NCBI GenBank assembly: GCA_016186995.1
Contig: JACPKQ010000010.1
Location: 2,970-66,969 of the forward strand
Direction: 5' to 3'
Length of the DNA stretch: 64,000 bases
Origin: Deltaproteobacteria bacterium
GTDB lineage: Bacteria; Bdellovibrionota; JACOXK01
In this document: positions 1 through 64,000 of the stretch, piece by piece
Numbering within the stretch: the first letter of the stretch is position 1
How the letters are laid out: each line of letters starts with the position of its first letter
Made by a program: the position numbers and the translations under genes
The notes under the pieces: model-generated
Told to the model about the DNA's origin: nothing
The model's database searches: none
Seen by the model: the letters and a program-made list of their open reading frames with translations, nothing else

Positions 1-159
1 ATTATCTTTTCTCAATTTCATTTTTTTATAAAAAATATATTTATCCTTTGATTGCTTAATTGTTCCATCAGGGTCAGTTAAAACAAACTCCACCTCTTGG
101 GTTGAAACGTTTCTTTGAACCATGCGCTGAACAGCATGAGAACTGTACTTAATCTCCAT
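1..159 (-). CDS. DUF4258-family protein, N-terminal 53 codons only; the gene runs off the window start
   Basis: Reverse-strand ATG at 157-159 begins MEIKYSSHAVQRMVQRNVSTQEVEFVLTDPDGTIKQSKDKYIFYKKMKLRKDN. The H-A-x-x-R-M-x-x-R-x-I/V-S-x-x-E-V-E-x-V-L opening is characteristic of DUF4258, a toxin-like domain often paired with DUF2283. The ORF is too short to appear in the supplied track. Confidence 0.45.
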   Translation of the reverse strand, partial: MEIKYSSHAVQRMVQRNVSTQEVEFVLTDPDGTIKQSKDKYIFYKKMKLRKDN

Positions 160-287
160 ATTTATTTATAAACTAAATATTATAACTAGTCAATAACTTG
201 TCAATATCTAGTCAAATAAATTTCTGGAATAAGTGCTTTACGCCCCTAACCACTATATCTTGTGGTTAGGGGGAACACTAATATACA

Positions 288-752
288 CTAGCGGCAATCT
301 TCGATGTGTCTTTCTCCAACCAAAAGAACTCTATTGTGTGAAAATTGAAACCCTCGAATCATTCCATCTACCGTTTCATCAAGATGAACAATACAAGCCG
401 TTCCTTCTGTATTGGGCCGAACATGTTTTGTAAGAATGATTTCAAAATTTATCTTCTCAACATCTGGATTATTTTGAATAACATCTTCTGGTAACATAGT
501 TTCATAAGTAGCCAGACAAGGCGCCCCCTCCCCTGTGTTTCGATGGTCTAAAATGGTAACATCAGCCAATTCCGGCACAAGCACCTTTACGACAGGCGAA
601 ACGTACTCAGCGCGTGATAGTTTAAGTTTTGTTGTAGAAATATCCACATTAAGCTCCACAGTTCTTTTTGAAAGAACCACGGAGCCTGCATTGGCTACAG
701 CCACAGACATGACATAAACAACAAGCCCAACAAACAGTTTTTTATTTTTCAT
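288..752 (-). CDS. hypothetical secreted protein, 154 aa, with N-terminal signal peptide and 3 Cys
   Basis: MKNKKLFVGLVVYVMSVAVANA is a typical Sec signal peptide. There is no recognisable family motif. The gene is divergent from the LysR gene. Confidence 0.55.
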   Translation of the reverse strand: MKNKKLFVGLVVYVMSVAVANAGSVVLSKRTVELNVDISTTKLKLSRAEYVSPVVKVLVPELADVTILDHRNTGEGAPCLATYETMLPEDVIQNNPDVEKINFEIILTKHVRPNTEGTACIVHLDETVDGMIRGFQFSHNRVLLVGERHIEDCR

Positions 753-844
753 TTTTCTAAGACCTCCTTATTTAAGTTAGTTATATCTTCTGTTATATAA
801 ATAAGTAAAATTGATTTTATTTATTATTGTGATAGGTAAAAGCT

Positions 845-1711
845 ATGCTTCCAAATGCTCAAGATTTAAAATATTTCATTGAGGTTTCAAAAACACTTAA
901 CCTTACAAGGGCTTCGGAACGATTAGGAATTAGCCAACCCTCTTTGAGTGTTTCTATCCAAAGGCTTGAAAACAATATAGGGGTTCCACTTCTTATTCGA
1001 GGCAAAAAAGGTGTCGCCCTTACACAAGCGGGGCAAGCGCTTTTAACACAAGCTCACAATATTATTGATTCGTGGGAAAACCTTAAAGAAAAGGCAACAA
1101 GCACTTATATGCACATCGCAGGGCAATACACCATTGGGTGCCATCCTTCTGTTGCTCTTTATTCACTTCCACATATTATTCCTTCTCTTTTAGAAAACTA
1201 TCCACAACTTGAAATTAAATGTGTTCATGACCTTTCACGTCGAATGACAGAATCAGTCATCAGTATGCAGGTCTCTGTTGGCATTGTAGTCAATCCTGTA
1301 CCACACCCAGATCTGGTTATTCAAAAACTCTGTAGCGACATCGTTACTTTTTGGAAAGGAAAAGAAAATAACCCCCTACAAGATCCTTATTCTGGAAAAG
1401 GTGTTTTAATTTGCGACCCCGATCTTATTCAAACACAAGATTTACTTAAAAAAATAAAGAAAACAAAAATTAAATATCGAACCATTCTTTCTTCTTCAAA
1501 TCTTGAAGTCATTGCAGAACTTGTGGCATCGGGAAGTGGTTTTGGAATTATTCCAGGAAAAGTTGCAAAACGACAATCCTATATGAAACTACAAAAAATC
1601 AAACGGGCTCCTGTTTTTTATGATGAAGTGTGCGCAATTTATAGAATTGAAAACAAAAACGTTCCAGCGATTCAAATAATTACTCAAAAACTTAAAAAAG
1701 CTCTTATATAA
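845..1711 (+). CDS. LysR-family transcriptional regulator
   Basis: N-terminal HTH LKYFIEVSKTLNLTRASERLGISQPSLSVSIQRLE is the LysR substrate-binding-family signature. Length is 288 aa. It is divergently arranged with the neighbouring secreted-protein gene. Confidence 0.85.
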   Translation: MLPNAQDLKYFIEVSKTLNLTRASERLGISQPSLSVSIQRLENNIGVPLLIRGKKGVALTQAGQALLTQAHNIIDSWENLKEKATSTYMHIAGQYTIGCHPSVALYSLPHIIPSLLENYPQLEIKCVHDLSRRMTESVISMQVSVGIVVNPVPHPDLVIQKLCSDIVTFWKGKENNPLQDPYSGKGVLICDPDLIQTQDLLKKIKKTKIKYRTILSSSNLEVIAELVASGSGFGIIPGKVAKRQSYMKLQKIKRAPVFYDEVCAIYRIENKNVPAIQIITQKLKKALI

Positions 1712-1715
1712 TAAA

Positions 1716-3092
1716 TCAGAAAAAAAGCTCGAGAGCCTTTTCGATATTAGAAACCCCCACGAGTTCAATACCCTTGATAGATTTTAGCTTAGAAAGGTTT
1801 TTTTGAGGAAGAACACATTTTTTAAACCCTAGTTTTTTGGCCTCGCCCACCCGTACATCAACGCCTCGAACAGCCCTGAGCTCTCCAGAAAGCCCCACCT
1901 CACCAATAGCTAAAACATCGTGTGGTAAAGATACATTTTTAAAACTACTCATCACAACTAAAAGTGTTCCTAAATCAGAAGCGGTTTCTTGAATTTTAAT
2001 ACCACCCGCAACATTCACATAAACATCATGCCCAGCTAAAATAATGCCTGAAGATTTTTCTAAAACAGCCAATAAAAGAGAAACTCTTTGTGGATCAAGC
2101 CCTAACGTTGTACGTCTTGGGGCTGCAAAACTAGTTTGCGAAACAAGCGCTTGAAGCTCCACCAAAATGGGTCGCGTTCCTTCCAAAGAAGAAACAACAA
2201 TAGAGCCAGGGTTTTTTTCTTCACTTCTTTCAGATAAAAAGAAACTAGAAGGGTTATTAATTTCCACAAGTCCCTTTTCTTGCATTTCAAAAACTCCAAT
2301 TTCATGGGTGGATCCAAACCTATTTTTAATGGATCTTAAAATTCGAAATGAAAGTGTTGGATCAGAATCAAAATAAAGAACCGTATCAACCATGTGTTCT
2401 AAAACACGAGGTCCTGCAATAGAGCCTTCTTTTGTAACATGCCCCACAATAAAAGTTGCAATATTATTTTTCTTAGCCAAATACATAAGTCGCGCTGCAC
2501 AGTGCCTAACTTGGCTTACGGTACCTGGCGCTGATTCAAGTTCTTGAGAAAAAAGTGTTTGAATAGAATCAATAACAAGAATATGGGGTTTTAATTTCTC
2601 ACAATGAGACATTACTTTTTCAAGCCCGGTTTCAGAAAGAACAAAAAGGTTTTTTTGTGAAATCCCTAAGCGCTCTGCCCTCATTTTGACTTGTAATAAA
2701 GACTCTTCAGCAGAAACGTACAAAACATTTAGTTTTTGCTTTGTGGTATTTCCCACTACTTGTAAAAGAAGGGTTGATTTACCAATACCCGGATCTCCAC
2801 CTACAAGCGTTAAAGAACCTTGTACAATTCCCCCACCCAAAACTCGATCGAGCTCTGCAATGCCGGTTGTCATTCGGGTTTCTTCCTCACAATTGATTTG
2901 ATCTAATGTAATAGGCTTATCTTGAGAGAATTCTAGATTCTGATGTTTCTTGGGAGCTTCAATAATATCTTCATAAAAAGTGTTCCACTCATTACAAGAT
3001 GGACACTTTCCCATCCACTTTTGAGTATTATAACCACAACCCGAGCAACAATATTGAGTGTTCTTTTTCATTAAAACCATCCTACCAGCCAA
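1716..3092 (-). CDS. radA: DNA repair protein RadA/Sms
   Basis: C4 zinc finger CSGCGYNTQKWMGKCPSCNEWNTF, Walker A GGDPGIGKSTLLLQ, the KNRFG motif and a Lon-protease-like C-terminal domain. Confidence 0.95.
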   Translation of the reverse strand: MAGRMVLMKKNTQYCCSGCGYNTQKWMGKCPSCNEWNTFYEDIIEAPKKHQNLEFSQDKPITLDQINCEEETRMTTGIAELDRVLGGGIVQGSLTLVGGDPGIGKSTLLLQVVGNTTKQKLNVLYVSAEESLLQVKMRAERLGISQKNLFVLSETGLEKVMSHCEKLKPHILVIDSIQTLFSQELESAPGTVSQVRHCAARLMYLAKKNNIATFIVGHVTKEGSIAGPRVLEHMVDTVLYFDSDPTLSFRILRSIKNRFGSTHEIGVFEMQEKGLVEINNPSSFFLSERSEEKNPGSIVVSSLEGTRPILVELQALVSQTSFAAPRRTTLGLDPQRVSLLLAVLEKSSGIILAGHDVYVNVAGGIKIQETASDLGTLLVVMSSFKNVSLPHDVLAIGEVGLSGELRAVRGVDVRVGEAKKLGFKKCVLPQKNLSKLKSIKGIELVGVSNIEKALELFF

Positions 3093-3123
3093 AGTTGTAT
3101 TTTCAATGTTATATGCTAATAAA

Positions 3124-3753
3124 ATGTGCGTGCTTCAGGTTTCTGAAATTTATTACAGTATTCAAGGAGAATCTTCATTTCGAGGAGAGCCTTGTATTTT
3201 TATTCGCCTTACAGGGTGCGATCTTCGCTGCAGCTGGTGTGATACAGAATATTCTTTTTACGGTGGTAAAAAAATGAATATTTCTAAAATTTTGAATGAA
3301 GTTTCCAGATTTCCTTGTAAACTTGTTGAAATTACAGGTGGAGAACCCCTTTTACAAAAAGAGACTCCAAATCTTTCTCAAAGCCTTTTAAATGAAGGAT
3401 ATACAGTACTTTTAGAAACAGGGGGGCATAAAGATATTCAAAATATTCCTAAAGAAGTAATTACTGTTATGGATATTAAAACCCCTAGTAGTGGAGAAGC
3501 AGAAAAAAATAATTGGGACAATTTAAAATATCTAAAGCCACACGATGAAATTAAATTTGTGATTCAAGACAGAAACGATTTTGAGTGGGCAAAAAAAACT
3601 GTCCAAGAAAAATTAAAAAAAATAGAAAACCTCATTCATTTTTCTCCTGTGTTCAAAAAAATGAACCCCCACACACTTTCAAAATGGATTTTAAACGAAA
3701 ATCTTCCTGTTAAGTTTGGAACTCAACTACATAAAGAATTAGGACTGCCCTAA
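3124..3753 (+). CDS. queE: 7-carboxy-7-deazaguanine synthase QueE, radical SAM
   Basis: IQGESSFRGEPCIFIRLTGCDLRCSWCDT is the QueE N-terminus and Cys cluster. ITGGEPLLQ is also present. The start was chosen at the ATG at 3124 (MCVLQVSEIY) so the gene does not overlap divergent radA. Starts at 3058 or 3106 are possible alternatives. Confidence 0.8.
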   Translation: MCVLQVSEIYYSIQGESSFRGEPCIFIRLTGCDLRCSWCDTEYSFYGGKKMNISKILNEVSRFPCKLVEITGGEPLLQKETPNLSQSLLNEGYTVLLETGGHKDIQNIPKEVITVMDIKTPSSGEAEKNNWDNLKYLKPHDEIKFVIQDRNDFEWAKKTVQEKLKKIENLIHFSPVFKKMNPHTLSKWILNENLPVKFGTQLHKELGLP

Positions 3754-3802
3754 ATTAAGATAATTGACGCTTTAACTTGTACCATGCTACACAAGAATAT
3801 CT

Positions 3803-4792
3803 ATGAAGTTAAGAGCTTTTGTCACAGGCGGGCACGGTTTCGTAGGAAGTCATCTTGTTGAACGGCTTCTTAAAGAAAACTTTGATGTCACTTGTCTTAT
3901 AAAACCATCAAGCAACTTAAAATGGATTAATACCCTTCCTTTAAAATATTTTTATGGTGATTTAAGAGACTCTGAATCGTTAAAAAAAATATCACAAGAT
4001 TTTGATTATGTTTTTCATGTAGCTGGACTTATCCAAGCAAAGTCAGAAGAAGAGTTTTTTTCTGTGAATGAAAAAGGAACACTCCATTTAATAAACGCCT
4101 GTAAATCTACACAAAAAAATTTAAAAAGATTTATTCTTATAAGCTCTATTGCAGCTTCTGGCCCTGCTGCCGCTTTAAAACCTAGAGGTGAAGAAGATGT
4201 AGAAAACCCTGTAAGTACCTATGGCAAAAGTAAACTTGCTGGGGAAAAGGCTTTAAAAGAAAATGCGGGCACAATTGCCTACACCATTCTTAGGCCACCT
4301 GCTATCTATGGCCCACGTGATCGTGGTATTTTTTTCTTTTTTGAAGCAATCAAAAAATTAAAAGGGCTTCCTATTTTTAAACCTAAAAATAGATATTACA
4401 GCCTCATCCATGTTCATGATTTAGTAGATGCCATTTATAAATCTGCTATTTCCGAGAATGCAGCAAATCAAACTTTTAATATTGTGAATGAAAAACACTA
4501 TCCACTTGAAGAAATCGTTCAAAAAATTTCGTTTTCTTTAAAAACAAAACCTCGCGTGTATTATATTCCACGCCCATTTGTTTACGGTGCCTCTTTTATT
4601 TCTGATATTATTACAAAATTAACAAAAAAAGCTTTTCATTTTAACTCCATGAAAATGCCAGATCTAGAAGCGCAGTACTGGATTTTTTCTGCTGAAAAAG
4701 CAAAAAAAGAATTGGGCTGGTCAAATAACATTCCACTTGAAAAAGGGCTTGCGGAAACGACCCACTGGTATCAAAAATTAGGCTGGCTTTAA
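3803..4792 (+). CDS. NAD(P)-dependent epimerase/dehydratase (extended SDR) family protein
   Basis: Rossmann motif VTGGHGFVGSHLVERLL. Length is 329 aa. Substrate is unknown. Confidence 0.75.
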   Translation: MKLRAFVTGGHGFVGSHLVERLLKENFDVTCLIKPSSNLKWINTLPLKYFYGDLRDSESLKKISQDFDYVFHVAGLIQAKSEEEFFSVNEKGTLHLINACKSTQKNLKRFILISSIAASGPAAALKPRGEEDVENPVSTYGKSKLAGEKALKENAGTIAYTILRPPAIYGPRDRGIFFFFEAIKKLKGLPIFKPKNRYYSLIHVHDLVDAIYKSAISENAANQTFNIVNEKHYPLEEIVQKISFSLKTKPRVYYIPRPFVYGASFISDIITKLTKKAFHFNSMKMPDLEAQYWIFSAEKAKKELGWSNNIPLEKGLAETTHWYQKLGWL

Positions 4793-4802
4793 AATCTATC
4801 TA

Positions 4803-7484
<2,682 letters not shown>

Positions 7485-7489
7485 TGTAA

Positions 7490-9016
7490 TTAAAGCCCTT
7501 TTTTACTTTTAAATTTTTTATTATAAGCTTCAAGTGTTTGATTGAGTTTTGTTTTAAGCCCATCATCAAATGCTTTTTTTGTTTTAAGTAATTCAAGCGT
7601 TTCTTTTCCTTCTGAAAGCATATAATCAGTCAAGCCTTGTTCCCACTCACTTAAAACACCAACAGGTAAACTATCTACAAAACCATTAACCCCTGCATAA
7701 ATAGTAATGATCTGCATTTCTACCTGTTGAGGCACATATTGATCTTGTTTTAAAAGTTCAACAAGCCTTTCTCCTCTCTCAAGCTGCTTTCTTGTAGTAA
7801 CATCAAGATCACTTGCGAATTGAGAAAAGGCTGCAAGTTCCCGATATTGTGCCAAGTCTAAACGTAGTGTTCCGGCTACTTGTTTCATAGCTTTCACTTG
7901 AGCCGCGCCCCCAACCCGAGAAACCGAATTACCAACATTAATAGCAGGGCGAACACCTGAGTTAAAAAGATCTGATTCTAAAAAGATTTGCCCATCGGTA
8001 ATAGAAATAACATTTGTTGGAATATAGGCTGAAATATCTCCTGCTTGAGTTTCAATAATAGGGAGTGCTGTTAAAGAACCGCCTCCTTCTTCTTCACTCA
8101 TCTTAGCAGCACGCTCAAGAAGCCTTGAGTGAAGATAAAAAACATCCCCGGGAAAAGCTTCACGCCCTGGAGGGCGTCTTAAAAGGAGGGAGAGTTGTCG
8201 ATAAGCTTGCGCTTGTTTTGTAAGATCATCATAGATAACAAGAGCATGTTTACCATTATCCCTAAAATATTCTCCAATGGTTGCTCCTGCATAAGGAGCC
8301 AAAAATTGAAGTGGTGCTGGGTCACTCGCTGTTGCACTCACAATTGTTGTGTACTCCATAGCACCCTGTTGTTTTAGTTTTTCAATAACCATAGCAACAG
8401 TAGATCTTTTTTGACCGATCCCTACATAAATGCACTGAACATTTTTGCCTTTTTGGTTAATAATCGTATCAACTGCAACAGCTGTTTTACCCGTTTGTCT
8501 GTCACCAATAATAAGTTCTCTTTGTCCACGACCAATCGGAACCATAGAATCAATACATTTGAGACCTGTTTGAAGTGGTTCACACACAGGTTGTCTTTTA
8601 ACAATTCCAGGGGCTTTAACCTCAATCTGCCTTTTTTGGGTTGTTTTCAGAGGAGCCCCTCCATCAAGAACCTGTCCTAATGGATCAACCACCCTTCCCA
8701 AAACTTCCTCTCCAACTGGGATAGAAACAATTTCTTTTGTTCTTTTGACAGTGTCCCCTTCGCGAATATCATAATCATGTCCAAAAATGGCAACCCCAAC
8801 ATTATCTTCTTCAAGATTAAGAACCGTACCGTAAATATTTCCAGGCAACTCAACAAGCTCTCCCATCATGACTTCATCAAGTCCATGAATGCGAGCAACT
8901 CCGTCACCCACCTCTAAAACTGTTCCTGTTTCAGAAACAACAACTTTCTTTTCATAGTTTTGAATTCTTTCCTGAATAATCCGACTGATTTCTTCTGATC
9001 TTACTTCCATACTCAT
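7490..9016 (-). CDS. atpA: F1 ATP synthase alpha subunit
   Basis: [18 protein letters not shown] Walker A. Full-length 508 aa alpha. Confidence 0.95.
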
Positions 9017-9034
9017 GCTCCTCTATTGATTCAC

Positions 9035-9562
9035 TTATTTAAACATTAATTCCAATTGTGTTTTAAGACTTCCATCTAAAACCCTGCTTCCAACCTTCGT
9101 AATCATCCCGCCTAAAATTGTGGGGTTAATAACAAAGGTAGGAATAACTTTTTTCTTAAGAGTTTTTTCTAAACTTTCGGTCACTTCTTTTTTAAAACTT
9201 TCCGTTAAACTTGTAGCCGTTGTAATAACAGGTCTTTCAATTCCTTCTACTTGATCTAAAATTTTTTCAAACTCTTTTGCCATTTCTAAAAAGATCCGTC
9301 CTCTCTTTTTCTCATACAACAATAATAAAAAGTTTTTGGTTTCTTTTTGGAAAGAATATTTCATTACAATATCTTCTATAATTTCTTTTACCTCTGAAAA
9401 CGAAAAAACTGAACCATAATAAATACTTCTAAGATTTTGATTTATCTCTAATGCTTTAGAAAATATTTCTAAATCAGAACGTGTTTTTTTTTCTTTCTTG
9501 CTCTCTTGTGCTATATCAAAAAAGGCCTTTGCATATGTTCTTGCAACCTTTGTATGTTTCAT
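9035..9562 (-). CDS. atpH: F1 ATP synthase delta (OSCP) subunit
   Basis: VARTYAKAFFDIAQE opening is typical of OSCP/delta. 175 aa. It sits between atpF and atpA. Confidence 0.8.
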   Translation of the reverse strand: MKHTKVARTYAKAFFDIAQESKKEKKTRSDLEIFSKALEINQNLRSIYYGSVFSFSEVKEIIEDIVMKYSFQKETKNFLLLLYEKKRGRIFLEMAKEFEKILDQVEGIERPVITTATSLTESFKKEVTESLEKTLKKKVIPTFVINPTILGGMITKVGSRVLDGSLKTQLELMFK

Positions 9563-10044
9563 CGCAAACTTTGAACCTCTTCGAGCTTTTTAAGATATTC
9601 TTTGTTAAGCTTGTCGTGCGCTTTTGTATCTAAATTATTTTGAAAAATATTTTGTGTCTCTTCAAAAAGTTTTTGCTTTATTTCTTTTTCTAATCTGTTC
9701 TTAAAGTTTATCGCTTGAAGCGCTGCTTTTTGTTTTGCATCTTCTTCAATTCTTCTAAGTTCTTCTTCTGATTTGTGTGTTTGGTGAAGACGAAGCTTTT
9801 CAATATCTTTTTCAACTTCTTCCTTTAAAACTTTTTTGTATTGGTCAATATTTTTTATTCTCTCTCTACTTTTTTTTAGTGCTTGGTCGGCAAAGTCTTT
9901 TAACTCTGTTGATAAACGAATATCTTCTACAACTTTTGTGTTTCGTTGGTTCATAGCAGTTTGAGTTGGTTTTTTTAAAAGAAAATAAAGAAGGGCAACA
10001 AAAACTAAGAAATTAATAATTGTATAAAGCAATTCCATGTTCAT
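9559..10044 (-). CDS. atpF: Fo ATP synthase b subunit
   Basis: Single N-terminal TM helix followed by a long charged coiled coil. 161 aa. The position is conserved. Confidence 0.75.
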   Translation of the reverse strand: MNMELLYTIINFLVFVALLYFLLKKPTQTAMNQRNTKVVEDIRLSTELKDFADQALKKSRERIKNIDQYKKVLKEEVEKDIEKLRLHQTHKSEEELRRIEEDAKQKAALQAINFKNRLEKEIKQKLFEETQNIFQNNLDTKAHDKLNKEYLKKLEEVQSLR

Positions 10045-10046
10045 TT

Positions 10047-10541
10047 CTATTCTCGTGCTGACACTGATGAAGCATTATTTGAATGAGAAGTTGTTGAAAT
10101 TGAAAAGGGCACAAGCTTTTTTAAAATCTCTTCTGTTAATTCTCTCGTATCCTTTTTCAAAGCTTCTTTTGATAAACAATATTCTTCTTCTGAGCGTTTT
10201 TTTGCTTCACCTACAACTTTCGTAGCTGTATTTCGTGCTTCGTTAATTTTTTCTTCATTTTTTTTAAGTACTTCTTTCTTCTTAAACTCATAAAGCTCCC
10301 CTGTTTTTTTCTTTTCAGTGTTGAGCTCTTGATTAAACTCCTGATCAAGCTTTTCTGCCTGAATTCTATGTTCACGGCTCTCTTGTTTCATGTTACTTAC
10401 CCGTTTTTTTCTTTCATTCACAATTTCCAATATGGGACGAAAAAAAAAGATGTTAAGAAAAAAAATAAGTGCAACAAAAAGTCCTATAACATAAGGTAAA
10501 TATTTCAAATTTTCCAAAATGCTCAAATTTTCTGAGATCAC
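10047..10541 (-). CDS. Fo ATP synthase b' subunit, second b-type subunit
   Basis: Second b-like protein with one N-terminal TM helix plus a charged helix. It appears to start with GTG. A tandem b/b' arrangement occurs in alpha- and delta-proteobacteria and in phototrophs. Confidence 0.65.
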   Translation of the reverse strand: MISENLSILENLKYLPYVIGLFVALIFFLNIFFFRPILEIVNERKKRVSNMKQESREHRIQAEKLDQEFNQELNTEKKKTGELYEFKKKEVLKKNEEKINEARNTATKVVGEAKKRSEEEYCLSKEALKKDTRELTEEILKKLVPFSISTTSHSNNASSVSARE

Positions 10542-10610
10542 AAACTTCTCCCGTTCTCTTTTACAAGAGCTTTGGCTTTCGTAACATTGGGGCCTGTGTG
10601 AGTCAATATG

Positions 10611-11039
10611 TTAGGCTGTCTTTGCGGTTGTCCTGGGTATTGCCTTTCCATCATCAGCAAGAAGATGGGGTTCTTTTTGCTTTTCCATTTTTGTACTCCC
10701 TTCATAATGGACTCCTTCTTCAATATAAAGAGAAGGTGTCTTTATATTTCCTTTAAAAATAGCTGGGGCATAAATCTCAACTTTTTCCTTTGCAACAACA
10801 TCTCCAACCACTTCACCTGTAATAATAATAGAGTTTACTTCAATATTAGCAATAATACGCGCACCTTCACCTACAATGAGCGTATCACTTGCCAAAATTT
10901 CTCCTTTAAATTTTCCTGCAATACGAGCAGTTCCCTGAAAAGAAAGCTTGCCCTCAAATTCACAACCAGCTTCTAAAATAGCGGTTACATGCTCATAACT
11001 TTCTACTGTTTTTGCTTCTTTCTTCTTTCTAAAAAACAT
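10611..11039 (-). CDS. bactofilin (DUF583/CcmA family) cytoskeletal protein
   Basis: Repeating beta-helix rungs: ARIAGKFKGEILASDTLIVGEGARIIANIEVNSIIITGEVVGDVVAKEKVEIYAPAIFKGNIKT. N-terminal MFFRKKKE matches the bactofilin membrane-targeting motif MFxKKK. It lies immediately downstream of parB. Confidence 0.8.
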   Translation of the reverse strand: MFFRKKKEAKTVESYEHVTAILEAGCEFEGKLSFQGTARIAGKFKGEILASDTLIVGEGARIIANIEVNSIIITGEVVGDVVAKEKVEIYAPAIFKGNIKTPSLYIEEGVHYEGSTKMEKQKEPHLLADDGKAIPRTTAKTA

Positions 11040-11040
11040 T

Positions 11041-11904
11041 TTAGGCCTCCAATTTTTGGATCATGTCAACAATTCGTATTAAATCCTCTTTAGAATAAAA
11101 CTCAATTGCAATTCTTCCTCTGTTTTTAGCAGAGTTTGAAATCATGACCTTTGTTTTAAAAATATTTCTTAAAAGCTCTTCTGTTGATCTTATTTCAGGT
11201 GCGCGTTGTGGTTGAGTGAGGAGTGCAGCCTTCTTTTCTCTTATAAACTGCTCTGTTTCCCGAACGCTGAGTCTTTTTTTTAAAACAACCTCAAGTCCTT
11301 GTACCCTCTCACTTTCAGAAGAAAAAGAAAGAATAGCTCTTGCATGTCCCATTGAAATCTGACCTTGAATAATGGAGTTTTGAATATTCACTGGCAACTC
11401 AAGAAGTCTTAACGTATTTGCAATATGACTCCTATCTTTTCCCACCTTTTCTGCAAGTTCTGATTGGGTATAATGATGTTGTTCTATAAGGCGTTGATAG
11501 GCTGTTGCCTCTTCAACACAATTAAGATCTGCTCTTTGGATATTCTCAATAAGAGCAATTTCCAAGGTCTCGTGATCTTGAAAATTTTGTATTAAAGCAG
11601 GCACATGTGATAATCCTGCTTTTTGTGCAGCACGCCAACGCCTTTCTCCGGCAACAATTTCATAAACTCCGTTTTTTTCTCGAACAAGAACAGGCTGAAG
11701 AACCCCGTGCTTACGAATAGATTGGGAAAGCTCTAACAATTCTTTGTCAGCAAAGTGCTTTCTGGGTTGAAATTCATTAGGTTTAATTTTAGAAACTTCT
11801 AGTTTTTGAATATTTTTTTTCCTAAGCTCTTTTTCCTCTTCTATAGTAGCTGCATCGGGTATCAGAGATGATAAACCACGTCCTAGTCTATTTTGAGTAT
11901 CCAT
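11041..11904 (-). CDS. parB: chromosome partitioning protein ParB/Spo0J
   Basis: GRGLSSLI, the ParB box VLQPVLVRE....YEIVAGERRWRAA, and an HTH domain. Confidence 0.95.
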   Translation of the reverse strand: MDTQNRLGRGLSSLIPDAATIEEEKELRKKNIQKLEVSKIKPNEFQPRKHFADKELLELSQSIRKHGVLQPVLVREKNGVYEIVAGERRWRAAQKAGLSHVPALIQNFQDHETLEIALIENIQRADLNCVEEATAYQRLIEQHHYTQSELAEKVGKDRSHIANTLRLLELPVNIQNSIIQGQISMGHARAILSFSSESERVQGLEVVLKKRLSVRETEQFIREKKAALLTQPQRAPEIRSTEELLRNIFKTKVMISNSAKNRGRIAIEFYSKEDLIRIVDMIQKLEA

Positions 11905-11925
11905 TGAATATCCTCCTCAATTATA

Positions 11926-12747
11926 TTAAGAGCTGATTGGCGGTTGTAAAACTTGTTCCTGTGTTTTAGAAACTAGTTTTGTTTCAACCTTTGGCTCTTG
12001 TCTTTTTAATAACTCCTCCGCCAAACTTAAATAAGAAGAAGAACCCTTTGATTCGATATCATAAAGTAGTATAGGCTTTCCATGACTAGGGCTTTCCGAA
12101 AGTCTAATATTTCTTGGGATCATAATATCAAAAACGTTCTCCTTAAAATGAGCCCGAACCTCTGAAACAACCTGGTGAGACAACTTATTTCTTGGATCAT
12201 ACATAGTGAGCAAGATCCCTTCTCGTCTTAAGTTTTGGTTTAGCCCTTTTTTGATAAGTTGTACTGTGTTTACAAGCTTTGAAAGTCCTTCCATTGCAAA
12301 GTATTCACACTGCATAGGTACTAAGTAGCTGTGTGCGGCCACTAAAGCATTAATGGTCAAAAGTCCAAGAGAGGGGGGGCAATCAATAAAAATATAGTCA
12401 TAGTCATTAAGTATAGGCTCCAAATACTCTTTAAGTTTGTTTTCCCTACCAAGCACTGAAACAAGCTCAATCTCAACTCCAACAAGGCCCTGATCCGAGG
12501 GAATAATATCAAGAAACTGAAGCTCAGTCTTTATGATTGCCTCTTTAGCTGGAATTTTTCCTATCATGACGTGATAAAGGTTTTTATCAAATCCTGCAAT
12601 CCCAAGTCCGCTTGTTGCATTGGCCTGGGAATCCATATCTATAAGAAGGGTTTTCTTCTCAGAAATAGCAATAGAAGCAGCAAGGTTAATAGCTGTTGTT
12701 GTCTTTCCAACGCCACCTTTTTGATTTGCGATAGCAATAATCTTTGC
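11926..12747 (-). CDS. parA: chromosome partitioning ATPase ParA/Soj
   Basis: Deviant Walker A KIIAIANQKGGVGKTTTAINLA. Likely start is MAKIIAIANQ at 12747. The ORF extends to 12771. It has a roughly 20-aa C-terminal extension relative to a typical Soj. Confidence 0.95.
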   Translation of the reverse strand, partial: AKIIAIANQKGGVGKTTTAINLAASIAISEKKTLLIDMDSQANATSGLGIAGFDKNLYHVMIGKIPAKEAIIKTELQFLDIIPSDQGLVGVEIELVSVLGRENKLKEYLEPILNDYDYIFIDCPPSLGLLTINALVAAHSYLVPMQCEYFAMEGLSKLVNTVQLIKKGLNQNLRREGILLTMYDPRNKLSHQVVSEVRAHFKENVFDIMIPRNIRLSESPSHGKPILLYDIESKGSSSYLSLAEELLKRQEPKVETKLVSKTQEQVLQPPISS

Positions 12748-12853
12748 CATTAAGTAAAAAAAGTAAATCAAATTTGTTAATAGTCAACTCATCTTTGAAA
12801 CCCCTTGAAACTCAAGCCCTCCAAGAGGTCTTTTTCAAAACATTTTTTGAATA

Positions 12854-12869
12854 TGTTTCACGTGAAACA
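12854..12869. promoter_or_regulatory. parS: parS centromere site, perfect 16-bp palindrome TGTTTCACGTGAAACA
   Basis: Exact match to the pan-bacterial parS consensus tGTTNCACGTGAAACa. It is about 100 bp upstream of parA. Confidence 0.85.
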
Positions 12870-12926
12870 TATATATTTATGATTATCCATTTGATATTTA
12901 TTTATGTTATAAAGAATATTCACGAT

Positions 12927-12942
12927 GTTTCACGTGAAACAC
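12927..12942. promoter_or_regulatory. parS: second parS site, identical TGTTTCACGTGAAACA
   Basis: Second perfect copy 73 bp from the first, in the same intergenic region. Confidence 0.85.
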
Positions 12943-13065
12943 ATGTGAGTACTCTAAACAAATAACAAATTTATTTCATATGAATGAAGAATATTCTCGT
13001 TTTATATTGTCATATTAAGATTTTAGAGTTAGCCTTTTGTTGAAGTTTTAGAAAGGAGAAGAAAA

Positions 13066-14097
13066 ATGAAAAAGTTTATGTTGTTTTTTGTTTTTTTATT
13101 AACAGTGGGGTGTTCAAAAACACAAAATCAGGAAATAAACCCAAACACTGTACTTGCCAAAGTTGAGGGTGAGGACATTAAATGGAAAGATGTAGAGAAT
13201 GAGCTCGGAACACAGCTTGCTTATATGGAACAGAAGTACCAAGAAAGTGTTTATAATACAAAAAAGCAGTATCTTGAAAGGCATATTGGAGATTTGATCC
13301 TTAAAAAAGAGGCGGACAAAGAAAAAATAACCCCTGAGGAGCTCTTAAATCGTGAAACTTCTCAAGGAACTACAATATCAGACAAAGAAGTAGAAGATTT
13401 TTATAAACAAAACGAAGCTTTTTTAAAATCTCGCTTTCCTGGTGATAAAAAGCCTGAGTTAATATCAAAAATTAAGGTTGGTTTAGGTAATCAACGTAAA
13501 GCACAAGCCCACCAAGACTATATTGAGCGTCTTAAAGAAAAATATAAGGTTGAATTTTTAATTCAAGCTCCACGCATTGAGGTAAGCGCTGATGATGATC
13601 CTTATCTTGGGAGTAAAAATGCAAAAGTTACCATTATAGAGTTTTCTGACTTTACATGTCCTTATTGTTCTCAAGCAGCCAAAACTGTAAGAACAGTTAT
13701 GAGCGATCCTAAATATCAAAATAACGTTAAATTGGTTTATAGAGACTCTCCAACAGATAGAAGACCAGCGTCTTTTCCAGCTGCCTTGGCTGCACAATGT
13801 GCTTTTGAGCAAAATAAGTTCTGGGAATACCACGACATAGTATTTGAAAACCAAGCTCGTCTCAGTGTTGATGTTCTTAAAGAGTTTGCCCAAAGTGTTG
13901 GGCTTGATATGAACCAATTCAATGCTTGTCTTGATACCAAAAAATACGATGCTGAGGTTAATAAAGACCTTAGAGATGGGTTTAAGGCTGGTATTTCTGG
14001 TACACCCACTTTCTTTATCAATGGAAAGATGGCTCAAATACCACCAGGTGATGCGGGTGCTCAAGTACTTAAAAAGTTGATCGATGAAGAGCTTTAA
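13066..14097 (+). CDS. DsbA-family thiol:disulfide oxidoreductase lipoprotein with an N-terminal chaperone-like domain
   Basis: Lipoprotein signal MKKFMLFFVFLLTVGCS. Thioredoxin-fold active site FSDFTCPYCSQ (CPYC) in the C-terminal half. RBS aaaggagaag upstream. Confidence 0.75.
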   Translation: MKKFMLFFVFLLTVGCSKTQNQEINPNTVLAKVEGEDIKWKDVENELGTQLAYMEQKYQESVYNTKKQYLERHIGDLILKKEADKEKITPEELLNRETSQGTTISDKEVEDFYKQNEAFLKSRFPGDKKPELISKIKVGLGNQRKAQAHQDYIERLKEKYKVEFLIQAPRIEVSADDDPYLGSKNAKVTIIEFSDFTCPYCSQAAKTVRTVMSDPKYQNNVKLVYRDSPTDRRPASFPAALAAQCAFEQNKFWEYHDIVFENQARLSVDVLKEFAQSVGLDMNQFNACLDTKKYDAEVNKDLRDGFKAGISGTPTFFINGKMAQIPPGDAGAQVLKKLIDEEL

Positions 14098-14754
14098 TTA
14101 ACAAATAGAATAGATAGCTCTTGGATATTTTTGATCAAAGGCGTGTTCTATTTCTTTGTTAAGATGGTAAATATTTTCAAAAGTGTTTTCTTGTTCAGCT
14201 TTGTTGAAAGATCTTCCTGTATATAAAAATATTTTTCCATTTTCTGATAAAAATGCTTTTAGAAAATCGATCATTTCTTTATTCGGTTTAATAGCTCTAA
14301 AAAGAATAATGTCCACTTTTTTACCCTTTAAAAAAAAATCTAAATCCGCCCTAGCTTTCCAATCTATATGAATATTCGTTGAATAGGCTTTTTTAAAACC
14401 CAACGTTCTCATGACTTGTTTTTGAAAAAATACTTTTTTTTCTTTTGCATCCACCGAAAAGAGCACCAAAGAAGGATTTGCGATTTTTAAAGGTATCCCT
14501 GGAAACCCAGCTCCAGAGCCAATATCCAAACATGTTCTTTTTCCTTGTATAAGTGAAAAACCAAGGAGCGAGTCTGCAAAGTGTTTTTGAATGATTTCTT
14601 CTTCTTCCTCTATACTTGAGAGATTAATCTTGACCACCCACTTTTTATAAATATGCAGGTATTGAAAAAACTGTTTCAATTGTTTTTCATCAAGAGAAAC
14701 GTTTATCTCTGAGCATAATTTTAAAAGTTTTTTAGAAAATTCTTCAAAGCTCAT
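14098..14754 (-). CDS. rsmG: 16S rRNA m7G527 methyltransferase RsmG (GidB)
   Basis: SAM-binding LDIGSGAGFPGIPLKI. 218 aa. Confidence 0.9.
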   Translation of the reverse strand: MSFEEFSKKLLKLCSEINVSLDEKQLKQFFQYLHIYKKWVVKINLSSIEEEEEIIQKHFADSLLGFSLIQGKRTCLDIGSGAGFPGIPLKIANPSLVLFSVDAKEKKVFFQKQVMRTLGFKKAYSTNIHIDWKARADLDFFLKGKKVDIILFRAIKPNKEMIDFLKAFLSENGKIFLYTGRSFNKAEQENTFENIYHLNKEIEHAFDQKYPRAIYSIC

Positions 14755-15105
14755 TATAACTATTTATACACCACCACCCCCTCAGAACCAAGGTTATCAT
14801 TAAAAAGAATACTAATCCCTGTAGATTCGGTCCAGAATAACAAAACAACACAAAGTCACCTAGTATGTTTTGAAGGCCGTCTCGGAAGCCTAAGCGGGCC
14901 CTAGGCTTTTATGAATCATTTTTTAGTTTCACAAAAATGATTCATAAAAAAGTTACTCCTGTAGTTAAGTTAGCCTTTCCTATACAGTAAAAAAGAGCGA
15001 AGGCTGAGAGGCGTGCGACATTTTTCTCGCAGGGAAAAATGATCGCTGTGCCTGAGAAATATACTAGGTGATTTTGTGTAAACTGGCTATTTTTAAAATT
15101 AAAAA

Positions 15106-16989
15106 TTATTTTAACTTCCTTTGCTCAAAAGACCGTTTTTTTAAGTAGATCATAAGATTTGTCATGGCAGAGGGGGTTACACCTGAAATACGACTTGCTT
15201 GGCCCAGAGAGGCGGGTTTTACTTTTTCAAGTTTTTCAATGACCTCACGTGAAAAACCAGGGATATTCGAATAAATAAAATCTTTTGGAATTCTTAAAGA
15301 TTCTAATTTTTTAAACTGCTGAATTGATTCTTCTTGTTTTTCAATATATCCTTTAAACTTAATATCAATTTCAAGTTCTTTTCCGACTGAACCATCACAA
15401 ATATTAACATCAAACAAAGAAAGGTTCTCATAACCTATTTCAGGCCTTCTTAAAAGCTCTTCAAGACTTATCATTTTTTTTGGAGTAGCTGTTTTGATCT
15501 TTTCAAGTTTTAAAATGTTTTCATTTGAAGGAGAAATTTTTGTTTCTTTTATTTTCTTTCTAAGTTCATCCAAGCTTTCTTTTCTTTTTTCAAAAACATT
15601 CCAACGGTCATCTCGGATAAGCCCTATTTCCCGCGCCTTTTCTGTAAGTCTTAAATCAGCGTTTCCTTCCCTTAAAAGCAAGCGGTACTCAGCGCGAGAA
15701 GTCATCATCCTATAAGGATCTTCTACACCCTTAGTAATAAGATCATCAATAAGGACACCAATATAAGCTTGTGATCGATCTAAAATAAACGGCTCTTTTC
15801 CTTTACAATGTAAAGCTGCATTAATACCCGCCACAAGCCCCTGGGCCGCAGCTTCTTCATAACCACTTGTCCCATTAATTTGACCAGCCAAATAAAGACC
15901 CTCCACTTGTTTTGTTTCAAGCGTTGGTTTTAACTGAGTAGGCTTTGCGTAGTCATACTCAACAGCATATCCAGTTCTTGTCATTTCAACGTTTTCTAAC
16001 CCTGAAATCGATCTTAAAAGTTCTATTTGAACATCAACAGGAAGCGAGGTTGAAGCTCCATTAATATAAACCTCAGTTGTATTAAGTCCCATAGGCTCTA
16101 AAAAAATCTGGTGTCTTTCCCTATTTGAAAAACGAACAATTTTATCTTCTATAGAAGGGCAATACCGTGGGCCTGTAGATTTAATAATACCAGCATAAAG
16201 CGGGGACTTGTGAAGATTTTTTCTAATAATTTCATGTGTTTGGGTGTTTGTATAAGTAATAAAACAGGATACTTGGGGTTGTGGAAGGGTTTTTGTCAAA
16301 AAAGAAAATGGGGTTGGATTTTTGTCCCCGGGTTGTTCTAAACACTTTGAGTAGTCAATGGTAAGTCCATCAAGTCGTGGGGGGGTTCCTGTTTTAAACC
16401 GACCTAATTCTATTCCTAAAGAAGTCAAACATTGTGAAATACCACCACTTGTTCCTTCCCCAGCTCTTCCACCACTTTTACTTTTAGTTCCAACGTGTAA
16501 AAGGCCATTCATAAAAGTTCCTGTTGTAATGATGATACATCGTGAAAAAAAAGTTTCTCCAATATTTGTTTTAACTCCTTTCACTTGATCATTTTTAATC
16601 AAAAGCCCTTCAACAATTTGTTGTTTAAGAAAAAGGTTCTCTTGTTTTTCCAAAACAGATTTCATTCTGAGAGCATAAAGGTATTTATCAGACTGACATC
16701 GAGAAGATTGAACAGCAGCCCCTTTGCGTGTGTTAAGTTGTCGAAACTGAATACCTGTTGCGTCTGCATTAAGCCCCATCTCTCCACCCAACGCATCAAT
16801 TTCTTTAACAAGATGCCCCTTACCCAGACCCCCAATGGCTGGGTTACAACTCATGGCAGCAACAACCTCAATATTCATGGTAAGAACAAGCGTTTTTAAA
16901 CCTAATCGAGCCCCCGCAAGCGCAGCTTCACACCCTGCATGCCCCGCCCCAACAACAATAACATCATATTGATTGGAATAAATCGCCAT
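15106..16989 (-). CDS. mnmG: tRNA uridine-5-carboxymethylaminomethyl synthesis enzyme MnmG (GidA)
   Basis: FAD motif YDVIVVGAGHAGCEAALAGARLG. 627 aa. Confidence 0.95.
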   Translation of the reverse strand: MAIYSNQYDVIVVGAGHAGCEAALAGARLGLKTLVLTMNIEVVAAMSCNPAIGGLGKGHLVKEIDALGGEMGLNADATGIQFRQLNTRKGAAVQSSRCQSDKYLYALRMKSVLEKQENLFLKQQIVEGLLIKNDQVKGVKTNIGETFFSRCIIITTGTFMNGLLHVGTKSKSGGRAGEGTSGGISQCLTSLGIELGRFKTGTPPRLDGLTIDYSKCLEQPGDKNPTPFSFLTKTLPQPQVSCFITYTNTQTHEIIRKNLHKSPLYAGIIKSTGPRYCPSIEDKIVRFSNRERHQIFLEPMGLNTTEVYINGASTSLPVDVQIELLRSISGLENVEMTRTGYAVEYDYAKPTQLKPTLETKQVEGLYLAGQINGTSGYEEAAAQGLVAGINAALHCKGKEPFILDRSQAYIGVLIDDLITKGVEDPYRMMTSRAEYRLLLREGNADLRLTEKAREIGLIRDDRWNVFEKRKESLDELRKKIKETKISPSNENILKLEKIKTATPKKMISLEELLRRPEIGYENLSLFDVNICDGSVGKELEIDIKFKGYIEKQEESIQQFKKLESLRIPKDFIYSNIPGFSREVIEKLEKVKPASLGQASRISGVTPSAMTNLMIYLKKRSFEQRKLK

Positions 16990-16990
16990 A

Positions 16991-18379
16991 TTACTTTCCT
17001 ATACAAAATTCTGAAAAAATTTTTTGAATGACCTCTTCAGAGGTTGTTTCTCCAGTTATTTCTCCTAAAAGATGGAGCGCCTCACTAACATCACAAGCTA
17101 AATATTCTAAAGAAATTTTATTTTGAATACCTTCTTTTAAAGATTGAATTTTTTCGTTTGTTTTTTCGAGAATTTCATAGTGTCTTTGGTGTGTGACTAT
17201 AAATTCCGCATCGTTTATTTCTTTTTCTAGATAATTTTCTTTTAAAAATCTCTTTAGTTCATCAATACCCTCGCCACTTTTAGCTGAAACATAAAAACTG
17301 TTTTGGAAAAATATTTGTGGGGTGTTTCTTTTTCCAAGATCAGCTTTATTCAAAAGAAGGACACAGTGTTCTTTCTTATCATGCAGCCATGTTAAAATTT
17401 CGTGATCTTCTTTTTGAAAATCTTCATGTGCATGAACAACAACAAAAATAATATCTGCAGAATTTATGGCTTTTTTTGTTCTTTCAATACCCTGCTTTTC
17501 AACTACATCTTCTGTTTTGTGAACACCTGCTGTATCAAGAATTTCTATTTCGCTTTGATCAAAAAATACGGTTTCATAGAGCACATCTCGTGTTGTCCCA
17601 GGAACTTCTGTCACAATAGCCCTTTCCTCATTTAAAAAGGCATTAAATAAACTTGATTTACCTACATTGGGCTTTCCTACAAAAACAACTTTTAAACCCT
17701 GCATTAATTTTTGGTTTTGTTTATACGATGTAGTAAGCCCTTCAACTTTTTTTTGAAGGTTTTCAGTTTTATTCAAAAGAAATCCATCTTGAGAAAACTC
17801 CTTAACATCTCCCTCTGTTTCAAAATCAAGGTGTGCTTCAATATGAGAAAGCGTTTGCACGAGCGCCTCTTTAAGTTCTTTAAGAATGCCAAAAAACTCT
17901 CCTTTGAGTTGTTTGTGAGCAAGCTTTCTTGTTAGAGAAGACTTTGAGTGAATAAGTCCTGAAACAGCCTCGGCTTGTGTTAAGTCCATTTTTCCATTTA
18001 AGAACGCCCTGCTTGAAAACTCTCCAGGCTTGGCAAGCCTTCCACCATTTTGAACGCAAAGATGAAGAATATCATTTAAAATATGTGGGTTCCCGTGGGC
18101 ATAAATCTCAATCATATCCTCACCTGTATAGGATTTCGGATTTTTAAAATAAGAAAGACATACTTCATCAACTCTTTCTTTTGTTTTTGGATTTTTAATT
18201 GTAGTTTTTATTATTTCATGAGACTTCAAGGGTTGTGATAACTTTGTTAGATTTTCAACAATAGCTAGCGCTTTGCTACCAGAAAGTCTTACAATGCCGA
18301 GAGCGCTCACCCCAATAGGTGTAGCTAGTGCACAAATAGTATCGTCAGTTTTATGAATTTGAGATAGGTGAAATAACAA
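16991..18379 (-). CDS. mnmE: tRNA modification GTPase MnmE (TrmE)
   Basis: TICALATPIGVSALGIVRLSG N-domain. G1 GKPNVGKSSLFNAFL. C-terminal CIGK. Confidence 0.95.
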   Translation of the reverse strand: MLFHLSQIHKTDDTICALATPIGVSALGIVRLSGSKALAIVENLTKLSQPLKSHEIIKTTIKNPKTKERVDEVCLSYFKNPKSYTGEDMIEIYAHGNPHILNDILHLCVQNGGRLAKPGEFSSRAFLNGKMDLTQAEAVSGLIHSKSSLTRKLAHKQLKGEFFGILKELKEALVQTLSHIEAHLDFETEGDVKEFSQDGFLLNKTENLQKKVEGLTTSYKQNQKLMQGLKVVFVGKPNVGKSSLFNAFLNEERAIVTEVPGTTRDVLYETVFFDQSEIEILDTAGVHKTEDVVEKQGIERTKKAINSADIIFVVVHAHEDFQKEDHEILTWLHDKKEHCVLLLNKADLGKRNTPQIFFQNSFYVSAKSGEGIDELKRFLKENYLEKEINDAEFIVTHQRHYEILEKTNEKIQSLKEGIQNKISLEYLACDVSEALHLLGEITGETTSEEVIQKIFSEFCIGK

Positions 18380-18815
18380 TTTTTTTATAACTCCCCTCTC
18401 CGATACTCTTTGTTGTTACTTGAGAATCTTCACTTAAAACTAAATGAACAATTCTTCTTTCAAAAGAGTTGAGGGGCCTCAATATAATAGTTCTATCTTC
18501 TTCTAAAGCTTTATCTCTCATCTCAAAAGCAAGTTTTTCTAAAAACTTTCTTCGTACTTCTGAGTTATCAATAGTAACACGAATCTTTTCATCTTCTTCA
18601 CAATCCTTATTAATCACGCGCCACAAAATATTTCTCAATGCTTCTGGTATAAGCGGGTTCTTGCCTAAAAGCTCTTCAGCGTCATCTCCGGTAGCTTGAA
18701 CAACCAAAGAGGTATCTTCGTTATTTTCATCGAGCTCAAAAGAAACACTATAGGCCATCCTTTTTTTAAGGCCTTCTAAAAAGTCAGCGGCTCTTTTTTT
18801 TACTTTTTCATTCAT
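18351..18815 (-). CDS. jag: Jag/KhpB-like RNA-binding protein (KH + R3H)
   Basis: C-terminal R3H motif LNSFERRIVHLVLSEDSQVTTKSIGEGSYKKIVISP. Conserved position downstream of yidC. Confidence 0.75.
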   Translation of the reverse strand: MNEKVKKRAADFLEGLKKRMAYSVSFELDENNEDTSLVVQATGDDAEELLGKNPLIPEALRNILWRVINKDCEEDEKIRVTIDNSEVRRKFLEKLAFEMRDKALEEDRTIILRPLNSFERRIVHLVLSEDSQVTTKSIGEGSYKKIVISPISNS

Positions 18816-18830
18816 TTTTCAACCTTGAGG

Positions 18831-20447
18831 TTATGCTGTGTGGACTGGTAGCTTTTTGTTAATAAGATACTGCTGTAAAAACGTCAAGACAGTGTTGCAC
18901 AAGATATAGAGGGTTAATCCTGAAGGGAGCCAAAATAAAATAACCGAAAAAATAAGTGGGGTCATCATCATCATTTTTGCTTGGGCTGGATCCCCCATTG
19001 TTGGAGTCGACTTTTGTTGAATAAACATCACAATTCCTGTTAAAATCGGGGTAATAAAATAAGGATCTTTCATAGAAAGATCTTGAATCCAAAAAATAAA
19101 AGGCGCACCCCTTAACTCAATAGAACTTCCAAAAACCCTATAAAGAGCAATAAATACAGGCATTTGAAGAAGCATGGGTAAACACCCACCCATGGGGTTT
19201 ACTTTGTTTGATTTCATGAGTTGCATAATTTCTTTGTTTAATCTTTCTTTATCATCTTTATATTTTTCTCTTATTTTTTTCATTTGGGGCTGAATTCTTT
19301 GCATTTCTCGCATGGATTTAAAACTTGTGTGGGTTAAAGGATAAAGAACAAGCTTAACCAAAATGGTTAAAAGAATAATGGCTAAGCCGTAATTTTGAAA
19401 TAAGTTATAAAGTTTTTTGAGAACCCAAAGAAGTGGCATGGCAATAAAACGAAACCACCCATAATCGATTGAATTTGCTAATGTTGATGATACAGATCCT
19501 AAAAGATCCATTTCTTTTGGTCCTTTAAAAAGAGAAAACCCAAAGAGTGTTTTTTTTTCCTGAATGGGATATTTAAGATAAGATTTAATGATGCCGTTTT
19601 CTATACCAATCCATACTTTGGGGAGGCCAAATCGATATCGAGCTTCGCCATTTTCTTCATATTGATGAACAAGTGTTGAGATAAAATACTGCTCGTCTGT
19701 TCCAACCCATAGGACTTTTGCATTGAGCTTTTCTGTAAGATCTTTTCCTTCTTGAATGCTTTCAAGATTTTCTGTGTGCAATCCACTTTCAGAGTTTGCA
19801 AATAAAACTCTCTGTACGTTTCCTTGTGGGCTAAAAAAACTTCCTTTTTGCCCCTCTAAAAAGCGATCTGTTATATAAAAATTGAGTGTTCCACTGCCCA
19901 CATCTCTTTTGGCTTCAAATAAAATTTTAACTTTGATTTGATATGTTTTTGGATCAATTTCATATTTTTTTTCTACTTTTAAATCACCATCTTCATAAAC
20001 AAAAAGAAGTGTGTTTGCTTCTTGTTGTGTAAGTTTATAAGGAAAAAGTAACTTTGTTCCTTTTTCTGATGTAAAGGTAGAACCCAAAGTTATGGTCTCC
20101 GGGGTTATTCCTTCTTGCTTTATAAGTTCATAGGGTTTTTTGTTTGAATCTAAATATTTTTTAAGCTTCCAACTTATCACACCCCCACTTTCTTTATCAA
20201 GCAGGGCTTCATAAAAATTGTTTTCTATTGTGAGGGTGTTTTTGATTTCTTTTTTTACAAAAACTTTTTCAAAAAAACCAGGCTTTTCGCTTTTCTCTGC
20301 GAGATGTGACTGTGGGGCTTCGTTTTGTACAACGCTTTCTTGTTGTGTTGTATTTTGGTTCGGCACTTCAGTGGGTTGAAAAAGTCTATACCACAAAATA
20401 AAAATGAGAAAACAAAGCACAATTGCTAAAAGACCATTTTTTTCCAT
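18831..20447 (-). CDS. yidC: membrane protein insertase YidC
   Basis: 538 aa. N-terminal TM, large periplasmic domain, C-terminal 5-TM core with the conserved Pro-rich motifs. Confidence 0.95.
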   Translation of the reverse strand: MEKNGLLAIVLCFLIFILWYRLFQPTEVPNQNTTQQESVVQNEAPQSHLAEKSEKPGFFEKVFVKKEIKNTLTIENNFYEALLDKESGGVISWKLKKYLDSNKKPYELIKQEGITPETITLGSTFTSEKGTKLLFPYKLTQQEANTLLFVYEDGDLKVEKKYEIDPKTYQIKVKILFEAKRDVGSGTLNFYITDRFLEGQKGSFFSPQGNVQRVLFANSESGLHTENLESIQEGKDLTEKLNAKVLWVGTDEQYFISTLVHQYEENGEARYRFGLPKVWIGIENGIIKSYLKYPIQEKKTLFGFSLFKGPKEMDLLGSVSSTLANSIDYGWFRFIAMPLLWVLKKLYNLFQNYGLAIILLTILVKLVLYPLTHTSFKSMREMQRIQPQMKKIREKYKDDKERLNKEIMQLMKSNKVNPMGGCLPMLLQMPVFIALYRVFGSSIELRGAPFIFWIQDLSMKDPYFITPILTGIVMFIQQKSTPTMGDPAQAKMMMMTPLIFSVILFWLPSGLTLYILCNTVLTFLQQYLINKKLPVHTA

Positions 20448-20665
20448 TATGATTTCCTTGGTACTAAATCTATACCACCTTTATGAAGCGGGTGGCACTT
20501 CAAAATCCTCTTTATACTTAAGCAAAAAGCTTTTATAAAATGAAACTCTTTAAAACACTGTTCAGAATACTCGGAACAAGAAGGGAAAAATCGACATTTT
20601 TTTCCAAAAAATGGAGAAACACAAAAACGATAAACTCGAATAATAAATAAAAAAAATAATTTCAT
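20447..20665 (-). CDS. yidD: membrane protein insertion efficiency factor YidD
   Basis: RFCVSPFFGKKCRFFPSCSEYSEQC...HPLHKGGIDLVP is the YidD signature. Confidence 0.85.
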   Translation of the reverse strand: MKLFFLFIIRVYRFCVSPFFGKKCRFFPSCSEYSEQCFKEFHFIKAFCLSIKRILKCHPLHKGGIDLVPRKS

Positions 20666-20967
20666 TATAAAGAGATTCCGCTTGCAAAATTTTCAAAATT
20701 CTTTTGACAATGTTTTAAATTAATATCTGTCGCATTTTTCTTGGCAACAATAACCATGTCAATTTCTTCAAAACGGTTTTGGTTATATCTGTAGGCCTCT
20801 TTAGTAACCCTTCGAATACGGTTTCTTATAACCGCCTTGCCTACTTTTCTACTTGTGATAATTCCTAAGCGTCCTTCACCCTTTTCCCAAAAGAAAATAA
20901 AGTTTTGAGTCAATTGTTTTTTTCCTGAAAAAAGCAATCGTTTAAAATCTCTTTTACGAGAAAGCAT
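20665..20967 (-). CDS. rnpA: RNase P protein component RnpA
   Basis: LSRKRDFKRLLFSGKK...GRLGIITSRKVGKAVIRNRIRRVTKEAYR contains the RNR motif. The start is placed at the ATG at 20967 because the longer track ORF would overlap rpmH. Confidence 0.8.
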   Translation of the reverse strand: MLSRKRDFKRLLFSGKKQLTQNFIFFWEKGEGRLGIITSRKVGKAVIRNRIRRVTKEAYRYNQNRFEEIDMVIVAKKNATDINLKHCQKNFENFASGISL

Positions 20968-20986
20968 TTTACTTTGTCTGTAAAAT

Positions 20987-21136
20987 TTATTTCTTGCTGG
21001 TTGTGGGGACAATGCTTTTTCTACCTTTACGGCGTCTTCTCCTAAGAACATTCCTCCCCCCCGGTGAACTCATTCGAGATCTAAACCCATGAGTTCTCTT
21101 TCTTTTTATTCTACTTGGCTGATAAGTTCTTTTCAT
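20987..21136 (-). CDS. rpmH: 50S ribosomal protein L34
   Basis: Manual translation of the reverse strand from ATG at 21134-21136 gives [49 protein letters not shown]. This is the canonical L34 sequence. At 49 aa it is below the size cutoff of the supplied ORF track. Confidence 0.85.
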
Positions 21137-21265
21137 TTTATAACCCTTTAATCTAAAAGCTTTTTCTATAAAGCAATAAAGCTATTGTCAAAAAAAATCT
21201 TGCCTGTTAGATTTTCGACCTTAAGGTCACAAATGTAATGTGTTGTGCCAAAATAAGGTAACCTT

Positions 21266-22714
21266 ATGACAGAATTATGGGAATCAACTCTTAAAGGCAT
21301 TCGAGAGCGCGTTAACGAGCAGAGCTTTAAAACGTGGTTAGCGCCTTTAAAACTCGTTTCCGTTAAAAATGACTTAGTCGAAATTCAAGTTCCTAATAAA
21401 TTTTTTGAAGATTGGATCAATGAAAATTACATCTCCATGATTAAAGAAGAGCTTTTCAAAAATGCCAGAAAACCCTATGAAATCCTCTTTAAAATTGCAG
21501 AACAGCAAGCACAACAAATGCTAAACCTTTCTCAAAATGCATCCACAAACCCACCTGTAAAAACCGGAATATCTCTTTCTAAGAGTTCTCCTATGATAAA
21601 CTCTCAAAATATTTCTCACAACAAACCACCACTTCAATCCACTCAGGATGTCAAAATTTTTGATTCAGCAACACCTGTGAGAGCTTCGGGTGGAGATTAC
21701 ATTAACCCTAAATATACATTCGATAGCTTTGTTGTTGGCTCAAGTAATCAATTTGCTCATGCTGCAGCCTTTGCGGTTGCTGAGCAACCAGCACGAAACT
21801 ATAATCCCCTCTTTGTTTTTGGGGGCGTGGGTCTTGGAAAAACACACCTTGTCAATGCTATCGGAAATCATGCTCTTAAAAAACAGCCCCACCTTAAAGT
21901 GTGTTTTGTTTCTTCAGAAAAGTTTGTTAATGAGCTTATCAACTGCTTGCGATATGAAAAAATGGATGTTTTCAGAAAAAAATATAGAGAGGGCTATGAT
22001 ATTCTCCTGATGGACGACATCCAGTTTATTGCTGGCAAAGACAGAACACAAGAAGAGTTTTTTCACACTTTTAACACTCTTCACAGCTCCAGAAGACAAA
22101 TCGTAGTCACCTCTGATAAATACCCCAAAGACATTCCATTTCTTGAAGAGCGCTTAAGGACACGCTTTGAGTGGGGTCTTATAGCAGATATTCAACCACC
22201 AGAAATGGAAACGCGACTTGCCATTCTTAAAAACAAAGCGGAGCTCGATGATATTTATTTACCTGATGAAGTGGGTATTTTTCTTGCTTCTAATATTAAA
22301 TCAAACGTCCGTGAACTTGAAGGTTCTCTTATTCGTGTTGGTGCTTTTGCATCACTCACAGGAATGGAAATTACAGTTGATCTTGCCAAAGAAATTCTAA
22401 AAAATATTATCAAGGATAAAGATAGAGAAGTCACAATCGAAAACATTCAAAAAGCCACATGTTCTTTTTTTGATATGAAGATTTTAGATCTTAAATCAAA
22501 GAAAAAAAATAAACTCTTAAGCACACCACGCCAAATTGCCATGTTTTTGTGTAGAAAGCATACAAAAGAATCCTTTCCAGAAATTGGCAAGCGTTTTGGT
22601 GGCAAAGACCACTCTACTGTTATTCATGCCGTTTCAAAAATTACAGAAGAACTTTCTAAAGATGTTGCCCTAAGAAATACGATTGCCTCCATTGAACGCT
22701 TGGTAGACGTCTAA
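21266..22714 (+). CDS. dnaA: chromosomal replication initiator DnaA
   Basis: AAA+ Walker A FVFGGVGLGKTHL. C-terminal DNA-binding domain HTKESFPEIGKRFGGKDHSTVIHA. 482 aa. Confidence 0.97.
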   Translation: MTELWESTLKGIRERVNEQSFKTWLAPLKLVSVKNDLVEIQVPNKFFEDWINENYISMIKEELFKNARKPYEILFKIAEQQAQQMLNLSQNASTNPPVKTGISLSKSSPMINSQNISHNKPPLQSTQDVKIFDSATPVRASGGDYINPKYTFDSFVVGSSNQFAHAAAFAVAEQPARNYNPLFVFGGVGLGKTHLVNAIGNHALKKQPHLKVCFVSSEKFVNELINCLRYEKMDVFRKKYREGYDILLMDDIQFIAGKDRTQEEFFHTFNTLHSSRRQIVVTSDKYPKDIPFLEERLRTRFEWGLIADIQPPEMETRLAILKNKAELDDIYLPDEVGIFLASNIKSNVRELEGSLIRVGAFASLTGMEITVDLAKEILKNIIKDKDREVTIENIQKATCSFFDMKILDLKSKKKNKLLSTPRQIAMFLCRKHTKESFPEIGKRFGGKDHSTVIHAVSKITEELSKDVALRNTIASIERLVDV

Positions 22715-22762
22715 AAAGAATCATACAATACCACTTTATACACAGACCCCATTTTCCCTTAA

Positions 22763-22801
22763 ATGTTGAAATCTTGTGAATAAACATGTTGAAATCTTGT
22801 G
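22763..22801. repeat. tandem 16-bp direct repeat ATGTTGAAATCTTGTG, two copies with 23-bp period
   Basis: Copies at 22763-22778 and 22786-22801. The first abuts a TGTGAATAA DnaA box. Confidence 0.8.
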
Positions 22802-22891
22802 TTTTGAGTGTTGAGCTGATGTTAAAGCAATCTCACAATAAACAGATTTTCACACTATATTCACATGTGTATAAACACATAAAATATTAAT

Positions 22892-22930
22892 AATTTTAAT
22901 AAGTTAGGCAGGCTATAAACATTTTCACAG
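22892..22930. repeat. 39-bp perfect direct repeat, copy 1 (AATTTTAATAAGTTAGGCAGGCTATAAACATTTTCACAG)
   Basis: Identical 39-mer recurs at 23207-23245 inside oriC. Confidence 0.9.
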
Positions 22931-23206
22931 TTTGTTACATAAAGTTAAATTTTGTTTTATTCACAGCTTTTCAACCTGTTTTTAGAAGAAGAATTCACAT
23001 TTTAAGAAATCCACATAAATCCACAGTTTTTAAGCCTCGGTTTTTAGAACAAAGGTTAATATTTAATAATTTAAATTTTTTATTTCTTAAGTTGTTTACA
23101 CAAGTGTGTATAAGTTTGTGGATATGTTCGTGTTGCAAAATAAAACCAAGATGTATACACTGATCCACAGCTATTAACAGACAGGGTGTCGATGATATTT
23201 ATCTTT

Positions 23207-23245
23207 AATTTTAATAAGTTAGGCAGGCTATAAACATTTTCACAG
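23207..23245. repeat. 39-bp perfect direct repeat, copy 2
   Basis: Identical to 22892-22930. The two copies are 315 bp apart. Confidence 0.9.
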
Positions 23246-23317
23246 GGTTTACTACTACTACTGTATTTATATATTAAGTGATTAATAATAACTACAAGTT
23301 GTGAATAAGGAGGAATC

Positions 23318-29353
<6,036 letters not shown>

Positions 29354-29370
<17 letters not shown>

Positions 29371-30154
29371 TCTTTGGGTTTTATCCCCACTTTTTTTCAT
29401 TTTTATTTCTTGTACAACTGAATCACAAATAGAAAAACAATTTGCTTACGCCCAAGAGCTTGTTATTAAAAAAAAATATAAAGAAGCTATTGATGCTTAT
29501 TCTAAAATAGCAAAATTAAGAAAGTTTAAAGATCTTTCCGAAAAATCCATGATGAATATGGCCTCTGTTCATTATTTTTACTTAAAAGATAATGAAAATG
29601 CATTTCATATACTTGATGGTCTTGTTCAAAGATCATCAGATATTACAAGAATTATTAAAGCCCTAAGAATGAAAGCCTATATTTATCATTACTCTATTAA
29701 AGATTTTGAAAAAGCCCTTATGGAGTATCAAAAAGTTTTGGACTTTGATCTGACACATAGAGAAAAATCGGAAGTTCTCTTTGAAATTGCAGAATGTTAT
29801 TTTTTATTGAACCAATATGACCAGGCTCGTGTAGAGTTTTTAAAATCTTCAGAGTTGACTCAAGATATTCTTTTAAAAGAAAGAATTTCTTATGAGGTTG
29901 CAACAAGCTATTTTTTAGAATCCCAATACGAAAAAGCAGAAGCTACTTATAAAGATCATCAACGTCTATTTTCAAAAGGAAAATATGATTTACAAGTGTC
30001 TTTAAACCTCGCTAAGTCATTAGAATCACAAGAAAAACTTAAAGAGGCTATTCTCATTTACAAAGAAATTTTAAAAGATAATCCTAAACAACAAATTGCA
30101 GTACTAAAACTTAAAAAAGTAGAAGAAAGGTATAAAATCAAGGGGCTCAAGTGA
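29354..30154 (+). CDS. TPR-repeat lipoprotein
   Basis: Lipoprotein signal [20 protein letters not shown] followed by TPR-like helical repeats. The start at 29354 overlaps the gyrA 3' end by 17 nt. The ORF is open from 29252. Confidence 0.65.
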
Positions 30155-30372
30155 AGCAACTTGACAGTCAAAAATTTCGGTCTTATGCAATGATTTCGGC
30201 TCTAGCCCTCCAACTCGTAACAAATATTGTTATAGGAATATTTGTTGGAATGTGGTTAGACAAAAAATGGGGTACAACCCCATTTTTACTTTTGATTTGT
30301 ATTCTTCTCTTTGGGTCTGTAGGTATGATTATGTTTATACGAGGGGTTTCAAGATTTAAAAATGGAAAATAG
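30151..30372 (+). CDS. AtpZ/ATPase_gene1-family small membrane protein
   Basis: 73 aa with two TM helices. WLDKKWGTTPFLLLICILLFGSVG matches the ATPase_gene1 motif. Positioned immediately before atpI-atpB-atpE. Confidence 0.55.
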   Translation: MKQLDSQKFRSYAMISALALQLVTNIVIGIFVGMWLDKKWGTTPFLLLICILLFGSVGMIMFIRGVSRFKNGK

Positions 30373-30739
30373 TTTAAAAACCATTACTCAAATTCAAAAA
30401 TCTATGGGCGTTCTTTTATTAATAGTACTTGTCATCAGTTCTTATTTTAAACCAGAGTTTAAATGGGTTTTAAGTGTTTTTATAGGGGGGCTTCTCATAA
30501 ATCTTAATTTTTGGGTTCTTCAAAAAGCGCTTCACTTTTTTCTTCTTCAAAGCCAAGCACAGAAACTTAAGATGTATTTATTTTTGTTTTTAAAATTGCT
30601 TCTTTTTATGATTATATTGGGAGCTGGAGCAGTTTATTTTAAAGAAAATATTATAGGGTTTGTCTTGGGGCTTTCTGTTTTGTTTATGGCGCTTATTTAT
30701 GAATTTTTAAAAGGGGTTTTTGTCCATGGGGCACCATAA
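30362..30739 (+). CDS. atpI: ATP synthase protein I (AtpI-like) membrane protein
   Basis: 125-aa polytopic hydrophobic protein between atpZ and atpB. Confidence 0.5.
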   Translation: MENSLKTITQIQKSMGVLLLIVLVISSYFKPEFKWVLSVFIGGLLINLNFWVLQKALHFFLLQSQAQKLKMYLFLFLKLLLFMIILGAGAVYFKENIIGFVLGLSVLFMALIYEFLKGVFVHGAP

Positions 30740-31424
30740 TACATGGTTTGATCTTATTCCTGGATTTTCAGAGCTGCACATCCCATGGTGGATCACCATG
30801 ATGGTGTTTACTATTTGTATTCTTGTTGTGGTCGCTATTCTTGCTAAAATGGTAGGCCATTTTGATGAAAAAAAACTTTTTCCTGATGAGGGTTTTTCAC
30901 TTAGAAATATTTTAGAAGTTATTATTGAAGGGCTTCTTTCTTTTATAAAATCTATTTTAGGTGAAAAAGGAGTTCTCTATTTTCCTCTTTTAGGAACCCT
31001 TTTTATTTTTATTTTTACAGCTAATATTCTAGGGCTTATTCCTGGTTTTTTACCACCCACAAGCCACATTATTGTTAACCTCGGTTGTTCTCTGGTTGTT
31101 TTTGTTTATTATAATTATTTAGGTTTTAAATTGAATGGAACCGCCTATTTAAAACATTTTATGGGGCCTGTTATCTGGTTAGCCCCTCTTATGGTCGTTG
31201 TTGAAGTGATTGGTCACAGTGTTCGCCCCGCTTCTTTGGCCTTAAGACTTTTTGGAAACATTAATGGTGACCACATGCTGGTGGGTACTATTGGTCATTT
31301 AGTTCCACTGGGCGCTACCATTCCATTTTTGTTTTTAGGTTTGTTCGTTTCTTTTCTACAGGCTTTTATATTTACTTTATTAACCATGGTGTATATAAGT
31401 ATGTCTACAGCACACGATCATTAA
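30720..31424 (+). CDS. atpB: Fo ATP synthase a subunit
   Basis: Conserved essential Arg region SLALRLFGNINGDHML and C-terminal helices. 234 aa. Confidence 0.85.
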   Translation: MSMGHHNTWFDLIPGFSELHIPWWITMMVFTICILVVVAILAKMVGHFDEKKLFPDEGFSLRNILEVIIEGLLSFIKSILGEKGVLYFPLLGTLFIFIFTANILGLIPGFLPPTSHIIVNLGCSLVVFVYYNYLGFKLNGTAYLKHFMGPVIWLAPLMVVVEVIGHSVRPASLALRLFGNINGDHMLVGTIGHLVPLGATIPFLFLGLFVSFLQAFIFTLLTMVYISMSTAHDH

Positions 31425-31436
31425 GGAGGAATATTC

Positions 31437-31757
31437 ATGAAGAAAGTCGGTATGTTTGTTAGTTTTTTAGTTATTGGGTTAATATCTCAAGCTTTTGCAG
31501 CTGAAGGTGAAGTAAGTGCAGTGGGGGATTCAGTTAAAATGTTTGCAGCATTAGCTGCAGGCTTAGGAATAGGTTTTGCAGCTGCTTTTGGTGCTTTAGG
31601 ACAAGCAAAAACAACAGCTGCTGCTCTTGAAGGAATTGCAAGGAATCCCAATGCAGCTGATAAAATGTTTACACCTATGATTATCGGGCTTGCTCTGATT
31701 GAAACACTGGTTATTTATACACTTGTTATAGCATTTATGCTTATAGGTAAAATTTAA
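31437..31757 (+). CDS. atpE: Fo ATP synthase c subunit with N-terminal signal-peptide-like extension
   Basis: Hairpin ARNPNAADKMFTPMIIGLALIETLVIY carries the carboxylate Glu. The N-terminus has about 25 extra residues: MKKVGMFVSFLVIGLISQAFAAEGE. RBS aaggagga upstream. Confidence 0.9.
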   Translation: MKKVGMFVSFLVIGLISQAFAAEGEVSAVGDSVKMFAALAAGLGIGFAAAFGALGQAKTTAAALEGIARNPNAADKMFTPMIIGLALIETLVIYTLVIAFMLIGKI

Positions 31758-31782
31758 GTTATCTTGAGGAATCAATTTAGAA

Positions 31783-31813
31783 GGCCGGGGGATAAAATTC
31801 CCGGCCTTTTTTA
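31783..31813. terminator. Rho-independent terminator between convergent atpE and uvrA
   Basis: GGCCGGG at 31783-31789 and CCCGGCC at 31800-31806 form a 7-bp GC stem with a 10-nt loop, followed by TTTTTTATTT. It could also serve the minus-strand uvrA. Confidence 0.7.
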
Positions 31814-31827
31814 TTTCTATCTTATAT

Positions 31828-34638
31828 TTATAAAAGCTTTTGTTTTAAGAAGTATCCTGTGTGGGAGTTTTTGTTTTTAAGGATTTCATGGGTAGGACCA
31901 AAAAAGACAACTTCACCACCCTTTTCCCCACCTTCTCTGCCAATGTCGATAATGTAATCTGAGTGAGCAACCACATCTAGCTGGTGTTCTATAACAATAA
32001 CCGTGTTTCCTTGATCAACCAAACTTCTTAAAATTTTAAGAAGTTTATTAATATCATCAAAGTGAAGCCCTGTGGTAGGTTCATCTAAAATATAAAGTGT
32101 TTTTCCAGTAGATCTTTTAGAAAGTTCTTTAGCTAGTTTAATGCGTTGTGCTTCACCACCCGAAAGAGTTGGTGCTTGTTGTCCTAAACGAATGTATCCT
32201 AAACCCACTTCTTGAAGAGTGTGAAGCTTTTTTTGAATTTGAGGTATGTTTTTAAAAACTTCTGAAGCATCATCTATAGTAAGATCAAGAATTTCCGCAA
32301 TATTTTTTTCTTTAAAAGTAACTTGAAGAGTTTCAAGATTGTATCTTTTTCCTTCACACTTTTGACATTGTACAAAAACATTGGGGAGAAAGTGCATTTC
32401 GATTTTGATCATACCTGCGCCTTCACACATTTCACATCGTCCACCGGAAACATTAAAAGAAAACCTTCCCGAACCAAAGCCCCTTATTTTTGAAAGTGGA
32501 AGGCTTGCAAAAAAATCACGCAGTGGAGCAAAAATACCCGTATAAGTTGCCGGATTTGATCTGGGTGTTTTTCCAATGGGAGATTGATCTACACAAATAA
32601 CCTTATCCAAATTCTCAATTCCTGTAATGGATTTTAGTTTTGAATGAAGCGGAATCTTTGAATTGTAAAAATAGTTATTTAGGTGTGGAAGAAGCGTGTC
32701 CATAATAAGTGAGCTTTTTCCAGAGCCCGACACCCCCGTAACACAAATGAAGTTACCAAGTGGAATTTCAACATTAATGTTTTTAAGATTGCGTGTTTCT
32801 ACCCCCATAAGGGTTAGTTTTTTAGAATATAACTTCGCTTTTTCAGAAAGCTTTTTTGCAGTTGTAACCTGTTTTTCTCCAGAAAGATATTGTCCAGTCA
32901 GAGACTTTTTATTTTTTTTAATATTTTGAGGGGTATCAAAACTAACGACTTTTCCTCCAAGCTCTCCAGCGCGTGGGCCCATATCAAGAAGATAATCAGC
33001 TTGAAGAATAGTATCTTCGTCATGTTCAACAATAATGAGTGTATTCCCAAGATCTTTGAGAGCCTTAAGAGAGTTTAAAAGTTTGTGATGATCTCGCGGA
33101 TGAAGCCCTATAGAGGGCTCATCAAGAACATAAAGAACGCCTGTAAGGTACGAACCTAGTTGTGAGGCCAATTTAATGCGTTGTGCCTCGCCTGTAGAAA
33201 GGGTTGAGGTAGATCTTGAAAGGGTTAAATAGTGAAGCCCTATTTTTTCGAGAAAGCCAAGTCTTTCAAGAATTTCATTTTTAATTTTTTCGCCTATTTG
33301 TTTTTGTTTTTCTGTTAAAGTCCACTTTTCTATAAGTTGTATAGCTTTTGAGATAGAAGCATTACAAACATCCCCAATATGAGAATCATTTATTTTAATG
33401 GAAAGTGCTTCTTTTTTAAGTCTTTCTCCACCACAAGAAGGGCATGGGATTTTATCAAAATACTCTGCAATTCTTTCTCTTTTTTTCTCTGAGTTTGTTT
33501 CCAAATATGTTCTTTTTAAATAAGGAACAACACCTTCAAATGATTCTTTAAAAGTGTATATTTTACCGTCACGCTCATATTCAAAAGAGACTTTTTCTTG
33601 TGAACCATAAAGAATGATGTTTTGTTGGTTGGTCTCCAGTTTTTTCCAGGCGGTTTCTCTTGGAATATCAAAATGCTTTGTGACAGACTCAAGAATTTTA
33701 ATATAATTTGAAGAATTCCAGGGCCTAATAGCACCACTTTTAAGGCTTAAGCTTGTATTAGGAATAATAAGGCTTTCGTCCGGCGCATCTTTTTTTTCTC
33801 CCAACCCCTCGCATTCAGGACATGCCCCATAAGGGCTATTAAAAGAAAAAAAGCGTGGTTCTAATTCTGGAAAACTAAACTGACACTTTGAACAACCCAT
33901 TTTTGTATTAAAAAGAAGATCTTCTTGGGTATCTAAATTATGAATAAGGACGCTTCCTTTAGATATAAAGTTAGCTTGATCTAAAGATTTTTGAAGTCGA
34001 GCACTAACAGTTGGTTCTAAAATGAGCTGATCAACAAGAAGATCTAAATCATGATTTATATTTTTCTTTAAATCTATTTTTTCTGTAAAACTTCTCAAAA
34101 TGCCGTCTATTCTTATTTTTGAAAAACCCTTTTTTTGAAACATTTCAATTTCTTTTTTAAACTGCCCCTTCCTTCCTTGAACAAGAGGTGCAAAAACATA
34201 AATTTTTGTATTTTGAGGAAGTTTTAGTATTTCTTCTTGAATAGAAGGAAGTGAAGAGTTTGAAATTTTTCCATGCCCATGTGGGCAATATGCAACACCT
34301 GCCTTTGCATAAAGAAGCCGTAAATAATCATAAATTTCTGTAGCTGTTCCTACAGTTGAGCGTGGGTTTTTAAAAATGGATTTTTGATCAATAGCAATGG
34401 CTGCAGAAAGCCCATCTATTGAATCAACATCTGGTTTTTTAAGTTGGTCTAAAAACTGTCTGGCATAAGAAGAGAGTGATTCCATGTATCTTCTTTGTCC
34501 TTCTGCATAAATAGTATCAAAGGCTAAAGAACTTTTTCCAGAGCCCGACACCCCTGTGATAACAGTTATTTTATTTCTAGGAATAGAAATCGAAATATTT
34601 TTAAGGTTATGCTCCCTTGCCCCACGGATATGTATCAT
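31828..34638 (-). CDS. uvrA: excinuclease ABC subunit A
   Basis: Two ABC modules: GVSGSGKSSLAFDTIYAEGQRRY and CVTGVSGSGKSSL. Zinc-finger Cys clusters. 936 aa. Confidence 0.97.
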   Translation of the reverse strand: MIHIRGAREHNLKNISISIPRNKITVITGVSGSGKSSLAFDTIYAEGQRRYMESLSSYARQFLDQLKKPDVDSIDGLSAAIAIDQKSIFKNPRSTVGTATEIYDYLRLLYAKAGVAYCPHGHGKISNSSLPSIQEEILKLPQNTKIYVFAPLVQGRKGQFKKEIEMFQKKGFSKIRIDGILRSFTEKIDLKKNINHDLDLLVDQLILEPTVSARLQKSLDQANFISKGSVLIHNLDTQEDLLFNTKMGCSKCQFSFPELEPRFFSFNSPYGACPECEGLGEKKDAPDESLIIPNTSLSLKSGAIRPWNSSNYIKILESVTKHFDIPRETAWKKLETNQQNIILYGSQEKVSFEYERDGKIYTFKESFEGVVPYLKRTYLETNSEKKRERIAEYFDKIPCPSCGGERLKKEALSIKINDSHIGDVCNASISKAIQLIEKWTLTEKQKQIGEKIKNEILERLGFLEKIGLHYLTLSRSTSTLSTGEAQRIKLASQLGSYLTGVLYVLDEPSIGLHPRDHHKLLNSLKALKDLGNTLIIVEHDEDTILQADYLLDMGPRAGELGGKVVSFDTPQNIKKNKKSLTGQYLSGEKQVTTAKKLSEKAKLYSKKLTLMGVETRNLKNINVEIPLGNFICVTGVSGSGKSSLIMDTLLPHLNNYFYNSKIPLHSKLKSITGIENLDKVICVDQSPIGKTPRSNPATYTGIFAPLRDFFASLPLSKIRGFGSGRFSFNVSGGRCEMCEGAGMIKIEMHFLPNVFVQCQKCEGKRYNLETLQVTFKEKNIAEILDLTIDDASEVFKNIPQIQKKLHTLQEVGLGYIRLGQQAPTLSGGEAQRIKLAKELSKRSTGKTLYILDEPTTGLHFDDINKLLKILRSLVDQGNTVIVIEHQLDVVAHSDYIIDIGREGGEKGGEVVFFGPTHEILKNKNSHTGYFLKQKLL

Positions 34639-36002
34639 AGTGTTTTTAAAGCAGCTTCAACCTTGTTTTGAAGCTCAATAAGCCTTTCTGGGGTTTTTGC
34701 TTCAAAGCGCATCACAAGAATGGGTTGTGTATTTGAAGGACGAATAAGCCCCCACCCATCTCCAAATTGAATGCGAATGCCATCAATAGAGATAATGGGA
34801 TAATCTTTTGAAAAATGCTTTTTAAGCGATGCTACAATTTTAAACTTTTGGTGATCATCTGAAGGAACGCGTATTTCTGGGGTTGAATAGTATTTTGGGT
34901 AATCTTTTGTATGATCTGAAAGTTTTTTATTGGAATGAATGAGAATTTCTAAAAGACGGCAACTTGCGTATAGTGCATCATCATAACCAAAATAACGATC
35001 TTTAAAAAAGATATGCCCACTCATTTCCCCAGCTATATCAGCGTTTTCTTCGCGCAGTTTATCTTTAATAAAAGAATGCCCTGTTTTCCACATAATGGCT
35101 TTACCACCCATATTTTTAATAACTTCGTAAAGAGAGTTAGAGCATTTAACTTCACCTATGACAGTAACACTCTTTTTTTGTTTGAAAATTTCTTGGGCAA
35201 AAAGGGTTAATAGTGTGTCACCCCAAATAATTTCACCCCCTTCATTTACAACGCCAATGCGGTCTGCATCGCCATCATAAGCAATGCCCACATCAGCCTG
35301 CTCTTCTAAAACCCAATGAATAAGAGAAATTAAATTTTCTTCGATACTTGGATCGGGGTGGTGGTTTGGAAAAGTGCCATCTACCTCAGAAAAAAGTTCA
35401 CAGGTTTTAAATCCAAAAGATTTAATAAGTTTAGGTGCAACCAAGGCAGCAGTTCCATTGCCTGAATCAATCACAACTTTGATGTTTCTATTAAGGTCTT
35501 TATTTTGAAGAAGCAGAGGGAATCGCTTATGAAGGTGTTCTATGTAGGAATCTACAATGGGCTTTTCACGTTTTGTAACACTTCCTTTTGCATCTCTATA
35601 TTTTTCTTTTTCAATTACTTTTTTAAGTTCTTGAATTTCTTCACCATGAAGTGATTTTTTACCCAAGCAAATTTTAAAACCGTTATATTCAGACGGGTTG
35701 TGTGAACCAGTAATCATAATACCACCATCTAAGTTGTCGTTAAAAATACTAAAATAAAGAAGTGGTGTTGGACACATGCCGATATTTATGACATGAAGAC
35801 CGCTTTCCAAAAGACCCTTTTCTAAAGCTTTGGCGTATTTTAAAGAAGTAAGCCTGCAGTCATACCCCACAGAAACTTTTTGACCGGGCACAAGGCTTAA
35901 AGCATAGGCTTTACCTAAGTGATAGGCAAATTCTTTATTAAAGTCTTTATCTGCAATCCCACGAATATCGTAAGCTCTAAAAATTTCAGAAGTTACTTTC
36001 AT
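34635..36002 (-). CDS. phosphomannomutase/phosphoglucomutase (alpha-D-phosphohexomutase)
   Basis: Active-site TGSHNPSEYNGFKI. Mg loop DGDADR. 455 aa. Confidence 0.85.
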   Translation of the reverse strand: MKVTSEIFRAYDIRGIADKDFNKEFAYHLGKAYALSLVPGQKVSVGYDCRLTSLKYAKALEKGLLESGLHVINIGMCPTPLLYFSIFNDNLDGGIMITGSHNPSEYNGFKICLGKKSLHGEEIQELKKVIEKEKYRDAKGSVTKREKPIVDSYIEHLHKRFPLLLQNKDLNRNIKVVIDSGNGTAALVAPKLIKSFGFKTCELFSEVDGTFPNHHPDPSIEENLISLIHWVLEEQADVGIAYDGDADRIGVVNEGGEIIWGDTLLTLFAQEIFKQKKSVTVIGEVKCSNSLYEVIKNMGGKAIMWKTGHSFIKDKLREENADIAGEMSGHIFFKDRYFGYDDALYASCRLLEILIHSNKKLSDHTKDYPKYYSTPEIRVPSDDHQKFKIVASLKKHFSKDYPIISIDGIRIQFGDGWGLIRPSNTQPILVMRFEAKTPERLIELQNKVEAALKTL

Positions 36003-36837
36003 TTTTCAAAGCCTCTAAGGTTACTTTTAAGGCATACAGAAAACTTTTTGGGTTGGCCATGTTTTTTCCAATAAGGTCAGGGGCTGTACCATGATCAACC
36101 GTTGTTCTTAAAAAAGGAAGCCCCAAGGTAACGCCACAAGAATCAAAAAAGCTAAGTGTTTTCAATGGGATAAGTCCTTGATCGTGATAAAGTGAAATAA
36201 CTGCATGGGCCTTGTTTTCTAAAGCTTTGAAAAAGATGGTGTCTGGTGAAAAAGGTCCAAAGATTTTAATTCCTTTTTTTTGGGTTAAGGAAAGTGTGGG
36301 TTTAAGAGTTTTTTCTTCCTCATTTCCAAAAAGTCCACCTTCTCCACAATGTGGGTTAAGTCCACAAAGATAAAGGAGTGGGTTTTTGATTCCAAAATAT
36401 TTTTGCAAACCTCGGTGTGTATTTTCAATGGTTGTTATTATTTTTTCTTGGGTGAGTTGAGAGGCTACGTTTTTCAAGGCGATATGGGTTGTGACAAGAG
36501 CAACCTTTAAATGAGGGCTTGTAAAAAACATAGTGGGCTTTGAATTTGTCTGAGTTGCTAAAATTTCTGTGTGCCCTACACCACCCAAATCTTCTTTTGT
36601 TGTTGGAAATGTCAAAAGAGCCTGATTTTCTTTTTTAAGACAGCTTTGAATAGCTTTTTCAATTACTTTTTGGCTGTTTTCTTTTATAAAATTTATTTTA
36701 CCTGGAAAAGGTTTTTTAATGTTTGTAAAAAGTGTAATATCAGCTTTTTTAAAAACAACTGTGTTATAGGATTTTTCTAATATTTCTTTTCCTACCCCAC
36801 TTTCTTTACATAAAGTAACAGCTATTTTAGGTTTCAT
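35986..36837 (-). CDS. pdxA: 4-hydroxythreonine-4-phosphate dehydrogenase PdxA
   Basis: HAVISLYHDQGLIPLKTLSFFDSCGVTLGLPFLRTTVDHGTAPDLIGK is the PdxA signature. It is adjacent to a surA homologue, as in the E. coli surA-pdxA operon. Confidence 0.85.
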   Translation of the reverse strand: MKPKIAVTLCKESGVGKEILEKSYNTVVFKKADITLFTNIKKPFPGKINFIKENSQKVIEKAIQSCLKKENQALLTFPTTKEDLGGVGHTEILATQTNSKPTMFFTSPHLKVALVTTHIALKNVASQLTQEKIITTIENTHRGLQKYFGIKNPLLYLCGLNPHCGEGGLFGNEEEKTLKPTLSLTQKKGIKIFGPFSPDTIFFKALENKAHAVISLYHDQGLIPLKTLSFFDSCGVTLGLPFLRTTVDHGTAPDLIGKNMANPKSFLYALKVTLEALKNESNF

Positions 36838-36843
36838 TTTATC

Positions 36844-37752
36844 TTAGAGAAGAATTTTAATGGTCGCTTTTTCTCTTTGTTTTTGAATAAACTCGTGCTG
36901 AACGCTCAAAATTTTTTCTTGAAAAAGATTTTGATGAATCTGCTCTTTTGCTTGGCTTGGAAGATCGATGTGAATAATATGATAACCATTTTGGGTTTTA
37001 AAAAGAGAGCTAATGTTTCCTATTTTCATTTTATTAATTTGTTTTTCAAACTCAGGAATCATTTGTCCTTTTGTAAAAACGCCCAAATCACCACCCGATG
37101 AGGCAAAAGGTCCTTCAGAATATTTTTTTGCTAAATCTTCAAACGGTGCCCCCTTTTTAAACTCATCAGTTACTTTTTGAGCTAGTTCAGTATTCTTTGT
37201 TTTAAAAAAAACCTGTTTAACTTGAAATTGCTTTAAATTTTTAGCAATGTTGGGGTGGGTTGCATAGAAGTTATAAATATCTTTATCAGTTATTTTAACT
37301 TTGGAAATTTCTGGACCCAAAAGTTTTCTAATTTCAATTTCGCCCTTAAGTCTTTTTTTATATTGAGCAATGGTGAAGCCTTCTTTTTTAATAGCTTCTT
37401 CAAATTCTTTTTCTGTCATTCCAAATCGTTCAACAGTTTCTTTAAAGTAAGAATCAACTTCTTTTTGTGAGGCACTAAGGCCTTTTTCTTGAAGGGTTTG
37501 GTTTAAGAGTTCATCATTAATAAGAAGTTCTAAAATGGCGGAATTTGATTTAAGGGCTTCTTTTTCAAAGGGAAGCTTTTCAGATTTTTTCTTTAGCTCA
37601 TTTTTTTTAATCCTTATATCTGAATAAAGAATAACTTTATTGTTAACCTGAGCTATAATTCGATCAACAAGCGTATCCTGCTTGGTTTTAGCCAAGGCGC
37701 CATCAGAAAGTAAAAGTGCTAAAAAAAGAGTTAAAAACTGTATTTTTCTCAT
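36844..37752 (-). CDS. surA: SurA-like periplasmic chaperone / PpiC-type peptidyl-prolyl isomerase
   Basis: Signal peptide MRKIQFLTLFLALLLSDGALA. Parvulin domain GGDLGVFTKGQMIPEFE...GYHIIHI. The start is placed at the internal Met at 37752. Confidence 0.75.
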   Translation of the reverse strand: MRKIQFLTLFLALLLSDGALAKTKQDTLVDRIIAQVNNKVILYSDIRIKKNELKKKSEKLPFEKEALKSNSAILELLINDELLNQTLQEKGLSASQKEVDSYFKETVERFGMTEKEFEEAIKKEGFTIAQYKKRLKGEIEIRKLLGPEISKVKITDKDIYNFYATHPNIAKNLKQFQVKQVFFKTKNTELAQKVTDEFKKGAPFEDLAKKYSEGPFASSGGDLGVFTKGQMIPEFEKQINKMKIGNISSLFKTQNGYHIIHIDLPSQAKEQIHQNLFQEKILSVQHEFIQKQREKATIKILL

Positions 37753-37960
37753 AAAAATGAGAATAGTAAGTCTATCCTTTTTTGTAAAGCCTCGGCTAAA
37801 TGTATATTCTGCTCCTATTTCCAAAACCCGTAGATTCTATGGGATTTCAAAAACCTTTACCTTGAGGCATTGCCTTGGGTGGTTACGCTATAAAAAGACT
37901 ACTTACACGAGCAAATCTTGCTACAAATCCTTCCCAAGTTTCTAGTTGGAATGTGTACTT

Positions 37961-37987
37961 GTCATTCCAGCGAAGGCTGGAATCCAG
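37961..37987 (+). repeat. REP-like palindromic element copy 1: GTCATTCCAGCGAAGGCTGGAATCCAG
   Basis: 8-bp stem ATTCCAGC/GCTGGAAT with GAAG loop. Identical to the copy at 57961-57987. Confidence 0.85.
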
Positions 37988-38171
37988 AACACAGATACTA
38001 AGATGAAAGTCACATATGTTATTCCTGTACAGGTGGGAAGCCACAGGCGCTAAGTCTGATAGTTAAACGTACTTTATGAGTTGATAAATCTAAATTTAAA
38101 AACTCAACAAATTAAAACTTGTTTTTGTTTAAATGATTTGAGTAAATGTGCAAAAGCACATTGGACAAAAA

Positions 38172-38894
38172 ATGGAACTATATTCGATTCTTACGATAAT
38201 TTTTATTTTTTCTATTATTCAATCAGTGATGGGAGTAGGTCTTCTTGTATTTGGTACCCCAACGCTATTATTGTGTGGATTGTCATTCCACGAAACCTTA
38301 GGAATTGTACTTCCACCATCGATTATTATTAGCTTAATGCAGGTTTGTGAAGCTAAAGTTCCTTCAAAGGACTATTTTAAGTCAGAATTTAATAAATTTT
38401 GCCTCCCTTTTGTATTAGTGGGAATGGCTATTGCATTGACATTGGCACAATCAGTCGATTTTAAATATTTTGTGGGAATCATGCTCATTATCAGCGGAAG
38501 TATAAGGCTTTTTAAACAATTTGAGGCAATCTTAATTAAGGTAATCAAGAAAAACAGAAAACTATATCAAGTGCTAATGGGATTAATTCATGGGTTAACA
38601 AATATGGGGGGCGGATTGCTTGTTCTTTTTTCTTCTTCAATGCATCATAATAAATTGGACATACGATCAGGCGTTGCTTATGGATATTTATTTATGGGGA
38701 CACTTCAATATTTAACTCTCCTTATCTATGATATATCTTTTCTGAAATTTAATATTCTATTTTATATAATAACTGCTACTTTGACCTATGGTGTTTTGGG
38801 AAAACGGTTATTTTATAGAACACATGAAAGTATTTTTCAAAAAATGATTACATCAATAATTTTTCTTTATGGCATAATACTGTTTGTTAAATGA
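38172..38894 (+). CDS. TSUP (TauE/SafE, DUF81) family membrane transporter-like protein
   Basis: Polytopic membrane protein with GVGLLVFGTPTLL and NMGGGLLV glycine-rich motifs. The ORF is open from 38148. The Met at 38172 was chosen as the start. Confidence 0.65.
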   Translation: MELYSILTIIFIFSIIQSVMGVGLLVFGTPTLLLCGLSFHETLGIVLPPSIIISLMQVCEAKVPSKDYFKSEFNKFCLPFVLVGMAIALTLAQSVDFKYFVGIMLIISGSIRLFKQFEAILIKVIKKNRKLYQVLMGLIHGLTNMGGGLLVLFSSSMHHNKLDIRSGVAYGYLFMGTLQYLTLLIYDISFLKFNILFYIITATLTYGVLGKRLFYRTHESIFQKMITSIIFLYGIILFVK

Positions 38895-38995
38895 AAGATA
38901 AATATTAAACGGTGAGTATTACAACATGACCTCGACGTTCTGGGTTCGCTACCTCCGCGGGCGCGATGGTGCACACTTCAATCTAATAAGTGTAC

Positions 38996-39022
38996 CTGGA
39001 TCCCAGCCTTCGCTGGGATGAC
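38996..39022 (-). repeat. REP-like palindromic element copy 3, inverted orientation, with a compensatory base-pair change
   Basis: Reverse complement reads GTCATCCCAGCGAAGGCTGGGATCCAG. Compared with copies 1 and 2, a T to C change in the left arm is matched by an A to G change in the right arm, converting a T-A pair to C-G. Confidence 0.85.
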
Positions 39023-39057
39023 ATGGAATAGATAACAGCATGATTTAGAGCCTGATC

Positions 39058-39921
39058 TTAAGGAATTTGTCTTAAGAGTTTAGTGTTTTTATAAATTTCT
39101 AGAGAGTTAGCGAAAATTTTTATTTTTTCATTAAAAAGTTGTCTTTCTTTTTCAAGGCGTAATATTTCGAGTATTTCTTTGCTCTTTTCCTCCAAGGTAA
39201 TCGTTCCTTCTGGTTTTGTATCAATGAGTTTGAAAACATGATAACCGTACGATGTTTTAATAACAGGAGATACAGCTTCTTTCTCAAGGTTAAAAAGGGG
39301 AACAAACTCTGGTAAAGCCTCAATACGACTCATCCAAGGAAGATACCCTCCATTTTCTGCTTCCGGAGAATGTGAGTATTTATGAGCTCTTGAAGTGAAT
39401 TGATTGGGGCGGTTTTTCAAAAAACTTTGTATTTTTTGTGCTAAAGAGGCATCCTTTACAAAAATATGCTGAAGTTTAATTCTTTGAGGTGCTATTTTTT
39501 CGCTGTAGTGAGAAGAAAAATAGGAATTAATTTCTTCATCAGAAACTTTTATTTTTGATTGTATTTCGTCTTGAATGAATTTTTTAATAAGATCTTCTTG
39601 AGAGAGGGTTTTGTTTAAGTTTGGATAGGTTTTTGAAGCGCTTAAAAAAAGAATTTTTTGATTAATCAAGGGCTTAAGGGCCAAATCTTTGACCAATTTT
39701 CTTGTTTTTGGGTTTTTGAGGCTTGTTTTTGAATATTCTTTTTTGAATTCATAATATTTTTCTAAAAAATCATTAAGATAAATTTTTTCTTCACCCACTT
39801 GAGCAATAATAACTTGTGAAGTGTTTTTGCTTTTAAACTTCCATATAAGAAATAGGGCGAGGGTACTTAGGAAAATGATAAGAATTAAAAGTACTTTTTT
39901 ATTTTTAAAAAATGGAAGCAT
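39058..39921 (-). CDS. PpiC-type (parvulin) peptidyl-prolyl isomerase, membrane-anchored
   Basis: N-terminal TM helix LLILIIFLSTLALFLIW. C-terminal parvulin domain ENGGYLPWMSRIEALPEF...YGYHVFK. The ATG at 39921 lies 1 nt after the stop of the upstream paralogue. The ORF is open to 39945. Confidence 0.75.
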   Translation of the reverse strand: MLPFFKNKKVLLILIIFLSTLALFLIWKFKSKNTSQVIIAQVGEEKIYLNDFLEKYYEFKKEYSKTSLKNPKTRKLVKDLALKPLINQKILFLSASKTYPNLNKTLSQEDLIKKFIQDEIQSKIKVSDEEINSYFSSHYSEKIAPQRIKLQHIFVKDASLAQKIQSFLKNRPNQFTSRAHKYSHSPEAENGGYLPWMSRIEALPEFVPLFNLEKEAVSPVIKTSYGYHVFKLIDTKPEGTITLEEKSKEILEILRLEKERQLFNEKIKIFANSLEIYKNTKLLRQIP

Positions 39922-39922
39922 C

Positions 39923-40768
39923 TTAAGGATTATTAACAATAACAATGTGAGCTTGTTTTTTTAAGTCTTCATAATACTGTTCTTGGGCTTTCATTTGTTT
40001 GTAAGATTGCGCTCTAAATTGAAGATCGCCAAGATATTTTTTTTTTATTTCCTCAAAACTAGGTTTTTCTGTAAGCTTAAAAATGTGAAAACCACGTGAA
40101 GATTTTAAAACTTCTGAGATGTCCCCTACTTTTTTAAGTGCAAAAGCTGTTTGAATAAGTTCTGGAAACAAATCTTCTTTTGTTTTAAAACCAATATCTC
40201 CACCCACATTGGCTGAAGGGCCGTTAGAGTGTCTTTTTGCTAAATCTTCAAAAAGGGTTGGAGTTTTTTTAAGCTCCCCTTTAATATTTTGCGCCTTTGT
40301 TTTGGTTTTATTCCACTCTTCTTGGCTGCCTTCTTTTGGAATAAGAACAATTTGAGAAAATTTTAAAAAGCCCTTTTCTTTGAAAAAAGCTTCTAAATCT
40401 TTTTCTTCAACTTTTATGGCGTTTATTTTTGGGGCCAATTCTTGTCTTACAACGAGATTGTGAAGTGTTGTTCGAAAGGCTTCAATAGCCAAATCGGTTT
40501 CATCCAACTTTAATTTTTGTGCGCGTTGTACGGCAAGTTCGACGTTAATCATGTAATCAAGAAATTCTTTTTTGGAGATTGTTTTATAGGGGCGCCCCTC
40601 TGTTGTTAGTTGATATTGTTTTCTAAATTCATCTTCATAAATAGCAACAGAATTAACTTTAACAAGAACTTTGCCTTCTCTTTTGTGTGAAAACCTAGGG
40701 TGTGCCAACAAAAACGTTTGAGATATGAGAGTAAGAAAAAACATCATTAAAATAGTTCTTTGAAGCAC
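39923..40768 (-). CDS. PpiC-type (parvulin) peptidyl-prolyl isomerase, secreted
   Basis: Signal peptide MLQRTILMMFFLTLISQTFLLA. Parvulin domain GGDIGFKTKEDLFPEL...RGFHIFK. Confidence 0.75.
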   Translation of the reverse strand: MLQRTILMMFFLTLISQTFLLAHPRFSHKREGKVLVKVNSVAIYEDEFRKQYQLTTEGRPYKTISKKEFLDYMINVELAVQRAQKLKLDETDLAIEAFRTTLHNLVVRQELAPKINAIKVEEKDLEAFFKEKGFLKFSQIVLIPKEGSQEEWNKTKTKAQNIKGELKKTPTLFEDLAKRHSNGPSANVGGDIGFKTKEDLFPELIQTAFALKKVGDISEVLKSSRGFHIFKLTEKPSFEEIKKKYLGDLQFRAQSYKQMKAQEQYYEDLKKQAHIVIVNNP

Positions 40769-40785
40769 GACAAAATGCTCTCATA

Positions 40786-43700
40786 TTAAACAATATGCTG
40801 CAATATTTTTTTAAGCTCTTCGTAGATGTTTAGGGGATCTGTGTTTTCTGTATGAATGATAAACTTTTGAGGTGGGAGAATTTTGTATTTTTTAGATTGT
40901 GTTTGAATAAGCTTAAAAACTTTATCAGGTTGAATGACGTCATTTTTAGCAAAAGAAATGCTTAAAATCTGGTCTTGAGAGATCATTGCTTCTACTTTCA
41001 TTTTTTTAAGAAGGTTTTTAATGTTCATAAAATGTAAAAGATTCTCTGTTTCTTCTGGAAGCTTTCCAAATCTATCTTGTAGTTCACGTTTCATGTCTTC
41101 ACTTTCCTCGGGTGTTTCTAAAGAGGCAATTCTTCTATAAAGGGCAAGTCTAAGATGAGAGTCTTTCACATAATAGTTTGGAATGAGAGCTTTGATTTTC
41201 ATTTTAATGTCAGGGTCAATTTCTTCCGTAATTTTTTCGCCCCTCAGTTTTTTAGCTTCGGCTTCAAGAAGACGAGAGTAAAGATCAAGCCCTACAGCAG
41301 AAATGTTTCCTGATTGTTTTGAGCCCAAGAGGTTTCCTGTACCCCTAATTTCAAGATCTTGGGAAGCAATATTAAACCCCGAGCCAAGTTCTGTGTGGTG
41401 TTCAATGGCAGAAAGTCTTTCTTTGGCCTCGGATGTTAGTTTTTGGAGGTGTGGGGTTACAAGATAGCAATAAGCTTGAGAAGAAGATCTCCCAACGCGC
41501 CCTCTTAATTGATAAAGATCTGCTAAACCAAATTTATGAGCCCCATTAATAATAATGGTGTTACAAGAAGAAATATCAAGCCCAGATCCAATGATTGTTG
41601 AGCACACAAGCACATCAAATTCTTTTTTGAGAAATGAAACCATTCTTTTTTCTAAAACCGTTTTGTTCATCTGACCATGTGCACAGAATATTTTTGCTTC
41701 AGGAACCAGAGTTTGAATTTCTTCGGTCATTTTTTCAATGGTTTGAACTCGGTTGTGTAAAAAATAAACTTGGCCCCTCCGCCCTATTTCTTTAAGAATG
41801 GCATCTCGAATGATTTTTTCATTAAAAGGGATGATAAAAGTTCTAACAGATTGTCTGCTTAAAGGGGGAGTTGTCATAATACTTAAATCTCTTAAAGAAG
41901 AAAGTGCCATGTGAAGCGTTCGGGGTATGGGTGTTGCTGAAAGAGTTAAAATATCAATGTTTTCTTGCATTTTTGTAATTTTTTCTTTTTGAAGAACGCC
42001 AAACCTATGTTCTTCATCAATAATAAGAAGCCCTAAATTTTTAAACTGAATATCTTTTGATAAAAGACGGTGAGTGCCAATAACAATTTCAACAGTGCCT
42101 TTTTGAATTTGTTCTTTAACTTGTTTTTGTTTTGATTCAGAAACAAAACGGCTTAAAAGAACAACCTCTACAGGGAAGTTTTTAAGTCTTGATTTAAAAT
42201 TTTCATAATGTTGTTGCGCTAAAAGTGTTGTGGGCACGAGAAAGGCTGCTTGTTTATTATCCTGGACAGCTTTAAATGCCGCCCGCATGGCTATTTCCGT
42301 TTTTCCAAAACCAACATCGCCACAAATAAGCCTATCCATAGGTTTTGGGGAGATCATATCTTGTAATACCTCTTGAATGCACTTTTCTTGATCAGGCGTT
42401 TCTTCATAAGGAAAAGTAGCCTCAAATTCTTCAAAATAAGCATCGGGTTCTGAAAAAGAAAATCCCTCTGAATGAAGTCTTTTGGCATAAAGTGCAATAA
42501 GTTCGCCGGCAATTTTTTTTGCATCTTCTGAAGCCTTTTTCTTTCTGATGTGCCATTTTTGGGTGCCTAGTTTATCAAGCGGCACAGACTGACCTGTTCC
42601 CACATATTTTTGAACAAGATTGAGTTTATGAATAGGGACATAAAGCTTGTCTTTTTCTGCGTATTCAAGTTGTAAAAAGTCGGAGTTCATTCCTCCAATT
42701 TCAAGTTTTTTAAGACCCACAAATCGACCAATGCCATGGCTATCGTGTACGATGTAATCACCATCTTGAAGCTCTTGAAGGTTAAGAAATGATTTTTTTC
42801 TGGGTTGTTTTTGTGCCCAGCCCCGTTTCTTTTTTCCAAAGATTTCTTCTTCAGTGAAATAGAGTGTTTTTTCCTCTTCAAAATAAAAACCCTCGGAAAG
42901 CTCACCACTTTTAATGGTCATATTTTTATTTTCTATATGTGTTGTTTTAAAAATATGATCTAATCTGTGAGTTTGTGTTTCTGAACACACAAAAAATATT
43001 TTTTGGTCTTTTTGGTTGTAGGTGCACATCAGTTCTTGAAGAGTTGGCAAAATATCTTCTTTTTTTTCCCGTATAAGGTTAAATTTTTCTTTCCATATGG
43101 AAAGCGATTTAAAATTAAAGAAATACTCTCCAAGGGAGCTATCCTTAAATGCTTTTAGGGGAACTTTTTTAAAATGATCAATCTCTTTTTTTGTTTGAGA
43201 TTCATCAAGATGAGTAAGTTCTTTAGTAATACCAAGATCTTCCCCACTGTTTTCTATTAAAGGATAAACAAAGGGCTCATCATGAAGCAGTAAACTTTCT
43301 TTTGGAAGATAAGAAAAAACACTTTCTAGATCAAAAAGAAAGGGTAAGAATGTGTCTGTTTCATGAGAAAAAATACCGTTAAGAGGACTTTCTAAAAGTT
43401 CATCCCTTGTTTTTTTCGAGATATTATTGTTATCGGCGTGTATTTTAAATTTTTCTTTAAGGGTTTTTTTAGTTTCAAAGTTTAAAATGGATTCTCTTAA
43501 AGGAATAACGAAAAAATTTTCAATTTCATTTCGAGATGTTTGAGATTCAAAATCGAAATGTTTAATGCTTTCTATGTTATTTCCAAAAAGCTCTATTCGA
43601 ACAGGCTTTTCATGGTGTGGCGGGGAAATATCTATAATGTTTCCTCTGATAGCAAAAAGTCCGTTGCCATCGACTAAAGAAGTTTCTTCATACCCCATTT

Positions 43701-44133
43701 CTTTTATTTTAAGAACAAAATCATCAAGATCAATTTTAGATTCTTTCTCGATAGATAAACAATATTCTGTGAAAAGCTTTAAAGGTGTTGTTTTTTGTGT
43801 GAGTCCTTGAAGTGAGGCAATAATAAAAGAAGGTTGTGTGAAAAGAAGATTAAAAAGAGCAACACTTCGTAAAGAGGCCTCTTCAATAGAAATTTTAGAA
43901 GAACTCCAACCGGGTATATAAATGATGTCATTTTTTGATGAGTGGAAAAATGAAAGATCATTATAAAGGTCTGAAGCCATTTTTTCATCTTGTGTGATGA
44001 TAATAAAAGGCTTTTCAATTGAGTTTTTTAACTTTGAGAGTATGAATGCTTTTTGTGAAGAGGAAAGAACCCCTGCAAGAGAAATTGTTTCTCCACTTTT
44101 AATTTTATGACTCAGTGTTTCAAATGAAGTCAT
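40786..44133 (-). CDS. mfd: transcription-repair coupling factor Mfd
   Basis: 1115 aa. UvrB-homology N-terminus. RNAP-interaction domain. SF2 helicase motifs GDVGFGKTEIAMRAAF, DEEHRFG, LSATPIPRTL and QLRGRVGR. Confidence 0.95.
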   Translation of the reverse strand: MTSFETLSHKIKSGETISLAGVLSSSQKAFILSKLKNSIEKPFIIITQDEKMASDLYNDLSFFHSSKNDIIYIPGWSSSKISIEEASLRSVALFNLLFTQPSFIIASLQGLTQKTTPLKLFTEYCLSIEKESKIDLDDFVLKIKEMGYEETSLVDGNGLFAIRGNIIDISPPHHEKPVRIELFGNNIESIKHFDFESQTSRNEIENFFVIPLRESILNFETKKTLKEKFKIHADNNNISKKTRDELLESPLNGIFSHETDTFLPFLFDLESVFSYLPKESLLLHDEPFVYPLIENSGEDLGITKELTHLDESQTKKEIDHFKKVPLKAFKDSSLGEYFFNFKSLSIWKEKFNLIREKKEDILPTLQELMCTYNQKDQKIFFVCSETQTHRLDHIFKTTHIENKNMTIKSGELSEGFYFEEEKTLYFTEEEIFGKKKRGWAQKQPRKKSFLNLQELQDGDYIVHDSHGIGRFVGLKKLEIGGMNSDFLQLEYAEKDKLYVPIHKLNLVQKYVGTGQSVPLDKLGTQKWHIRKKKASEDAKKIAGELIALYAKRLHSEGFSFSEPDAYFEEFEATFPYEETPDQEKCIQEVLQDMISPKPMDRLICGDVGFGKTEIAMRAAFKAVQDNKQAAFLVPTTLLAQQHYENFKSRLKNFPVEVVLLSRFVSESKQKQVKEQIQKGTVEIVIGTHRLLSKDIQFKNLGLLIIDEEHRFGVLQKEKITKMQENIDILTLSATPIPRTLHMALSSLRDLSIMTTPPLSRQSVRTFIIPFNEKIIRDAILKEIGRRGQVYFLHNRVQTIEKMTEEIQTLVPEAKIFCAHGQMNKTVLEKRMVSFLKKEFDVLVCSTIIGSGLDISSCNTIIINGAHKFGLADLYQLRGRVGRSSSQAYCYLVTPHLQKLTSEAKERLSAIEHHTELGSGFNIASQDLEIRGTGNLLGSKQSGNISAVGLDLYSRLLEAEAKKLRGEKITEEIDPDIKMKIKALIPNYYVKDSHLRLALYRRIASLETPEESEDMKRELQDRFGKLPEETENLLHFMNIKNLLKKMKVEAMISQDQILSISFAKNDVIQPDKVFKLIQTQSKKYKILPPQKFIIHTENTDPLNIYEELKKILQHIV

Positions 44134-44137
44134 TCAT

Positions 44138-45100
44138 TTAAGATCGAGCTATTAAATAGTCTTGGTGTTTTAAAAACCAGTTTACAGTTTTTTGAAGCCC
44201 CTGTTCAAAGGTTGTTTGAGGTTTGAAATCTGTATATTTTTGTATTTGCTCGATACTTGCTTGAGTGTGAAGAACATCTCCAGGTCTAGGGTCTAGGTAT
44301 TTGGGTTTAATATCTTTTTTTATAAGTTTATTTAATTTTTGAACTAACTCGTTCACAGTTGTTCTATTACCACAGGCAGCATTAAAAACCTTTCCATTAG
44401 CTTTGTTACTTTTAAGAACGCTTTCATGTGCTGCGATGACGTTTTCAACAAAAGTAAAGTCACGACTTTGTTTGCCATCTCCATAAATAGGAGGAGATTC
44501 ATTCAAGTTAAGAGATTGAATAAACTTAGGAATAACAACTGCATATTTGTTTTCAAGGCTTTGACGTGGGCCAAAAACATTAAAGTAACGCAAAGAAACA
44601 GTGGGTAAACCAAAGTTTTTAAAGTACATGCGGCAGTAAACCTCAGCATTTAATTTTGAAATAGCGTAAGGAGAAATAGGATCTGGATAGTATTCTTCTT
44701 TAAGTGGGAGGCTTACGTTGTCTCCATAGACAGAACTTGAAGAGGCAAGAACAAACTTTTTGATTTTATTTTTGAGAGCTTCTTCTAAAAGAACAATGGT
44801 TCCAATGACGTTTATTTTTTCATACCCTGTTGGGTCACCAAATGATTTAGGTACGGATCTTAAGGCGGCAAGGTGAAAAACAAAATCGCACCCTTTCATG
44901 GCGCTCGATACAATAGAAGGATCACAAATATCTCCTTCAAAGAAAGAAACATTATTTTTTATGGTTTCAATATTTTTAATGTTGCCCGTCGAAAAATTAT
45001 CAAGAATATTAATGGCATAGCCCTTTTTCAAAAAAGCCTCAGCCATGTTTGATCCTATAAAACCAGCTCCCCCTGTGATAAGAATTTTAGACATATCCAT
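44138..45100 (-). CDS. NAD-dependent nucleotide-sugar epimerase/dehydratase
   Basis: ILITGGAGFIGSN Rossmann motif. YAISK catalytic dyad. GDGKQSRDFTFVENV. Confidence 0.85.
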   Translation of the reverse strand: MDMSKILITGGAGFIGSNMAEAFLKKGYAINILDNFSTGNIKNIETIKNNVSFFEGDICDPSIVSSAMKGCDFVFHLAALRSVPKSFGDPTGYEKINVIGTIVLLEEALKNKIKKFVLASSSSVYGDNVSLPLKEEYYPDPISPYAISKLNAEVYCRMYFKNFGLPTVSLRYFNVFGPRQSLENKYAVVIPKFIQSLNLNESPPIYGDGKQSRDFTFVENVIAAHESVLKSNKANGKVFNAACGNRTTVNELVQKLNKLIKKDIKPKYLDPRPGDVLHTQASIEQIQKYTDFKPQTTFEQGLQKTVNWFLKHQDYLIARS

Positions 45101-45102
45101 TT

Positions 45103-47277
45103 TTATAGCTTTTCAAGCGGTGTATAGGCAAGAACAAACTTTTTGATTTCACCATTGAGAAATCGAATGGTTGCTTTATCTTGTGAACAATCCACAATTT
45201 CTCCTTTGCCAAAGGCGGGGTGAGAAACTCGTTCACCTCTTTTAAAAGGAGTTGCTATACCTTGAATCGTTTTTGACCCAGAAACAAAACTTGTTGGTAT
45301 TTCGTCATCGTCGTGATGAAATTTTCTTTTTTGAGACTTAAATTGAGGGGCAAGGGATGTAATATCTAATGTTTGTAGATACTTTTCAGGTATTTCTTCC
45401 AAAAACCGTGAGGAATCATTAAATTGGGGTGATCCATAAACTCTTCGATATCGAGTTCTTGTTAAAAAGAGTTTTTCTTTAGCACGCGTCATACCCACAT
45501 AAAAAAGTCGCCTTTCTTCCTCAATTTCATCTTCGTCCATCAATGCTTGTGAGTGAGGTAAAAGCCCCTCTTCCATGCCTACAATAAAGACATTTGGAAA
45601 CTCTAACCCTTTAGCAGCATGTGCTGTTAAAAGTTTAATAGTTGGGGTGTTTTCATCAAGGTTATCTAAATCTGAAGAAAGGGTCACTTGTTCAACAAAC
45701 CCTGACAACGTTGGGTTTTCGGATCGCTCTTCAAACTCTTGAATAGCAACCATAAGCTCTTCTAAGTTTTCAATTCGTGATTGTGCTTGAAGAGTTTTTT
45801 CGGCTTTTAAAAGAACAAGATATTTTGTTTTTTCACAAACATCCTTAAGAATATCCGAGGGCGGCTTGCTTTTTGAACTTTGAATTAACTCGCCAATGAG
45901 TTTTATAAAATTCTCAAGCCCGGTTCTTTGTTTTTTTTGAAGAACTTGTGTTGGGATAAGGTTTTGAGATGCTTCATAGAGAGAAATATTTTTATATGTT
46001 GCAAAGGTTGTTATTTTTTCAATACTTGTTTTTCCAATTTTTCTTGCTGGCACGTTTAAAACCCTTAAGAAACTTATAGAGTCGTGTGGGTTTAAAATAA
46101 GCTTTAGATAAGCAAGAAGATCTTTAATTTCTTTTCTTTCATAAAACCTAAATCCACCAAAAACTTGATAGTTTATATTGTTTTTTCTAAGAACGTCTTC
46201 TAAAACACGGGAAAGCGCATTAACTCTGTAGAATATTGCACAATCATTATAGTTATAGTTCTCTTCTAAACATAATTTTTTGATTTCTTGGATAATAAAT
46301 TCGGCTTCTGTGTATTCATCATCTACAACCCACACATGAATAGCATCACCCTCATTGTTTTCTGTCCAAAGGGATTTAGCATGTCTATCTTTGTTGTGTG
46401 AAATCATATGTTTTGCCGCCTCAATAATATTTTTTGTAGATCGATAATTTTGTTCAAGCTTAATAATTTTTGCATGAGCATAGTCTTTTTCAAAATCTAA
46501 AATATTATTAATATCAGCCCCTCGCCAGCGGTAGATAGACTGATCTTCATCTCCTACGACACAAATATTTTGATGTGCTTTTGCAATGCTATCAGCAAAA
46601 AGATACTGAATGCGGTTAGTGTCTTGATACTCGTCAATAAGAACATATTGGAATTGATCTTGGTATTCAGAAAGAGTTTCGGGTTTTTGCTTAAAAAGTA
46701 AAACAGTTTGTAAAAGTAAATCTCCAAAATCCATGGCATTGTTTTTTTTAAGTTCAGATTGGTACCGCGCATAGACTTGAGAAACTTTTTCTTCAAAGAA
46801 ATTAAGGCTTTTTTGGGCATAGTCTTGGGGCAAAAGCCCCTTGTTTTTGGCTCTATCTATATAGGCTTGAACAGCCTTTGGGTGAGTTGTGTTTGCATCA
46901 ATGTTCATTTCTTTAAGGCATGCTTTTACAAGCGAGAGAGAGTCTTGATCGTCAAAAATAGTAAAGGGGTTTGAATAGCCCAAAGCTTCAGCATGTTTTC
47001 TTAAGATCCGCACACAAGTACTGTGAAATGTGCCTATCCACAGCTTGTCTACAGATCTGTTGATAAGTGAAGACACGCGAAATTTTATTTCTTGAGCAGC
47101 CTTGTTTGTAAACGTAAGAGCTAGAATATTGAATGGGTTTATTTTATTTTCTTTGATGAGATATGCTATTTTATAAGTAATAACACGCGTTTTACCACTT
47201 CCAGCACCTGCTAAAATGAGTAACGGCCCTTTATTATATTCGACAGCCTCTACTTGTTGTGGATTTAAACCTTGCAC
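45103..47277 (-). CDS. pcrA: ATP-dependent DNA helicase PcrA/UvrD family
   Basis: Motif I LILAGAGSGKTRVITYKIAYL. Motif II VLIDEYQDTN. 724 aa. Confidence 0.9.
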   Translation of the reverse strand: MQGLNPQQVEAVEYNKGPLLILAGAGSGKTRVITYKIAYLIKENKINPFNILALTFTNKAAQEIKFRVSSLINRSVDKLWIGTFHSTCVRILRKHAEALGYSNPFTIFDDQDSLSLVKACLKEMNIDANTTHPKAVQAYIDRAKNKGLLPQDYAQKSLNFFEEKVSQVYARYQSELKKNNAMDFGDLLLQTVLLFKQKPETLSEYQDQFQYVLIDEYQDTNRIQYLFADSIAKAHQNICVVGDEDQSIYRWRGADINNILDFEKDYAHAKIIKLEQNYRSTKNIIEAAKHMISHNKDRHAKSLWTENNEGDAIHVWVVDDEYTEAEFIIQEIKKLCLEENYNYNDCAIFYRVNALSRVLEDVLRKNNINYQVFGGFRFYERKEIKDLLAYLKLILNPHDSISFLRVLNVPARKIGKTSIEKITTFATYKNISLYEASQNLIPTQVLQKKQRTGLENFIKLIGELIQSSKSKPPSDILKDVCEKTKYLVLLKAEKTLQAQSRIENLEELMVAIQEFEERSENPTLSGFVEQVTLSSDLDNLDENTPTIKLLTAHAAKGLEFPNVFIVGMEEGLLPHSQALMDEDEIEEERRLFYVGMTRAKEKLFLTRTRYRRVYGSPQFNDSSRFLEEIPEKYLQTLDITSLAPQFKSQKRKFHHDDDEIPTSFVSGSKTIQGIATPFKRGERVSHPAFGKGEIVDCSQDKATIRFLNGEIKKFVLAYTPLEKL

Positions 47278-47286
47278 TTCATTTTC

Positions 47287-49083
47287 TTATTCGACTGTAA
47301 CACTTTTTGCAAGGTTTCGAGGTTGATCCACATCTGTGCCCTTAAATCGTGCCATGTAATAGGCGAAAAGTTGAATGGGAATAGAATAAAGAAAAGGATT
47401 AATATGCCATTGTGCCAGAGGCAAGATAATATTATCGTCTGCAATTTTAATAGGCTTTTGTGAGATAGCAATCACGATACCTTCTCTCGCTTTTACTTCT
47501 TCAACGTTACTCATCATTTTTTCAAAAATACTATCATTTTGAAGAAGTGCTATAACAGGCAGCTCTTGATCTACAAGGGCAATAGGTCCATGTTTCATTT
47601 CTCCTGCAGGATAACCATGGGCTTGAATATAGGCAATTTCTTTAAGTTTTAGTGCCCCCTCTAATGCTATAGGATAAAGAATGTCTCTTCCCATATAAAG
47701 TGCTGCCAGTTTTTGATAATATTTAGAAGCAATATTCTTAATTTTTTCAGCTTGGGAGAGAACCTGTTCCATGTAGGAAGGAATTTTTGTAAGTTCTAAA
47801 ATCTCTTTTGAAACATTTTTATTTTTTTGGGCTAAATAAAGAGAAAGTAAATTAAAAATAAGAATTTGTGTTGTAAAAGCTTTTGTTGAGGCAACGCCAA
47901 TTTCTGGGCCAGCCTCTGTGTAAATAATCTGATCTGCAGCTCTTGCTATAGAACTTTCCTTGGCGTTGCAAATAGCAAGAGTTTTAATTCCACGCTCTTT
48001 GGCTAATTGGAGAGCTGCAAGGCTATCAGCTGTTTCACCTGATTGTGAAGTAACAATGAGAAGATCATTTTCTTTAAGAATAGGATTTCGATATCGAAAC
48101 TCGGAAGCTAAATCGATTTCAGCTCGAATATTCGCAAATTTTTCTAAGAGATATTTTCCTATAAGAGAAGCATGCCAAGCAGTTCCACATGCAATAAGAT
48201 AAATAGTTTGAACATTATTAAAAAAAGCTTCTTCTAAAGGAAGAAGGACTTTATCGTGATTTTCTGAGAGATTTCCAGAAAGGGTGTGAATAATAGCTTG
48301 AGGTTGTTCGTAAATTTCTTTTAGCATGAAATGTTCAAACCCAGCTTTTTCTATCGTTTGGGCTGACCATGTAATTGTTGTTATTTTTTTTGAGATGTGC
48401 TCCCCCTTCATATTTTGAAACTCAACACGATGTGGGGTTAAGATAGCAGTTTCATAATCATCCAGATAAGCGACTTGTTTTGTAAAAGAAAGAAGTGCTG
48501 GAATATCTGAAGCAAGAAAATATTCTTTTTTGCCAATACCAATAACAAGAGGAGAAGCTTTTTTAGCTGCAACAAGTTTTTCAGGCTCAAGCTCATTCAT
48601 AACGACAATAGCATAAGAGCCTTGCAACTTCCGTAAAGCTTTTTGAACAGATTCTTCTAGAGTTTTAGATTTTTCAGATTCTTTTTTAATAAGGCATGCT
48701 ATAACTTCCGTATCTGTTTCTGACTGAAATGTATAGCCCTGAGCACGCAATTCTTTTTTAAGTTCTATGTAGTTTTCGATAATACCATTATGAACAACAG
48801 TAATATTTCCTACTTGATGTGGGTGGGCATTAATAGTTGAGGGTTTTCCGTGTGTAGCCCAACGTGTATGACCCAGCGCTATCGTGCTTTTGATGCTGAC
48901 GTTTTTAATTTGGTTTTCAAGTTGTGCAACTTTACCCTTACACTTTTCAATATGAGTTTTTCCATTTTCAAGCCAGGCAACACCAGCTGAATCATATCCT
49001 CTGTATTCAAGGTGTTTTAAACCCGTGAGAAGCACTTCCTTGGGATCGCGAAAAGTACCAATATAACCAACAATGCCACACAT
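47287..49083 (-). CDS. glmS: glutamine--fructose-6-phosphate aminotransferase
   Basis: N-terminal MCGIVGYIG (Ntn Cys). Two SIS domains. C-terminal VTVE. Confidence 0.95.
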   Translation of the reverse strand: MCGIVGYIGTFRDPKEVLLTGLKHLEYRGYDSAGVAWLENGKTHIEKCKGKVAQLENQIKNVSIKSTIALGHTRWATHGKPSTINAHPHQVGNITVVHNGIIENYIELKKELRAQGYTFQSETDTEVIACLIKKESEKSKTLEESVQKALRKLQGSYAIVVMNELEPEKLVAAKKASPLVIGIGKKEYFLASDIPALLSFTKQVAYLDDYETAILTPHRVEFQNMKGEHISKKITTITWSAQTIEKAGFEHFMLKEIYEQPQAIIHTLSGNLSENHDKVLLPLEEAFFNNVQTIYLIACGTAWHASLIGKYLLEKFANIRAEIDLASEFRYRNPILKENDLLIVTSQSGETADSLAALQLAKERGIKTLAICNAKESSIARAADQIIYTEAGPEIGVASTKAFTTQILIFNLLSLYLAQKNKNVSKEILELTKIPSYMEQVLSQAEKIKNIASKYYQKLAALYMGRDILYPIALEGALKLKEIAYIQAHGYPAGEMKHGPIALVDQELPVIALLQNDSIFEKMMSNVEEVKAREGIVIAISQKPIKIADDNIILPLAQWHINPFLYSIPIQLFAYYMARFKGTDVDQPRNLAKSVTVE

Positions 49084-49086
49084 AAA

Positions 49087-50478
49087 TTATTTTTTTTGAA
49101 AACCTTTTATTTTCTTAAGTGTTTTGGCGTAGCCTTTAATATTCGTTTGTCGAGTGCGGGCAATAGCTAAATCATTTTCTGGGACATTTTTTGTAATAGT
49201 AGAGCCTGATCCAACGTAAGCATTTTTCCCAATCTTAACTGGAGCTACAAGTTGAACGTCGCTTCCTATAAAAGCACCGTCACTGACTGTGGATTTATGT
49301 TTTTGAAAACCATCATAATTGCAGGTGATCACACCACAACCAATATTAACATGCGCGCCGATATGAGCATCACCAAGATAGGATAAATGGTTTGCTTTAG
49401 AGTTTTTACCTAATGTCGTTTTTTTAAGTTCAACAAAATTTCCAACTCGAGCATTTTCTTCAACAATTGAAAGAGGTCTTAAATGAGCCATGGGCCCAAC
49501 TGTTACATTCTTTTTAAGGGTACTTTCTTCAATGACACTGCTTTGTTTAATATGACACCCCTCTCCAATTTCTGAGTTTTCTATAAAACAGTGACTTTCA
49601 ACAATAGTATTTTTAGAAATTTTTGATTTCCCTTTAAGATGCGTATTTGGATGAATAGTAACATCGTTTTCAATCTCAACATCATTATCAATATAAATAT
49701 TTTCTGAGTTAATAAGAGTAACCCCATTTAGCATGTGTTTTTCATTAATATTTTTTTGAATTTGAGAACGAATGAGTTCTAAGTCTTTTCTGTCATTAAC
49801 CCCAAAGATCTCTAAGTTGTTTGAAGTTTTATAAACATAAGCTTCTTCAGAAAAAGATACTAAATCTGTTAAATAGAATTCATTTTTTTTATTTTTATTA
49901 CTAATATTTTTAATGGCGTGTTTTAGAAATGAAGATTTGACACAATAAATACCAGCATTAACTTCTTTAATGTGTTTTTCTTCAATTGAAGCATCTTTTT
50001 CCTCTACTATTTTGAAAACCTTATTGTGACCTGTTCGTATAATTCTTCCATAAGCGGGAGGTGTTTTAAACTCAGCTGAAATAAGAGAAATGTCTGCTCG
50101 GTTTTCCTCATGAAAAGAAATAAGTTTTTCAAGCGTTTCGTGGCGCAACAAAGGGGCATCGCCATTAATAATAAGTATATCATTTTCTCCTTTAAACTTA
50201 GCTAAGCCTGCTTTAACAGCATCAGCTGTTCCAAGTGCTTTTTTTTGAGGAGCAAAAATAATATTTTTAAAATATTTTTTAATAGAAGATTGAAGCTCTT
50301 CTTTTTTGTGCCCGACAACAACAATAATTTTATGAATGCCTGCGTCTTGTAAAGCTTTCAAAGGATAAAAAATAAGAGGCCGCCCACAAACTTCATGAAG
50401 CGTTTTTTGTTTTTCAGATTTCATGCGCGTGGAAAGTCCAGCCGCAAGCACAAAAGCCGTAAGTTGTTTTCTTGGCAT
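49087..50478 (-). CDS. glmU: bifunctional GlcNAc-1-P uridyltransferase / GlcN-1-P acetyltransferase
   Basis: N-terminal LAAGLSTRMKS nucleotidyltransferase motif. C-terminal left-handed beta-helix hexapeptide repeats. 463 aa. Confidence 0.95.
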   Translation of the reverse strand: MPRKQLTAFVLAAGLSTRMKSEKQKTLHEVCGRPLIFYPLKALQDAGIHKIIVVVGHKKEELQSSIKKYFKNIIFAPQKKALGTADAVKAGLAKFKGENDILIINGDAPLLRHETLEKLISFHEENRADISLISAEFKTPPAYGRIIRTGHNKVFKIVEEKDASIEEKHIKEVNAGIYCVKSSFLKHAIKNISNKNKKNEFYLTDLVSFSEEAYVYKTSNNLEIFGVNDRKDLELIRSQIQKNINEKHMLNGVTLINSENIYIDNDVEIENDVTIHPNTHLKGKSKISKNTIVESHCFIENSEIGEGCHIKQSSVIEESTLKKNVTVGPMAHLRPLSIVEENARVGNFVELKKTTLGKNSKANHLSYLGDAHIGAHVNIGCGVITCNYDGFQKHKSTVSDGAFIGSDVQLVAPVKIGKNAYVGSGSTITKNVPENDLAIARTRQTNIKGYAKTLKKIKGFQKK

Positions 50479-50522
50479 AGGGGAGAAAGATTAACGAGTT
50501 CTTATACTTACGTCAATGTCCT

Positions 50523-50990
50523 CTAGAAAGGAATGTCATCATCTGTGGCGCCAAAAGAAGGCTCTGGATTTTTGTCAAAAACGGAAGCCGCTGTTGTCGT
50601 GGCATCATCTTGCATATCAGCATGAGGAGATTTTCCGTTTTCTCCGGAGCCCTTTCCAAGAAACTGCACTGTTTGTCCCACAACTTCTGTTGTGTAGCGT
50701 TTCTGCCCTTCTTTATCTTCCCAAGAACGAGTTTGTATACGTCCTTCAAGGTAAACTTGGCGCCCCTTGCTTAAATACTGTCCGCAAAGTTCTCCGAGCT
50801 TTCCCCACACAACAACTCGATGCCATTCTGTGCGTTCTTGTCGCTCACCTTCTTGGGTTGCCCAGCTTTCACTTGTTGCAATACTAAAACGAGCCATTGC
50901 TTTGCCATTTTTAGTATAGCGAACTTCTGGGTCTCCACCGAGATGACCTAATAGAATAACTTTATTAACTCCGCTCATGAAGCCCATCAT
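50523..50990 (-). CDS. ssb: single-stranded DNA-binding protein
   Basis: OB fold [20 protein letters not shown]. Gly/acidic-rich tail ending DDDIPF. Confidence 0.9.
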
Positions 50991-51083
50991 AGGAGGAAGC
51001 TTTCTCGATCGTCAAGCGCTTTTATTAAAGCATGTTAAAAAGGTGGCCTGGACAATAAAGGCGCTTAAAACTATAGTGTTTGT

Positions 51084-51854
51084 ATGGGGTCCCCACGATT
51101 TAAAGAACTTGATGTCCTTTTAAAAGTGTATAGAAAAAATCCTCAGTCAAAAATTTTTGCGCCCATTGCAGAAATGTATCGAAAAAACGGATTAGTGGAT
51201 GAGGCAAAAGCATTGTGTGAACGAGGACTTTCTTTTCACCCAGATTATGTGGCAGGCAAAATGGCTCATGCAGCGGCTCTTGTGGATAACGGAGAGCTTA
51301 AAGAAGCTCTTTCAGTGCTTCAAGAAGTTATTGTTGAAAGACCACACAGTATTTTAGCCCACACACTTCTTATAAAAATATATACTAAGTTGAGTTTAGA
51401 AGAGAAATTACAGGAAACAGAAGAACATCTTTCAAAAATCAACCCTTATTTTTCAAAATTAATAAAAACAGAAAAACCTCAAAAAACAAAAACCACAACG
51501 AGAACTGCAAGTATTGAAGGCTTTCAAGTTCAATCTATTCATAATATTTTTTCTTCTGCAGAACCCCACGAAAAAGTATTAGCTCCTACACAAGGAGATA
51601 AAAAATATTATACTCTTTCATTAGCGCAAATCTATGAGAAGCAAGGTCATTTTGATAAAGCACTTTATATTTATGAAGATCTTTGTAATCTTTATCCAGA
51701 CAAGGAAGACTTTTTTCATAAAAAAGAAAGTTTAAAACAACAGCTAAAAAAACAAACCATTATTCCAAATCCTCCTTCTGAAGACGAAAGAGCCTCTGAA
51801 AGAGCTGTAGCGCTCCAAAACATACTCAAAAATATTAAGGATGTTAAACCCTGA
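51084..51854 (+). CDS. TPR-repeat protein, function unknown
   Basis: Helical TPR-like repeats in both the N- and C-terminal halves. No signal peptide. 256 aa. Confidence 0.55.
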   Translation: MGSPRFKELDVLLKVYRKNPQSKIFAPIAEMYRKNGLVDEAKALCERGLSFHPDYVAGKMAHAAALVDNGELKEALSVLQEVIVERPHSILAHTLLIKIYTKLSLEEKLQETEEHLSKINPYFSKLIKTEKPQKTKTTTRTASIEGFQVQSIHNIFSSAEPHEKVLAPTQGDKKYYTLSLAQIYEKQGHFDKALYIYEDLCNLYPDKEDFFHKKESLKQQLKKQTIIPNPPSEDERASERAVALQNILKNIKDVKP

Positions 51855-51863
51855 GGTAAGTTT

Positions 51864-52316
51864 GTGATTAAGCTTTTAGTAGTACATGGACCCAATCTCA
51901 ATCTTTTGGGACAAAGACAAAAAGATATTTATGGAGATAAGTCCCTTATTTTTATCAATGAAAAAATAAAAGAAGAGGCTTTAAAAAAAGATGTGCTTCT
52001 TGATATTTTTCAGAGCAACTCTGAAGGAAAAATGATCGATTTTATTCAAGAAAAAAAAGTGGAAAGTAGTGGCATGATTATTAATCCAGGCGGCTATTCA
52101 CACACAAGTGTTGCTCTTTATGATGCACTTTTGGCTTATGAAAAACCAGTTATAGAAGTTCATTTAAGTAATCCACTCAAACGCGAGACCTTTCGGGAGC
52201 CTTTGTTGACTGCGAAAGCGTGTTGTGGTGTTATCCTTGGCTTTGGATGGAGATCCTATATTGTGGGTCTTCATGAGGTTATAGAGCTTATGAGAAAGGC
52301 AAGAAAAAATGGTTAA
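51864..52316 (+). CDS. aroQ: type II 3-dehydroquinate dehydratase
   Basis: [52 protein letters not shown]. Confidence 0.9.
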
Positions 52317-52788
52317 TATTAAACACTTAAAACAGCTTCTCAATCTTCTTCAAGGCACAGACATTTCAGAGCTTGAGATAGAAGAAAACGGAGAAAAAAT
52401 TAAAATAAAAAGAGGTTTTTCAGAAGAGAAACCCTCTGTTTGTTATAGTGAACGCCCCTTGAATATTCAAAAGGAAACGCAAACTCAAAACAGCACTCAA
52501 GAGTTCAAGTTAAATTCAGAGAAAAATGGAGAAATAAAAAAAGATTTAGATATTAAATCTCCGTTTGTGGGTACTTTTTATAGAGCTAACTCTCCCGAGA
52601 ATGCTCCTTATGTTGAAGAAGGTTCTATTGTTAAAAAAGGAGATGTTCTTTGTATTGTAGAAGCTATGAAACTCATGAATGAAATTGAATCAGAGCTTGA
52701 TGGTAAAGTAACTGCTGTTCTTGTGGACAACGGAAATCCTGTAGAATATGGGCAAAGTTTGTTTCATGTTCGACCCCTTGAAAACTAA
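52309..52788 (+). CDS. accB: biotin carboxyl carrier protein of acetyl-CoA carboxylase
   Basis: Biotinylation motif [15 protein letters not shown]. aroQ-accB-accC synteny as in E. coli. Confidence 0.9.
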
Positions 52789-54131
52789 TGTATAAAAAAA
52801 TTCTTATTGCGAATCGTGGCGAAATTGCACTTCGGGTTATTAGAGCCTGTCGGCAGTTAGGCATTAAAACAGTTGCTATTCATTCTGTGGCTGATCAAGC
52901 CTCTTTGCATGTTAAATTAGCTGATGAAAGTGTGTGTGTAGGGCCTGCCGAGGTTTCTAAAAGTTATCTTCATGTTCCTTCAATTCTTTCTGCTGCTGAG
53001 GTAACAGGGAGCGATGCTATTCATCCAGGCTATGGTTTTTTGGCTGAAAACCATGAGTTTGCAGAAAGGTGTGAACAATGTGGAGTTCGTTTTATTGGGC
53101 CCACACCTAAGAATATAGAGCTTATGGGAAACAAGATTAAAGCAAAGCAGTTGGTAGAGGAACTTGATATTCCCACTATTCCCGGAAGCACTACCAAGAT
53201 GAAATCTGAAAAGGAAGCTGTCTTGGTTGCAAATGAACTAGGCTACCCCATTCTCCTTAAGGCAGCGCTGGGTGGTGGTGGGCGTGGTATGAGAGTGATT
53301 CATAATGAAAACGAACTTAAAAAATCTTTGTCACTAGTTCGAAATGAAGTTCTTGCTCATTTTGGAAATCCGGACATTTATATTGAGAAATATCTTGAAG
53401 GCCCTCGTCACATAGAAGTTCAAATTGTGGCTGACCAACATGGGACTGTTCTTCATTTGGGAGAACGCGAGTGTTCTTTACAAAGAAATTATCAAAAAAT
53501 TTTAGAAGAAGCCCCTTGTGCTTTTTTAGATCAAGGAATAAGAGAAAAAATTTTGAGAGACGCTGTGAGAATTGCTTCTACCATTCAATATAAAAATGTT
53601 GGAACTATTGAATTTTTGGTTTCAGGACAAGATTACTATTTTATTGAAATGAACACCCGTATCCAAGTAGAACACCCGGTTACAGAAATGGTAACGGGCA
53701 TTGATCTTATAAAAACACAGATTCAGGTTTCTTTGGGCGAAGCGTTGTCTTGGAAGCAAGAAGATATCCATTTTAATGGACACTCTATGGAGTGTCGTAT
53801 TAATGCTGAAGATCCGGAAACAATGATGCCATTTCCAGGAGAAATAAAAGACTATCATGTTCCAGGGGGCATTGGAGTAAGAGTTGATGCAGCTTTATAT
53901 GATGGGTGTTCTATTTTACCTTATTATGATTCTTTAATAGCCAAACTCATTGTTCATGGGGATAATAGGGCTGAAGTAATTAACAAGATGAAACATGCTT
54001 TGAATGAGTATATTATTGGAGGTATTAAAACAAACATCCCTCTATTTAAAAAAATACTGGAAAACCCAAGTTTTATTGGTGGAGAAGTGAACACCTCCTT
54101 TTTAAAAAGGTTTTTACAAAAAACAACCTAA
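52788..54131 (+). CDS. accC: acetyl-CoA carboxylase biotin carboxylase subunit
   Basis: [24 protein letters not shown]-grasp core. 447 aa. Confidence 0.95.
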   Translation: MYKKILIANRGEIALRVIRACRQLGIKTVAIHSVADQASLHVKLADESVCVGPAEVSKSYLHVPSILSAAEVTGSDAIHPGYGFLAENHEFAERCEQCGVRFIGPTPKNIELMGNKIKAKQLVEELDIPTIPGSTTKMKSEKEAVLVANELGYPILLKAALGGGGRGMRVIHNENELKKSLSLVRNEVLAHFGNPDIYIEKYLEGPRHIEVQIVADQHGTVLHLGERECSLQRNYQKILEEAPCAFLDQGIREKILRDAVRIASTIQYKNVGTIEFLVSGQDYYFIEMNTRIQVEHPVTEMVTGIDLIKTQIQVSLGEALSWKQEDIHFNGHSMECRINAEDPETMMPFPGEIKDYHVPGGIGVRVDAALYDGCSILPYYDSLIAKLIVHGDNRAEVINKMKHALNEYIIGGIKTNIPLFKKILENPSFIGGEVNTSFLKRFLQKTT

Positions 54132-54143
54132 TTTTTTACTGTT

Positions 54144-57100
54144 ATGAAAAGAATCGTTAGCCTTTTTTTAGTGATTCTTATTTTATCTTTTTCTAGTTTT
54201 GTTTATTTAACAAAACAGCCTTTTTTCCAGCAGTATTTGAAAAGACTTGTTTATGAATATGCCGAAAAAGAGTTTAAAAGAAAGATAGAATTTAAAACCC
54301 TTTCCATAGGGTTTTTGGGCCCTACCATTTATTCTGATGAGGTTTCTGTTTCTAAAAAAAACGAGAGTTTGTTTTTAAAAAGTATAAAGGCGCGAGTGAG
54401 TATTTTAGCCCTTTTAAAGGGGCAATTTAAAATTTCTTCTATTTATGGATATCAAGGAAAATTTCAATCTGTATTAGAGAATAACAAAGGTCAAGGAAAA
54501 CCCCCAGATATTTTCGGTAGTTTTTTAATTCCAAAATTTGAATTTGAAAAAATAGATTTTGAAATAAAATCTCAAAATAGTGATGAAATTTTTATTTCAA
54601 ACGCTTCTATCGAAGGAAATCAAAAATCTGAAGTTGTTTTCCTCAAATTAAATTTTCCCAAAATAAATTTTAAGTATAAAAATCTAGAAAGAACTCATCT
54701 CTCCCTCAATGTGAGGGGAGATGTTTCCCCAAAACGGATTTATTTAAAGAATTTTTTGTTAAAAGAGAATAATAACAAACTGAACTTAAGTGGATATTAT
54801 CATTTTAATAAGAAACAAAAGCTTGATATTCAGTTTGATTCAAATTTCGATGTTAAAAGTCTTCACGATATTCTACCCCAAGTTAAAATCTTGAGTGGGC
54901 ATGGAAGATCTGTGGGAAGTCTTAAGGGGATATTAGATGCCCCTGTTCTTCAGTTTTCATCGCAGTTTGAAAGTATTTTTGTAGGCCCCCAAGAACTTAA
55001 AGAAGCTCAATTTTCTTTTTTGTTAAAGGATAAAGTAATTCAAATTACAAATTTAGAATCCTATAAAACAGTTCGGGGGGGTGTAGAAATAAAACTGAGC
55101 GATCCTTTAAATGTCAGGGGAAGCCTTCACCTTTCCCAAACCCCCCTAGAAAATATTTATTATCTTAAGGAATTAGGTATTTTAGGTAAGGCAACCGGTC
55201 CTGTTAAATTTGTGATTGATGGAAATCAAAAATACCCTGCTTTTTTAGAGAGTGATCTTTTGGTGGAAGGTTTTCAAAGCCCAGTGGGGCAGGTTGTTGA
55301 TATTCAAAACTTTCAACTCAGTGCCAAGTATTCTATTGGTGGAGAAGGGCTGTTAGTAGAAAGCGGAAAGATAAACCGTGGTAAAACTGTATGGAAGATC
55401 AAAAAATCTCAAGTTGGTTTTGGGGCGCGCCCACTTCATTTTGAAATTACCTCGGAAAATTATAGATGGGCAGATTTCCCCCTTTCTCCTATTAAAGAAA
55501 GTTTTGATGCCCAGGGTCATGTGCGCGTTTTATTTGAAGGAAAAACCAAAGATCTAAAAATAGAAAGTAGTTTTGATCTTAATAATATTAAGTTTTTAGG
55601 ACTTTCCTGTGAGGGACTTCAAAGCAAGATTTCTTTTAATAAGTCTATTCTTACAATTCTTGAAGCAAAAGCATTTCAAGAAGATTCTTTTTTAAGCCTT
55701 AATGGGCAATATGATTTTATAGAAAAAGAATTTAAAAATACAAAGATTCATTCAAACAAAGTTTCTGTAAAAGATTTTATCCAGGCGGGTGTAGCTATTC
55801 CTTTTTCACTAGAGGGGCTTTTTGAAGTTGATCTTAATGTTCAAGGGTCTCTTACAAGAAAAAATATATTTTTGGAAGGAGAAATTAAAGGTAGAAACAC
55901 AAGAATTTTAAAGGAAAGTTTTGAGAAGGTGTCTATTTCTTTTTCTCAAAAAAATGGGAAAACTTTTTTAAAGAAATCTCAGTTTTCAAAAGGCGGAGGT
56001 GTTTTAAATATAAGTGGTGTTATTTTTGAAAACAATGAGTGTTTGTTAGATTTTAAAACAGAAAACTTTGTTTCTCAGTCTTTCGATTTTTTATCTCAGT
56101 ATCCTTTTTTCATTTCTGCCCGCGTTGATTTTTTGGGAAGCTTAAGAGGAAACATTTTTAATCCCAAAGGAAAGGCAAAACTTCATTTTTCAAAATCAAA
56201 TCTTAATGGAGAGGCTCTTAAAAACTCAACTTACGAAATGAGTTTAGAGAATAAAAGTCTCAATGTAAAAGGAGAAGTTTTTGAAGGAGAGGCCTCTTTA
56301 ACATCTCAAATAAAACTTGATGCCCCCTATTTTTATAAGATACATTTACAAGGGAAAAACTTCAATTTTAAACCCTTTTACGGGCTTATCAGGGGTTTTG
56401 TAAGTGAAGGAGTGGGAATTATTGACGGAAGTATTTTAGCAGAGGGATCTTTGGAATCCCCATTGGTAAATACTTTAGAAGTTAAAATCAATAAATTTAA
56501 AATCAACCTCCCCGGATATTTTTTAGAATCTAAAACCCCTTTTCAAGTTTCTTATAAAAACAACGAGTTAGAGGTGGGTAAGGTTTATTTTTTTGGAACG
56601 GAAACAGAGTTTGTTTTTTCTGGCAAGAAAGATAAAAATGGAACGCTTGATTTTGACGGCAAAGGAGCCCTAAACATTGCCTTTCTCCCCCTCTTTGTAA
56701 AAGAAGTAGAAAGGGGAAGTGGACTTTTAAATGTTTCTTTTTCTCTTAAAGGATCTGCAGAAAACCCGCTTCTCTTGGGGTATGTGAGAACAGAAAATAG
56801 TTCTATAAGGTCAAGAACACTGAAACAAGGCATCAGTAATTTAAATTTAGATATAAAACTTCATAACCAAGAAATTATTTTTGAAAAAGCTATCTTTGAT
56901 CTGCCGAGAGGTAAGGCAAAGCTGGGTGGCAATGTTCTTCTTTCTAAAATAAGGGAACCAGAATTTAACATTTCTCTAGAATTAGAAAAAGGTCGGATTT
57001 CTTTTTTTGAAGATCTTTTTTCAACAATGAGTGGAACTTTATTTTTAGAAGGAAAATCGCCTTTTCTTATAAGAGGAGACCTAGAAGTTTCAAAAATAGA

Positions 57101-57950
57101 ATATGAAAGATATTTGGATTGGAAAAGCAATATTATACCACTTACAAAAAAAGGAGAAATTAAAGTTTCAGGGGAAAATAAAGAACCCACGTTTAATTTT
57201 GATTTAAAAATAAAAAGTATTAGTGATCTTGAAGTTGAAAATAACCTTTTCCAACTTCAAGGAAGTGGTGTTTTTGAAATTAAGGGAAATAATTTAAACC
57301 CCGTTATCTTGGGGCATTTTGATACACAGAAAGGAAAAATCTTTTTTAAAGATCATACGTTTCAACTTGGGGAAAGCCAGCTTATTTTAAAAGACAAGAC
57401 AAAAATAAACCCGTTTTTCTCATTTACTCTTTCGGGTGTGATAAGGGATTATCGCATCACTATTATTGGTCAGGGAGATTTAGTGAAATATAATATTCAA
57501 CTTCAGTCAGATCCACCCTTGGCCCAAACAGATATTGTTTCTCTTCTTACACTTGGGGTTTTAACCGCCGAAATTCAGGGTGAAGAAGCATTAGGTACAA
57601 CCTCTTTTGAAGCTGCGACGCTTATTTTAAGTCAGTTTCAGGAAAAAATAGCAGTGGTTGCTAGAAAGACACTGGGGGTTCAGTTTAGACTTGCTTCTTC
57701 TTATTCAGATACAAAACATGCTGTTCGTCCGAGGTTGTTTCTTTCGAAAGATCTTTCCGATCGTTTAGAATTGTCATTTTCATCAACGTTAGATAGAGAG
57801 GGTATTTTTGAAGACAAACTTTTTAACTTAGAATGGCGTTTAAATAGAAGGCTTTCTCTTTTAGGGGTGTGGGAAGATGAAGGAAGTCAGGAAACAAATC
57901 AAGAATCTATTTTTGGATTAGATGTTAAATATAAATATGAATTTGAATAA
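54144..57950 (+). CDS. tamB: TamB-like translocation and assembly module protein (AsmA-like/DUF490)
   Basis: 1268 aa. N-terminal signal anchor. Long beta-rich body. C-terminal DUF490-like segment DPPLAQTDIVSLLTLGVLTAE. Directly upstream of bamA, overlapping it. Confidence 0.7.
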   Translation: MKRIVSLFLVILILSFSSFVYLTKQPFFQQYLKRLVYEYAEKEFKRKIEFKTLSIGFLGPTIYSDEVSVSKKNESLFLKSIKARVSILALLKGQFKISSIYGYQGKFQSVLENNKGQGKPPDIFGSFLIPKFEFEKIDFEIKSQNSDEIFISNASIEGNQKSEVVFLKLNFPKINFKYKNLERTHLSLNVRGDVSPKRIYLKNFLLKENNNKLNLSGYYHFNKKQKLDIQFDSNFDVKSLHDILPQVKILSGHGRSVGSLKGILDAPVLQFSSQFESIFVGPQELKEAQFSFLLKDKVIQITNLESYKTVRGGVEIKLSDPLNVRGSLHLSQTPLENIYYLKELGILGKATGPVKFVIDGNQKYPAFLESDLLVEGFQSPVGQVVDIQNFQLSAKYSIGGEGLLVESGKINRGKTVWKIKKSQVGFGARPLHFEITSENYRWADFPLSPIKESFDAQGHVRVLFEGKTKDLKIESSFDLNNIKFLGLSCEGLQSKISFNKSILTILEAKAFQEDSFLSLNGQYDFIEKEFKNTKIHSNKVSVKDFIQAGVAIPFSLEGLFEVDLNVQGSLTRKNIFLEGEIKGRNTRILKESFEKVSISFSQKNGKTFLKKSQFSKGGGVLNISGVIFENNECLLDFKTENFVSQSFDFLSQYPFFISARVDFLGSLRGNIFNPKGKAKLHFSKSNLNGEALKNSTYEMSLENKSLNVKGEVFEGEASLTSQIKLDAPYFYKIHLQGKNFNFKPFYGLIRGFVSEGVGIIDGSILAEGSLESPLVNTLEVKINKFKINLPGYFLESKTPFQVSYKNNELEVGKVYFFGTETEFVFSGKKDKNGTLDFDGKGALNIAFLPLFVKEVERGSGLLNVSFSLKGSAENPLLLGYVRTENSSIRSRTLKQGISNLNLDIKLHNQEIIFEKAIFDLPRGKAKLGGNVLLSKIREPEFNISLELEKGRISFFEDLFSTMSGTLFLEGKSPFLIRGDLEVSKIEYERYLDWKSNIIPLTKKGEIKVSGENKEPTFNFDLKIKSISDLEVENNLFQLQGSGVFEIKGNNLNPVILGHFDTQKGKIFFKDHTFQLGESQLILKDKTKINPFFSFTLSGVIRDYRITIIGQGDLVKYNIQLQSDPPLAQTDIVSLLTLGVLTAEIQGEEALGTTSFEAATLILSQFQEKIAVVARKTLGVQFRLASSYSDTKHAVRPRLFLSKDLSDRLELSFSSTLDREGIFEDKLFNLEWRLNRRLSLLGVWEDEGSQETNQESIFGLDVKYKYEFE

Positions 57951-60468
57951 AAAAAACAATGTCATTCCAGCGAAGGCTGGAATCCAGTTTTTAAAAATTT
58001 TTATCTTTTTTATTTCTTTGCAGGTTTTTTCTGAGCCACAAGAACTTGTCAAAATAAATAAAATTAACTTTGAAGGGCTTCATGAATTTTCTGAAGTTAT
58101 TACCCTCAAAAAAATAAACTTGAGTGAGTATTCTTATGTTGAAAGAGAAGAGATTGAAAAATATGGTAATAAAATTAAAGAGCTTTATAAAAGAGAGGGT
58201 TTCTTAAAAGCAGTAGTAATCCCTCTTCTTAAAGAAGAGGGGAAAAATGAATTTAATCTTATTTTTAATATTCAAGAAAAGAACCGCAGTATTGTTCAAA
58301 GTATTTTTGTTGAAACAAATAATAAAAAAGAATTAGAAAGCCTTCTTTCTCTTGTTCAAGTAAAAAAAGGCGATTTTTTTATCTACTTTGAGTTAGAAAA
58401 AAATCTAGACATTTTTAAAAATGCACTTTACGAGAAGGGTTATGAAGAAATTGAGGATTTAAGTTTTGGGTATATTCAATCTGATAAAGATCCTTATGTT
58501 GATGTTAAATTTATTGTTAAAACAGGCCCTAAGTATATTTATCATTTTGAAGATAATGAGACTTTTAAAAACAAAGAAATTTTAAATTTAAAAAAAGAGC
58601 AAAATTGGACGCCTGAAGATTTTGCTGACAAAATTGTCGAGTTTTACAAAAAGTCAGGGTTTCATTTTAGCAAAGTCTATTTTTCTCTTAAAGAAGATAT
58701 ATCTCAAAAAGAAAAAAATCTGTTCTATAAAATTGAAGAAGGTCCTCTTGTTACAATTGAAGAGGTTTTTTTTCACGGGGCCATTTTTAGAAACTCGCTC
58801 TTTTACAAAGAGTATTTATTTGAAAAATCTAAGGATTCTCTATCTGTAAAAGCCTTTTATAGAAAATCATTTGAATCTGGATTGCCTGTTGTTATCGAAT
58901 ATTTAGGAAACCAAGGATTTTTAAAGGCTCGTATCGATCGTACCCAGTATGATTTTTCTGGAGACAATAAAAAAGTTAAAATTCATGTTTATCTCTATGA
59001 AGGCCATCAAGTTAAAATCTCTAAAATACAGATTCAAGGTATTAAAAAACGTCCCTTAAGTGAAATTATTGATGTTTTGGGTGTAAAAGAAGGAGATGCA
59101 TTTAATTTATCTTTTTTGGAAAGGTCTTTAACAAGGCTTAAAAGTTATTATCGTGAATTGGGGTTTTACTACTTTTCTTTGACAAGTGAAGAAAAAATAA
59201 TTTTTGCAACCCCAACAAATATCATTCTTGATTTACATTTTAGAGAAGGTCCTCTTGTTACAGTTCGCGAGATCGAAGTAAAAAACAACCACAGAACTAA
59301 ATCAAAAGTTATTAGAAGAGAACTCACCTTTAAAAAAGAAGATATTTTGAGATCTTCTTCTCTTTTTGAATCAGAAAATAAACTTTTACGCTTGGGGCTT
59401 TTTCAATTTGTAAATATTTTTGTTGAAAATGAAGGGACTCAAGACGCATCTAAAAATATTGTTGTTGAGGTTCAAGAAAGAAAATCTGGACTTTTTGAAT
59501 TTGGCGGTGGAATTAAAACAGAGGAAGGTTTTCAGGCTTTTTCAGGCATTTTTTATAAAAACTTAGGTGGGTGGAACAGAACCCTTTCTTTCCACGGAGA
59601 TTTTAATAGAAAAATTGAGAACCCACAGTTTATTGAAAGAGAAATCAATTTTGGAGCTCAAGAACCTTATCTTTTTGGAGTTCCCTTTATTATGAGATTG
59701 AATGCCCTTAATAAGAAAAAAGATAAAAGAGCTTACGATGTGCATACTTGGGAGGGTATTGTTAGTTTTGAATCTAAAGTGTGGGATACTTTTCGAATGC
59801 TTTTTGAATACCATTTTTCTTTTAGAGATATTTTTAATACACTTAATCCTGCTGATGAAGAAAAAAAATTACTTGGAGTTATAAAACCCGCATTTTACTT
59901 GGACTATAGAAATAACGCTCTTAACCCCTCTAGGGGCACTTTCCATTCTTTTGGGATAGAGTATGCAAGCCCTCTTCTTGGATCAGATGACAAAAATCAT
60001 TTTTATAAATTACTTGCTTCAACAAACTGGTATCTTCCCTTTGATCAAGAAGAAAATGTTGTTGTTGCTTTAGCTTTAAGGGGTGGTTTTGCCCAAAGTC
60101 TTTTAACGGGTTCGGGTATTCCTGCTGACCAAAGATTTTATTTAGGAGGGAGATCCACTATTAGAGGTTTTGAAGAAGATGAGCTGGGTGTTATTAGTAC
60201 GACAAAAGAAATTACACAAACCTATTTTTTAAATTATAAAACTGAATTAAGATTTCCTCTATTTTGGAAAATAGGGGGAGCGATCTTTGTTGATGGGGGT
60301 AATGTTGCTTTTGGAGGACTTCGAGCGTTTTCTTCAAGAGAGGCTGCTGGTCTTGGAATTCGATATTTATCGCCTGTTGGACCTCTTTCTTTTGATGCTG
60401 GGTATAAATTAGATCGACAGCCCGGTGAATCAGCCTATCAAATCCATTTTTCAATTGGTGTTTTTTAA
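57937..60468 (+). CDS. bamA: outer membrane protein assembly factor BamA (Omp85)
   Basis: POTRA repeats. C-terminal beta-barrel ending HFSIGVF with a terminal aromatic residue. The start ATG at 57937 overlaps the last 14 nt of tamB, or alternatively 57922. The N-region of the signal peptide is encoded by the REP-like element. Confidence 0.9.
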   Translation: MNLNKKNNVIPAKAGIQFLKIFIFFISLQVFSEPQELVKINKINFEGLHEFSEVITLKKINLSEYSYVEREEIEKYGNKIKELYKREGFLKAVVIPLLKEEGKNEFNLIFNIQEKNRSIVQSIFVETNNKKELESLLSLVQVKKGDFFIYFELEKNLDIFKNALYEKGYEEIEDLSFGYIQSDKDPYVDVKFIVKTGPKYIYHFEDNETFKNKEILNLKKEQNWTPEDFADKIVEFYKKSGFHFSKVYFSLKEDISQKEKNLFYKIEEGPLVTIEEVFFHGAIFRNSLFYKEYLFEKSKDSLSVKAFYRKSFESGLPVVIEYLGNQGFLKARIDRTQYDFSGDNKKVKIHVYLYEGHQVKISKIQIQGIKKRPLSEIIDVLGVKEGDAFNLSFLERSLTRLKSYYRELGFYYFSLTSEEKIIFATPTNIILDLHFREGPLVTVREIEVKNNHRTKSKVIRRELTFKKEDILRSSSLFESENKLLRLGLFQFVNIFVENEGTQDASKNIVVEVQERKSGLFEFGGGIKTEEGFQAFSGIFYKNLGGWNRTLSFHGDFNRKIENPQFIEREINFGAQEPYLFGVPFIMRLNALNKKKDKRAYDVHTWEGIVSFESKVWDTFRMLFEYHFSFRDIFNTLNPADEEKKLLGVIKPAFYLDYRNNALNPSRGTFHSFGIEYASPLLGSDDKNHFYKLLASTNWYLPFDQEENVVVALALRGGFAQSLLTGSGIPADQRFYLGGRSTIRGFEEDELGVISTTKEITQTYFLNYKTELRFPLFWKIGGAIFVDGGNVAFGGLRAFSSREAAGLGIRYLSPVGPLSFDAGYKLDRQPGESAYQIHFSIGVF
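57961..57987 (+). repeat. REP-like palindromic element copy 2, located inside the bamA 5' coding region
   Basis: GTCATTCCAGCGAAGGCTGGAATCCAG, identical to copy 1. It translates in the bamA frame as VIPAKAGIQ. Confidence 0.85.
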
Positions 60469-60471
60469 TAG

Positions 60472-61788
60472 CTAGCACCTCTCAACAGAAATAAATCTTG
60501 CTATAAAAAAGCCATCGGGACCTGCTAATAAAGGTGTTGAAAGAAAGCACCCATTCATATCGATAAAAGCGTGGCAGGGTTTTGGTAGAAAATCTTTTAA
60601 GTTTTGAAGCTTGAGTGTTGGATATTTTTTTAAGGTATCTTCAACAAAATCTAAAGTTTCTTCTTTTGAAAAAGTACAAACAGCATAAACAAACACCCCT
60701 CCTTTTTTCAGAAAGGGCAAAAGATTGTCTCTTATCTTTTTCTGTAACTCGGCCAACTTTTCAATATCTTCTGGTTTTTGACGCCATTTGATTTCAGGGT
60801 GGTGACGTATAATACCCCACCCTGAGCAAGGAGCGTCTAAAAGAATTTTCTCAACTTTGGGTAATAGATCCCCGCCTTTGCTGGGAGGATAATTATAAAG
60901 ATCTTTTTTTTGGAATTGAACATTTTTTATGTGAAGACGTTCCATGTTCTCTTTCATTTTTAGACTTTCCTTTTTGTCTATTGAAAGAATAGTTCCTTTA
61001 TTTCCCATCATTTGTGAAATATGAGCTGTTTTAACGCCAGGAGAAGCACAAGCATCTATAATCGTTTCATGAGATTTTGGATCTAAAGCTAAAGCAACAA
61101 GCTGAGAGGCTTCGTTTTGAATAACTAAGTTACCACTTTTAAATTCTGAAAGTTTTAAAAAAGAAATATTTTCTTGGGTTGTAAAGCTATTTTGGGCCCA
61201 AACACCTTCTTTAAGAGAGGGGAGTTTTTTTAAAAGATTGTTTTTTATATTTTGAAATGAATTCTCAAACGAGTGGATTCTAAAAGTTAAAACAGGGTGC
61301 TCATTGTTTATTTTAGAAAGTTCTAATGTTTTTTCAAAATCAAATAATTTATTCCACTTCTCAGTAAGCCAGAGGGGATGCGAGCATTGTATGCTTATTT
61401 CTTCGAGAAAAGAGGGTTTTTTTTGAAATGATTTTTTTTCAAGTTTAGATAGTTTTCTTAAAACAGCATTAATAAACCCGCGCTCTTCTTTGGTTTTAGC
61501 TAGAGAAACAGTTTCTGAAAGTGCTGCATATTGGGGAACCTTATCAATAAAATAAAGTTGGTAAATCCCCATTCTTAAAATATTTAAAATATTTTTTTTA
61601 GGTTTTTTTCTAGTGAATTGACCAATGATAAAGTCTATAAAAGATTTATTTCTAATAACACCCCAAAAAACTTCTTTAGCAAAGCGGCGATCTTTATCTA
61701 AAGTGATTCTATCGAAGTTAGAGATAATTGAAAAATCTTTCTCAAATTGATTGAGGGCTGAGTTTATAATACTTCGTCCAGTTTTCAT
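60472..61788 (-). CDS. rsmB: 16S rRNA m5C967 methyltransferase RsmB/Sun
   Basis: NusB-like N-terminal domain. SAM-binding motifs DACASPGVKTAH and LLDAPCSGWGIIRHHPEIKW. The start is placed at MKTGRS at 61788. The ORF is open to 61842. Confidence 0.8.
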   Translation of the reverse strand: MKTGRSIINSALNQFEKDFSIISNFDRITLDKDRRFAKEVFWGVIRNKSFIDFIIGQFTRKKPKKNILNILRMGIYQLYFIDKVPQYAALSETVSLAKTKEERGFINAVLRKLSKLEKKSFQKKPSFLEEISIQCSHPLWLTEKWNKLFDFEKTLELSKINNEHPVLTFRIHSFENSFQNIKNNLLKKLPSLKEGVWAQNSFTTQENISFLKLSEFKSGNLVIQNEASQLVALALDPKSHETIIDACASPGVKTAHISQMMGNKGTILSIDKKESLKMKENMERLHIKNVQFQKKDLYNYPPSKGGDLLPKVEKILLDAPCSGWGIIRHHPEIKWRQKPEDIEKLAELQKKIRDNLLPFLKKGGVFVYAVCTFSKEETLDFVEDTLKKYPTLKLQNLKDFLPKPCHAFIDMNGCFLSTPLLAGPDGFFIARFISVERC

Positions 61789-61807
61789 GGGAATGACTTT
61801 GTTGTTA

Positions 61808-62236
61808 TCAGAGAATTTCTTCAGATTCTTGAGGAGTGTCAAAATCTTCTACTTCTTCATATTGAGCCTCTTCGTAAGAGGCATCTTCATTTTGGGGCGC
61901 TTCTACTTCTTCTTCTGTGTATTCTTCTTCCTCCTCTTCAATTTCTTGGGAAGCGGAAAAACTTCCACGTTTTTTGCATTGTTTTTTAAGCTTTCTTATT
62001 TCCCATTGCATTTTCATCATTTCAGAAAAGCAGACAAAAATGGAAAGAATGGATCCAGCTAAGAAAGAGCCCATAACTACAATCCAAAGAGGCACTTGAA
62101 GATGGACAGCATATTTTTTTGAAAACCCAAGCAAAGCAATAGTTACTTCTTGGATATTTTCTGTGCCAAACATAATCCCTAAAGAGAGAAGACACAGGAA
62201 AAGCATGAAATAAAGAAGTAATCTTATTGCCCGCAT
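61808..62236 (-). CDS. LapA-like (DUF1049) inner-membrane protein with poly-acidic C-terminal tail
   Basis: Two TM helices (LLLYFMLFLCLLSLGIMFG and LWIVVMGSFLAGSILSIFVCF) followed by a basic stretch. The C-terminal 50 residues are extremely acidic: EIEEEEEEYTEEEVEAPQNED...EEVEDFDTPQESEEIL. Confidence 0.45.
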   Translation of the reverse strand: MRAIRLLLYFMLFLCLLSLGIMFGTENIQEVTIALLGFSKKYAVHLQVPLWIVVMGSFLAGSILSIFVCFSEMMKMQWEIRKLKKQCKKRGSFSASQEIEEEEEEYTEEEVEAPQNEDASYEEAQYEEVEDFDTPQESEEIL

Positions 62237-62718
62237 ATTATTTTTTTAAGCGCCTCAAATTTAGGTAAAAGGGAACTGTGCACTTCTGTAAGGTCTGCCG
62301 ATAAAACCTTGGTTTCTCCAATAACAGGCATGAAATTACCATCACCCATCCATCGAGGAACAACATGGAAATGAAGGTGGTCTTCAATACCAGCACCTGC
62401 AGCACGACCTAAATTAAGTCCTATATTAAATCCCATAGAGTTCATGGCTTCTTTAAGAATACTTGTACTTTTCTGTAACAGCAAGCCTATCCTATTCATC
62501 TCATTGGGGGCCAATTCTTCTAGAGAGGCTTTGTGGGTATTGGGGCAAATAAGTATATGCCCGTTGGTATAAGGGTACTTATTGAGAACAACAAAGCATA
62601 AATCATCTTGGTAAAGAAGGGTGTGATTCTCTTTTAAAACATTACAGAGAATACATCCATTTTTCTTTTTATCGCTTTTAATATATTTAAGTCTCCAAGG
62701 AGCCCATATTCTATCCAT
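62224..62718 (-). CDS. HIT-family nucleotide hydrolase/transferase
   Basis: Histidine triad GIEDHLHFHVVPRW. Zn-binding-like CILC near the N-terminus. 164 aa. Confidence 0.85.
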   Translation of the reverse strand: MDRIWAPWRLKYIKSDKKKNGCILCNVLKENHTLLYQDDLCFVVLNKYPYTNGHILICPNTHKASLEELAPNEMNRIGLLLQKSTSILKEAMNSMGFNIGLNLGRAAGAGIEDHLHFHVVPRWMGDGNFMPVIGETKVLSADLTEVHSSLLPKFEALKKIICGQ

Positions 62719-62719
62719 A

Positions 62720-63622
62720 TTAATACATCCATGCGGGAAGAGTTTTTGTATAAAGGAAAAGTCTTGAAGTTATGTTTTCTACAAGGTTCTCCGACTCTAA
62801 AATATAGCTTAAAAGAGAATGCTTTTTCTTTTTTGGGTAAATAACATGGGGTTTTCCTGTAATACCGGCTAACTTTTGTGCTTCATAAACAGCATCTTCT
62901 AAAGTGCCCAAAGAATCAACAAGCCCCACTTGGTGGGCTTGTTCTCCTGTCATCACCCTTCCATCTGCAACTTCAGAAAGCTTTTGTTCATCTATTTTTT
63001 CTTTTCTGGATTCTAGAACAGTGTTTTTGAATTGCTGATAAATATTTTCAATCATATCTTGTAGAAGTTTCTTTTCTTCGGAAGACATTTCTCTGTTAGG
63101 AGAACCAACGTTTTTAAACTTTCCACTTGTGAGAGTATAAGGTTTTATTTTCGCCCACTTGTAAAATTCTTCAAGATTAGCAAAATCCATTTTAACTCCA
63201 ATACTTGCTGTAAGAGTACCAGGGCTTGCTACAATGGTATCTGCGGCACAGGCAATATAATATCCCCCACTTGCTGCAATAGTTTCCATGGAGGCTACCA
63301 CAAATTTTAAATTGTCTTCTTTAAGGCGCTTAAGTTCACGGTAAATTTCCTGAGAGGGAGCTACAAGCCCTCCAGGAGAATTAATGCGAATAATAACGGC
63401 TTTAATATTTTTATTTTCTTTAATATTCCTAATTTTTTCTAAAATTTCTTCGCTTTCAGTAATAATCCCTTCTACTTTAAGAATAGCAATGCTGTTGGGC
63501 CGAGCCCCTGCATAATCTGTTTCTTCGGATAAGAAGGATGTGAACAAAAATTTTATAAGAAGAAAAAAAGAAACGAGAAGAACACAAACAACAATCCACT
63601 TTCTTTTTTTTGGGTTTGCCAC
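62720..63622 (-). CDS. sppA: signal peptide peptidase SppA, short 36K type, S49 family
   Basis: N-terminal TM. AVIIRINSPGG. Catalytic Ser region METIAASGGYYIACAAD. 300 aa. Confidence 0.85.
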   Translation of the reverse strand: MANPKKRKWIVVCVLLVSFFLLIKFLFTSFLSEETDYAGARPNSIAILKVEGIITESEEILEKIRNIKENKNIKAVIIRINSPGGLVAPSQEIYRELKRLKEDNLKFVVASMETIAASGGYYIACAADTIVASPGTLTASIGVKMDFANLEEFYKWAKIKPYTLTSGKFKNVGSPNREMSSEEKKLLQDMIENIYQQFKNTVLESRKEKIDEQKLSEVADGRVMTGEQAHQVGLVDSLGTLEDAVYEAQKLAGITGKPHVIYPKKKKHSLLSYILESENLVENITSRLFLYTKTLPAWMY

Positions 63623-63677
63623 AATGGTTTTATTATAGATTTTTTTGGAATTAAAGACAATAGGAGAAGCCTAAAAC

Positions 63678-64000
63678 CTATTTTTCTTTTTTTCCTTTTT
63701 TCTTTTCTTTTTTAAAGATGTCGCCCAAAGTTGCTTTGGAGCCAGGTTGTTCTGACAGATATTTATCAAAGTCTTCCTCGTGAAGAGCCTTTATACTTAC
63801 AGCTATTTTTCTTTCAGTAAGATCAAGGTTAATAACTTTGCCTTCAAGGGTGTCCCCTTCTTTGAGAAGATCTTTAGGGTTTTCATCCTTATCTTTGCCC
63901 GAAACAAGCTCCCCACTTCGAACTAAAGCCTCAACACCGTCTGGAAACTCAATAAAAACGCCAAAATCAGTTATTTTAACAACCGTACCTTTGACTTTTG
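63678..64000 (-). CDS. rpsA: 30S ribosomal protein S1, C-terminal fragment; the gene continues beyond the window end
   Basis: Reverse-strand translation gives KVKGTVVKITDFGVFIEFPDGVEALVRSGELVSGKDKDENPKDLLKEGDTLEGKVINLDLTERKIAVSIKAL...KKEKKKGKKEK*. This is a terminal S1 domain plus a basic tail. Confidence 0.8.
   Translation of the reverse strand, partial: KVKGTVVKITDFGVFIEFPDGVEALVRSGELVSGKDKDENPKDLLKEGDTLEGKVINLDLTERKIAVSIKALHEEDFDKYLSEQPGSKATLGDIFKKEKKKGKKEK

Follow-up and report, generated by a model that had tools for sequence, protein, structure and literature searches.

An origin-proximal ParABS operon followed directly by a bactofilin gene in an uncultured low-GC bacterium

Introduction

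The window analysed here, a whole stretch of 64,000 nucleotides (64 kb) from an uncultured low-GC (~35%) bacterium recorded as 'Deltaproteobacteria bacterium', contains a complete ParABS partition operon with a bactofilin gene directly behind parB. We read this locus, with a probability of roughly 0.75, as an ordinary origin-proximal ParABS operon joined to a bactofilin of the BacM/Bd3904 type, which would act as a membrane-bound scaffold for shape, polarity or envelope and not as a scaffold of the PadC type. The closest relatives found for the bactofilin locus belong to Bdellovibrionota. The layout parS-parA-parB-bactofilin is a standard, previously published arrangement that dozens of genomes related to Bdellovibrio or Myxococcus share, so the window alone, as one more example of it, has small significance. 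The survey of related loci sharpens the question behind the arrangement: a bactofilin gene is kept behind parB, usually with a stop/start overlap, in about 70 species from two phyla, and the function of a parB-linked bactofilin is established in Myxococcus xanthus BacM only, where it concerns cell shape and not segregation.

Results

The operon lies in the replication-origin region

The genes that flank the partition operon are as follows.

7490-9016, minus strand: atpA, downstream of the bactofilin gene
9035-9562, minus strand: atpH, downstream of the bactofilin gene
9559-10044, minus strand: atpF, downstream of the bactofilin gene
10047-10541, minus strand: atpF', downstream of the bactofilin gene
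13066-14097, plus strand: DsbA-like lipoprotein gene, between gidB and parA, divergent
14098-14754, minus strand: rsmG/gidB, upstream of parA
15106-16989, minus strand: mnmG/gidA, upstream of parA
16991-18379, minus strand: mnmE, upstream of parA
18351-18815, minus strand: R3H/Jag gene, upstream of parA
18831-20447, minus strand: yidC, upstream of parA
20665-21051, minus strand: rnpA, upstream of parA
21266-22714, plus strand: dnaA, ~8.4 kb from parABS

This is the replication-origin region, as established by the presence of rnpA, dnaA, dnaN and gyrB, by the yidC-jag-mnmE-gidA-gidB context, and by the cumulative GC skew, which reaches its minimum and switches at ~22-24 kb. On the other side of the operon, 69 nt separate the bactofilin gene from atpF'. 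A promoter and terminator scan carried little information: 13 promoter-like sites appeared where 8.5 were expected, and on the minus strand no terminator was predicted from parA to atpF'. Rfam at gathering thresholds gave no match in the whole window.

ParA, ParB and two parS sites form a chromosomal partition module

The partition module consists of two genes and two palindromes.

11041-11904, minus strand: parB, 287 aa; CTPase N-domain, HTH and C-terminal dimerisation domain
11629-11649, minus strand: ParB box GERRWRA, residues 86-92, from the translation
11860-11886, minus strand: ParB N-terminal peptide LGRGLSSLI, residues 7-15, from the translation
11926-12750, minus strand: parA, 274 aa, deviant Walker-A ATPase
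11929-12006, minus strand: ParA C-terminal low-complexity tail KRQEPKVETKLVSKTQEQVLQPPISS, residues 249-274
12697-12720, minus strand: ParA deviant Walker A motif KGGVGKTT, residues 11-18, read off the translation
12854-12869, no strand: parS site 1, perfect 16-bp palindrome TGTTTCACGTGAAACA, 0 mismatches
12926-12941, no strand: parS site 2, palindrome identical to site 1, 0 mismatches

The parA product matches the Pfam families AAA_31 (E 3.2e-66), CbiA, ParA and MipZ. Its N-terminus is MAKIIAIANQKGGVGKTT; the program-made list of open reading frames instead begins the gene at a TTG at 12771. The motif KGGVGKTT conforms to the pattern KGGxGK[ST] that marks a ParA of the chromosomal ParABS type, and no further ParA-like ORF was found in the 64-kb window when all six-frame ORFs were searched with phmmer and a profile hmmsearch. 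The C-terminal extension of ParA, which the initial annotation had singled out, is indeed present, but it is no special feature: in 63 related ParAs the tails beyond the same point have a median length of 28 residues (range 5-69), and the tail of the window's ParA is normal for its clade.

ParB shows the complete domain set of a chromosomal partition protein, namely a CTPase domain with the GERRxRA box, an HTH and a C-terminal dimerisation domain (Pfam ParB_N 1.3e-36, HTH_ParB 2.9e-36, ParB_C 1.3e-5). It scores 199 bits against TIGR00180 parB_part (cut-off 58), and its 255.5 bits against the Noc model fall below that model's cut-off of 315, which sets it apart from Noc. Within ParB, LGRGLSSLI is presumably the conserved ParA-activating motif, and we take GERRWRA to be the CTP-binding motif of ParB CTPases. 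The window holds no second ParB-like ORF, the next best matches having E = 1.4 (phmmer) and 0.24 (a profile of 70 ParBs), and none was found in 82 related loci. The same two kinds of search (phmmer and the ParB profile) detected no PadC-like ParB/Srx-domain protein in the 64-kb window or in the 82 related loci, in line with the initial annotation, which had seen no such gene.

Both parS sites are perfect palindromes, and TGTTTCACGTGAAACA has exactly these 2 matches in the whole 64-kb window. When up to 3 mismatches were allowed, for which 0.46 chance sites are expected, only 1 further site (3 mismatches) appeared, and the two perfect sites are the only ones in the window with 2 mismatches or fewer. 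Sites 1 and 2 lie 104 nt and 176 nt upstream of the parA ATG, 72 bp apart, inside the 315 bp that separate parA from the next gene upstream; consensus palindromes this near oriC, together with the domains of ParA and ParB, bear out the earlier description of a complete ParABS module, here of the chromosomal type, that has two consensus parS sites. The coordinates first given for site 1 are correct, whereas site 2, placed at 12927-12942, was off by one base. Of 63 related loci, 45 have one or more parS-like sites in the 600 nt upstream of parA, and 25 have two or more. The form of the site sets the window apart, since its TGTTTCACGTGAAACA differs from the TGTTCCACGTGGAACA that is almost always used by Bdellovibrionota relatives (73 instances).

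A single bactofilin gene abuts parB

Directly behind parB lies the third gene of the operon.

10611-11039, minus strand: bactofilin gene, 142 aa, Pfam PF04519
10692-10979, minus strand: bactofilin (DUF583) beta-helix core, residues 21-116, PF04519
11016-11039, minus strand: candidate membrane-targeting sequence (MTS) MFFRKKKE, bactofilin N-terminus

The profile search with PF04519 gave E 8.9e-27 and 93.7 bits (cut-off 27.9) over 97 of the 98 profile positions, which confirms that a bactofilin is encoded immediately downstream of parB, and matches to PDB sequences were obtained for the Thermus thermophilus bactofilin (6RIA, 7.8e-8) and for Caulobacter crescentus BacA (2N3D, 2.8e-7); on these Pfam and PDB matches the fold is taken as settled. 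The bactofilin ATG stands 1 nt past the parB stop, and a GGAGG lies within the 3' end of parB. Given this spacing, the ribosome-binding site inside parB and the lack of a predicted terminator between the two genes, translation of the bactofilin is probably coupled to that of ParB. The core is followed by a tail of 25 aa, and no second bactofilin ORF was found in the 64-kb window by phmmer and profile hmmsearch of all six-frame ORFs; that is, the several bactofilin paralogues encoded apart from parAB that would mark a PadC-type system are missing from the window.

Bactofilin MTSs follow the consensus MFSKKKK, in which F2, K4 and K7 are critical (PMC12448750). MFFRKKKE fits it at the level of sequence, with a hydrophobic residue at position 2 (F2) and basic residues at positions 4 and 7 (R4 and K7), so that its initial reading as a membrane-targeting motif is well placed. 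In addition, Y112 aligns with F130, the polymerisation residue of BacA (PMC12448750). The N-terminus is unlike that of most relatives: apart from the window's own bactofilin, a canonical MF..KKK MTS was found in 2 of 69 syntenic orthologues (L006 and L064), and 31 of the 69 begin instead with the motif M[AS][RK]xxDLSVP. Since the canonical MTS is so rare, membrane binding may not be conserved across the parB-linked bactofilins as a group.

The arrangement is standard among relatives

Relatives were defined as the best 80 bactofilin matches in a profile scan of contigs from species-representative genomes; the scan profile was built from 13 closer sequences (A2) in place of a 26-sequence alignment (A1), whose diversity made it unsuitable as a seed. 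These best 80 are 45-63% identical to the window's bactofilin and all come from Bdellovibrionota or Myxococcota-type records. parB lies directly upstream of the bactofilin gene on the same strand in 69 of 78 informative loci, and atp genes (atpA) lie downstream on the same strand in 69 of 82. In 39 of the 69 parB-linked loci the bactofilin gene starts before parB has ended (a negative gap), and in 55 the gap is within 11 nt. For example, a 173-kb metagenome contig carries the Pfam-labelled series gidA-gidB-parA-parB-bactofilin-atpF'FHAGDC. The window's bactofilin shares this order (gidAB-parAB-bac-atp, adjacent to parB on the same strand) and thus has the placement of the parB-linked, BacM/Bd3904-type bactofilins. 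A single bactofilin without PadC had been described initially as a 'minimal' variant; this description does not hold, because the layout is the usual one among the relatives and is already published for Bdellovibrio bacteriovorus (PMC7186360, PMC10547168), and because the neighbour of parAB in M. xanthus is BacM, with BacNOP-PadC encoded separately.

Departures from the order fall into a few kinds. The closest relative, L006, has ~2.6 kb of unrelated genes between the bactofilin gene and atpF'; this insert was considered as the place of a partner or PadC gene and rejected, since its contents are a lipoprotein gene, a gene on the opposite strand and small toxin-antitoxin-like ORFs, none of them ParB-like. 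Five Polyangia/Myxococcales loci (L070, L072, L077, L079 and L082) have a bactofilin gene beside the atp operon with parAB absent upstream. More distant bactofilin genes sit elsewhere, two of them amid unrelated genes (P0029, P0032) and one paired with an M23 peptidase gene (P0031), and because such matches occupy other contexts, similarity below ~50% has no predictive value for linkage to parB.

Comparison with Bdellovibrio bacteriovorus and Myxococcus xanthus

The locus of B. bacteriovorus HD100 runs bd3908 (rRNA methyltransferase), bd3907, bd3906 (parA), bd3905 (parB) and bd3904 (bactofilin) (PMC10547168, PMC7186360). Its parAB genes are preceded by two parS sites of identical sequence (PMC10547168), and bd3906-bd3905-bd3904 are co-transcribed (PMC7186360). 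The window resembles it in gene order, strand logic, the pair of identical parS palindromes that precedes parA close to oriC and the bactofilin directly behind parB, and differs by the divergent DsbA-like lipoprotein gene between gidB and parA.

In M. xanthus, bacM (MXAN_7475) lies immediately 3' of parAB, in the same position as the window's bactofilin gene, whereas bacNOP and padC are encoded together in an operon of their own (Lin et al. 2017, PMC5703909). The initial annotation had attributed the PadC-dependent scaffolding of ParABS to the parAB-adjacent bactofilin, which mistakes BacM for BacNOP. Deletion of bacM leaves the localisation of ParA and ParB unchanged (PMC5703909), and PMC4372379 describes BacM as N-terminally processed, with a role in cell-shape maintenance. 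The BacNOP-PadC system is like the window in having bactofilin-family polymers in a ParABS-bearing organism, but it comprises three co-polymerising paralogues from a separate operon, one of which, BacP, has a long C-terminal tail, and it needs the ParB-like adaptor PadC (PMC5703909), whereas the window has one short-tailed bactofilin abutting parB and no second ParB-like ORF.

The putative orthology of the window's bactofilin to BacM and Bd3904 rests on synteny and on 50-56% identity to Anaeromyxobacter and Bdellovibrio sp. loci, these congeners or confamilials serving as stand-ins. Three Bdellovibrio sp. loci (L045, L051, L060) encode bactofilins 54-56% identical to the window's. Five Anaeromyxobacter loci (L067, L073, L074, L081, L085) are among the best 80 and keep the order parA-parB-bac-atp; unlike the window's abutting gene, their bactofilin genes lie 63-179 nt from parB, a looser coupling.

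Discussion

By what is known of these protein families, the two parS palindromes in the promoter region of parA would be where ParB loads as a CTP-dependent clamp before it spreads, and ParA, as a deviant Walker-A ATPase stimulated by the N-terminal LGRGL peptide of ParB, would move the ParB-parS complex over the nucleoid. The protein encoded directly behind parB would belong to the BacM/Bd3904-type group that holds this place in Bdellovibrionota and Myxococcota; its beta-helix core is predicted to form nucleotide-independent filaments or sheets, and an array of MFFRKKK N-termini would tether such polymers to the cytoplasmic membrane. We infer that it most likely acts as a general scaffold at the membrane that serves cell shape, polarity or envelope, as has been demonstrated for its syntenic orthologue in M. 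xanthus, BacM. The adjacency of parB and the bactofilin gene would then be an old, conserved origin-region gene order comparable to gidA-gidB-parA-parB, which is kept without a common function.

That same adjacency also speaks against this general-scaffold reading, because tight coupling to parB across ~55 species could reflect a true functional link to ParB. The bactofilin might organise partition independently of PadC, its membrane-bound polymers tethering or positioning ParB-parS, ParA (perhaps through its C-terminal tail) or both near the pole, in a three-protein module. We consider this unlikely, although overlap or near-abutment with parB is conserved in most of 69 species, the synteny spans two phyla, and, for Bdellovibrio, co-transcription with parAB is accompanied by published speculation on a link between bactofilin and segregation (PMC7186360, PMC11318664). 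BacM is the sole syntenic orthologue to have been tested, and ParA and ParB localise independently of it (PMC5703909), a result that is not binding for other lineages, as the Anaeromyxobacter orthologues are less tightly coupled. The five Polyangia/Myxococcales loci keep bactofilin and atp genes with no parAB upstream, and origin-region gene order can persist where function is not shared. ParA tails occur throughout the Bdellovibrionota relatives, with a PPPF motif in 14 of 63, but they are poorly conserved, and PPPF shows no clear association with the DLSVP type of bactofilin N-terminus (both in 9, PPPF only in 5, DLSVP only in 20, neither in 29). It is improbable, in our estimate, that in the window's lineage and in Bdellovibrionota generally the bactofilin serves, without PadC, as a direct anchor or ruler at the membrane for ParB-parS, ParA or both, with contacts made through the differing N-terminal peptides and the proline-rich ParA tails; if it were, parA-parB-bac would be the simplest known origin-tethering module.

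The atp genes on the other side raise a different idea, that the bactofilin is tied to the ATP synthase operon (for example to F1Fo membrane domains), or is merely its first gene, and has nothing to do with ParAB. Same-strand atp genes directly downstream in most loci, the persistence of this linkage in the five loci without parAB, and the lack of a predicted terminator between bactofilin and atpF' in the window would all agree with it. We nevertheless regard it as very improbable: to our knowledge a link between bactofilins and ATP synthase has no precedent, the gap in the window is 69 nt to atpF' against 1 nt to parB, coupling in most relatives is with parB rather than atpF', and in the closest relative the insert splits the bactofilin gene from atpF' altogether.

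Bactofilins studied outside this group resemble the window's protein in structure and differ from it in genomic context and client. The genes for C. crescentus BacA and the T. thermophilus bactofilin are, unlike the window's, not linked to parB, and BacA further differs in recruiting the cell-wall synthase PbpC. Both proteins have the same beta-helix core as the window's bactofilin, and BacA shares with it an aromatic residue at the polymerisation position and the same type of N-terminal MTS, MFSKQAKS (PMC12448750).

ParABS genes and a bactofilin at the replication origin

Three abutting genes occupy 10611-12942 of the minus strand, with two parS sites and a divergent gene beyond them:

10611-11039, minus, bactofilin, 142 aa, N-terminus MFFRKKKE
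11041-11904, minus, parB, 287 aa
11926-12750, minus, parA, 274 aa, N-terminus MAKIIAIANQKGGVGKTT
12854-12869, parS site 1, perfect palindrome TGTTTCACGTGAAACA
12926-12941, parS site 2, perfect palindrome TGTTTCACGTGAAACA
13066-14097, plus, DsbA-like lipoprotein, 343 aa, SurA-N-like N-terminal region and DsbA/thioredoxin domain

ParA, which a mechanical ORF list starts further upstream at a TTG at 12771, contains KGGVGKTT and strongly matches AAA_31/CbiA/ParA in Pfam. ParB has the Pfam domains ParB_N, HTH_ParB and ParB_C, scores above the TIGR00180 cut-off and under that of Noc, and its translation includes the N-terminal peptide LGRGLSSLI and a GERRWRA box. The 142-aa protein is covered by Bactofilin (PF04519) at 97 of 98 profile positions (E 8.9e-27; 93.7 bits, cut-off 27.9), and the solved bactofilin structures 6RIA and 2N3D also match it. 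The initial annotation had named the PF04519 search beforehand as its refuting test and withstood it because of these matches; its gene-level reading, a complete ParABS set with a bactofilin immediately after parB, was right. Y112 of this bactofilin aligns to the BacA polymerisation residue F130, and a 100% identical NCBI entry is labelled as a 'Deltaproteobacteria bacterium' MAG. The gene begins 1 nt after parB, with GGAGG inside the parB 3' end, and appears arranged for translational coupling to parB. The genes atpF', atpF, atpH and atpA follow across a 69-nt gap, in which no same-strand terminator was predicted.

The window is a replication-origin region. Upstream on the parAB strand (minus) lie rsmG/gidB, mnmG/gidA, mnmE, a gene for an R3H/Jag protein, yidC and rnpA; diverging from the rnpA side are dnaA (21266-22714), dnaN, gyrB and gyrA (plus), and cumulative GC skew is lowest at about 22-24 kb. 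The stretch from rnpA (minus) through gyrA (plus) lies at 20665-29370, and the dnaA-dnaN spacer (22715-23317, about 600 bp) is a candidate oriC.

Scanning the window yielded exactly two copies of TGTTTCACGTGAAACA. At up to three mismatches, where 0.46 sites are expected by chance, a single three-mismatch site was added to the perfect pair. The twin sites first described are therefore both present, although the second had been placed one base off. Both lie about 8.4 kb from dnaA within the 315-bp gap between parA and the DsbA-like lipoprotein gene and, since that gene sits divergently upstream of parA, in a shared divergent promoter region. The lipoprotein gene is itself inserted divergently between rsmG and parA, and tblastn found no homologue in the 5-kb upstream flanks of related loci.

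A widespread arrangement

Relatives were collected as the 80 best loci, one genome per species, scanned with an alignment of close homologues. Their bactofilins are 45-63% identical and belong to Bdellovibrionota (Bdellovibrionia, Bacteriovoracia, Oligoflexia) and Myxococcota (Anaeromyxobacter, Polyangia). Synteny was assessed by tblastn with the window's proteins in these and two metagenome loci (n=82). Of the 78 loci with sufficient sequence, 69 carry parB immediately upstream in the same orientation, and atpA lies downstream in 69/82. The usual order is gidA-gidB-parA-parB-bactofilin-atpF'-atpF-atpH-atpA, and precomputed Pfam labels give an identical order on a 173-kb metagenome contig. The parB stop overlaps the bactofilin start in 39 of 69 loci and lies at most 11 nt away in 55. 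The locus is thus an instance of a published, widespread arrangement: in Bdellovibrio bacteriovorus, two identical parS sites lie upstream of parAB in a locus comprising bd3908 (rRNA methyltransferase), bd3907, parA bd3906, parB bd3905 and bactofilin bd3904 (PMC10547168), and parA3-parB-bd3904 are co-transcribed (PMC7186360).

Within 600 nt upstream of parA, at least one parS-like site occurs in 45 of 63 related loci and at least two in 25. These loci almost uniformly carry the symmetric variant TGTTCCACGTGGAACA (73 instances) versus TGTTTCACGTGAAACA in the window. Kaljevic et al. (2023) report no binding of Caulobacter parS by the B. bacteriovorus ParB, so ParB-parS specificity may differ among these lineages.

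The ParA C-terminal tail (11929-12006) exists as first described, but is a clade trait rather than a peculiarity of this locus because related ParAs have comparable ones: 24 residues follow residue 250 here, against a median of 28 (range 5-69) in 63 related ParAs, the tail being short in those of Anaeromyxobacter (259 aa). Tails are poorly conserved; PPPF recurs in 14/63, versus QPPI in the window, and is a candidate short linear interaction motif. Its presence does not clearly track bactofilin N-terminal type.

ParAs with PPPF tails (all Bdellovibrionota-type), by locus
L008, L009, L010, L015, L026, L029, L033, L040, L052, L053, L057, L062, L065, L066

The closest genome relative, L006 (bactofilin 59% identical, likewise with an MF.RKKK start), has about 2.6 kb inserted between bactofilin and atpF' (879-3204), holding two small BrnT/BrnA-type toxin-antitoxin-like ORFs recognized by eye only, a lipoprotein and an opposite-strand 351-aa secreted protein. 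One more distant homologue, P0034 (42% identity), belongs to L087 (2235-5072), where gidA-gidB-parA-parB leads into a tandem pair of bactofilin genes instead of one; further distant homologues occur in unrelated contexts or adjoin an M23 peptidase gene.

Possible role of the bactofilin

By sequence, the origin carries a complete predicted ParA/ParB/parS set and a bactofilin with an N-terminus resembling a membrane-targeting sequence (MTS). From what is known of these families, ParB, acting as a CTP clamp, would load at both parS sites and spread, nucleoid-bound ParA-ATP would pull the ParB-parS complex, and the bactofilin would polymerise without nucleotide, its arrayed N-terminal peptides attaching the polymer to the membrane.

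We rank a general membrane scaffold first among the possible roles, because the only tested syntenic orthologue serves cell shape, not segregation. Direct anchoring of ParB or ParA by the bactofilin would suit its conserved coupling to parB, but seems unlikely: order in the origin region is also conserved without shared function, as for gidAB-parAB, and Polyangia loci keep the bactofilin without parAB. Nine loci, mostly Polyangia or Myxococcales, lack parB directly upstream; in five of them, all MAGs (L070, L072, L077, L079, L082), the bactofilin lies directly upstream of the atp operon with parAB missing from 5 kb upstream, and that of L072 is instead preceded by a Ser/Thr-kinase-like ORF of 983 aa, recognized by eye. 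A link between the bactofilin and the ATP synthase operon ranks as a minor and very improbable alternative to the general scaffold.

The initial annotation had invoked Myxococcus xanthus, where parAB-adjacent bactofilins were said to scaffold ParABS via PadC. This premise is wrong given the account of M. xanthus by Lin et al. (PMC5703909), in which bacM is the gene just after parAB and its loss leaves ParA and ParB localisation unaltered, while bacNOP and padC belong to an operon of their own, and the likeness to BacNOP-PadC is misplaced, the locus falling outside that group in a membership test. Its remark that one bactofilin and no PadC-like gene are visible holds within the 64-kb window, where parB is the sole ParB-like ORF: phmmer and profiles of 70 ParBs and 82 bactofilins, run on all six-frame ORFs, found no second ParB-like, ParA-like or bactofilin ORF. 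For B. bacteriovorus, 'something similar' to the Myxococcus scaffold has already been proposed (PMC7186360), and a 2023 review still gives the question as unknown (PMC11318664); we found no functional study of bd3904 in the literature.

Bactofilin N-termini

MFFRKKKE, first noted as a membrane-targeting motif, fits at sequence level the published consensus MFSKKKK, in which F2, K4 and K7 are critical in BacA (PMC12448750). The canonical MTS is uncommon within the parB-linked orthologous group: just 2 of 69 syntenic bactofilins start with MF, L006 (MFIRKKKN) and L064 (MFGERAIKE). An alternative N-terminus, approximately M[AS][RK]xxDLSVP[VA]T, occurs in 31/69, mainly in Bdellovibrionota (loci L007-L066; e.g. 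L016, 4968-5010). We found no mention of a DLSVP-type motif in the MTS paper (PMC12448750), from which Bdellovibrionota and Myxococcota are absent. Read as long ORFs, Anaeromyxobacter bactofilins start with MSFWSKLR or MPFWNKPR; in L067 (2624-3154) and L085 (4896-5444) the longest-ORF start lies about 35 residues before an internal MAMLKRE start, and these dual candidate starts recall the N-terminal processing reported for M. xanthus BacM, the bactofilin next to parAB.

Follow-up and report, generated by a model that had tools for sequence, protein, structure and literature searches.

The window analysed here, a 64-kb stretch of a contig from an uncultured 'Deltaproteobacteria' MAG (its TauE has relatives in Bacteriovoracaceae/Halobacteriovorax), carries three copies of a short hairpin. 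Copy 1 lies in the divergent spacer between a SurA-like gene and a gene for a TauE/TSUP transporter, and TauE and a PpiC/SurA_N gene converge on the spacer with copy 2, which is placed 34 nt past the PpiC stop codon with its tag first along PpiC transcription. TauE is thereby bracketed by two copies whose CCAG tails face inward, 1008 nt apart. Copy 3 begins 10 nt past the stop codon of TamB (57950), again tag first in the direction of transcription, and lies in frame inside an annotated BamA/TamA-family CDS. Its 27 nt from GTC to CAG supply nine in-frame codons, VIPAKAGIQ, which sit between the signal-peptide n-region MNLNKKNN and the h-region FLKIFIFFISLQVFS; the corresponding NCBI protein, P0171, has 843 aa and begins MNLNKKNNVIPAKAGIQFLK. 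A run of five T follows copy 3. The sequence-only reading had placed all copies in spacers or at gene 5' ends, which describes their positions well except that copy 3 is not intergenic.

A search of both strands of the window reproduced the positions, strands and paired differences given in that reading: a 27-mer occurs exactly at 37961-37987 and 57961-57987 on the forward strand, and a variant with two mismatches, GTCATCCCAGCGAAGGCTGGGATCCAG, occurs at 38996-39022 on the reverse strand. With the T that precedes GTC in each copy, the repeat unit common to all three is 28 nt long (TGTCATTCCAGCGAAGGCTGGAATCCAG in copies 1 and 3). As the 27-mer found no match in 100 dinucleotide-preserving shuffles of the window, the copies are not expected by chance. 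The two differences of copy 2 fall on the two sides of stem pair 3, which changes from T-A to C-G, so that the 8-bp stem and the GAAG loop are preserved. All of these hairpins fold better than shuffled sequences (RNA z -2.5 to -4.5; DNA z about -3.7). A further element, 29 nt 3' of copy 1 and in the same orientation, is probably a decayed fourth copy, mainly on account of its position beside copy 1 at the usual dimer spacing; the shuffle background is about 1.2 sites with at most 10 mismatches per window. The density is thus three intact copies and one probable decayed copy in 64 kb, at distances of 29 nt, about 1 kb and about 19 kb.

Table 1. Hairpin copies and neighbouring genes in the window.
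Feature	Position	Strand	Structure or basis
CGTC-1 REP copy 1	37960..37987	+	TGTC tag / ATTCCAGC / GAAG / GCTGGAAT / CCAG tail; exact match, folds, architecture scan
CGTC-1 REP copy 2	38996..39023	-	TGTC / ATCCCAGC / GAAG / GCTGGGAT / CCAG
CGTC-1 REP copy 3	57960..57987	+	identical to copy 1
Probable decayed REP copy	38017..38044	+	TGTTATTCCTGTACAGGTGGGAAGCCAC, 19/28 identical (9 mismatches)
SurA-like gene	36844..37824	-	
TauE/TSUP transporter gene (context only, outside repeat)	38173..38894	+	Pfam
PpiC/SurA_N gene	39058..39945	-	
BamA/TamA-family CDS	57937..60468	+	translation; Pfam Omp85/POTRA

Copies 1 and 3 start exactly 20,000 nt apart, a regularity that could point to an assembly or benchmark artefact, but the spacing is a coincidence: copies 1 and 2 are also present in an independent Logan assembly (L121), and copy 3 is encoded within P0171 of the source MAG. 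The flanks of the copies are mutually unrelated and the repeat ends at 28 nt. Together with the shuffles, these observations refute chance similarity, local duplication and artefact, to which we assign a negligible probability. Chance is the best treatment for a different match, the partial core in the rsmG-mnmG spacer that had been reported at 14995-15005. This sequence, AGCGAAGGCTG, actually lies at 14996-15006, inside an unrelated structured element, and is a bare 11-mer that has no stem partner.

The hairpins are already known: they are ordinary copies of the published CGTC-1 family of REPs and not a new element. In the description of this family (Di Nocera, De Gregorio and Rocco, BMC Genomics 2013; PMC3733652), a unit consists of an unpaired 5' tag, CGTC or TGTC (CCTC being accepted), an 8-bp stem whose first two positions are A and T, a loop of 4 nt that falls into a few major types, and a CCA tail. 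Single units and inverted dimers both occur, chiefly in spacers and in some cases in frame in genes, and the family comprises Neisseria dRS3 and Rickettsia conorii RPE-6. The window copies match this architecture point by point, with no structural difference. All three carry TGTC, the tag of 147 of 433 sites elsewhere, where CGTC (277 sites) is commoner. Both stems (ATTCCAGC/GCTGGAAT and ATCCCAGC/GCTGGGAT) are Watson-Crick at all eight pairs and start with A-T. GAAG is the commonest loop (217/433 sites, followed by GAAA with 75 and GCAG with 65), and the CCAG tail of all three copies recurs at 340 of the 433 sites. No flanking transposase was found among nearly all window ORFs of at least 110 aa or at 240 REP loci elsewhere, and no dedicated transposase has been reported for CGTC REPs (PMC3733652). 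The source MAG differs in its low density of copies, and Bacteriovoracaceae/Halobacteriovorax are not among the taxa in the quoted parts of that paper.

The sequence-only reading took the hairpins for a lineage-specific REP/MITE-like family with a compensatory substitution that arose in this genome, and the exact pairing of the differences within the window, as well as the identity of copies 1 and 3, as recent copies would show, agree with such an origin. A scan of representative genomes refuted lineage specificity, and with it any restriction to three sites, since the exact sequence, in both stem variants, is present in at least 120 stretches drawn from many phyla; among the matches listed the 27-mer spans more than 10 phylum-level groups at loci of 34-72% GC, including Dehalococcoidia, CPR groups, Cloacimonadota, KSB1, Planctomycetota, Elusimicrobiota and several proteobacterial classes. 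The hairpin, about 28-40 nt, is the only sequence common to the window and any other locus. Because the ATTCCAGC and ATCCCAGC stems are both widespread and among the commonest sequence types elsewhere, often together as heterodimers, copy 2 does not have to derive from copy 1 by compensated mutation, and we consider a family born in this genome with one freshly compensated copy highly improbable. Dimers elsewhere, ATTCCAGC+ATCCCAGC heterodimers included, have their tails facing at a modal spacing of about 30 nt, which fits the published dimer organisation. In viral contigs, a pattern with two free stem positions matched at least 120 stretches; among the 157 matches listed, both free stem pairs are Watson-Crick in 143, and the unconstrained flank columns are conserved as well (G before TCAT in 144, A after ATCC in 137, then G in 97). 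The commonest variant among these matches is TCATTCCCGCGCAGGCGGGAATCC.

Although the substitution may not have arisen in this genome, the proposal that pairing is maintained by covariation was borne out across the family. We assembled 418 tag-loop-tail sites without any constraint on the stem and found all eight pairs intact in 334 of them; of the sites outside both search patterns (n = 160), 82 had eight pairs and 31 had seven. Alignment A1 has 95.5% of its stem cells paired, compared with 19-50% in slid controls, and double changes occur at seven of the eight pairs, in 147 cells versus 40.6 +/- 10.5 in shuffles (0/500). The comparison of disrupting with compensatory changes, which had been set beforehand, gave the same answer: family-wide, changes that disrupt the stem are greatly outnumbered by compensatory ones, favouring a structure-constrained family.

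Comparison with other repeat systems places the copies closest to Neisseria dRS3 and Rickettsia RPE-6, both of which are CGTC-1 (PMC3733652), so that the analogy to Rickettsia RPEs drawn earlier proved closer than an analogy. The viral-contig variant TCATTCCCGCGCAGGCGGGAATCC contains the reverse complement of ATTCCCRCCTRCGCGGRAAK, the dRS3 subtype targeted by Nf1. The window copies, which read ATTCCA...TGGAAT or ATCCCA...TGGGAT, do not follow the literal dRS3 pattern ATTCCC(N8)GGGAAT, as stem position 6 is A-T and not C-G, with a further C-G at position 3 in copy 2; these departures are paired changes inside one family. In Neisseria, dRS3 reaches about 700 copies per genome, and its units flank 50-150-bp RS units in intergenic dRS3/NIME arrays (Parkhill 2000; Bentley 2007, PMC1797815; Schoen 2009, PMC3898611), whereas the window has neither such numbers nor arrays or RS units, and no Nf-type prophage or IS110 gene lies near its copies. 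Copy 3 is in frame in a protein-coding gene, like many RPEs and in parallel with published intragenic CGTC/RPE insertions, but RPE-1 type insertions are longer than this single 27-nt unit in a signal peptide, and the source organism is not Rickettsia. GTAG REPs and REPINs with RAYT (E. coli, Pseudomonas) share the short hairpin, a 4-nt unpaired tag, inverted dimers, a location in spacers 3' of genes and a recognition that is presumed to act on single-stranded DNA. They differ in that the window tag is of the (C/T)GTC type (TGTC) and not GTAG, in that no RAYT accompanies the hairpins in the literature or in the window, and in that GTAG sequence types are species-specific while CGTC-1 types are common to several phyla. 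Correia elements and other MITEs, also invoked in the sequence-only reading, are likewise small, repeated and non-coding, but they are 100-200 bp long, carry terminal inverted repeats and are bordered by target-site duplications. The repeated part in the window is a hairpin of about 28 nt, 28-40 nt are shared with other loci, and neither terminal inverted repeats nor target duplications were seen at the borders of the copies. A MITE/Correia-like element was accordingly rejected.

As stated earlier from the letters alone, the window has no transposase, RAYT or Y1 family: Pfam scans that covered all ORFs from 110 aa upwards, apart from three that overlap annotated genes, returned housekeeping families only, and no recombinase (one scanned ORF, 288-752, had no Pfam match; PdxA, phosphomannomutase and Mfd were outside these scans and were identified separately). 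Among the ORFs of the 240 REP loci elsewhere, there was no enrichment or cluster of transposases or recombinases. Neither an empty site nor a target duplication nor a mobilising enzyme was found within the 64 kb, and the nearest relatives sampled, on contigs of 6.5 kb and 12.7 kb, had no CGTC-1 copy. Neither tRNA nor tmRNA occurs in the window, and Rfam gave no match there at gathering score; with E up to 10 allowed, nothing relevant came up close to copies 1 and 2.

We conclude that the three 28-nt units are canonical CGTC-1 REPs and most likely, with a probability of roughly 0.8, non-autonomous selfish palindromic elements. Each unit comprises an unpaired 5' (C/T)GTC tag, an 8-bp stem starting with A-T, a G-N-A-R loop of 4 nt and an unpaired CCA(G) tail. 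From these sequences we infer mobility, in which a putative trans-acting enzyme would recognise the folded hairpin together with its asymmetric tag and tail. Recognition of this kind would keep the stem paired via compensatory changes and the tag, loop and tail nearly invariant, and it would let the same sequence types recur in unrelated phyla. We know of no enzyme that mobilises CGTC REPs, and the near-identity across phyla could reflect a conserved host factor instead of mobility. In a compact genome, copies would persist only at tolerated sites, here presumably the two spacers around the opposite-strand TauE and a 9-codon in-frame insert in the n-region of the BamA/TamA signal peptide. Secondary effects in cis are plausible, both as mRNA 3'-end hairpins (copy 2 after PpiC, copy 3 after TamB) and as recombination targets.

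Each of these effects could also be the primary role. The hairpins might be RNA elements kept for their function to the host, as intrinsic terminators, attenuators or 3' stabilisers of upstream mRNAs. The placement of copies 2 and 3, tag first shortly past stop codons, is what such elements would show, and REPs in the literature are mostly 3' of ORFs and plausibly transcribed. Gene-proximal REPs in other genomes favour the tag-first orientation (53 vs 29, p=0.011) and are crowded 0-12 nt past stop codons, but among singletons this bias is not significant (34 vs 20, p=0.08). An intrinsic terminator has a GC-rich stem and a direct U-tract 3' of a gene. Copy 3 is terminator-like on both strands in a simple scan, with CCAG between its stem and the T5 run; however, it is part of the next CDS, so that termination here would shut off BamA/TamA expression, and copies 1 and 2 have no T-run and fail the scan. 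Copy 1, moreover, is in a divergent promoter region, and a terminator could do without conservation of tag, loop and tail and without sequence identity across phyla. Nor is there a strand excess of G.U-type mismatches (G.T 17 vs A.C 20), an absence that neither supports nor excludes a role at the RNA level. On balance, we regard a host-serving RNA element as unlikely, though worth keeping in view.

A second alternative, which we think is quite unlikely, is that the hairpins are targets of a site-specific recombinase (e.g. of the IS110/bridge-RNA type). In its favour, dRS3 is the integration site of Nf1/MDA prophages via an IS110-family transposase and a proposed mediator of gene insertion and deletion, and IS110 elements commonly target REPs according to the literature; against it, no recombinase was found in the window or enriched near REP loci. 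The local form of this explanation, in which copies 1 and 2 once formed one CGTC-1 heterodimer that was split by, or mediated, the insertion of the 1-kb TauE segment into a conserved PpiC-SurA operon, is likewise quite unlikely. Copies 1 and 2 do have facing tails and pair ATTCCAGC with ATCCCAGC as in heterodimers elsewhere. In the relatives L243 and L244, PpiC and SurA are direct neighbours that run the same way, TauE being absent between them, and the orthologous spacer of L243 also carries a CGTC-tagged palindrome. TauE homologs with 75-78% identity occur in other gene contexts, the homology ending at the ends of the CDS. L243 and L244 are distant, however (51% identity), making loss of TauE there equally possible, and no target duplication was seen. 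The tails-facing arrangement at gene scale is not enriched (8 vs 6 heads-facing and 16 in the same orientation), and given that 12 spacers reach 60 nt or more, two REPs would be expected to fall into adjacent ones roughly 10-20% of the time. If it were nevertheless true, the TauE case would present CGTC/dRS3-type repeats as sites of gene insertion outside Neisseria, and would hint at a putative recombinase that recognises a pan-bacterial hairpin.

By their sequence, the three hairpins in the window are textbook members of a published pan-bacterial repeat family, the CGTC-1 REPs (Di Nocera, De Gregorio and Rocco, 2013; PMC3733652). All three copies claimed by the sequence-only reading are genuine: no match to the 27-mer with up to three mismatches arose in 100 shuffles, and each copy forms a hairpin of eight stem pairs and a GAAG loop, which as RNA and as DNA alike folds significantly better than shuffles do. 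Because a T precedes the 27-mer in every copy, the repeat unit is 28 nt long and is laid out as TGTC-ATTCCAGC-GAAG-GCTGGAAT-CCAG. The reverse strand of a copy translates to WIPAFAGMT, which we take to be a common artefact peptide in many bacterial annotations; a literature search for IPAFAGMT and similar peptide motifs returned no papers.

Repeats and other features of the window, with positions and strand
Feature	Positions	Strand	Remarks
REP copy 1	37960-37987	+	27-mer GTCATTCCAGCGAAGGCTGGAATCCAG at 37961-37987, exact match
REP copy 2	38996-39023	-	variant 27-mer GTCATCCCAGCGAAGGCTGGGATCCAG at 38996-39022, differs at stem pair 3
REP copy 3	57960-57987	+	27-mer GTCATTCCAGCGAAGGCTGGAATCCAG at 57961-57987, exact match
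Probable decayed REP copy	38017-38044		29 nt beyond copy 1, 19/28 identical
TauE/TSUP transporter gene	38173-38894	+	between copies 1 and 2
GC-rich stretch beside copy 2	38925-38975		50 nt, ~65% GC in a 32% GC region; GACCTCGACGTTCTGGGTTCGCTACCTCCGCGGGCGCGATGGTGCAC
PpiC-like gene beside copy 2	39058-39945	-	
BamA/TamA-family CDS	57937-60468		NCBI protein P0171, 843 aa
REP-like 28-mer, probably chance	60864-60891	-	TATCCTCCCAGCAAAGGCGGGGATCTAT, 8 mismatches
rsmG-mnmG spacer	14755-15105		351 nt, unusually long
Structured element in this spacer	14848-15079		~232 nt, 30-nt inverted arms, perfect 16-bp hairpin
Bare 11-mer, taken as chance	14996-15006		
dnaA-dnaN spacer	22715-23317		likely replication origin
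Perfect 40-nt direct repeat	22891-22930 and 23206-23245		TAATTTTAATAAGTTAGGCAGGCTATAAACATTTTCACAG

CGTC-tagged REPs are defined by the tag CGTC, often TGTC, an 8- or 9-bp stem whose first two positions are A and T, and a tail of approximately CCA, the loop being 4 nt long in family CGTC-1 (PMC3733652); the window element agrees with CGTC-1 in every one of these structural features. CGTC-1 elements correspond to dRS3 in Neisseria and to RPE-6 in R. conorii (PMC3733652), which bears out the proposed likeness to Rickettsia RPEs. dRS3, ATTCCC(N8)GGGAAT, occurs in about 650-725 copies per Neisseria genome, delimits the RS units of NIME arrays and, as subtype ATTCCCRCCTRCGCGGRAAK, is the site at which Nf1/MDA prophages integrate. 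When viral contigs were scanned with two stem positions left free (pattern TCATNCCNGCNNNNGCNGGNATCC), at least 120 stretches were found; among the matches listed, TCATTCCCGCGCAGGCGGGAATCC and ...GAAG... were the most frequent, both free pairs were Watson-Crick in 143/157, a G stood ahead of TCAT in 144/157, A then G followed ATCC, and the loop read G-[A/C]-A-[G/A]. These conserved columns and paired free positions yield the family consensus YGTC-ATTCCCGC-GMAG-GCGGGAAT-CCAG, from which the window unit differs by paired stem changes only.

CGTC repeats have been reported from five phyla, without a dedicated transposase (PMC3733652), and membership of this family means that the window element is neither new nor, as had been proposed, lineage-specific. 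A genome scan with one representative per GTDB species, using the exact 27-mer with Y/R allowed only at pair 3, recovered at least 120 stretches. Hosts include Dehalococcoidia (among them a 2.8-Mb chromosome that holds several copies), Saccharibacteria, Parcubacteria and Peregrinibacteria of the CPR, Cloacimonadota, KSB1, Elusimicrobiota, Planctomycetota, Anaerohalosphaeraceae, Sulfurovum, Rickettsiales, Dyella, Rhodanobacter, Luteimonas, Sphingomonas, Azospirillum, Methyloligellaceae and various Betaproteobacteria; some of these assignments rest on short MAG contigs with possible binning errors, but contigs between 80 kb and 2.8 Mb long underlie several. The GC content of the loci ranges from 34 to 72%, and none of the matches listed is related to the window outside the hairpin. 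Of the hosts at these loci (L123-L242), the CPR groups, Dehalococcoidia, Cloacimonadota, KSB1, Elusimicrobiota and Planctomycetota are not among the five phyla quoted in 2013 (PMC3733652). Since only about 28-40 nt match any other locus, a larger MITE around the hairpins is rejected. ARAGORN found no tRNA or tmRNA identity for the hairpins, and Rfam gave no match at gathering score and nothing above noise when hits were accepted up to E 10.

Dense CGTC-1 arrays of 8-12 units per locus, reminiscent of the NIME arrays of Neisseria, were seen in viral-catalogue and genome contigs: L031 (88-1369), L111 (2370-3035) and L219 (3479-3971). In L219, four dimers stand in tandem with a period of 136 nt and 29-nt spacers that are almost identical, pointing to amplification of the complete dimer as one unit. 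A second widespread CGTC-tagged palindrome family, TGTCATTGCGAG...GCAATC with an interrupted stem, is present in at least 120 viral contigs (L251-L324 and others) and co-occurs with CGTC-1 units in viral contigs L003, L009, L017, L018, L026 and L044.

Stem pairing was assessed in some 2 Mb of fetched loci by means of a pattern, GTC-N8-G.A[AG]-N8-CCA, that constrains tag, loop and tail and leaves the stem free. This check of compensatory against stem-disrupting changes came out for pairing: 334 of the 418 sites had 8/8 Watson-Crick pairs, 36 had 7/8, and the 48 with six or fewer were mostly at chance level. Even among the 160 sites selected by neither search pattern, 82 had 8/8 pairs and 31 had 7/8. 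We aligned 92 distinct sequences of this kind with the two window types, keeping sites with at least five pairs, a choice that somewhat favours pairing: 95.5% of cells pair, two-sided changes occur at 7/8 pairs, and double-change cells number 147 versus 40.6 +/- 10.5 in shuffles (observed value reached in 0/500). Slid controls on the same alignment gave 19-50% pairing. Across the family the stem does covary, and the claim of structural constraint stands.

The claim of a compensatory change within the window stands in part. The two differences of copy 2 are indeed the two sides of stem pair 3, but a fresh mutation here is not favoured. In polymorphism pair 3 is second only to pair 6 (U-A 43, C-G 40 in the alignment), and because the stem types ATTCCAGC and ATCCCAGC are both frequent, often as heterodimers with each other, the difference more plausibly reflects two sequence types that already existed than a double mutation in this genome. 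Stem mismatches show no strand bias (G.T 17, A.C 20) and thus do not point to either RNA strand as the form under selection.

The window is an origin region, carrying rnpA, yidC, jag, mnmE, mnmG, rsmG, parAB, the atp operon, dnaA, dnaN and gyrBA, together with uvrA, pdxA, surA, two ppiC-like genes, mfd, uvrD, glmSU, ssb, accBC, tamB, a BamA/TamA-family gene and rsmB. In agreement with the sequence-only reading, Pfam scans of ORFs of at least 110 aa across the 64 kb (all except three overlapping annotated genes, and PdxA, phosphomannomutase and Mfd, which were identified by other means) found housekeeping families only and no transposase. The cumulative GC skew has its minimum near 22 kb, and several TCCACA/TGTGGATA DnaA-box-like motifs lie between the two 40-nt repeats of the dnaA-dnaN spacer. 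The element in the rsmG-mnmG spacer, single-copy in the window, folds at -100 kcal/mol on the + strand (z -8.8) and -82 on the - strand (z -7.0), with 0/200 shuffles as good. It matches nothing in Rfam at thresholds as loose as E 10, and may be either an undescribed structured RNA or a MITE bounded by long terminal inverted repeats. The 11-mer inside this element had been reported as a partial core of the repeat and was put down to chance, as it has no stem partner and lies within a different structured element. The REP-like 28-mer falls within the conserved RsmB methyltransferase domain (residues ~318-327), where an old intragenic relic is the less probable alternative.

Placement of the copies in intergenic regions or at gene 5' ends was correct: copies 1 and 2 lie in spacers, that of copy 1 being divergent, and copy 3 is not intergenic but lies in frame within the 5' part of a CDS. 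It starts 10 nt beyond the TamB stop, and its 27 nt form nine in-frame codons of the BamA/TamA-family gene, flanked by ...AAAAAACAAT and TTTTTAAAAATT, so that P0171 begins MNLNKKNN-VIPAKAGIQ-FLKIFIFFISLQVFS-EPQ. Judged from its sequence, the signal peptide minus the insert would be canonical, and the gene has no downstream in-frame start that keeps it. This in-frame insertion parallels the intragenic CGTC/RPE units of the literature. Copy 3 also carries a weak bidirectional terminator-like signal, but stopping transcription at this point would prevent BamA/TamA expression. The exact 20,000-nt spacing of 37960 and 57960 is a coincidence and not an artefact, as an independent Logan assembly contig (L121) and the NCBI protein agree.

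Copy 2 lies 34 nt past the stop of the PpiC-like gene, its tag leading in the direction of transcription. In other genomes, this 'sense' orientation predominates among REPs lying up to 120 nt past the end of a long ORF (53 vs 29, p=0.011; singletons alone 34 vs 20, p=0.08), and sense-oriented REPs crowd right behind stop codons, in line with published evidence for transcription of many REPs. The GC-rich stretch beside copy 2 is followed by an 8-bp hairpin, GTGCACAC...GTGTAC (to 38995), that abuts the REP tail; the stretch is neither a tRNA fragment nor a second repeat, has no Rfam match and occurs only in contigs of the same genome.

Copies 1 and 2 are 1008 nt apart with their CCAG tails facing, and the TauE gene between them is on the strand opposite its neighbours. 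Tails-facing is the dominant dimer arrangement elsewhere (87/136 close pairs, modal gap ~30 nt), and TauE might have been inserted here as a REP-bounded mobile cassette. In favour of this, the nearest relatives found (51% SurA identity) have SurA and the two PpiC-like genes side by side and in one direction, with no TauE among them, and the PpiC-SurA spacer of one (L243:2086-2122, ENA k141_2344518) holds a palindrome of the second CGTC-tagged family; TauE homologs of 75-78% identity have other neighbourhoods, with DNA homology stopping at the CDS borders. However, these relatives are distant, no recombinase is nearby in the window, the homologs do not share flanks, and tails-facing pairs elsewhere show no enrichment at gene-scale spacing. 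The window has just 12 spacers of 60 nt or more, which makes the presence of REPs in two neighbouring ones unsurprising as well, and we give insertion a low probability. The TauE relatives are from Bacteriovoracaceae and Halobacteriovorax. The L243 palindrome is translated as an artefact N-terminus, MNFHLSLRGVEGDAAIS.

Going beyond what is observed of the family, its spread, its covariation and its context, an asymmetric tag and tail that stay conserved while the stem covaries freely suggest that an enzyme specific for sequence and structure would recognise a folded single strand of the REP, by analogy with the established action of the E. coli RAYT on GTAG REPs. No enzyme of this kind has been reported for CGTC REPs (PMC3733652). 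When the 5,184 ORFs of 240 REP loci were clustered all against all, no transposase emerged as a mobilising enzyme; the clusters were phage head/tail (GTA-like) modules and an ABC ATPase. E. coli REPs form mRNA 3' hairpins and affect translation when within about 15 nt of a stop codon, and REPs serve as targets for IS110-type recombinases; by analogy, any of these could be a secondary role of individual copies.

For annotators, three odd hairpins and an artefact-looking VIPAKAGIQ in a BamA/TamA signal peptide turn out to be copies of a known repeat. To the family, the window contributes a further host lineage, an in-frame insertion in a signal peptide and a possible case of gene insertion. The lasting interest lies in the possible TauE insertion and in the mechanism of propagation by which a 28-nt sequence, its tag, loop and tail unchanged and its stem altered solely in pairs, came to occur in groups ranging from CPR bacteria to Proteobacteria.

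Follow-up and report, generated by a model that had tools for sequence, protein, structure and literature searches.

An in-frame CGTC-1 REP/Ssn-related motif in the predicted BamA signal peptide of an AT-rich bacterial MAG, probably a tolerated insertion

We noted that the 28-mer TGTCATTCCAGCGAAGGCTGGAATCCAG, read directly from the sequence, lies within an Omp85/POTRA (BamA-like) open reading frame and that its codons at 57961-57987 are translated as VIPAKAGIQ. On the evidence of its structure and of a pattern match, the segment is a copy of the CGTC-1 REP/NTS-like Ssn-related motif (SRM) family rather than a new element; the family was reported first under the CGTC-1 name and later under that of the SRM. 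The copy probably entered the BamA signal peptide in frame as a neutral, tolerated insertion. In-frame copies encoding VIPAKAGI have already been catalogued, and the bamA case is a new example of a known phenomenon. The features of the 64-kb stretch of DNA that was analyzed (the window) are given in Table 1.

Table 1. Genes, repeat copies, and repeat parts located in the 64-kb window
Feature	Position	Strand	Description or basis
TamB-family gene	54144..57950	+	PF04357; stop TAA at 57948-57950
BamA-like Omp85/POTRA gene	57937..60468	+	843 aa, NCBI start; alternative in-frame starts ATG 57922 and TTG 57943
Predicted signal-peptide coding region	57937..58032	+	32 aa; translation read by eye, alignments
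CGTC-1 REP/SRM copy in bamA	57960..57987	+	Sequence, SRM regex match, folding
Tag of bamA copy	57960-57963	+	TGTC
5' stem of bamA copy	57964-57971	+	ATTCCAGC
Loop of bamA copy	57972-57975	+	GAAG
3' stem of bamA copy	57976-57983	+	GCTGGAAT
Tail of bamA copy	57984-57987	+	CCAG
SRM copy	37960..37987	+	28/28 match to bamA copy; intergenic
Decayed SRM-like copy	38017..38044	+	TGTTATTCCTGTACAGGTGGGAAGCCAC; head-to-tail with copy at 37960; no SRM regex match
SRM copy	38996..39023	-	Compensatory stem substitution ATCCCAGC/GCTGGGAT; between convergent gene ends

Domain analysis of the ORF at 57922..60468 revealed PF01103 (3e-39) and PF07244 (4.5e-37), and among PDB chains the best solved-structure matches were to BamA (E value of 2e-33, versus 2e-15 for TamA). 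Omp85 and POTRA content, together with the closest structures, identifies the predicted product as BamA rather than TamA type. The gene follows a TamB-family gene, and tamB-bamA operons have been described before (PMC4494059). Given the position of the tamB stop codon, the two genes overlap by 14 nt if bamA starts at ATG 57937, as the first-pass annotation of this DNA had proposed, or by 29 nt if it starts at ATG 57922. The repeat begins 9 nt past the tamB stop codon, and its stem begins 13 nt past it. The in-frame starts ATG 57922, ATG 57937, and TTG 57943 are all 5' of the repeat; the next in-frame start after it, TTG 58018, falls within the hydrophobic core. That annotation likewise had every usable start upstream of the repeat; it overlooked the two TTG codons, which leaves its conclusion unaffected. 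Shine-Dalgarno sequences are weak at all three upstream candidates, and many genes in the window have none. Translation across the repeat gives MLNINMNLNKKNNVIPAKAGIQFLKIFIFFISLQVFS, and VIPAKAGIQ is also present in NCBI protein MBI2608575.1, which has 843 aa and begins at 57937; therefore, the element belongs to the public assembly. Both the translation and this protein bear out the earlier claim that the repeat is read in frame as part of the n-region of the predicted BamA signal peptide.

The window contains three intact copies of the repeat and one decayed copy, with no close head-to-head dimers, and the number of matches to the 28-mer expected by chance across the window is 0.00. The intergenic copy at 37960 is flanked by divergent genes, one SurA-like (minus strand) and one tauE-like (plus strand), and its start is exactly 20,000 nt from that of the bamA copy. 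In the minus-strand copy, the substitution is compensatory (T>C/A>G), and the stem stays paired. The GC content of the 27-nt bamA segment is 52% (14/27), compared with 34.6% for the window.

CGTC-1 REPs are defined by a CGTC tag (TGTC in many repeats), an 8-bp stem that opens with AT, a loop of 4 nt, and a tail fitting CCA (PMC3733652), with TGTC or CCTC accepted as tag variants (Di Nocera 2013). In the bamA copy, an unpaired TGTC tag, which the copies at 37960 and 39023 (minus strand) share, is followed by stem halves that pair perfectly over 8 bp around a 4-nt loop, and the unpaired tail fits CCA. A GTAG REP or REPIN with a RAYT was ruled out, as the tag is TGTC; CGTC repeats have been reported without an associated transposase or RAYT (PMC3733652). 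The published SRM search pattern, HGTCWYN(0-2)YYVSBRHN(0-5)WNVSBRGN(0-2)RNCYNB (PMC11893778), had three matches in the window, whereas 100 dinucleotide shuffles gave 0.05 on average. Among the matches listed, the 20-mer core ATYCCAGCGAAGGCTGGRAT occurred in at least 120 genome stretches, and indeed more, from many phyla; the flanks of these cross-phylum copies mostly conserve GTC and CC(A), the tail being CCA or CC in most. The view that the palindrome is a dispersed, REP-like element thus stands, upheld by the identical copy at 37960, the CGTC-1 structure, and the SRM match. The SRM is bound as single-stranded DNA by small single-domain GIY-YIG nucleases (Ssn, cd10448), which cut one strand only, just upstream of the motif, and whose genes the motif often flanks (PMC11893778). 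Using tblastn with approximate queries, we found Ssn-like GIY-YIG genes adjoining or separating motif copies in four of the loci compared (L020, L028, L033, and L101); approximate Ssn-like queries gave nothing below an E value of 1 for an Ssn/GIY-YIG gene in the 64-kb window. An Ssn-type enzyme, past or present, may lie behind the spread of the repeat in the host genome.

Read by eye, the signal peptide comprises an n-region of MNLNKKNN, VIPAKAGIQ, and FLK, an h-region of IFIFFISL, and a c-region of QVFS, with cleavage likely between VFS and EPQ. The predicted n-region, at 20 residues, is unusually long; it carries the basic residues KK...K, and V-F-S precedes E at the cleavage site. The hydrophobic core starts 3 codons 3' of the repeat. 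In a BLASTP comparison with an approximate E. coli BamA sequence, IFFISLQVFSEPQELVKINKINFEGL aligned with the end of the signal peptide and the start of POTRA1. That the segment is an insertion agrees with a MAFFT alignment in which NNVIPAKAGIQF corresponds to a gap in all four of the other BamA N-termini, placed after the basic residues and before the h-region. Close relatives of the BamA-like protein were not found in the databases searched, where the next match was 27 to 30% identical, and filled or empty alleles of the tamB-bamA junction were not found in a metagenome scan; the case for insertion is therefore built on composition and repeat identity rather than on an empty site. The best reading is that the segment is a putative recent in-frame insertion, tolerated within a cleaved n-region.

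We propose that one copy landed as a 27-nt, frame-preserving insertion in the bamA gene of this AT-rich MAG, where it separates the basic N terminus, MNLNKKNN, from the hydrophobic core of the signal peptide, FLKIFIFFISLQVFS. Several properties may explain its survival. The repeat is open in five of its six reading frames, and the frame used would yield the uncharged-to-basic peptide VIPAKAGIQ, which should be compatible with a signal-peptide n-region. Such a region would also tolerate added length and would then be removed by signal peptidase; because the n-region would be cut off, mature BamA would be unchanged. We infer that the insertion was neutral, and the element is most likely a tolerated passenger.

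The first-pass annotation had also suggested that the palindrome could modulate ribosome access to bamA, and folding predictions argued against this. The hairpin is self-contained, with 8 bp and a predicted energy of -12.2 kcal/mol as RNA and -7.7 kcal/mol as DNA. It starts at +27 relative to ATG 57937 and at +42 relative to ATG 57922; both positions lie beyond the reach of an initiating ribosome, which extends to about +15 to +19. With and without the element, the predicted opening energies of the interval from -18 to +15 were 4.2 and 5.0 kcal/mol, respectively, for ATG 57937 and 6.6 and 6.9 kcal/mol for ATG 57922. No occlusion of the start site by the hairpin is predicted, the opening energy being essentially unchanged.

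A different regulatory role, in which the junction hairpin sets the TamB:BamA ratio by stalling ribosomes at the tamB stop, by protecting the tamB 3' end, or by attenuation with the T-rich run, is plausible in outline but unlikely. The distance of the stem from the tamB stop is suggestive here: according to Liang et al. (2015), as related in PMC12306157, an E. coli REP must lie less than 16 nt past the stop codon of the upstream gene to reduce that gene's translation. The compensatory change among copies, which preserves the stem, also speaks for such a role. However, the element recurs in unrelated settings, namely, a divergent promoter region, a convergent 3' region, and other phyla, so that membership in the family, not local function, accounts for its sequence. 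Ribosomes translating bamA also would melt the hairpin again and again, and the fold z-score of the region (-0.78) is unremarkable. In a consensus scan of the plus strand, the hairpin plus CCAGTTTTTA was flagged as terminator-like. In an intrinsic terminator, a U-tract comes directly after a GC-rich stem, whereas the T-run here begins 4 nt past the stem, and bamA expression needs read-through. These T residues simply encode Phe, Leu, and Ile of the signal peptide, however, and an efficient terminator at this position would shut off the BamA homologue, since the region holds no more promoter-like matches than shuffled sequences do. We regard as doubtful the related notion that the hairpin could tune or uncouple tamB-bamA translation, through stalling or partial termination, or could offer an Ssn-cleavable single-stranded site on the coding strand. 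If such a cleavable site were real, a nuclease would police recombination, transformation, or transcription-associated single-stranded DNA at the bamA locus, and either role would be the first functional one shown for a CGTC/SRM element within a coding region.

It is very improbable that the start of bamA has been miscalled, with the element lying in an intergenic 5' untranslated region and BamA initiating downstream from a noncanonical codon. Such a reading draws on the want of a good Shine-Dalgarno sequence at the three upstream starts, but many genes in the window share this trait, and translational coupling would fit the overlap with tamB. There is no in-frame ATG, GTG, or TTG between 57988 and 58017, and initiation at TTG 58018 would give MQVFSEPQ..., an outer membrane protein with no signal peptide. 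The only rarer codons, ATT 57997, ATC 58003, and ATT 58012, would leave no basic n-region, and the h-region 3 codons past the repeat belongs to the stretch matched to the signal peptide and the start of POTRA1 in E. coli BamA. An assembly artefact, in which a de Bruijn graph misjoin at the common 28-mer fused two unrelated MAG loci, hardly deserves credence: the source is a short-read MAG, the motif lies at contig ends in several loci and so breaks assemblies, and the starts of the two identical copies are separated by exactly 20,000 nt, but the two sides match in function and frame (tamB end, ATG, and basic n-region on one, h-region, cleavage site, and POTRA1 on the other), the operon arrangement was already known (PMC4494059), and a random join would keep frame one-third of the time and rarely make a complete signal peptide.

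The tolerated insertion that we favor would mean that a pan-bacterial hairpin repeat can ride in frame in a central outer membrane gene by way of a discarded signal peptide. Peptides of the VIPAKAGIQ type in protein databases mark repeats and not homology, a matter of annotation hygiene as well as a teaching example. The CGTC-1/SRM family is extended to a poorly sampled, AT-rich lineage, and the junction, with its tamB stop, 13 nt, hairpin, and bamA signal peptide, provides a compact natural construct for termination or coupling effects. The bamA copy represents neither a new class of element nor a new mechanism.

Among known systems, the element shares its tag, stem, loop, and tail with the CGTC-1 REPs of Di Nocera, De Gregorio and Rocco (2013, BMC Genomics 14:522; PMC3733652), which, like the motif described here, span several phyla and have documented intragenic in-frame copies. 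Head-to-head dimers predominate in the described CGTC families, whereas the copies in this window are singletons or a head-to-tail pair, and the host, an AT-rich, deep-branching "Deltaproteobacteria" MAG, falls outside that survey. Its main text contains no mention of "signal peptide," and the sole "signal" in its supplements is in an FtsY row. Its Additional file 3 lists CGTC-1 rows encoding VIPAKAGI for Rickettsia conorii (RC0483 and RC0657) and Chlorobium chlorochromatii (Cag_0178), among others, and the intragenic R. conorii CGTC repeats are RPE-4 and RPE-6 (PMC3733652). Rickettsia RPEs are palindromic repeats in frame in functional genes, as is the element here. The parallel with them that had been drawn earlier is apt with respect to RPE-4, RPE-6, and the VIPAKAGI rows, but the idea that in-frame insertion is known mainly from Rickettsia does not hold, as in-frame copies encoding the VIPAKAGI peptide have been catalogued in several phyla. 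Among the motif-bearing loci that we compared, further in-frame copies were present in one LeuRS gene and one acyl-CoA synthetase gene. Unlike the hosts of RPEs, the present host is not a Rickettsia. Classical RPE-1 elements are 100 to 150 bp long and unrelated in sequence to the element described here.

The Neisseria dRS3/NTS repeat, CGTCATTCCCGCGMAVGCGGGAATCYRG, has the same layout as the present element, with A/T at stem position 6 here (ATTCCAGC) versus C/G in the Neisseria NTS (ATTCCCGC). NTS is recognized by SsnA GIY-YIG single-stranded DNA nucleases; an ssnA homologue was not found in the 64-kb window. Intragenic copies are rare in N. meningitidis, at 2% of NTS copies (PMC11893778). The tauE-like gene of the window sits in a "motif-gene-motif" arrangement, as described for the SRM (Chenal et al. 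2025, Nat Commun 16:2388; PMC11893778). Finally, in common with E. coli GTAG REPs, the hairpin described here lies no more than 15 nt from the stop codon of an upstream gene, but its tag is TGTC and not GTAG.

The 27- to 28-nt hairpin repeat near the 5' end of bamA lies in-frame within the signal-peptide n-region, where it is read as VIPAKAGIQ. The intragenic position was checked because, as Di Nocera et al. caution, an "intragenic" REP at an N-terminus often is an annotation error (PMC3733652). The bamA frame is closed upstream by an in-frame TAG at 57919, and the start-type codons ahead of the repeat are ATG 57922, ATG 57937, and TTG 57943. No canonical start follows the repeat before TTG 58018, which is within the hydrophobic core; initiation there would remove the signal peptide of an outer membrane protein. 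Just three codons (FLK) separate the repeat from the hydrophobic run IFIFFISL, and the N-terminal translation reads MLNINMNLNKKNNVIPAKAGIQFLKIFIFFISLQVFS and, past the inferred cleavage site, continues EPQ. The deposited protein MBI2608575.1 ([quoted passage not shown]; 843 aa; 105,244-nt contig) begins at 57937 and includes the VIPAKAGIQ segment.

The best structural relatives of the predicted product were solved BamA chains (2e-33), ahead of TamA (2e-15). BLASTP aligned residues 23-89 (IFFISLQVFS EPQELVKINKINFEGL...) to E. coli BamA residues 11-72 (LLFSSATVYG AEGFVVKDIHFEGL...), a stretch that runs from the last part of the signal peptide into the beginning of POTRA1. The alignment of BamA N-termini proposed in the first-pass annotation was made with MAFFT, using E. 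coli BamA and the closest homologues in the databases, and is illustrative only, since signal peptides are not strictly alignable; in it, the VIPAKAGIQ-containing segment NNVIPAKAGIQF is absent from all other sequences, leaving a gap of 12 columns that follows the basic residues and precedes the h-region. The tamB stop is the TAA at 57948-57950, and the overlap with bamA is therefore 14 nt (57937 start) or 29 nt (57922 start). The tamB-bamA gene order is a known arrangement outside Proteobacteria (PMC4494059). A good Shine-Dalgarno sequence is absent at all candidate bamA starts, as it is at many other genes in the window, and coupled re-initiation would fit the overlap. Sequence, ORFs, start codons, and deposited protein all agree, so the first-pass description was accurate.

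Further copies were found by a repeat search of the window (see table); dinucleotide shuffles gave an expectation of 0.00 for 28-mer matches. Comparison of the three copies revealed neither a common target sequence nor a target-site duplication. Exactly 20,000 nt separate the starts of the two identical 28-mers (37960 and 57960). This spacing is probably a coincidence, because the bamA copy also is present in the independently deposited MBI2608575.1.

Coordinates of the repeat copies and associated features (L-numbers are stretches fetched from other genomes that carry the motif)
Feature	Stretch	Coordinates	Strand	Basis or remark
Intact copy TGTCATTCCAGCGAAGGCTGGAATCCAG in bamA	Window	57960-57987	+	Direct reading of 57600-58400
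Identical 28-mer copy	Window	37960-37987	+	Repeat search
Third copy, compensatory stem pair changed (ATCCCAGC...GCTGGGAT)	Window	38996-39023	-	Repeat search
Decayed fourth copy	Window	38017-38044		Repeat search
tauE/safE-like gene	Window	38148..38894	+	PF01925
GC-rich stretch (cctcgacgttctgggttcgctacctccgcgggcgcgatggtgcac)	Window	38920-38995		
TamB ORF	Window	54144..57950	+	Pfam PF04357, 3.6e-34
bamA ORF	Window	57922..60468	+	Pfam Omp85 3e-39, POTRA 4.5e-37
Small GIY-YIG gene	L020	4392-4756		Ssn-like
Small GIY-YIG gene	L028	7365-7696		Ssn-like
Small GIY-YIG gene	L033	3692-4208		Ssn-like
Small GIY-YIG gene	L101	5323-5589		Ssn-like
SRM-like copy in LeuRS	L001	2891-2923		ORF 1794-4325 (+)
Two copies in acyl-CoA synthetase-like gene	L022	4233-4319		ORF 3597-5804 (-)
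Partial head	L019	1-45		
Partial head	L033	3665-3711		
Partial head	L043	899-945		
Partial head	L053	1454-1500		
Partial head	L057	154-200		
Partial head	L088	4569-4615		

When one genome per species was scanned, the 20-base core ATYCCAGCGAAGGCTGGRAT turned up in at least 120 stretches. Among the matches listed were Sphingomonadales, Xanthomonadales, Betaproteobacteria, Dehalococcoidia, Saccharibacteria, Parcubacteria, Cloacimonadota, KSB1, Bacteroidota, Zixibacteria, and others, and most listed copies had, in register, the unpaired flanks (C/T)GTC (5') and CC(A) (3'). A literature search by encoded peptide (VIPAKAGIQ, WIPAFAGMT, and others) returned no paper. Di Nocera et al. (2013) defined the "CGTC-tagged" REPs (PMC3733652), with which the window element (TGTC, ATTCCAGC, GAAG, GCTGGAAT, CCA(G)) agrees in every feature. 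Chenal et al. (2025) reported that about half of the Neisseria dRS3 repeats form a longer oriented motif, NTS (CGTCATTCCCGCGMAVGCGGGAATCYRG), and that NTS-like "Ssn-related motifs" (SRM) occur across many phyla (PMC11893778). In the window, their degenerate SRM pattern picked out the three intact copies and nothing else, versus 0.05 matches expected. By anatomy and by this published pattern, the element is a member of a described pan-bacterial family (CGTC-1 REP/SRM).

The SRM are associated with ssnA, a 94-aa single-domain GIY-YIG gene whose product binds the motif as single-stranded DNA only and on one strand only, and cuts just upstream (PMC11893778). Ssn-like queries, used only as probes, detected GIY-YIG genes immediately adjacent to motif copies, or flanked by them, in four fetched stretches (L020, L028, L033, and L101), and this was the positive control for the association; the same queries had no match in the 64-kb window. 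The published SRM-ssnA association thus was seen again in phyla far from Neisseria, and in a Cloacimonadota MAG (L033) the order is motif, gene, motif. Many copies have one or two partial "GTCATYCC..." heads 20 to 27 nt upstream, which have the appearance of tandem copies cut short or of slippage products from the element's 5' half. The 25-mer GTCATYCCAGCGAAGGCTGGRATCC was present in three predicted viral contigs (IMG/VR; four stretches, L121-L124), one of which, of 27.8 kb, carries three copies.

In the window, the tauE/safE-like gene is the lone plus-strand gene within a minus-strand run of SurA/PPIase-like genes and mfd. Inverted SRM copies flank it, together with the decayed copy (region 37825-39057), in a "motif-gene-motif" layout similar to the NTS-gene-NTS arrangement of Neisseria. 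The GC content of this cassette is not anomalous, and horizontal transfer therefore is not arguable from composition. The locally GC-rich stretch just before the minus-strand copy had neither a tRNA nor an Rfam match. Rfam gave no match across the window at gathering thresholds, and the sole match at E-value thresholds around the copies (37.7-39.2 kb) was a chance snoRNA. The window has no tRNA or tmRNA gene, which rules out a tRNA-derived att site as the identity of the element.

A regulatory side effect of the hairpin at the tamB-bamA junction is possible. As RNA, the element is predicted to form a self-contained hairpin (-12.2 kcal/mol; -7.7 as DNA); T-rich signal-peptide codons follow it, and a consensus scan flagged this arrangement as terminator-like. 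[quoted passage not shown] (2015) given in PMC12306157. However, the same sequence occupies unrelated contexts in the window, the T-run begins 4 nt past the stem, bamA requires read-through at the hairpin, and the regional fold z-score is -0.78, all of which argue against a selected role. The first-pass suggestion that the element could modulate ribosome access was not supported, because an initiating ribosome reaches to about +15 to +19 and the stem starts beyond this, at +27 from ATG 57937 and +42 from ATG 57922. Folding predicts that the start region is not masked: the energy needed to open positions -18 to +15 was 4.2 kcal/mol with the element and 5.0 without it for ATG 57937, and 6.6 and 6.9, respectively, for ATG 57922.

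Comparison of sequences suggests a recent 27-nt insertion into bamA. The bamA element matches the copy 20 kb away at all 28 of 28 positions, and its GC content is 52% (14/27 bases) versus 34.6% for the window. None of the BamA homologues searched, the nearest of which is 27 to 30% identical, has a segment like VIPAKAGIQ. Excision of either GTC...CAG or TGTC...CCA (27 nt each) yields a textbook signal peptide, MNLNKKN(N/K)FLKIFIFFISLQVFS. When metagenomes were scanned for the junction with a gap of 0 to 30 nt, a pattern that fits filled or empty alleles, no match was found. The n-region may tolerate the element because five of the element's six reading frames are open, because translation in the frame used brings in a single Lys and nothing acidic, and because cleavage removes the n-region. 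Spread could have involved an Ssn-type or other single-stranded-DNA-processing activity; the mechanism is not established in the literature either. No dedicated transposase is known for CGTC REPs, according to Di Nocera et al. (PMC3733652), and Chenal et al. go only as far as likening NTS-ssnA-NTS to an insertion sequence (PMC11893778).

In-frame copies occur in other phyla. One lies within the editing domain of leucyl-tRNA synthetase (LeuRS; L001), and two lie in the linker before the ATP-grasp domain of an ADP-forming acyl-CoA synthetase-like gene (L022). With Pfam domains on both sides, these are genuine in-frame SRM/CGTC copies. In a census of 120 fetched loci, 63 of 160 copies fell within ORFs of 200 aa or longer; this was rejected as an intragenic rate, because most loci are 60 to 69% GC, where spurious long ORFs abound, and only the Pfam-verified cases were retained. 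Intragenic copies make up 2% of the NTS in N. meningitidis (PMC11893778). The comparison with Rickettsia RPEs drawn in the first reading was sound, as Di Nocera et al. equate the intragenic CGTC repeats of R. conorii with RPE-4 and RPE-6 (PMC3733652). Additional file 3 of the same paper includes CGTC-1 REPs that encode "VIPAKAGI" in R. conorii RC0483 (NADH dehydrogenase subunit C) and RC0657 (phosphomannomutase) and in Chlorobium chlorochromatii Cag_0178 (membrane protein, residues 33-40), as well as "SIPAKAGIQ..." in a DNA polymerase I family protein of Micavibrio. The family and in-frame copies encoding the same peptide thus are already catalogued; new here are the lineage of the host and the place where the element sits, a signal peptide encoded at the junction where tamB and bamA overlap.
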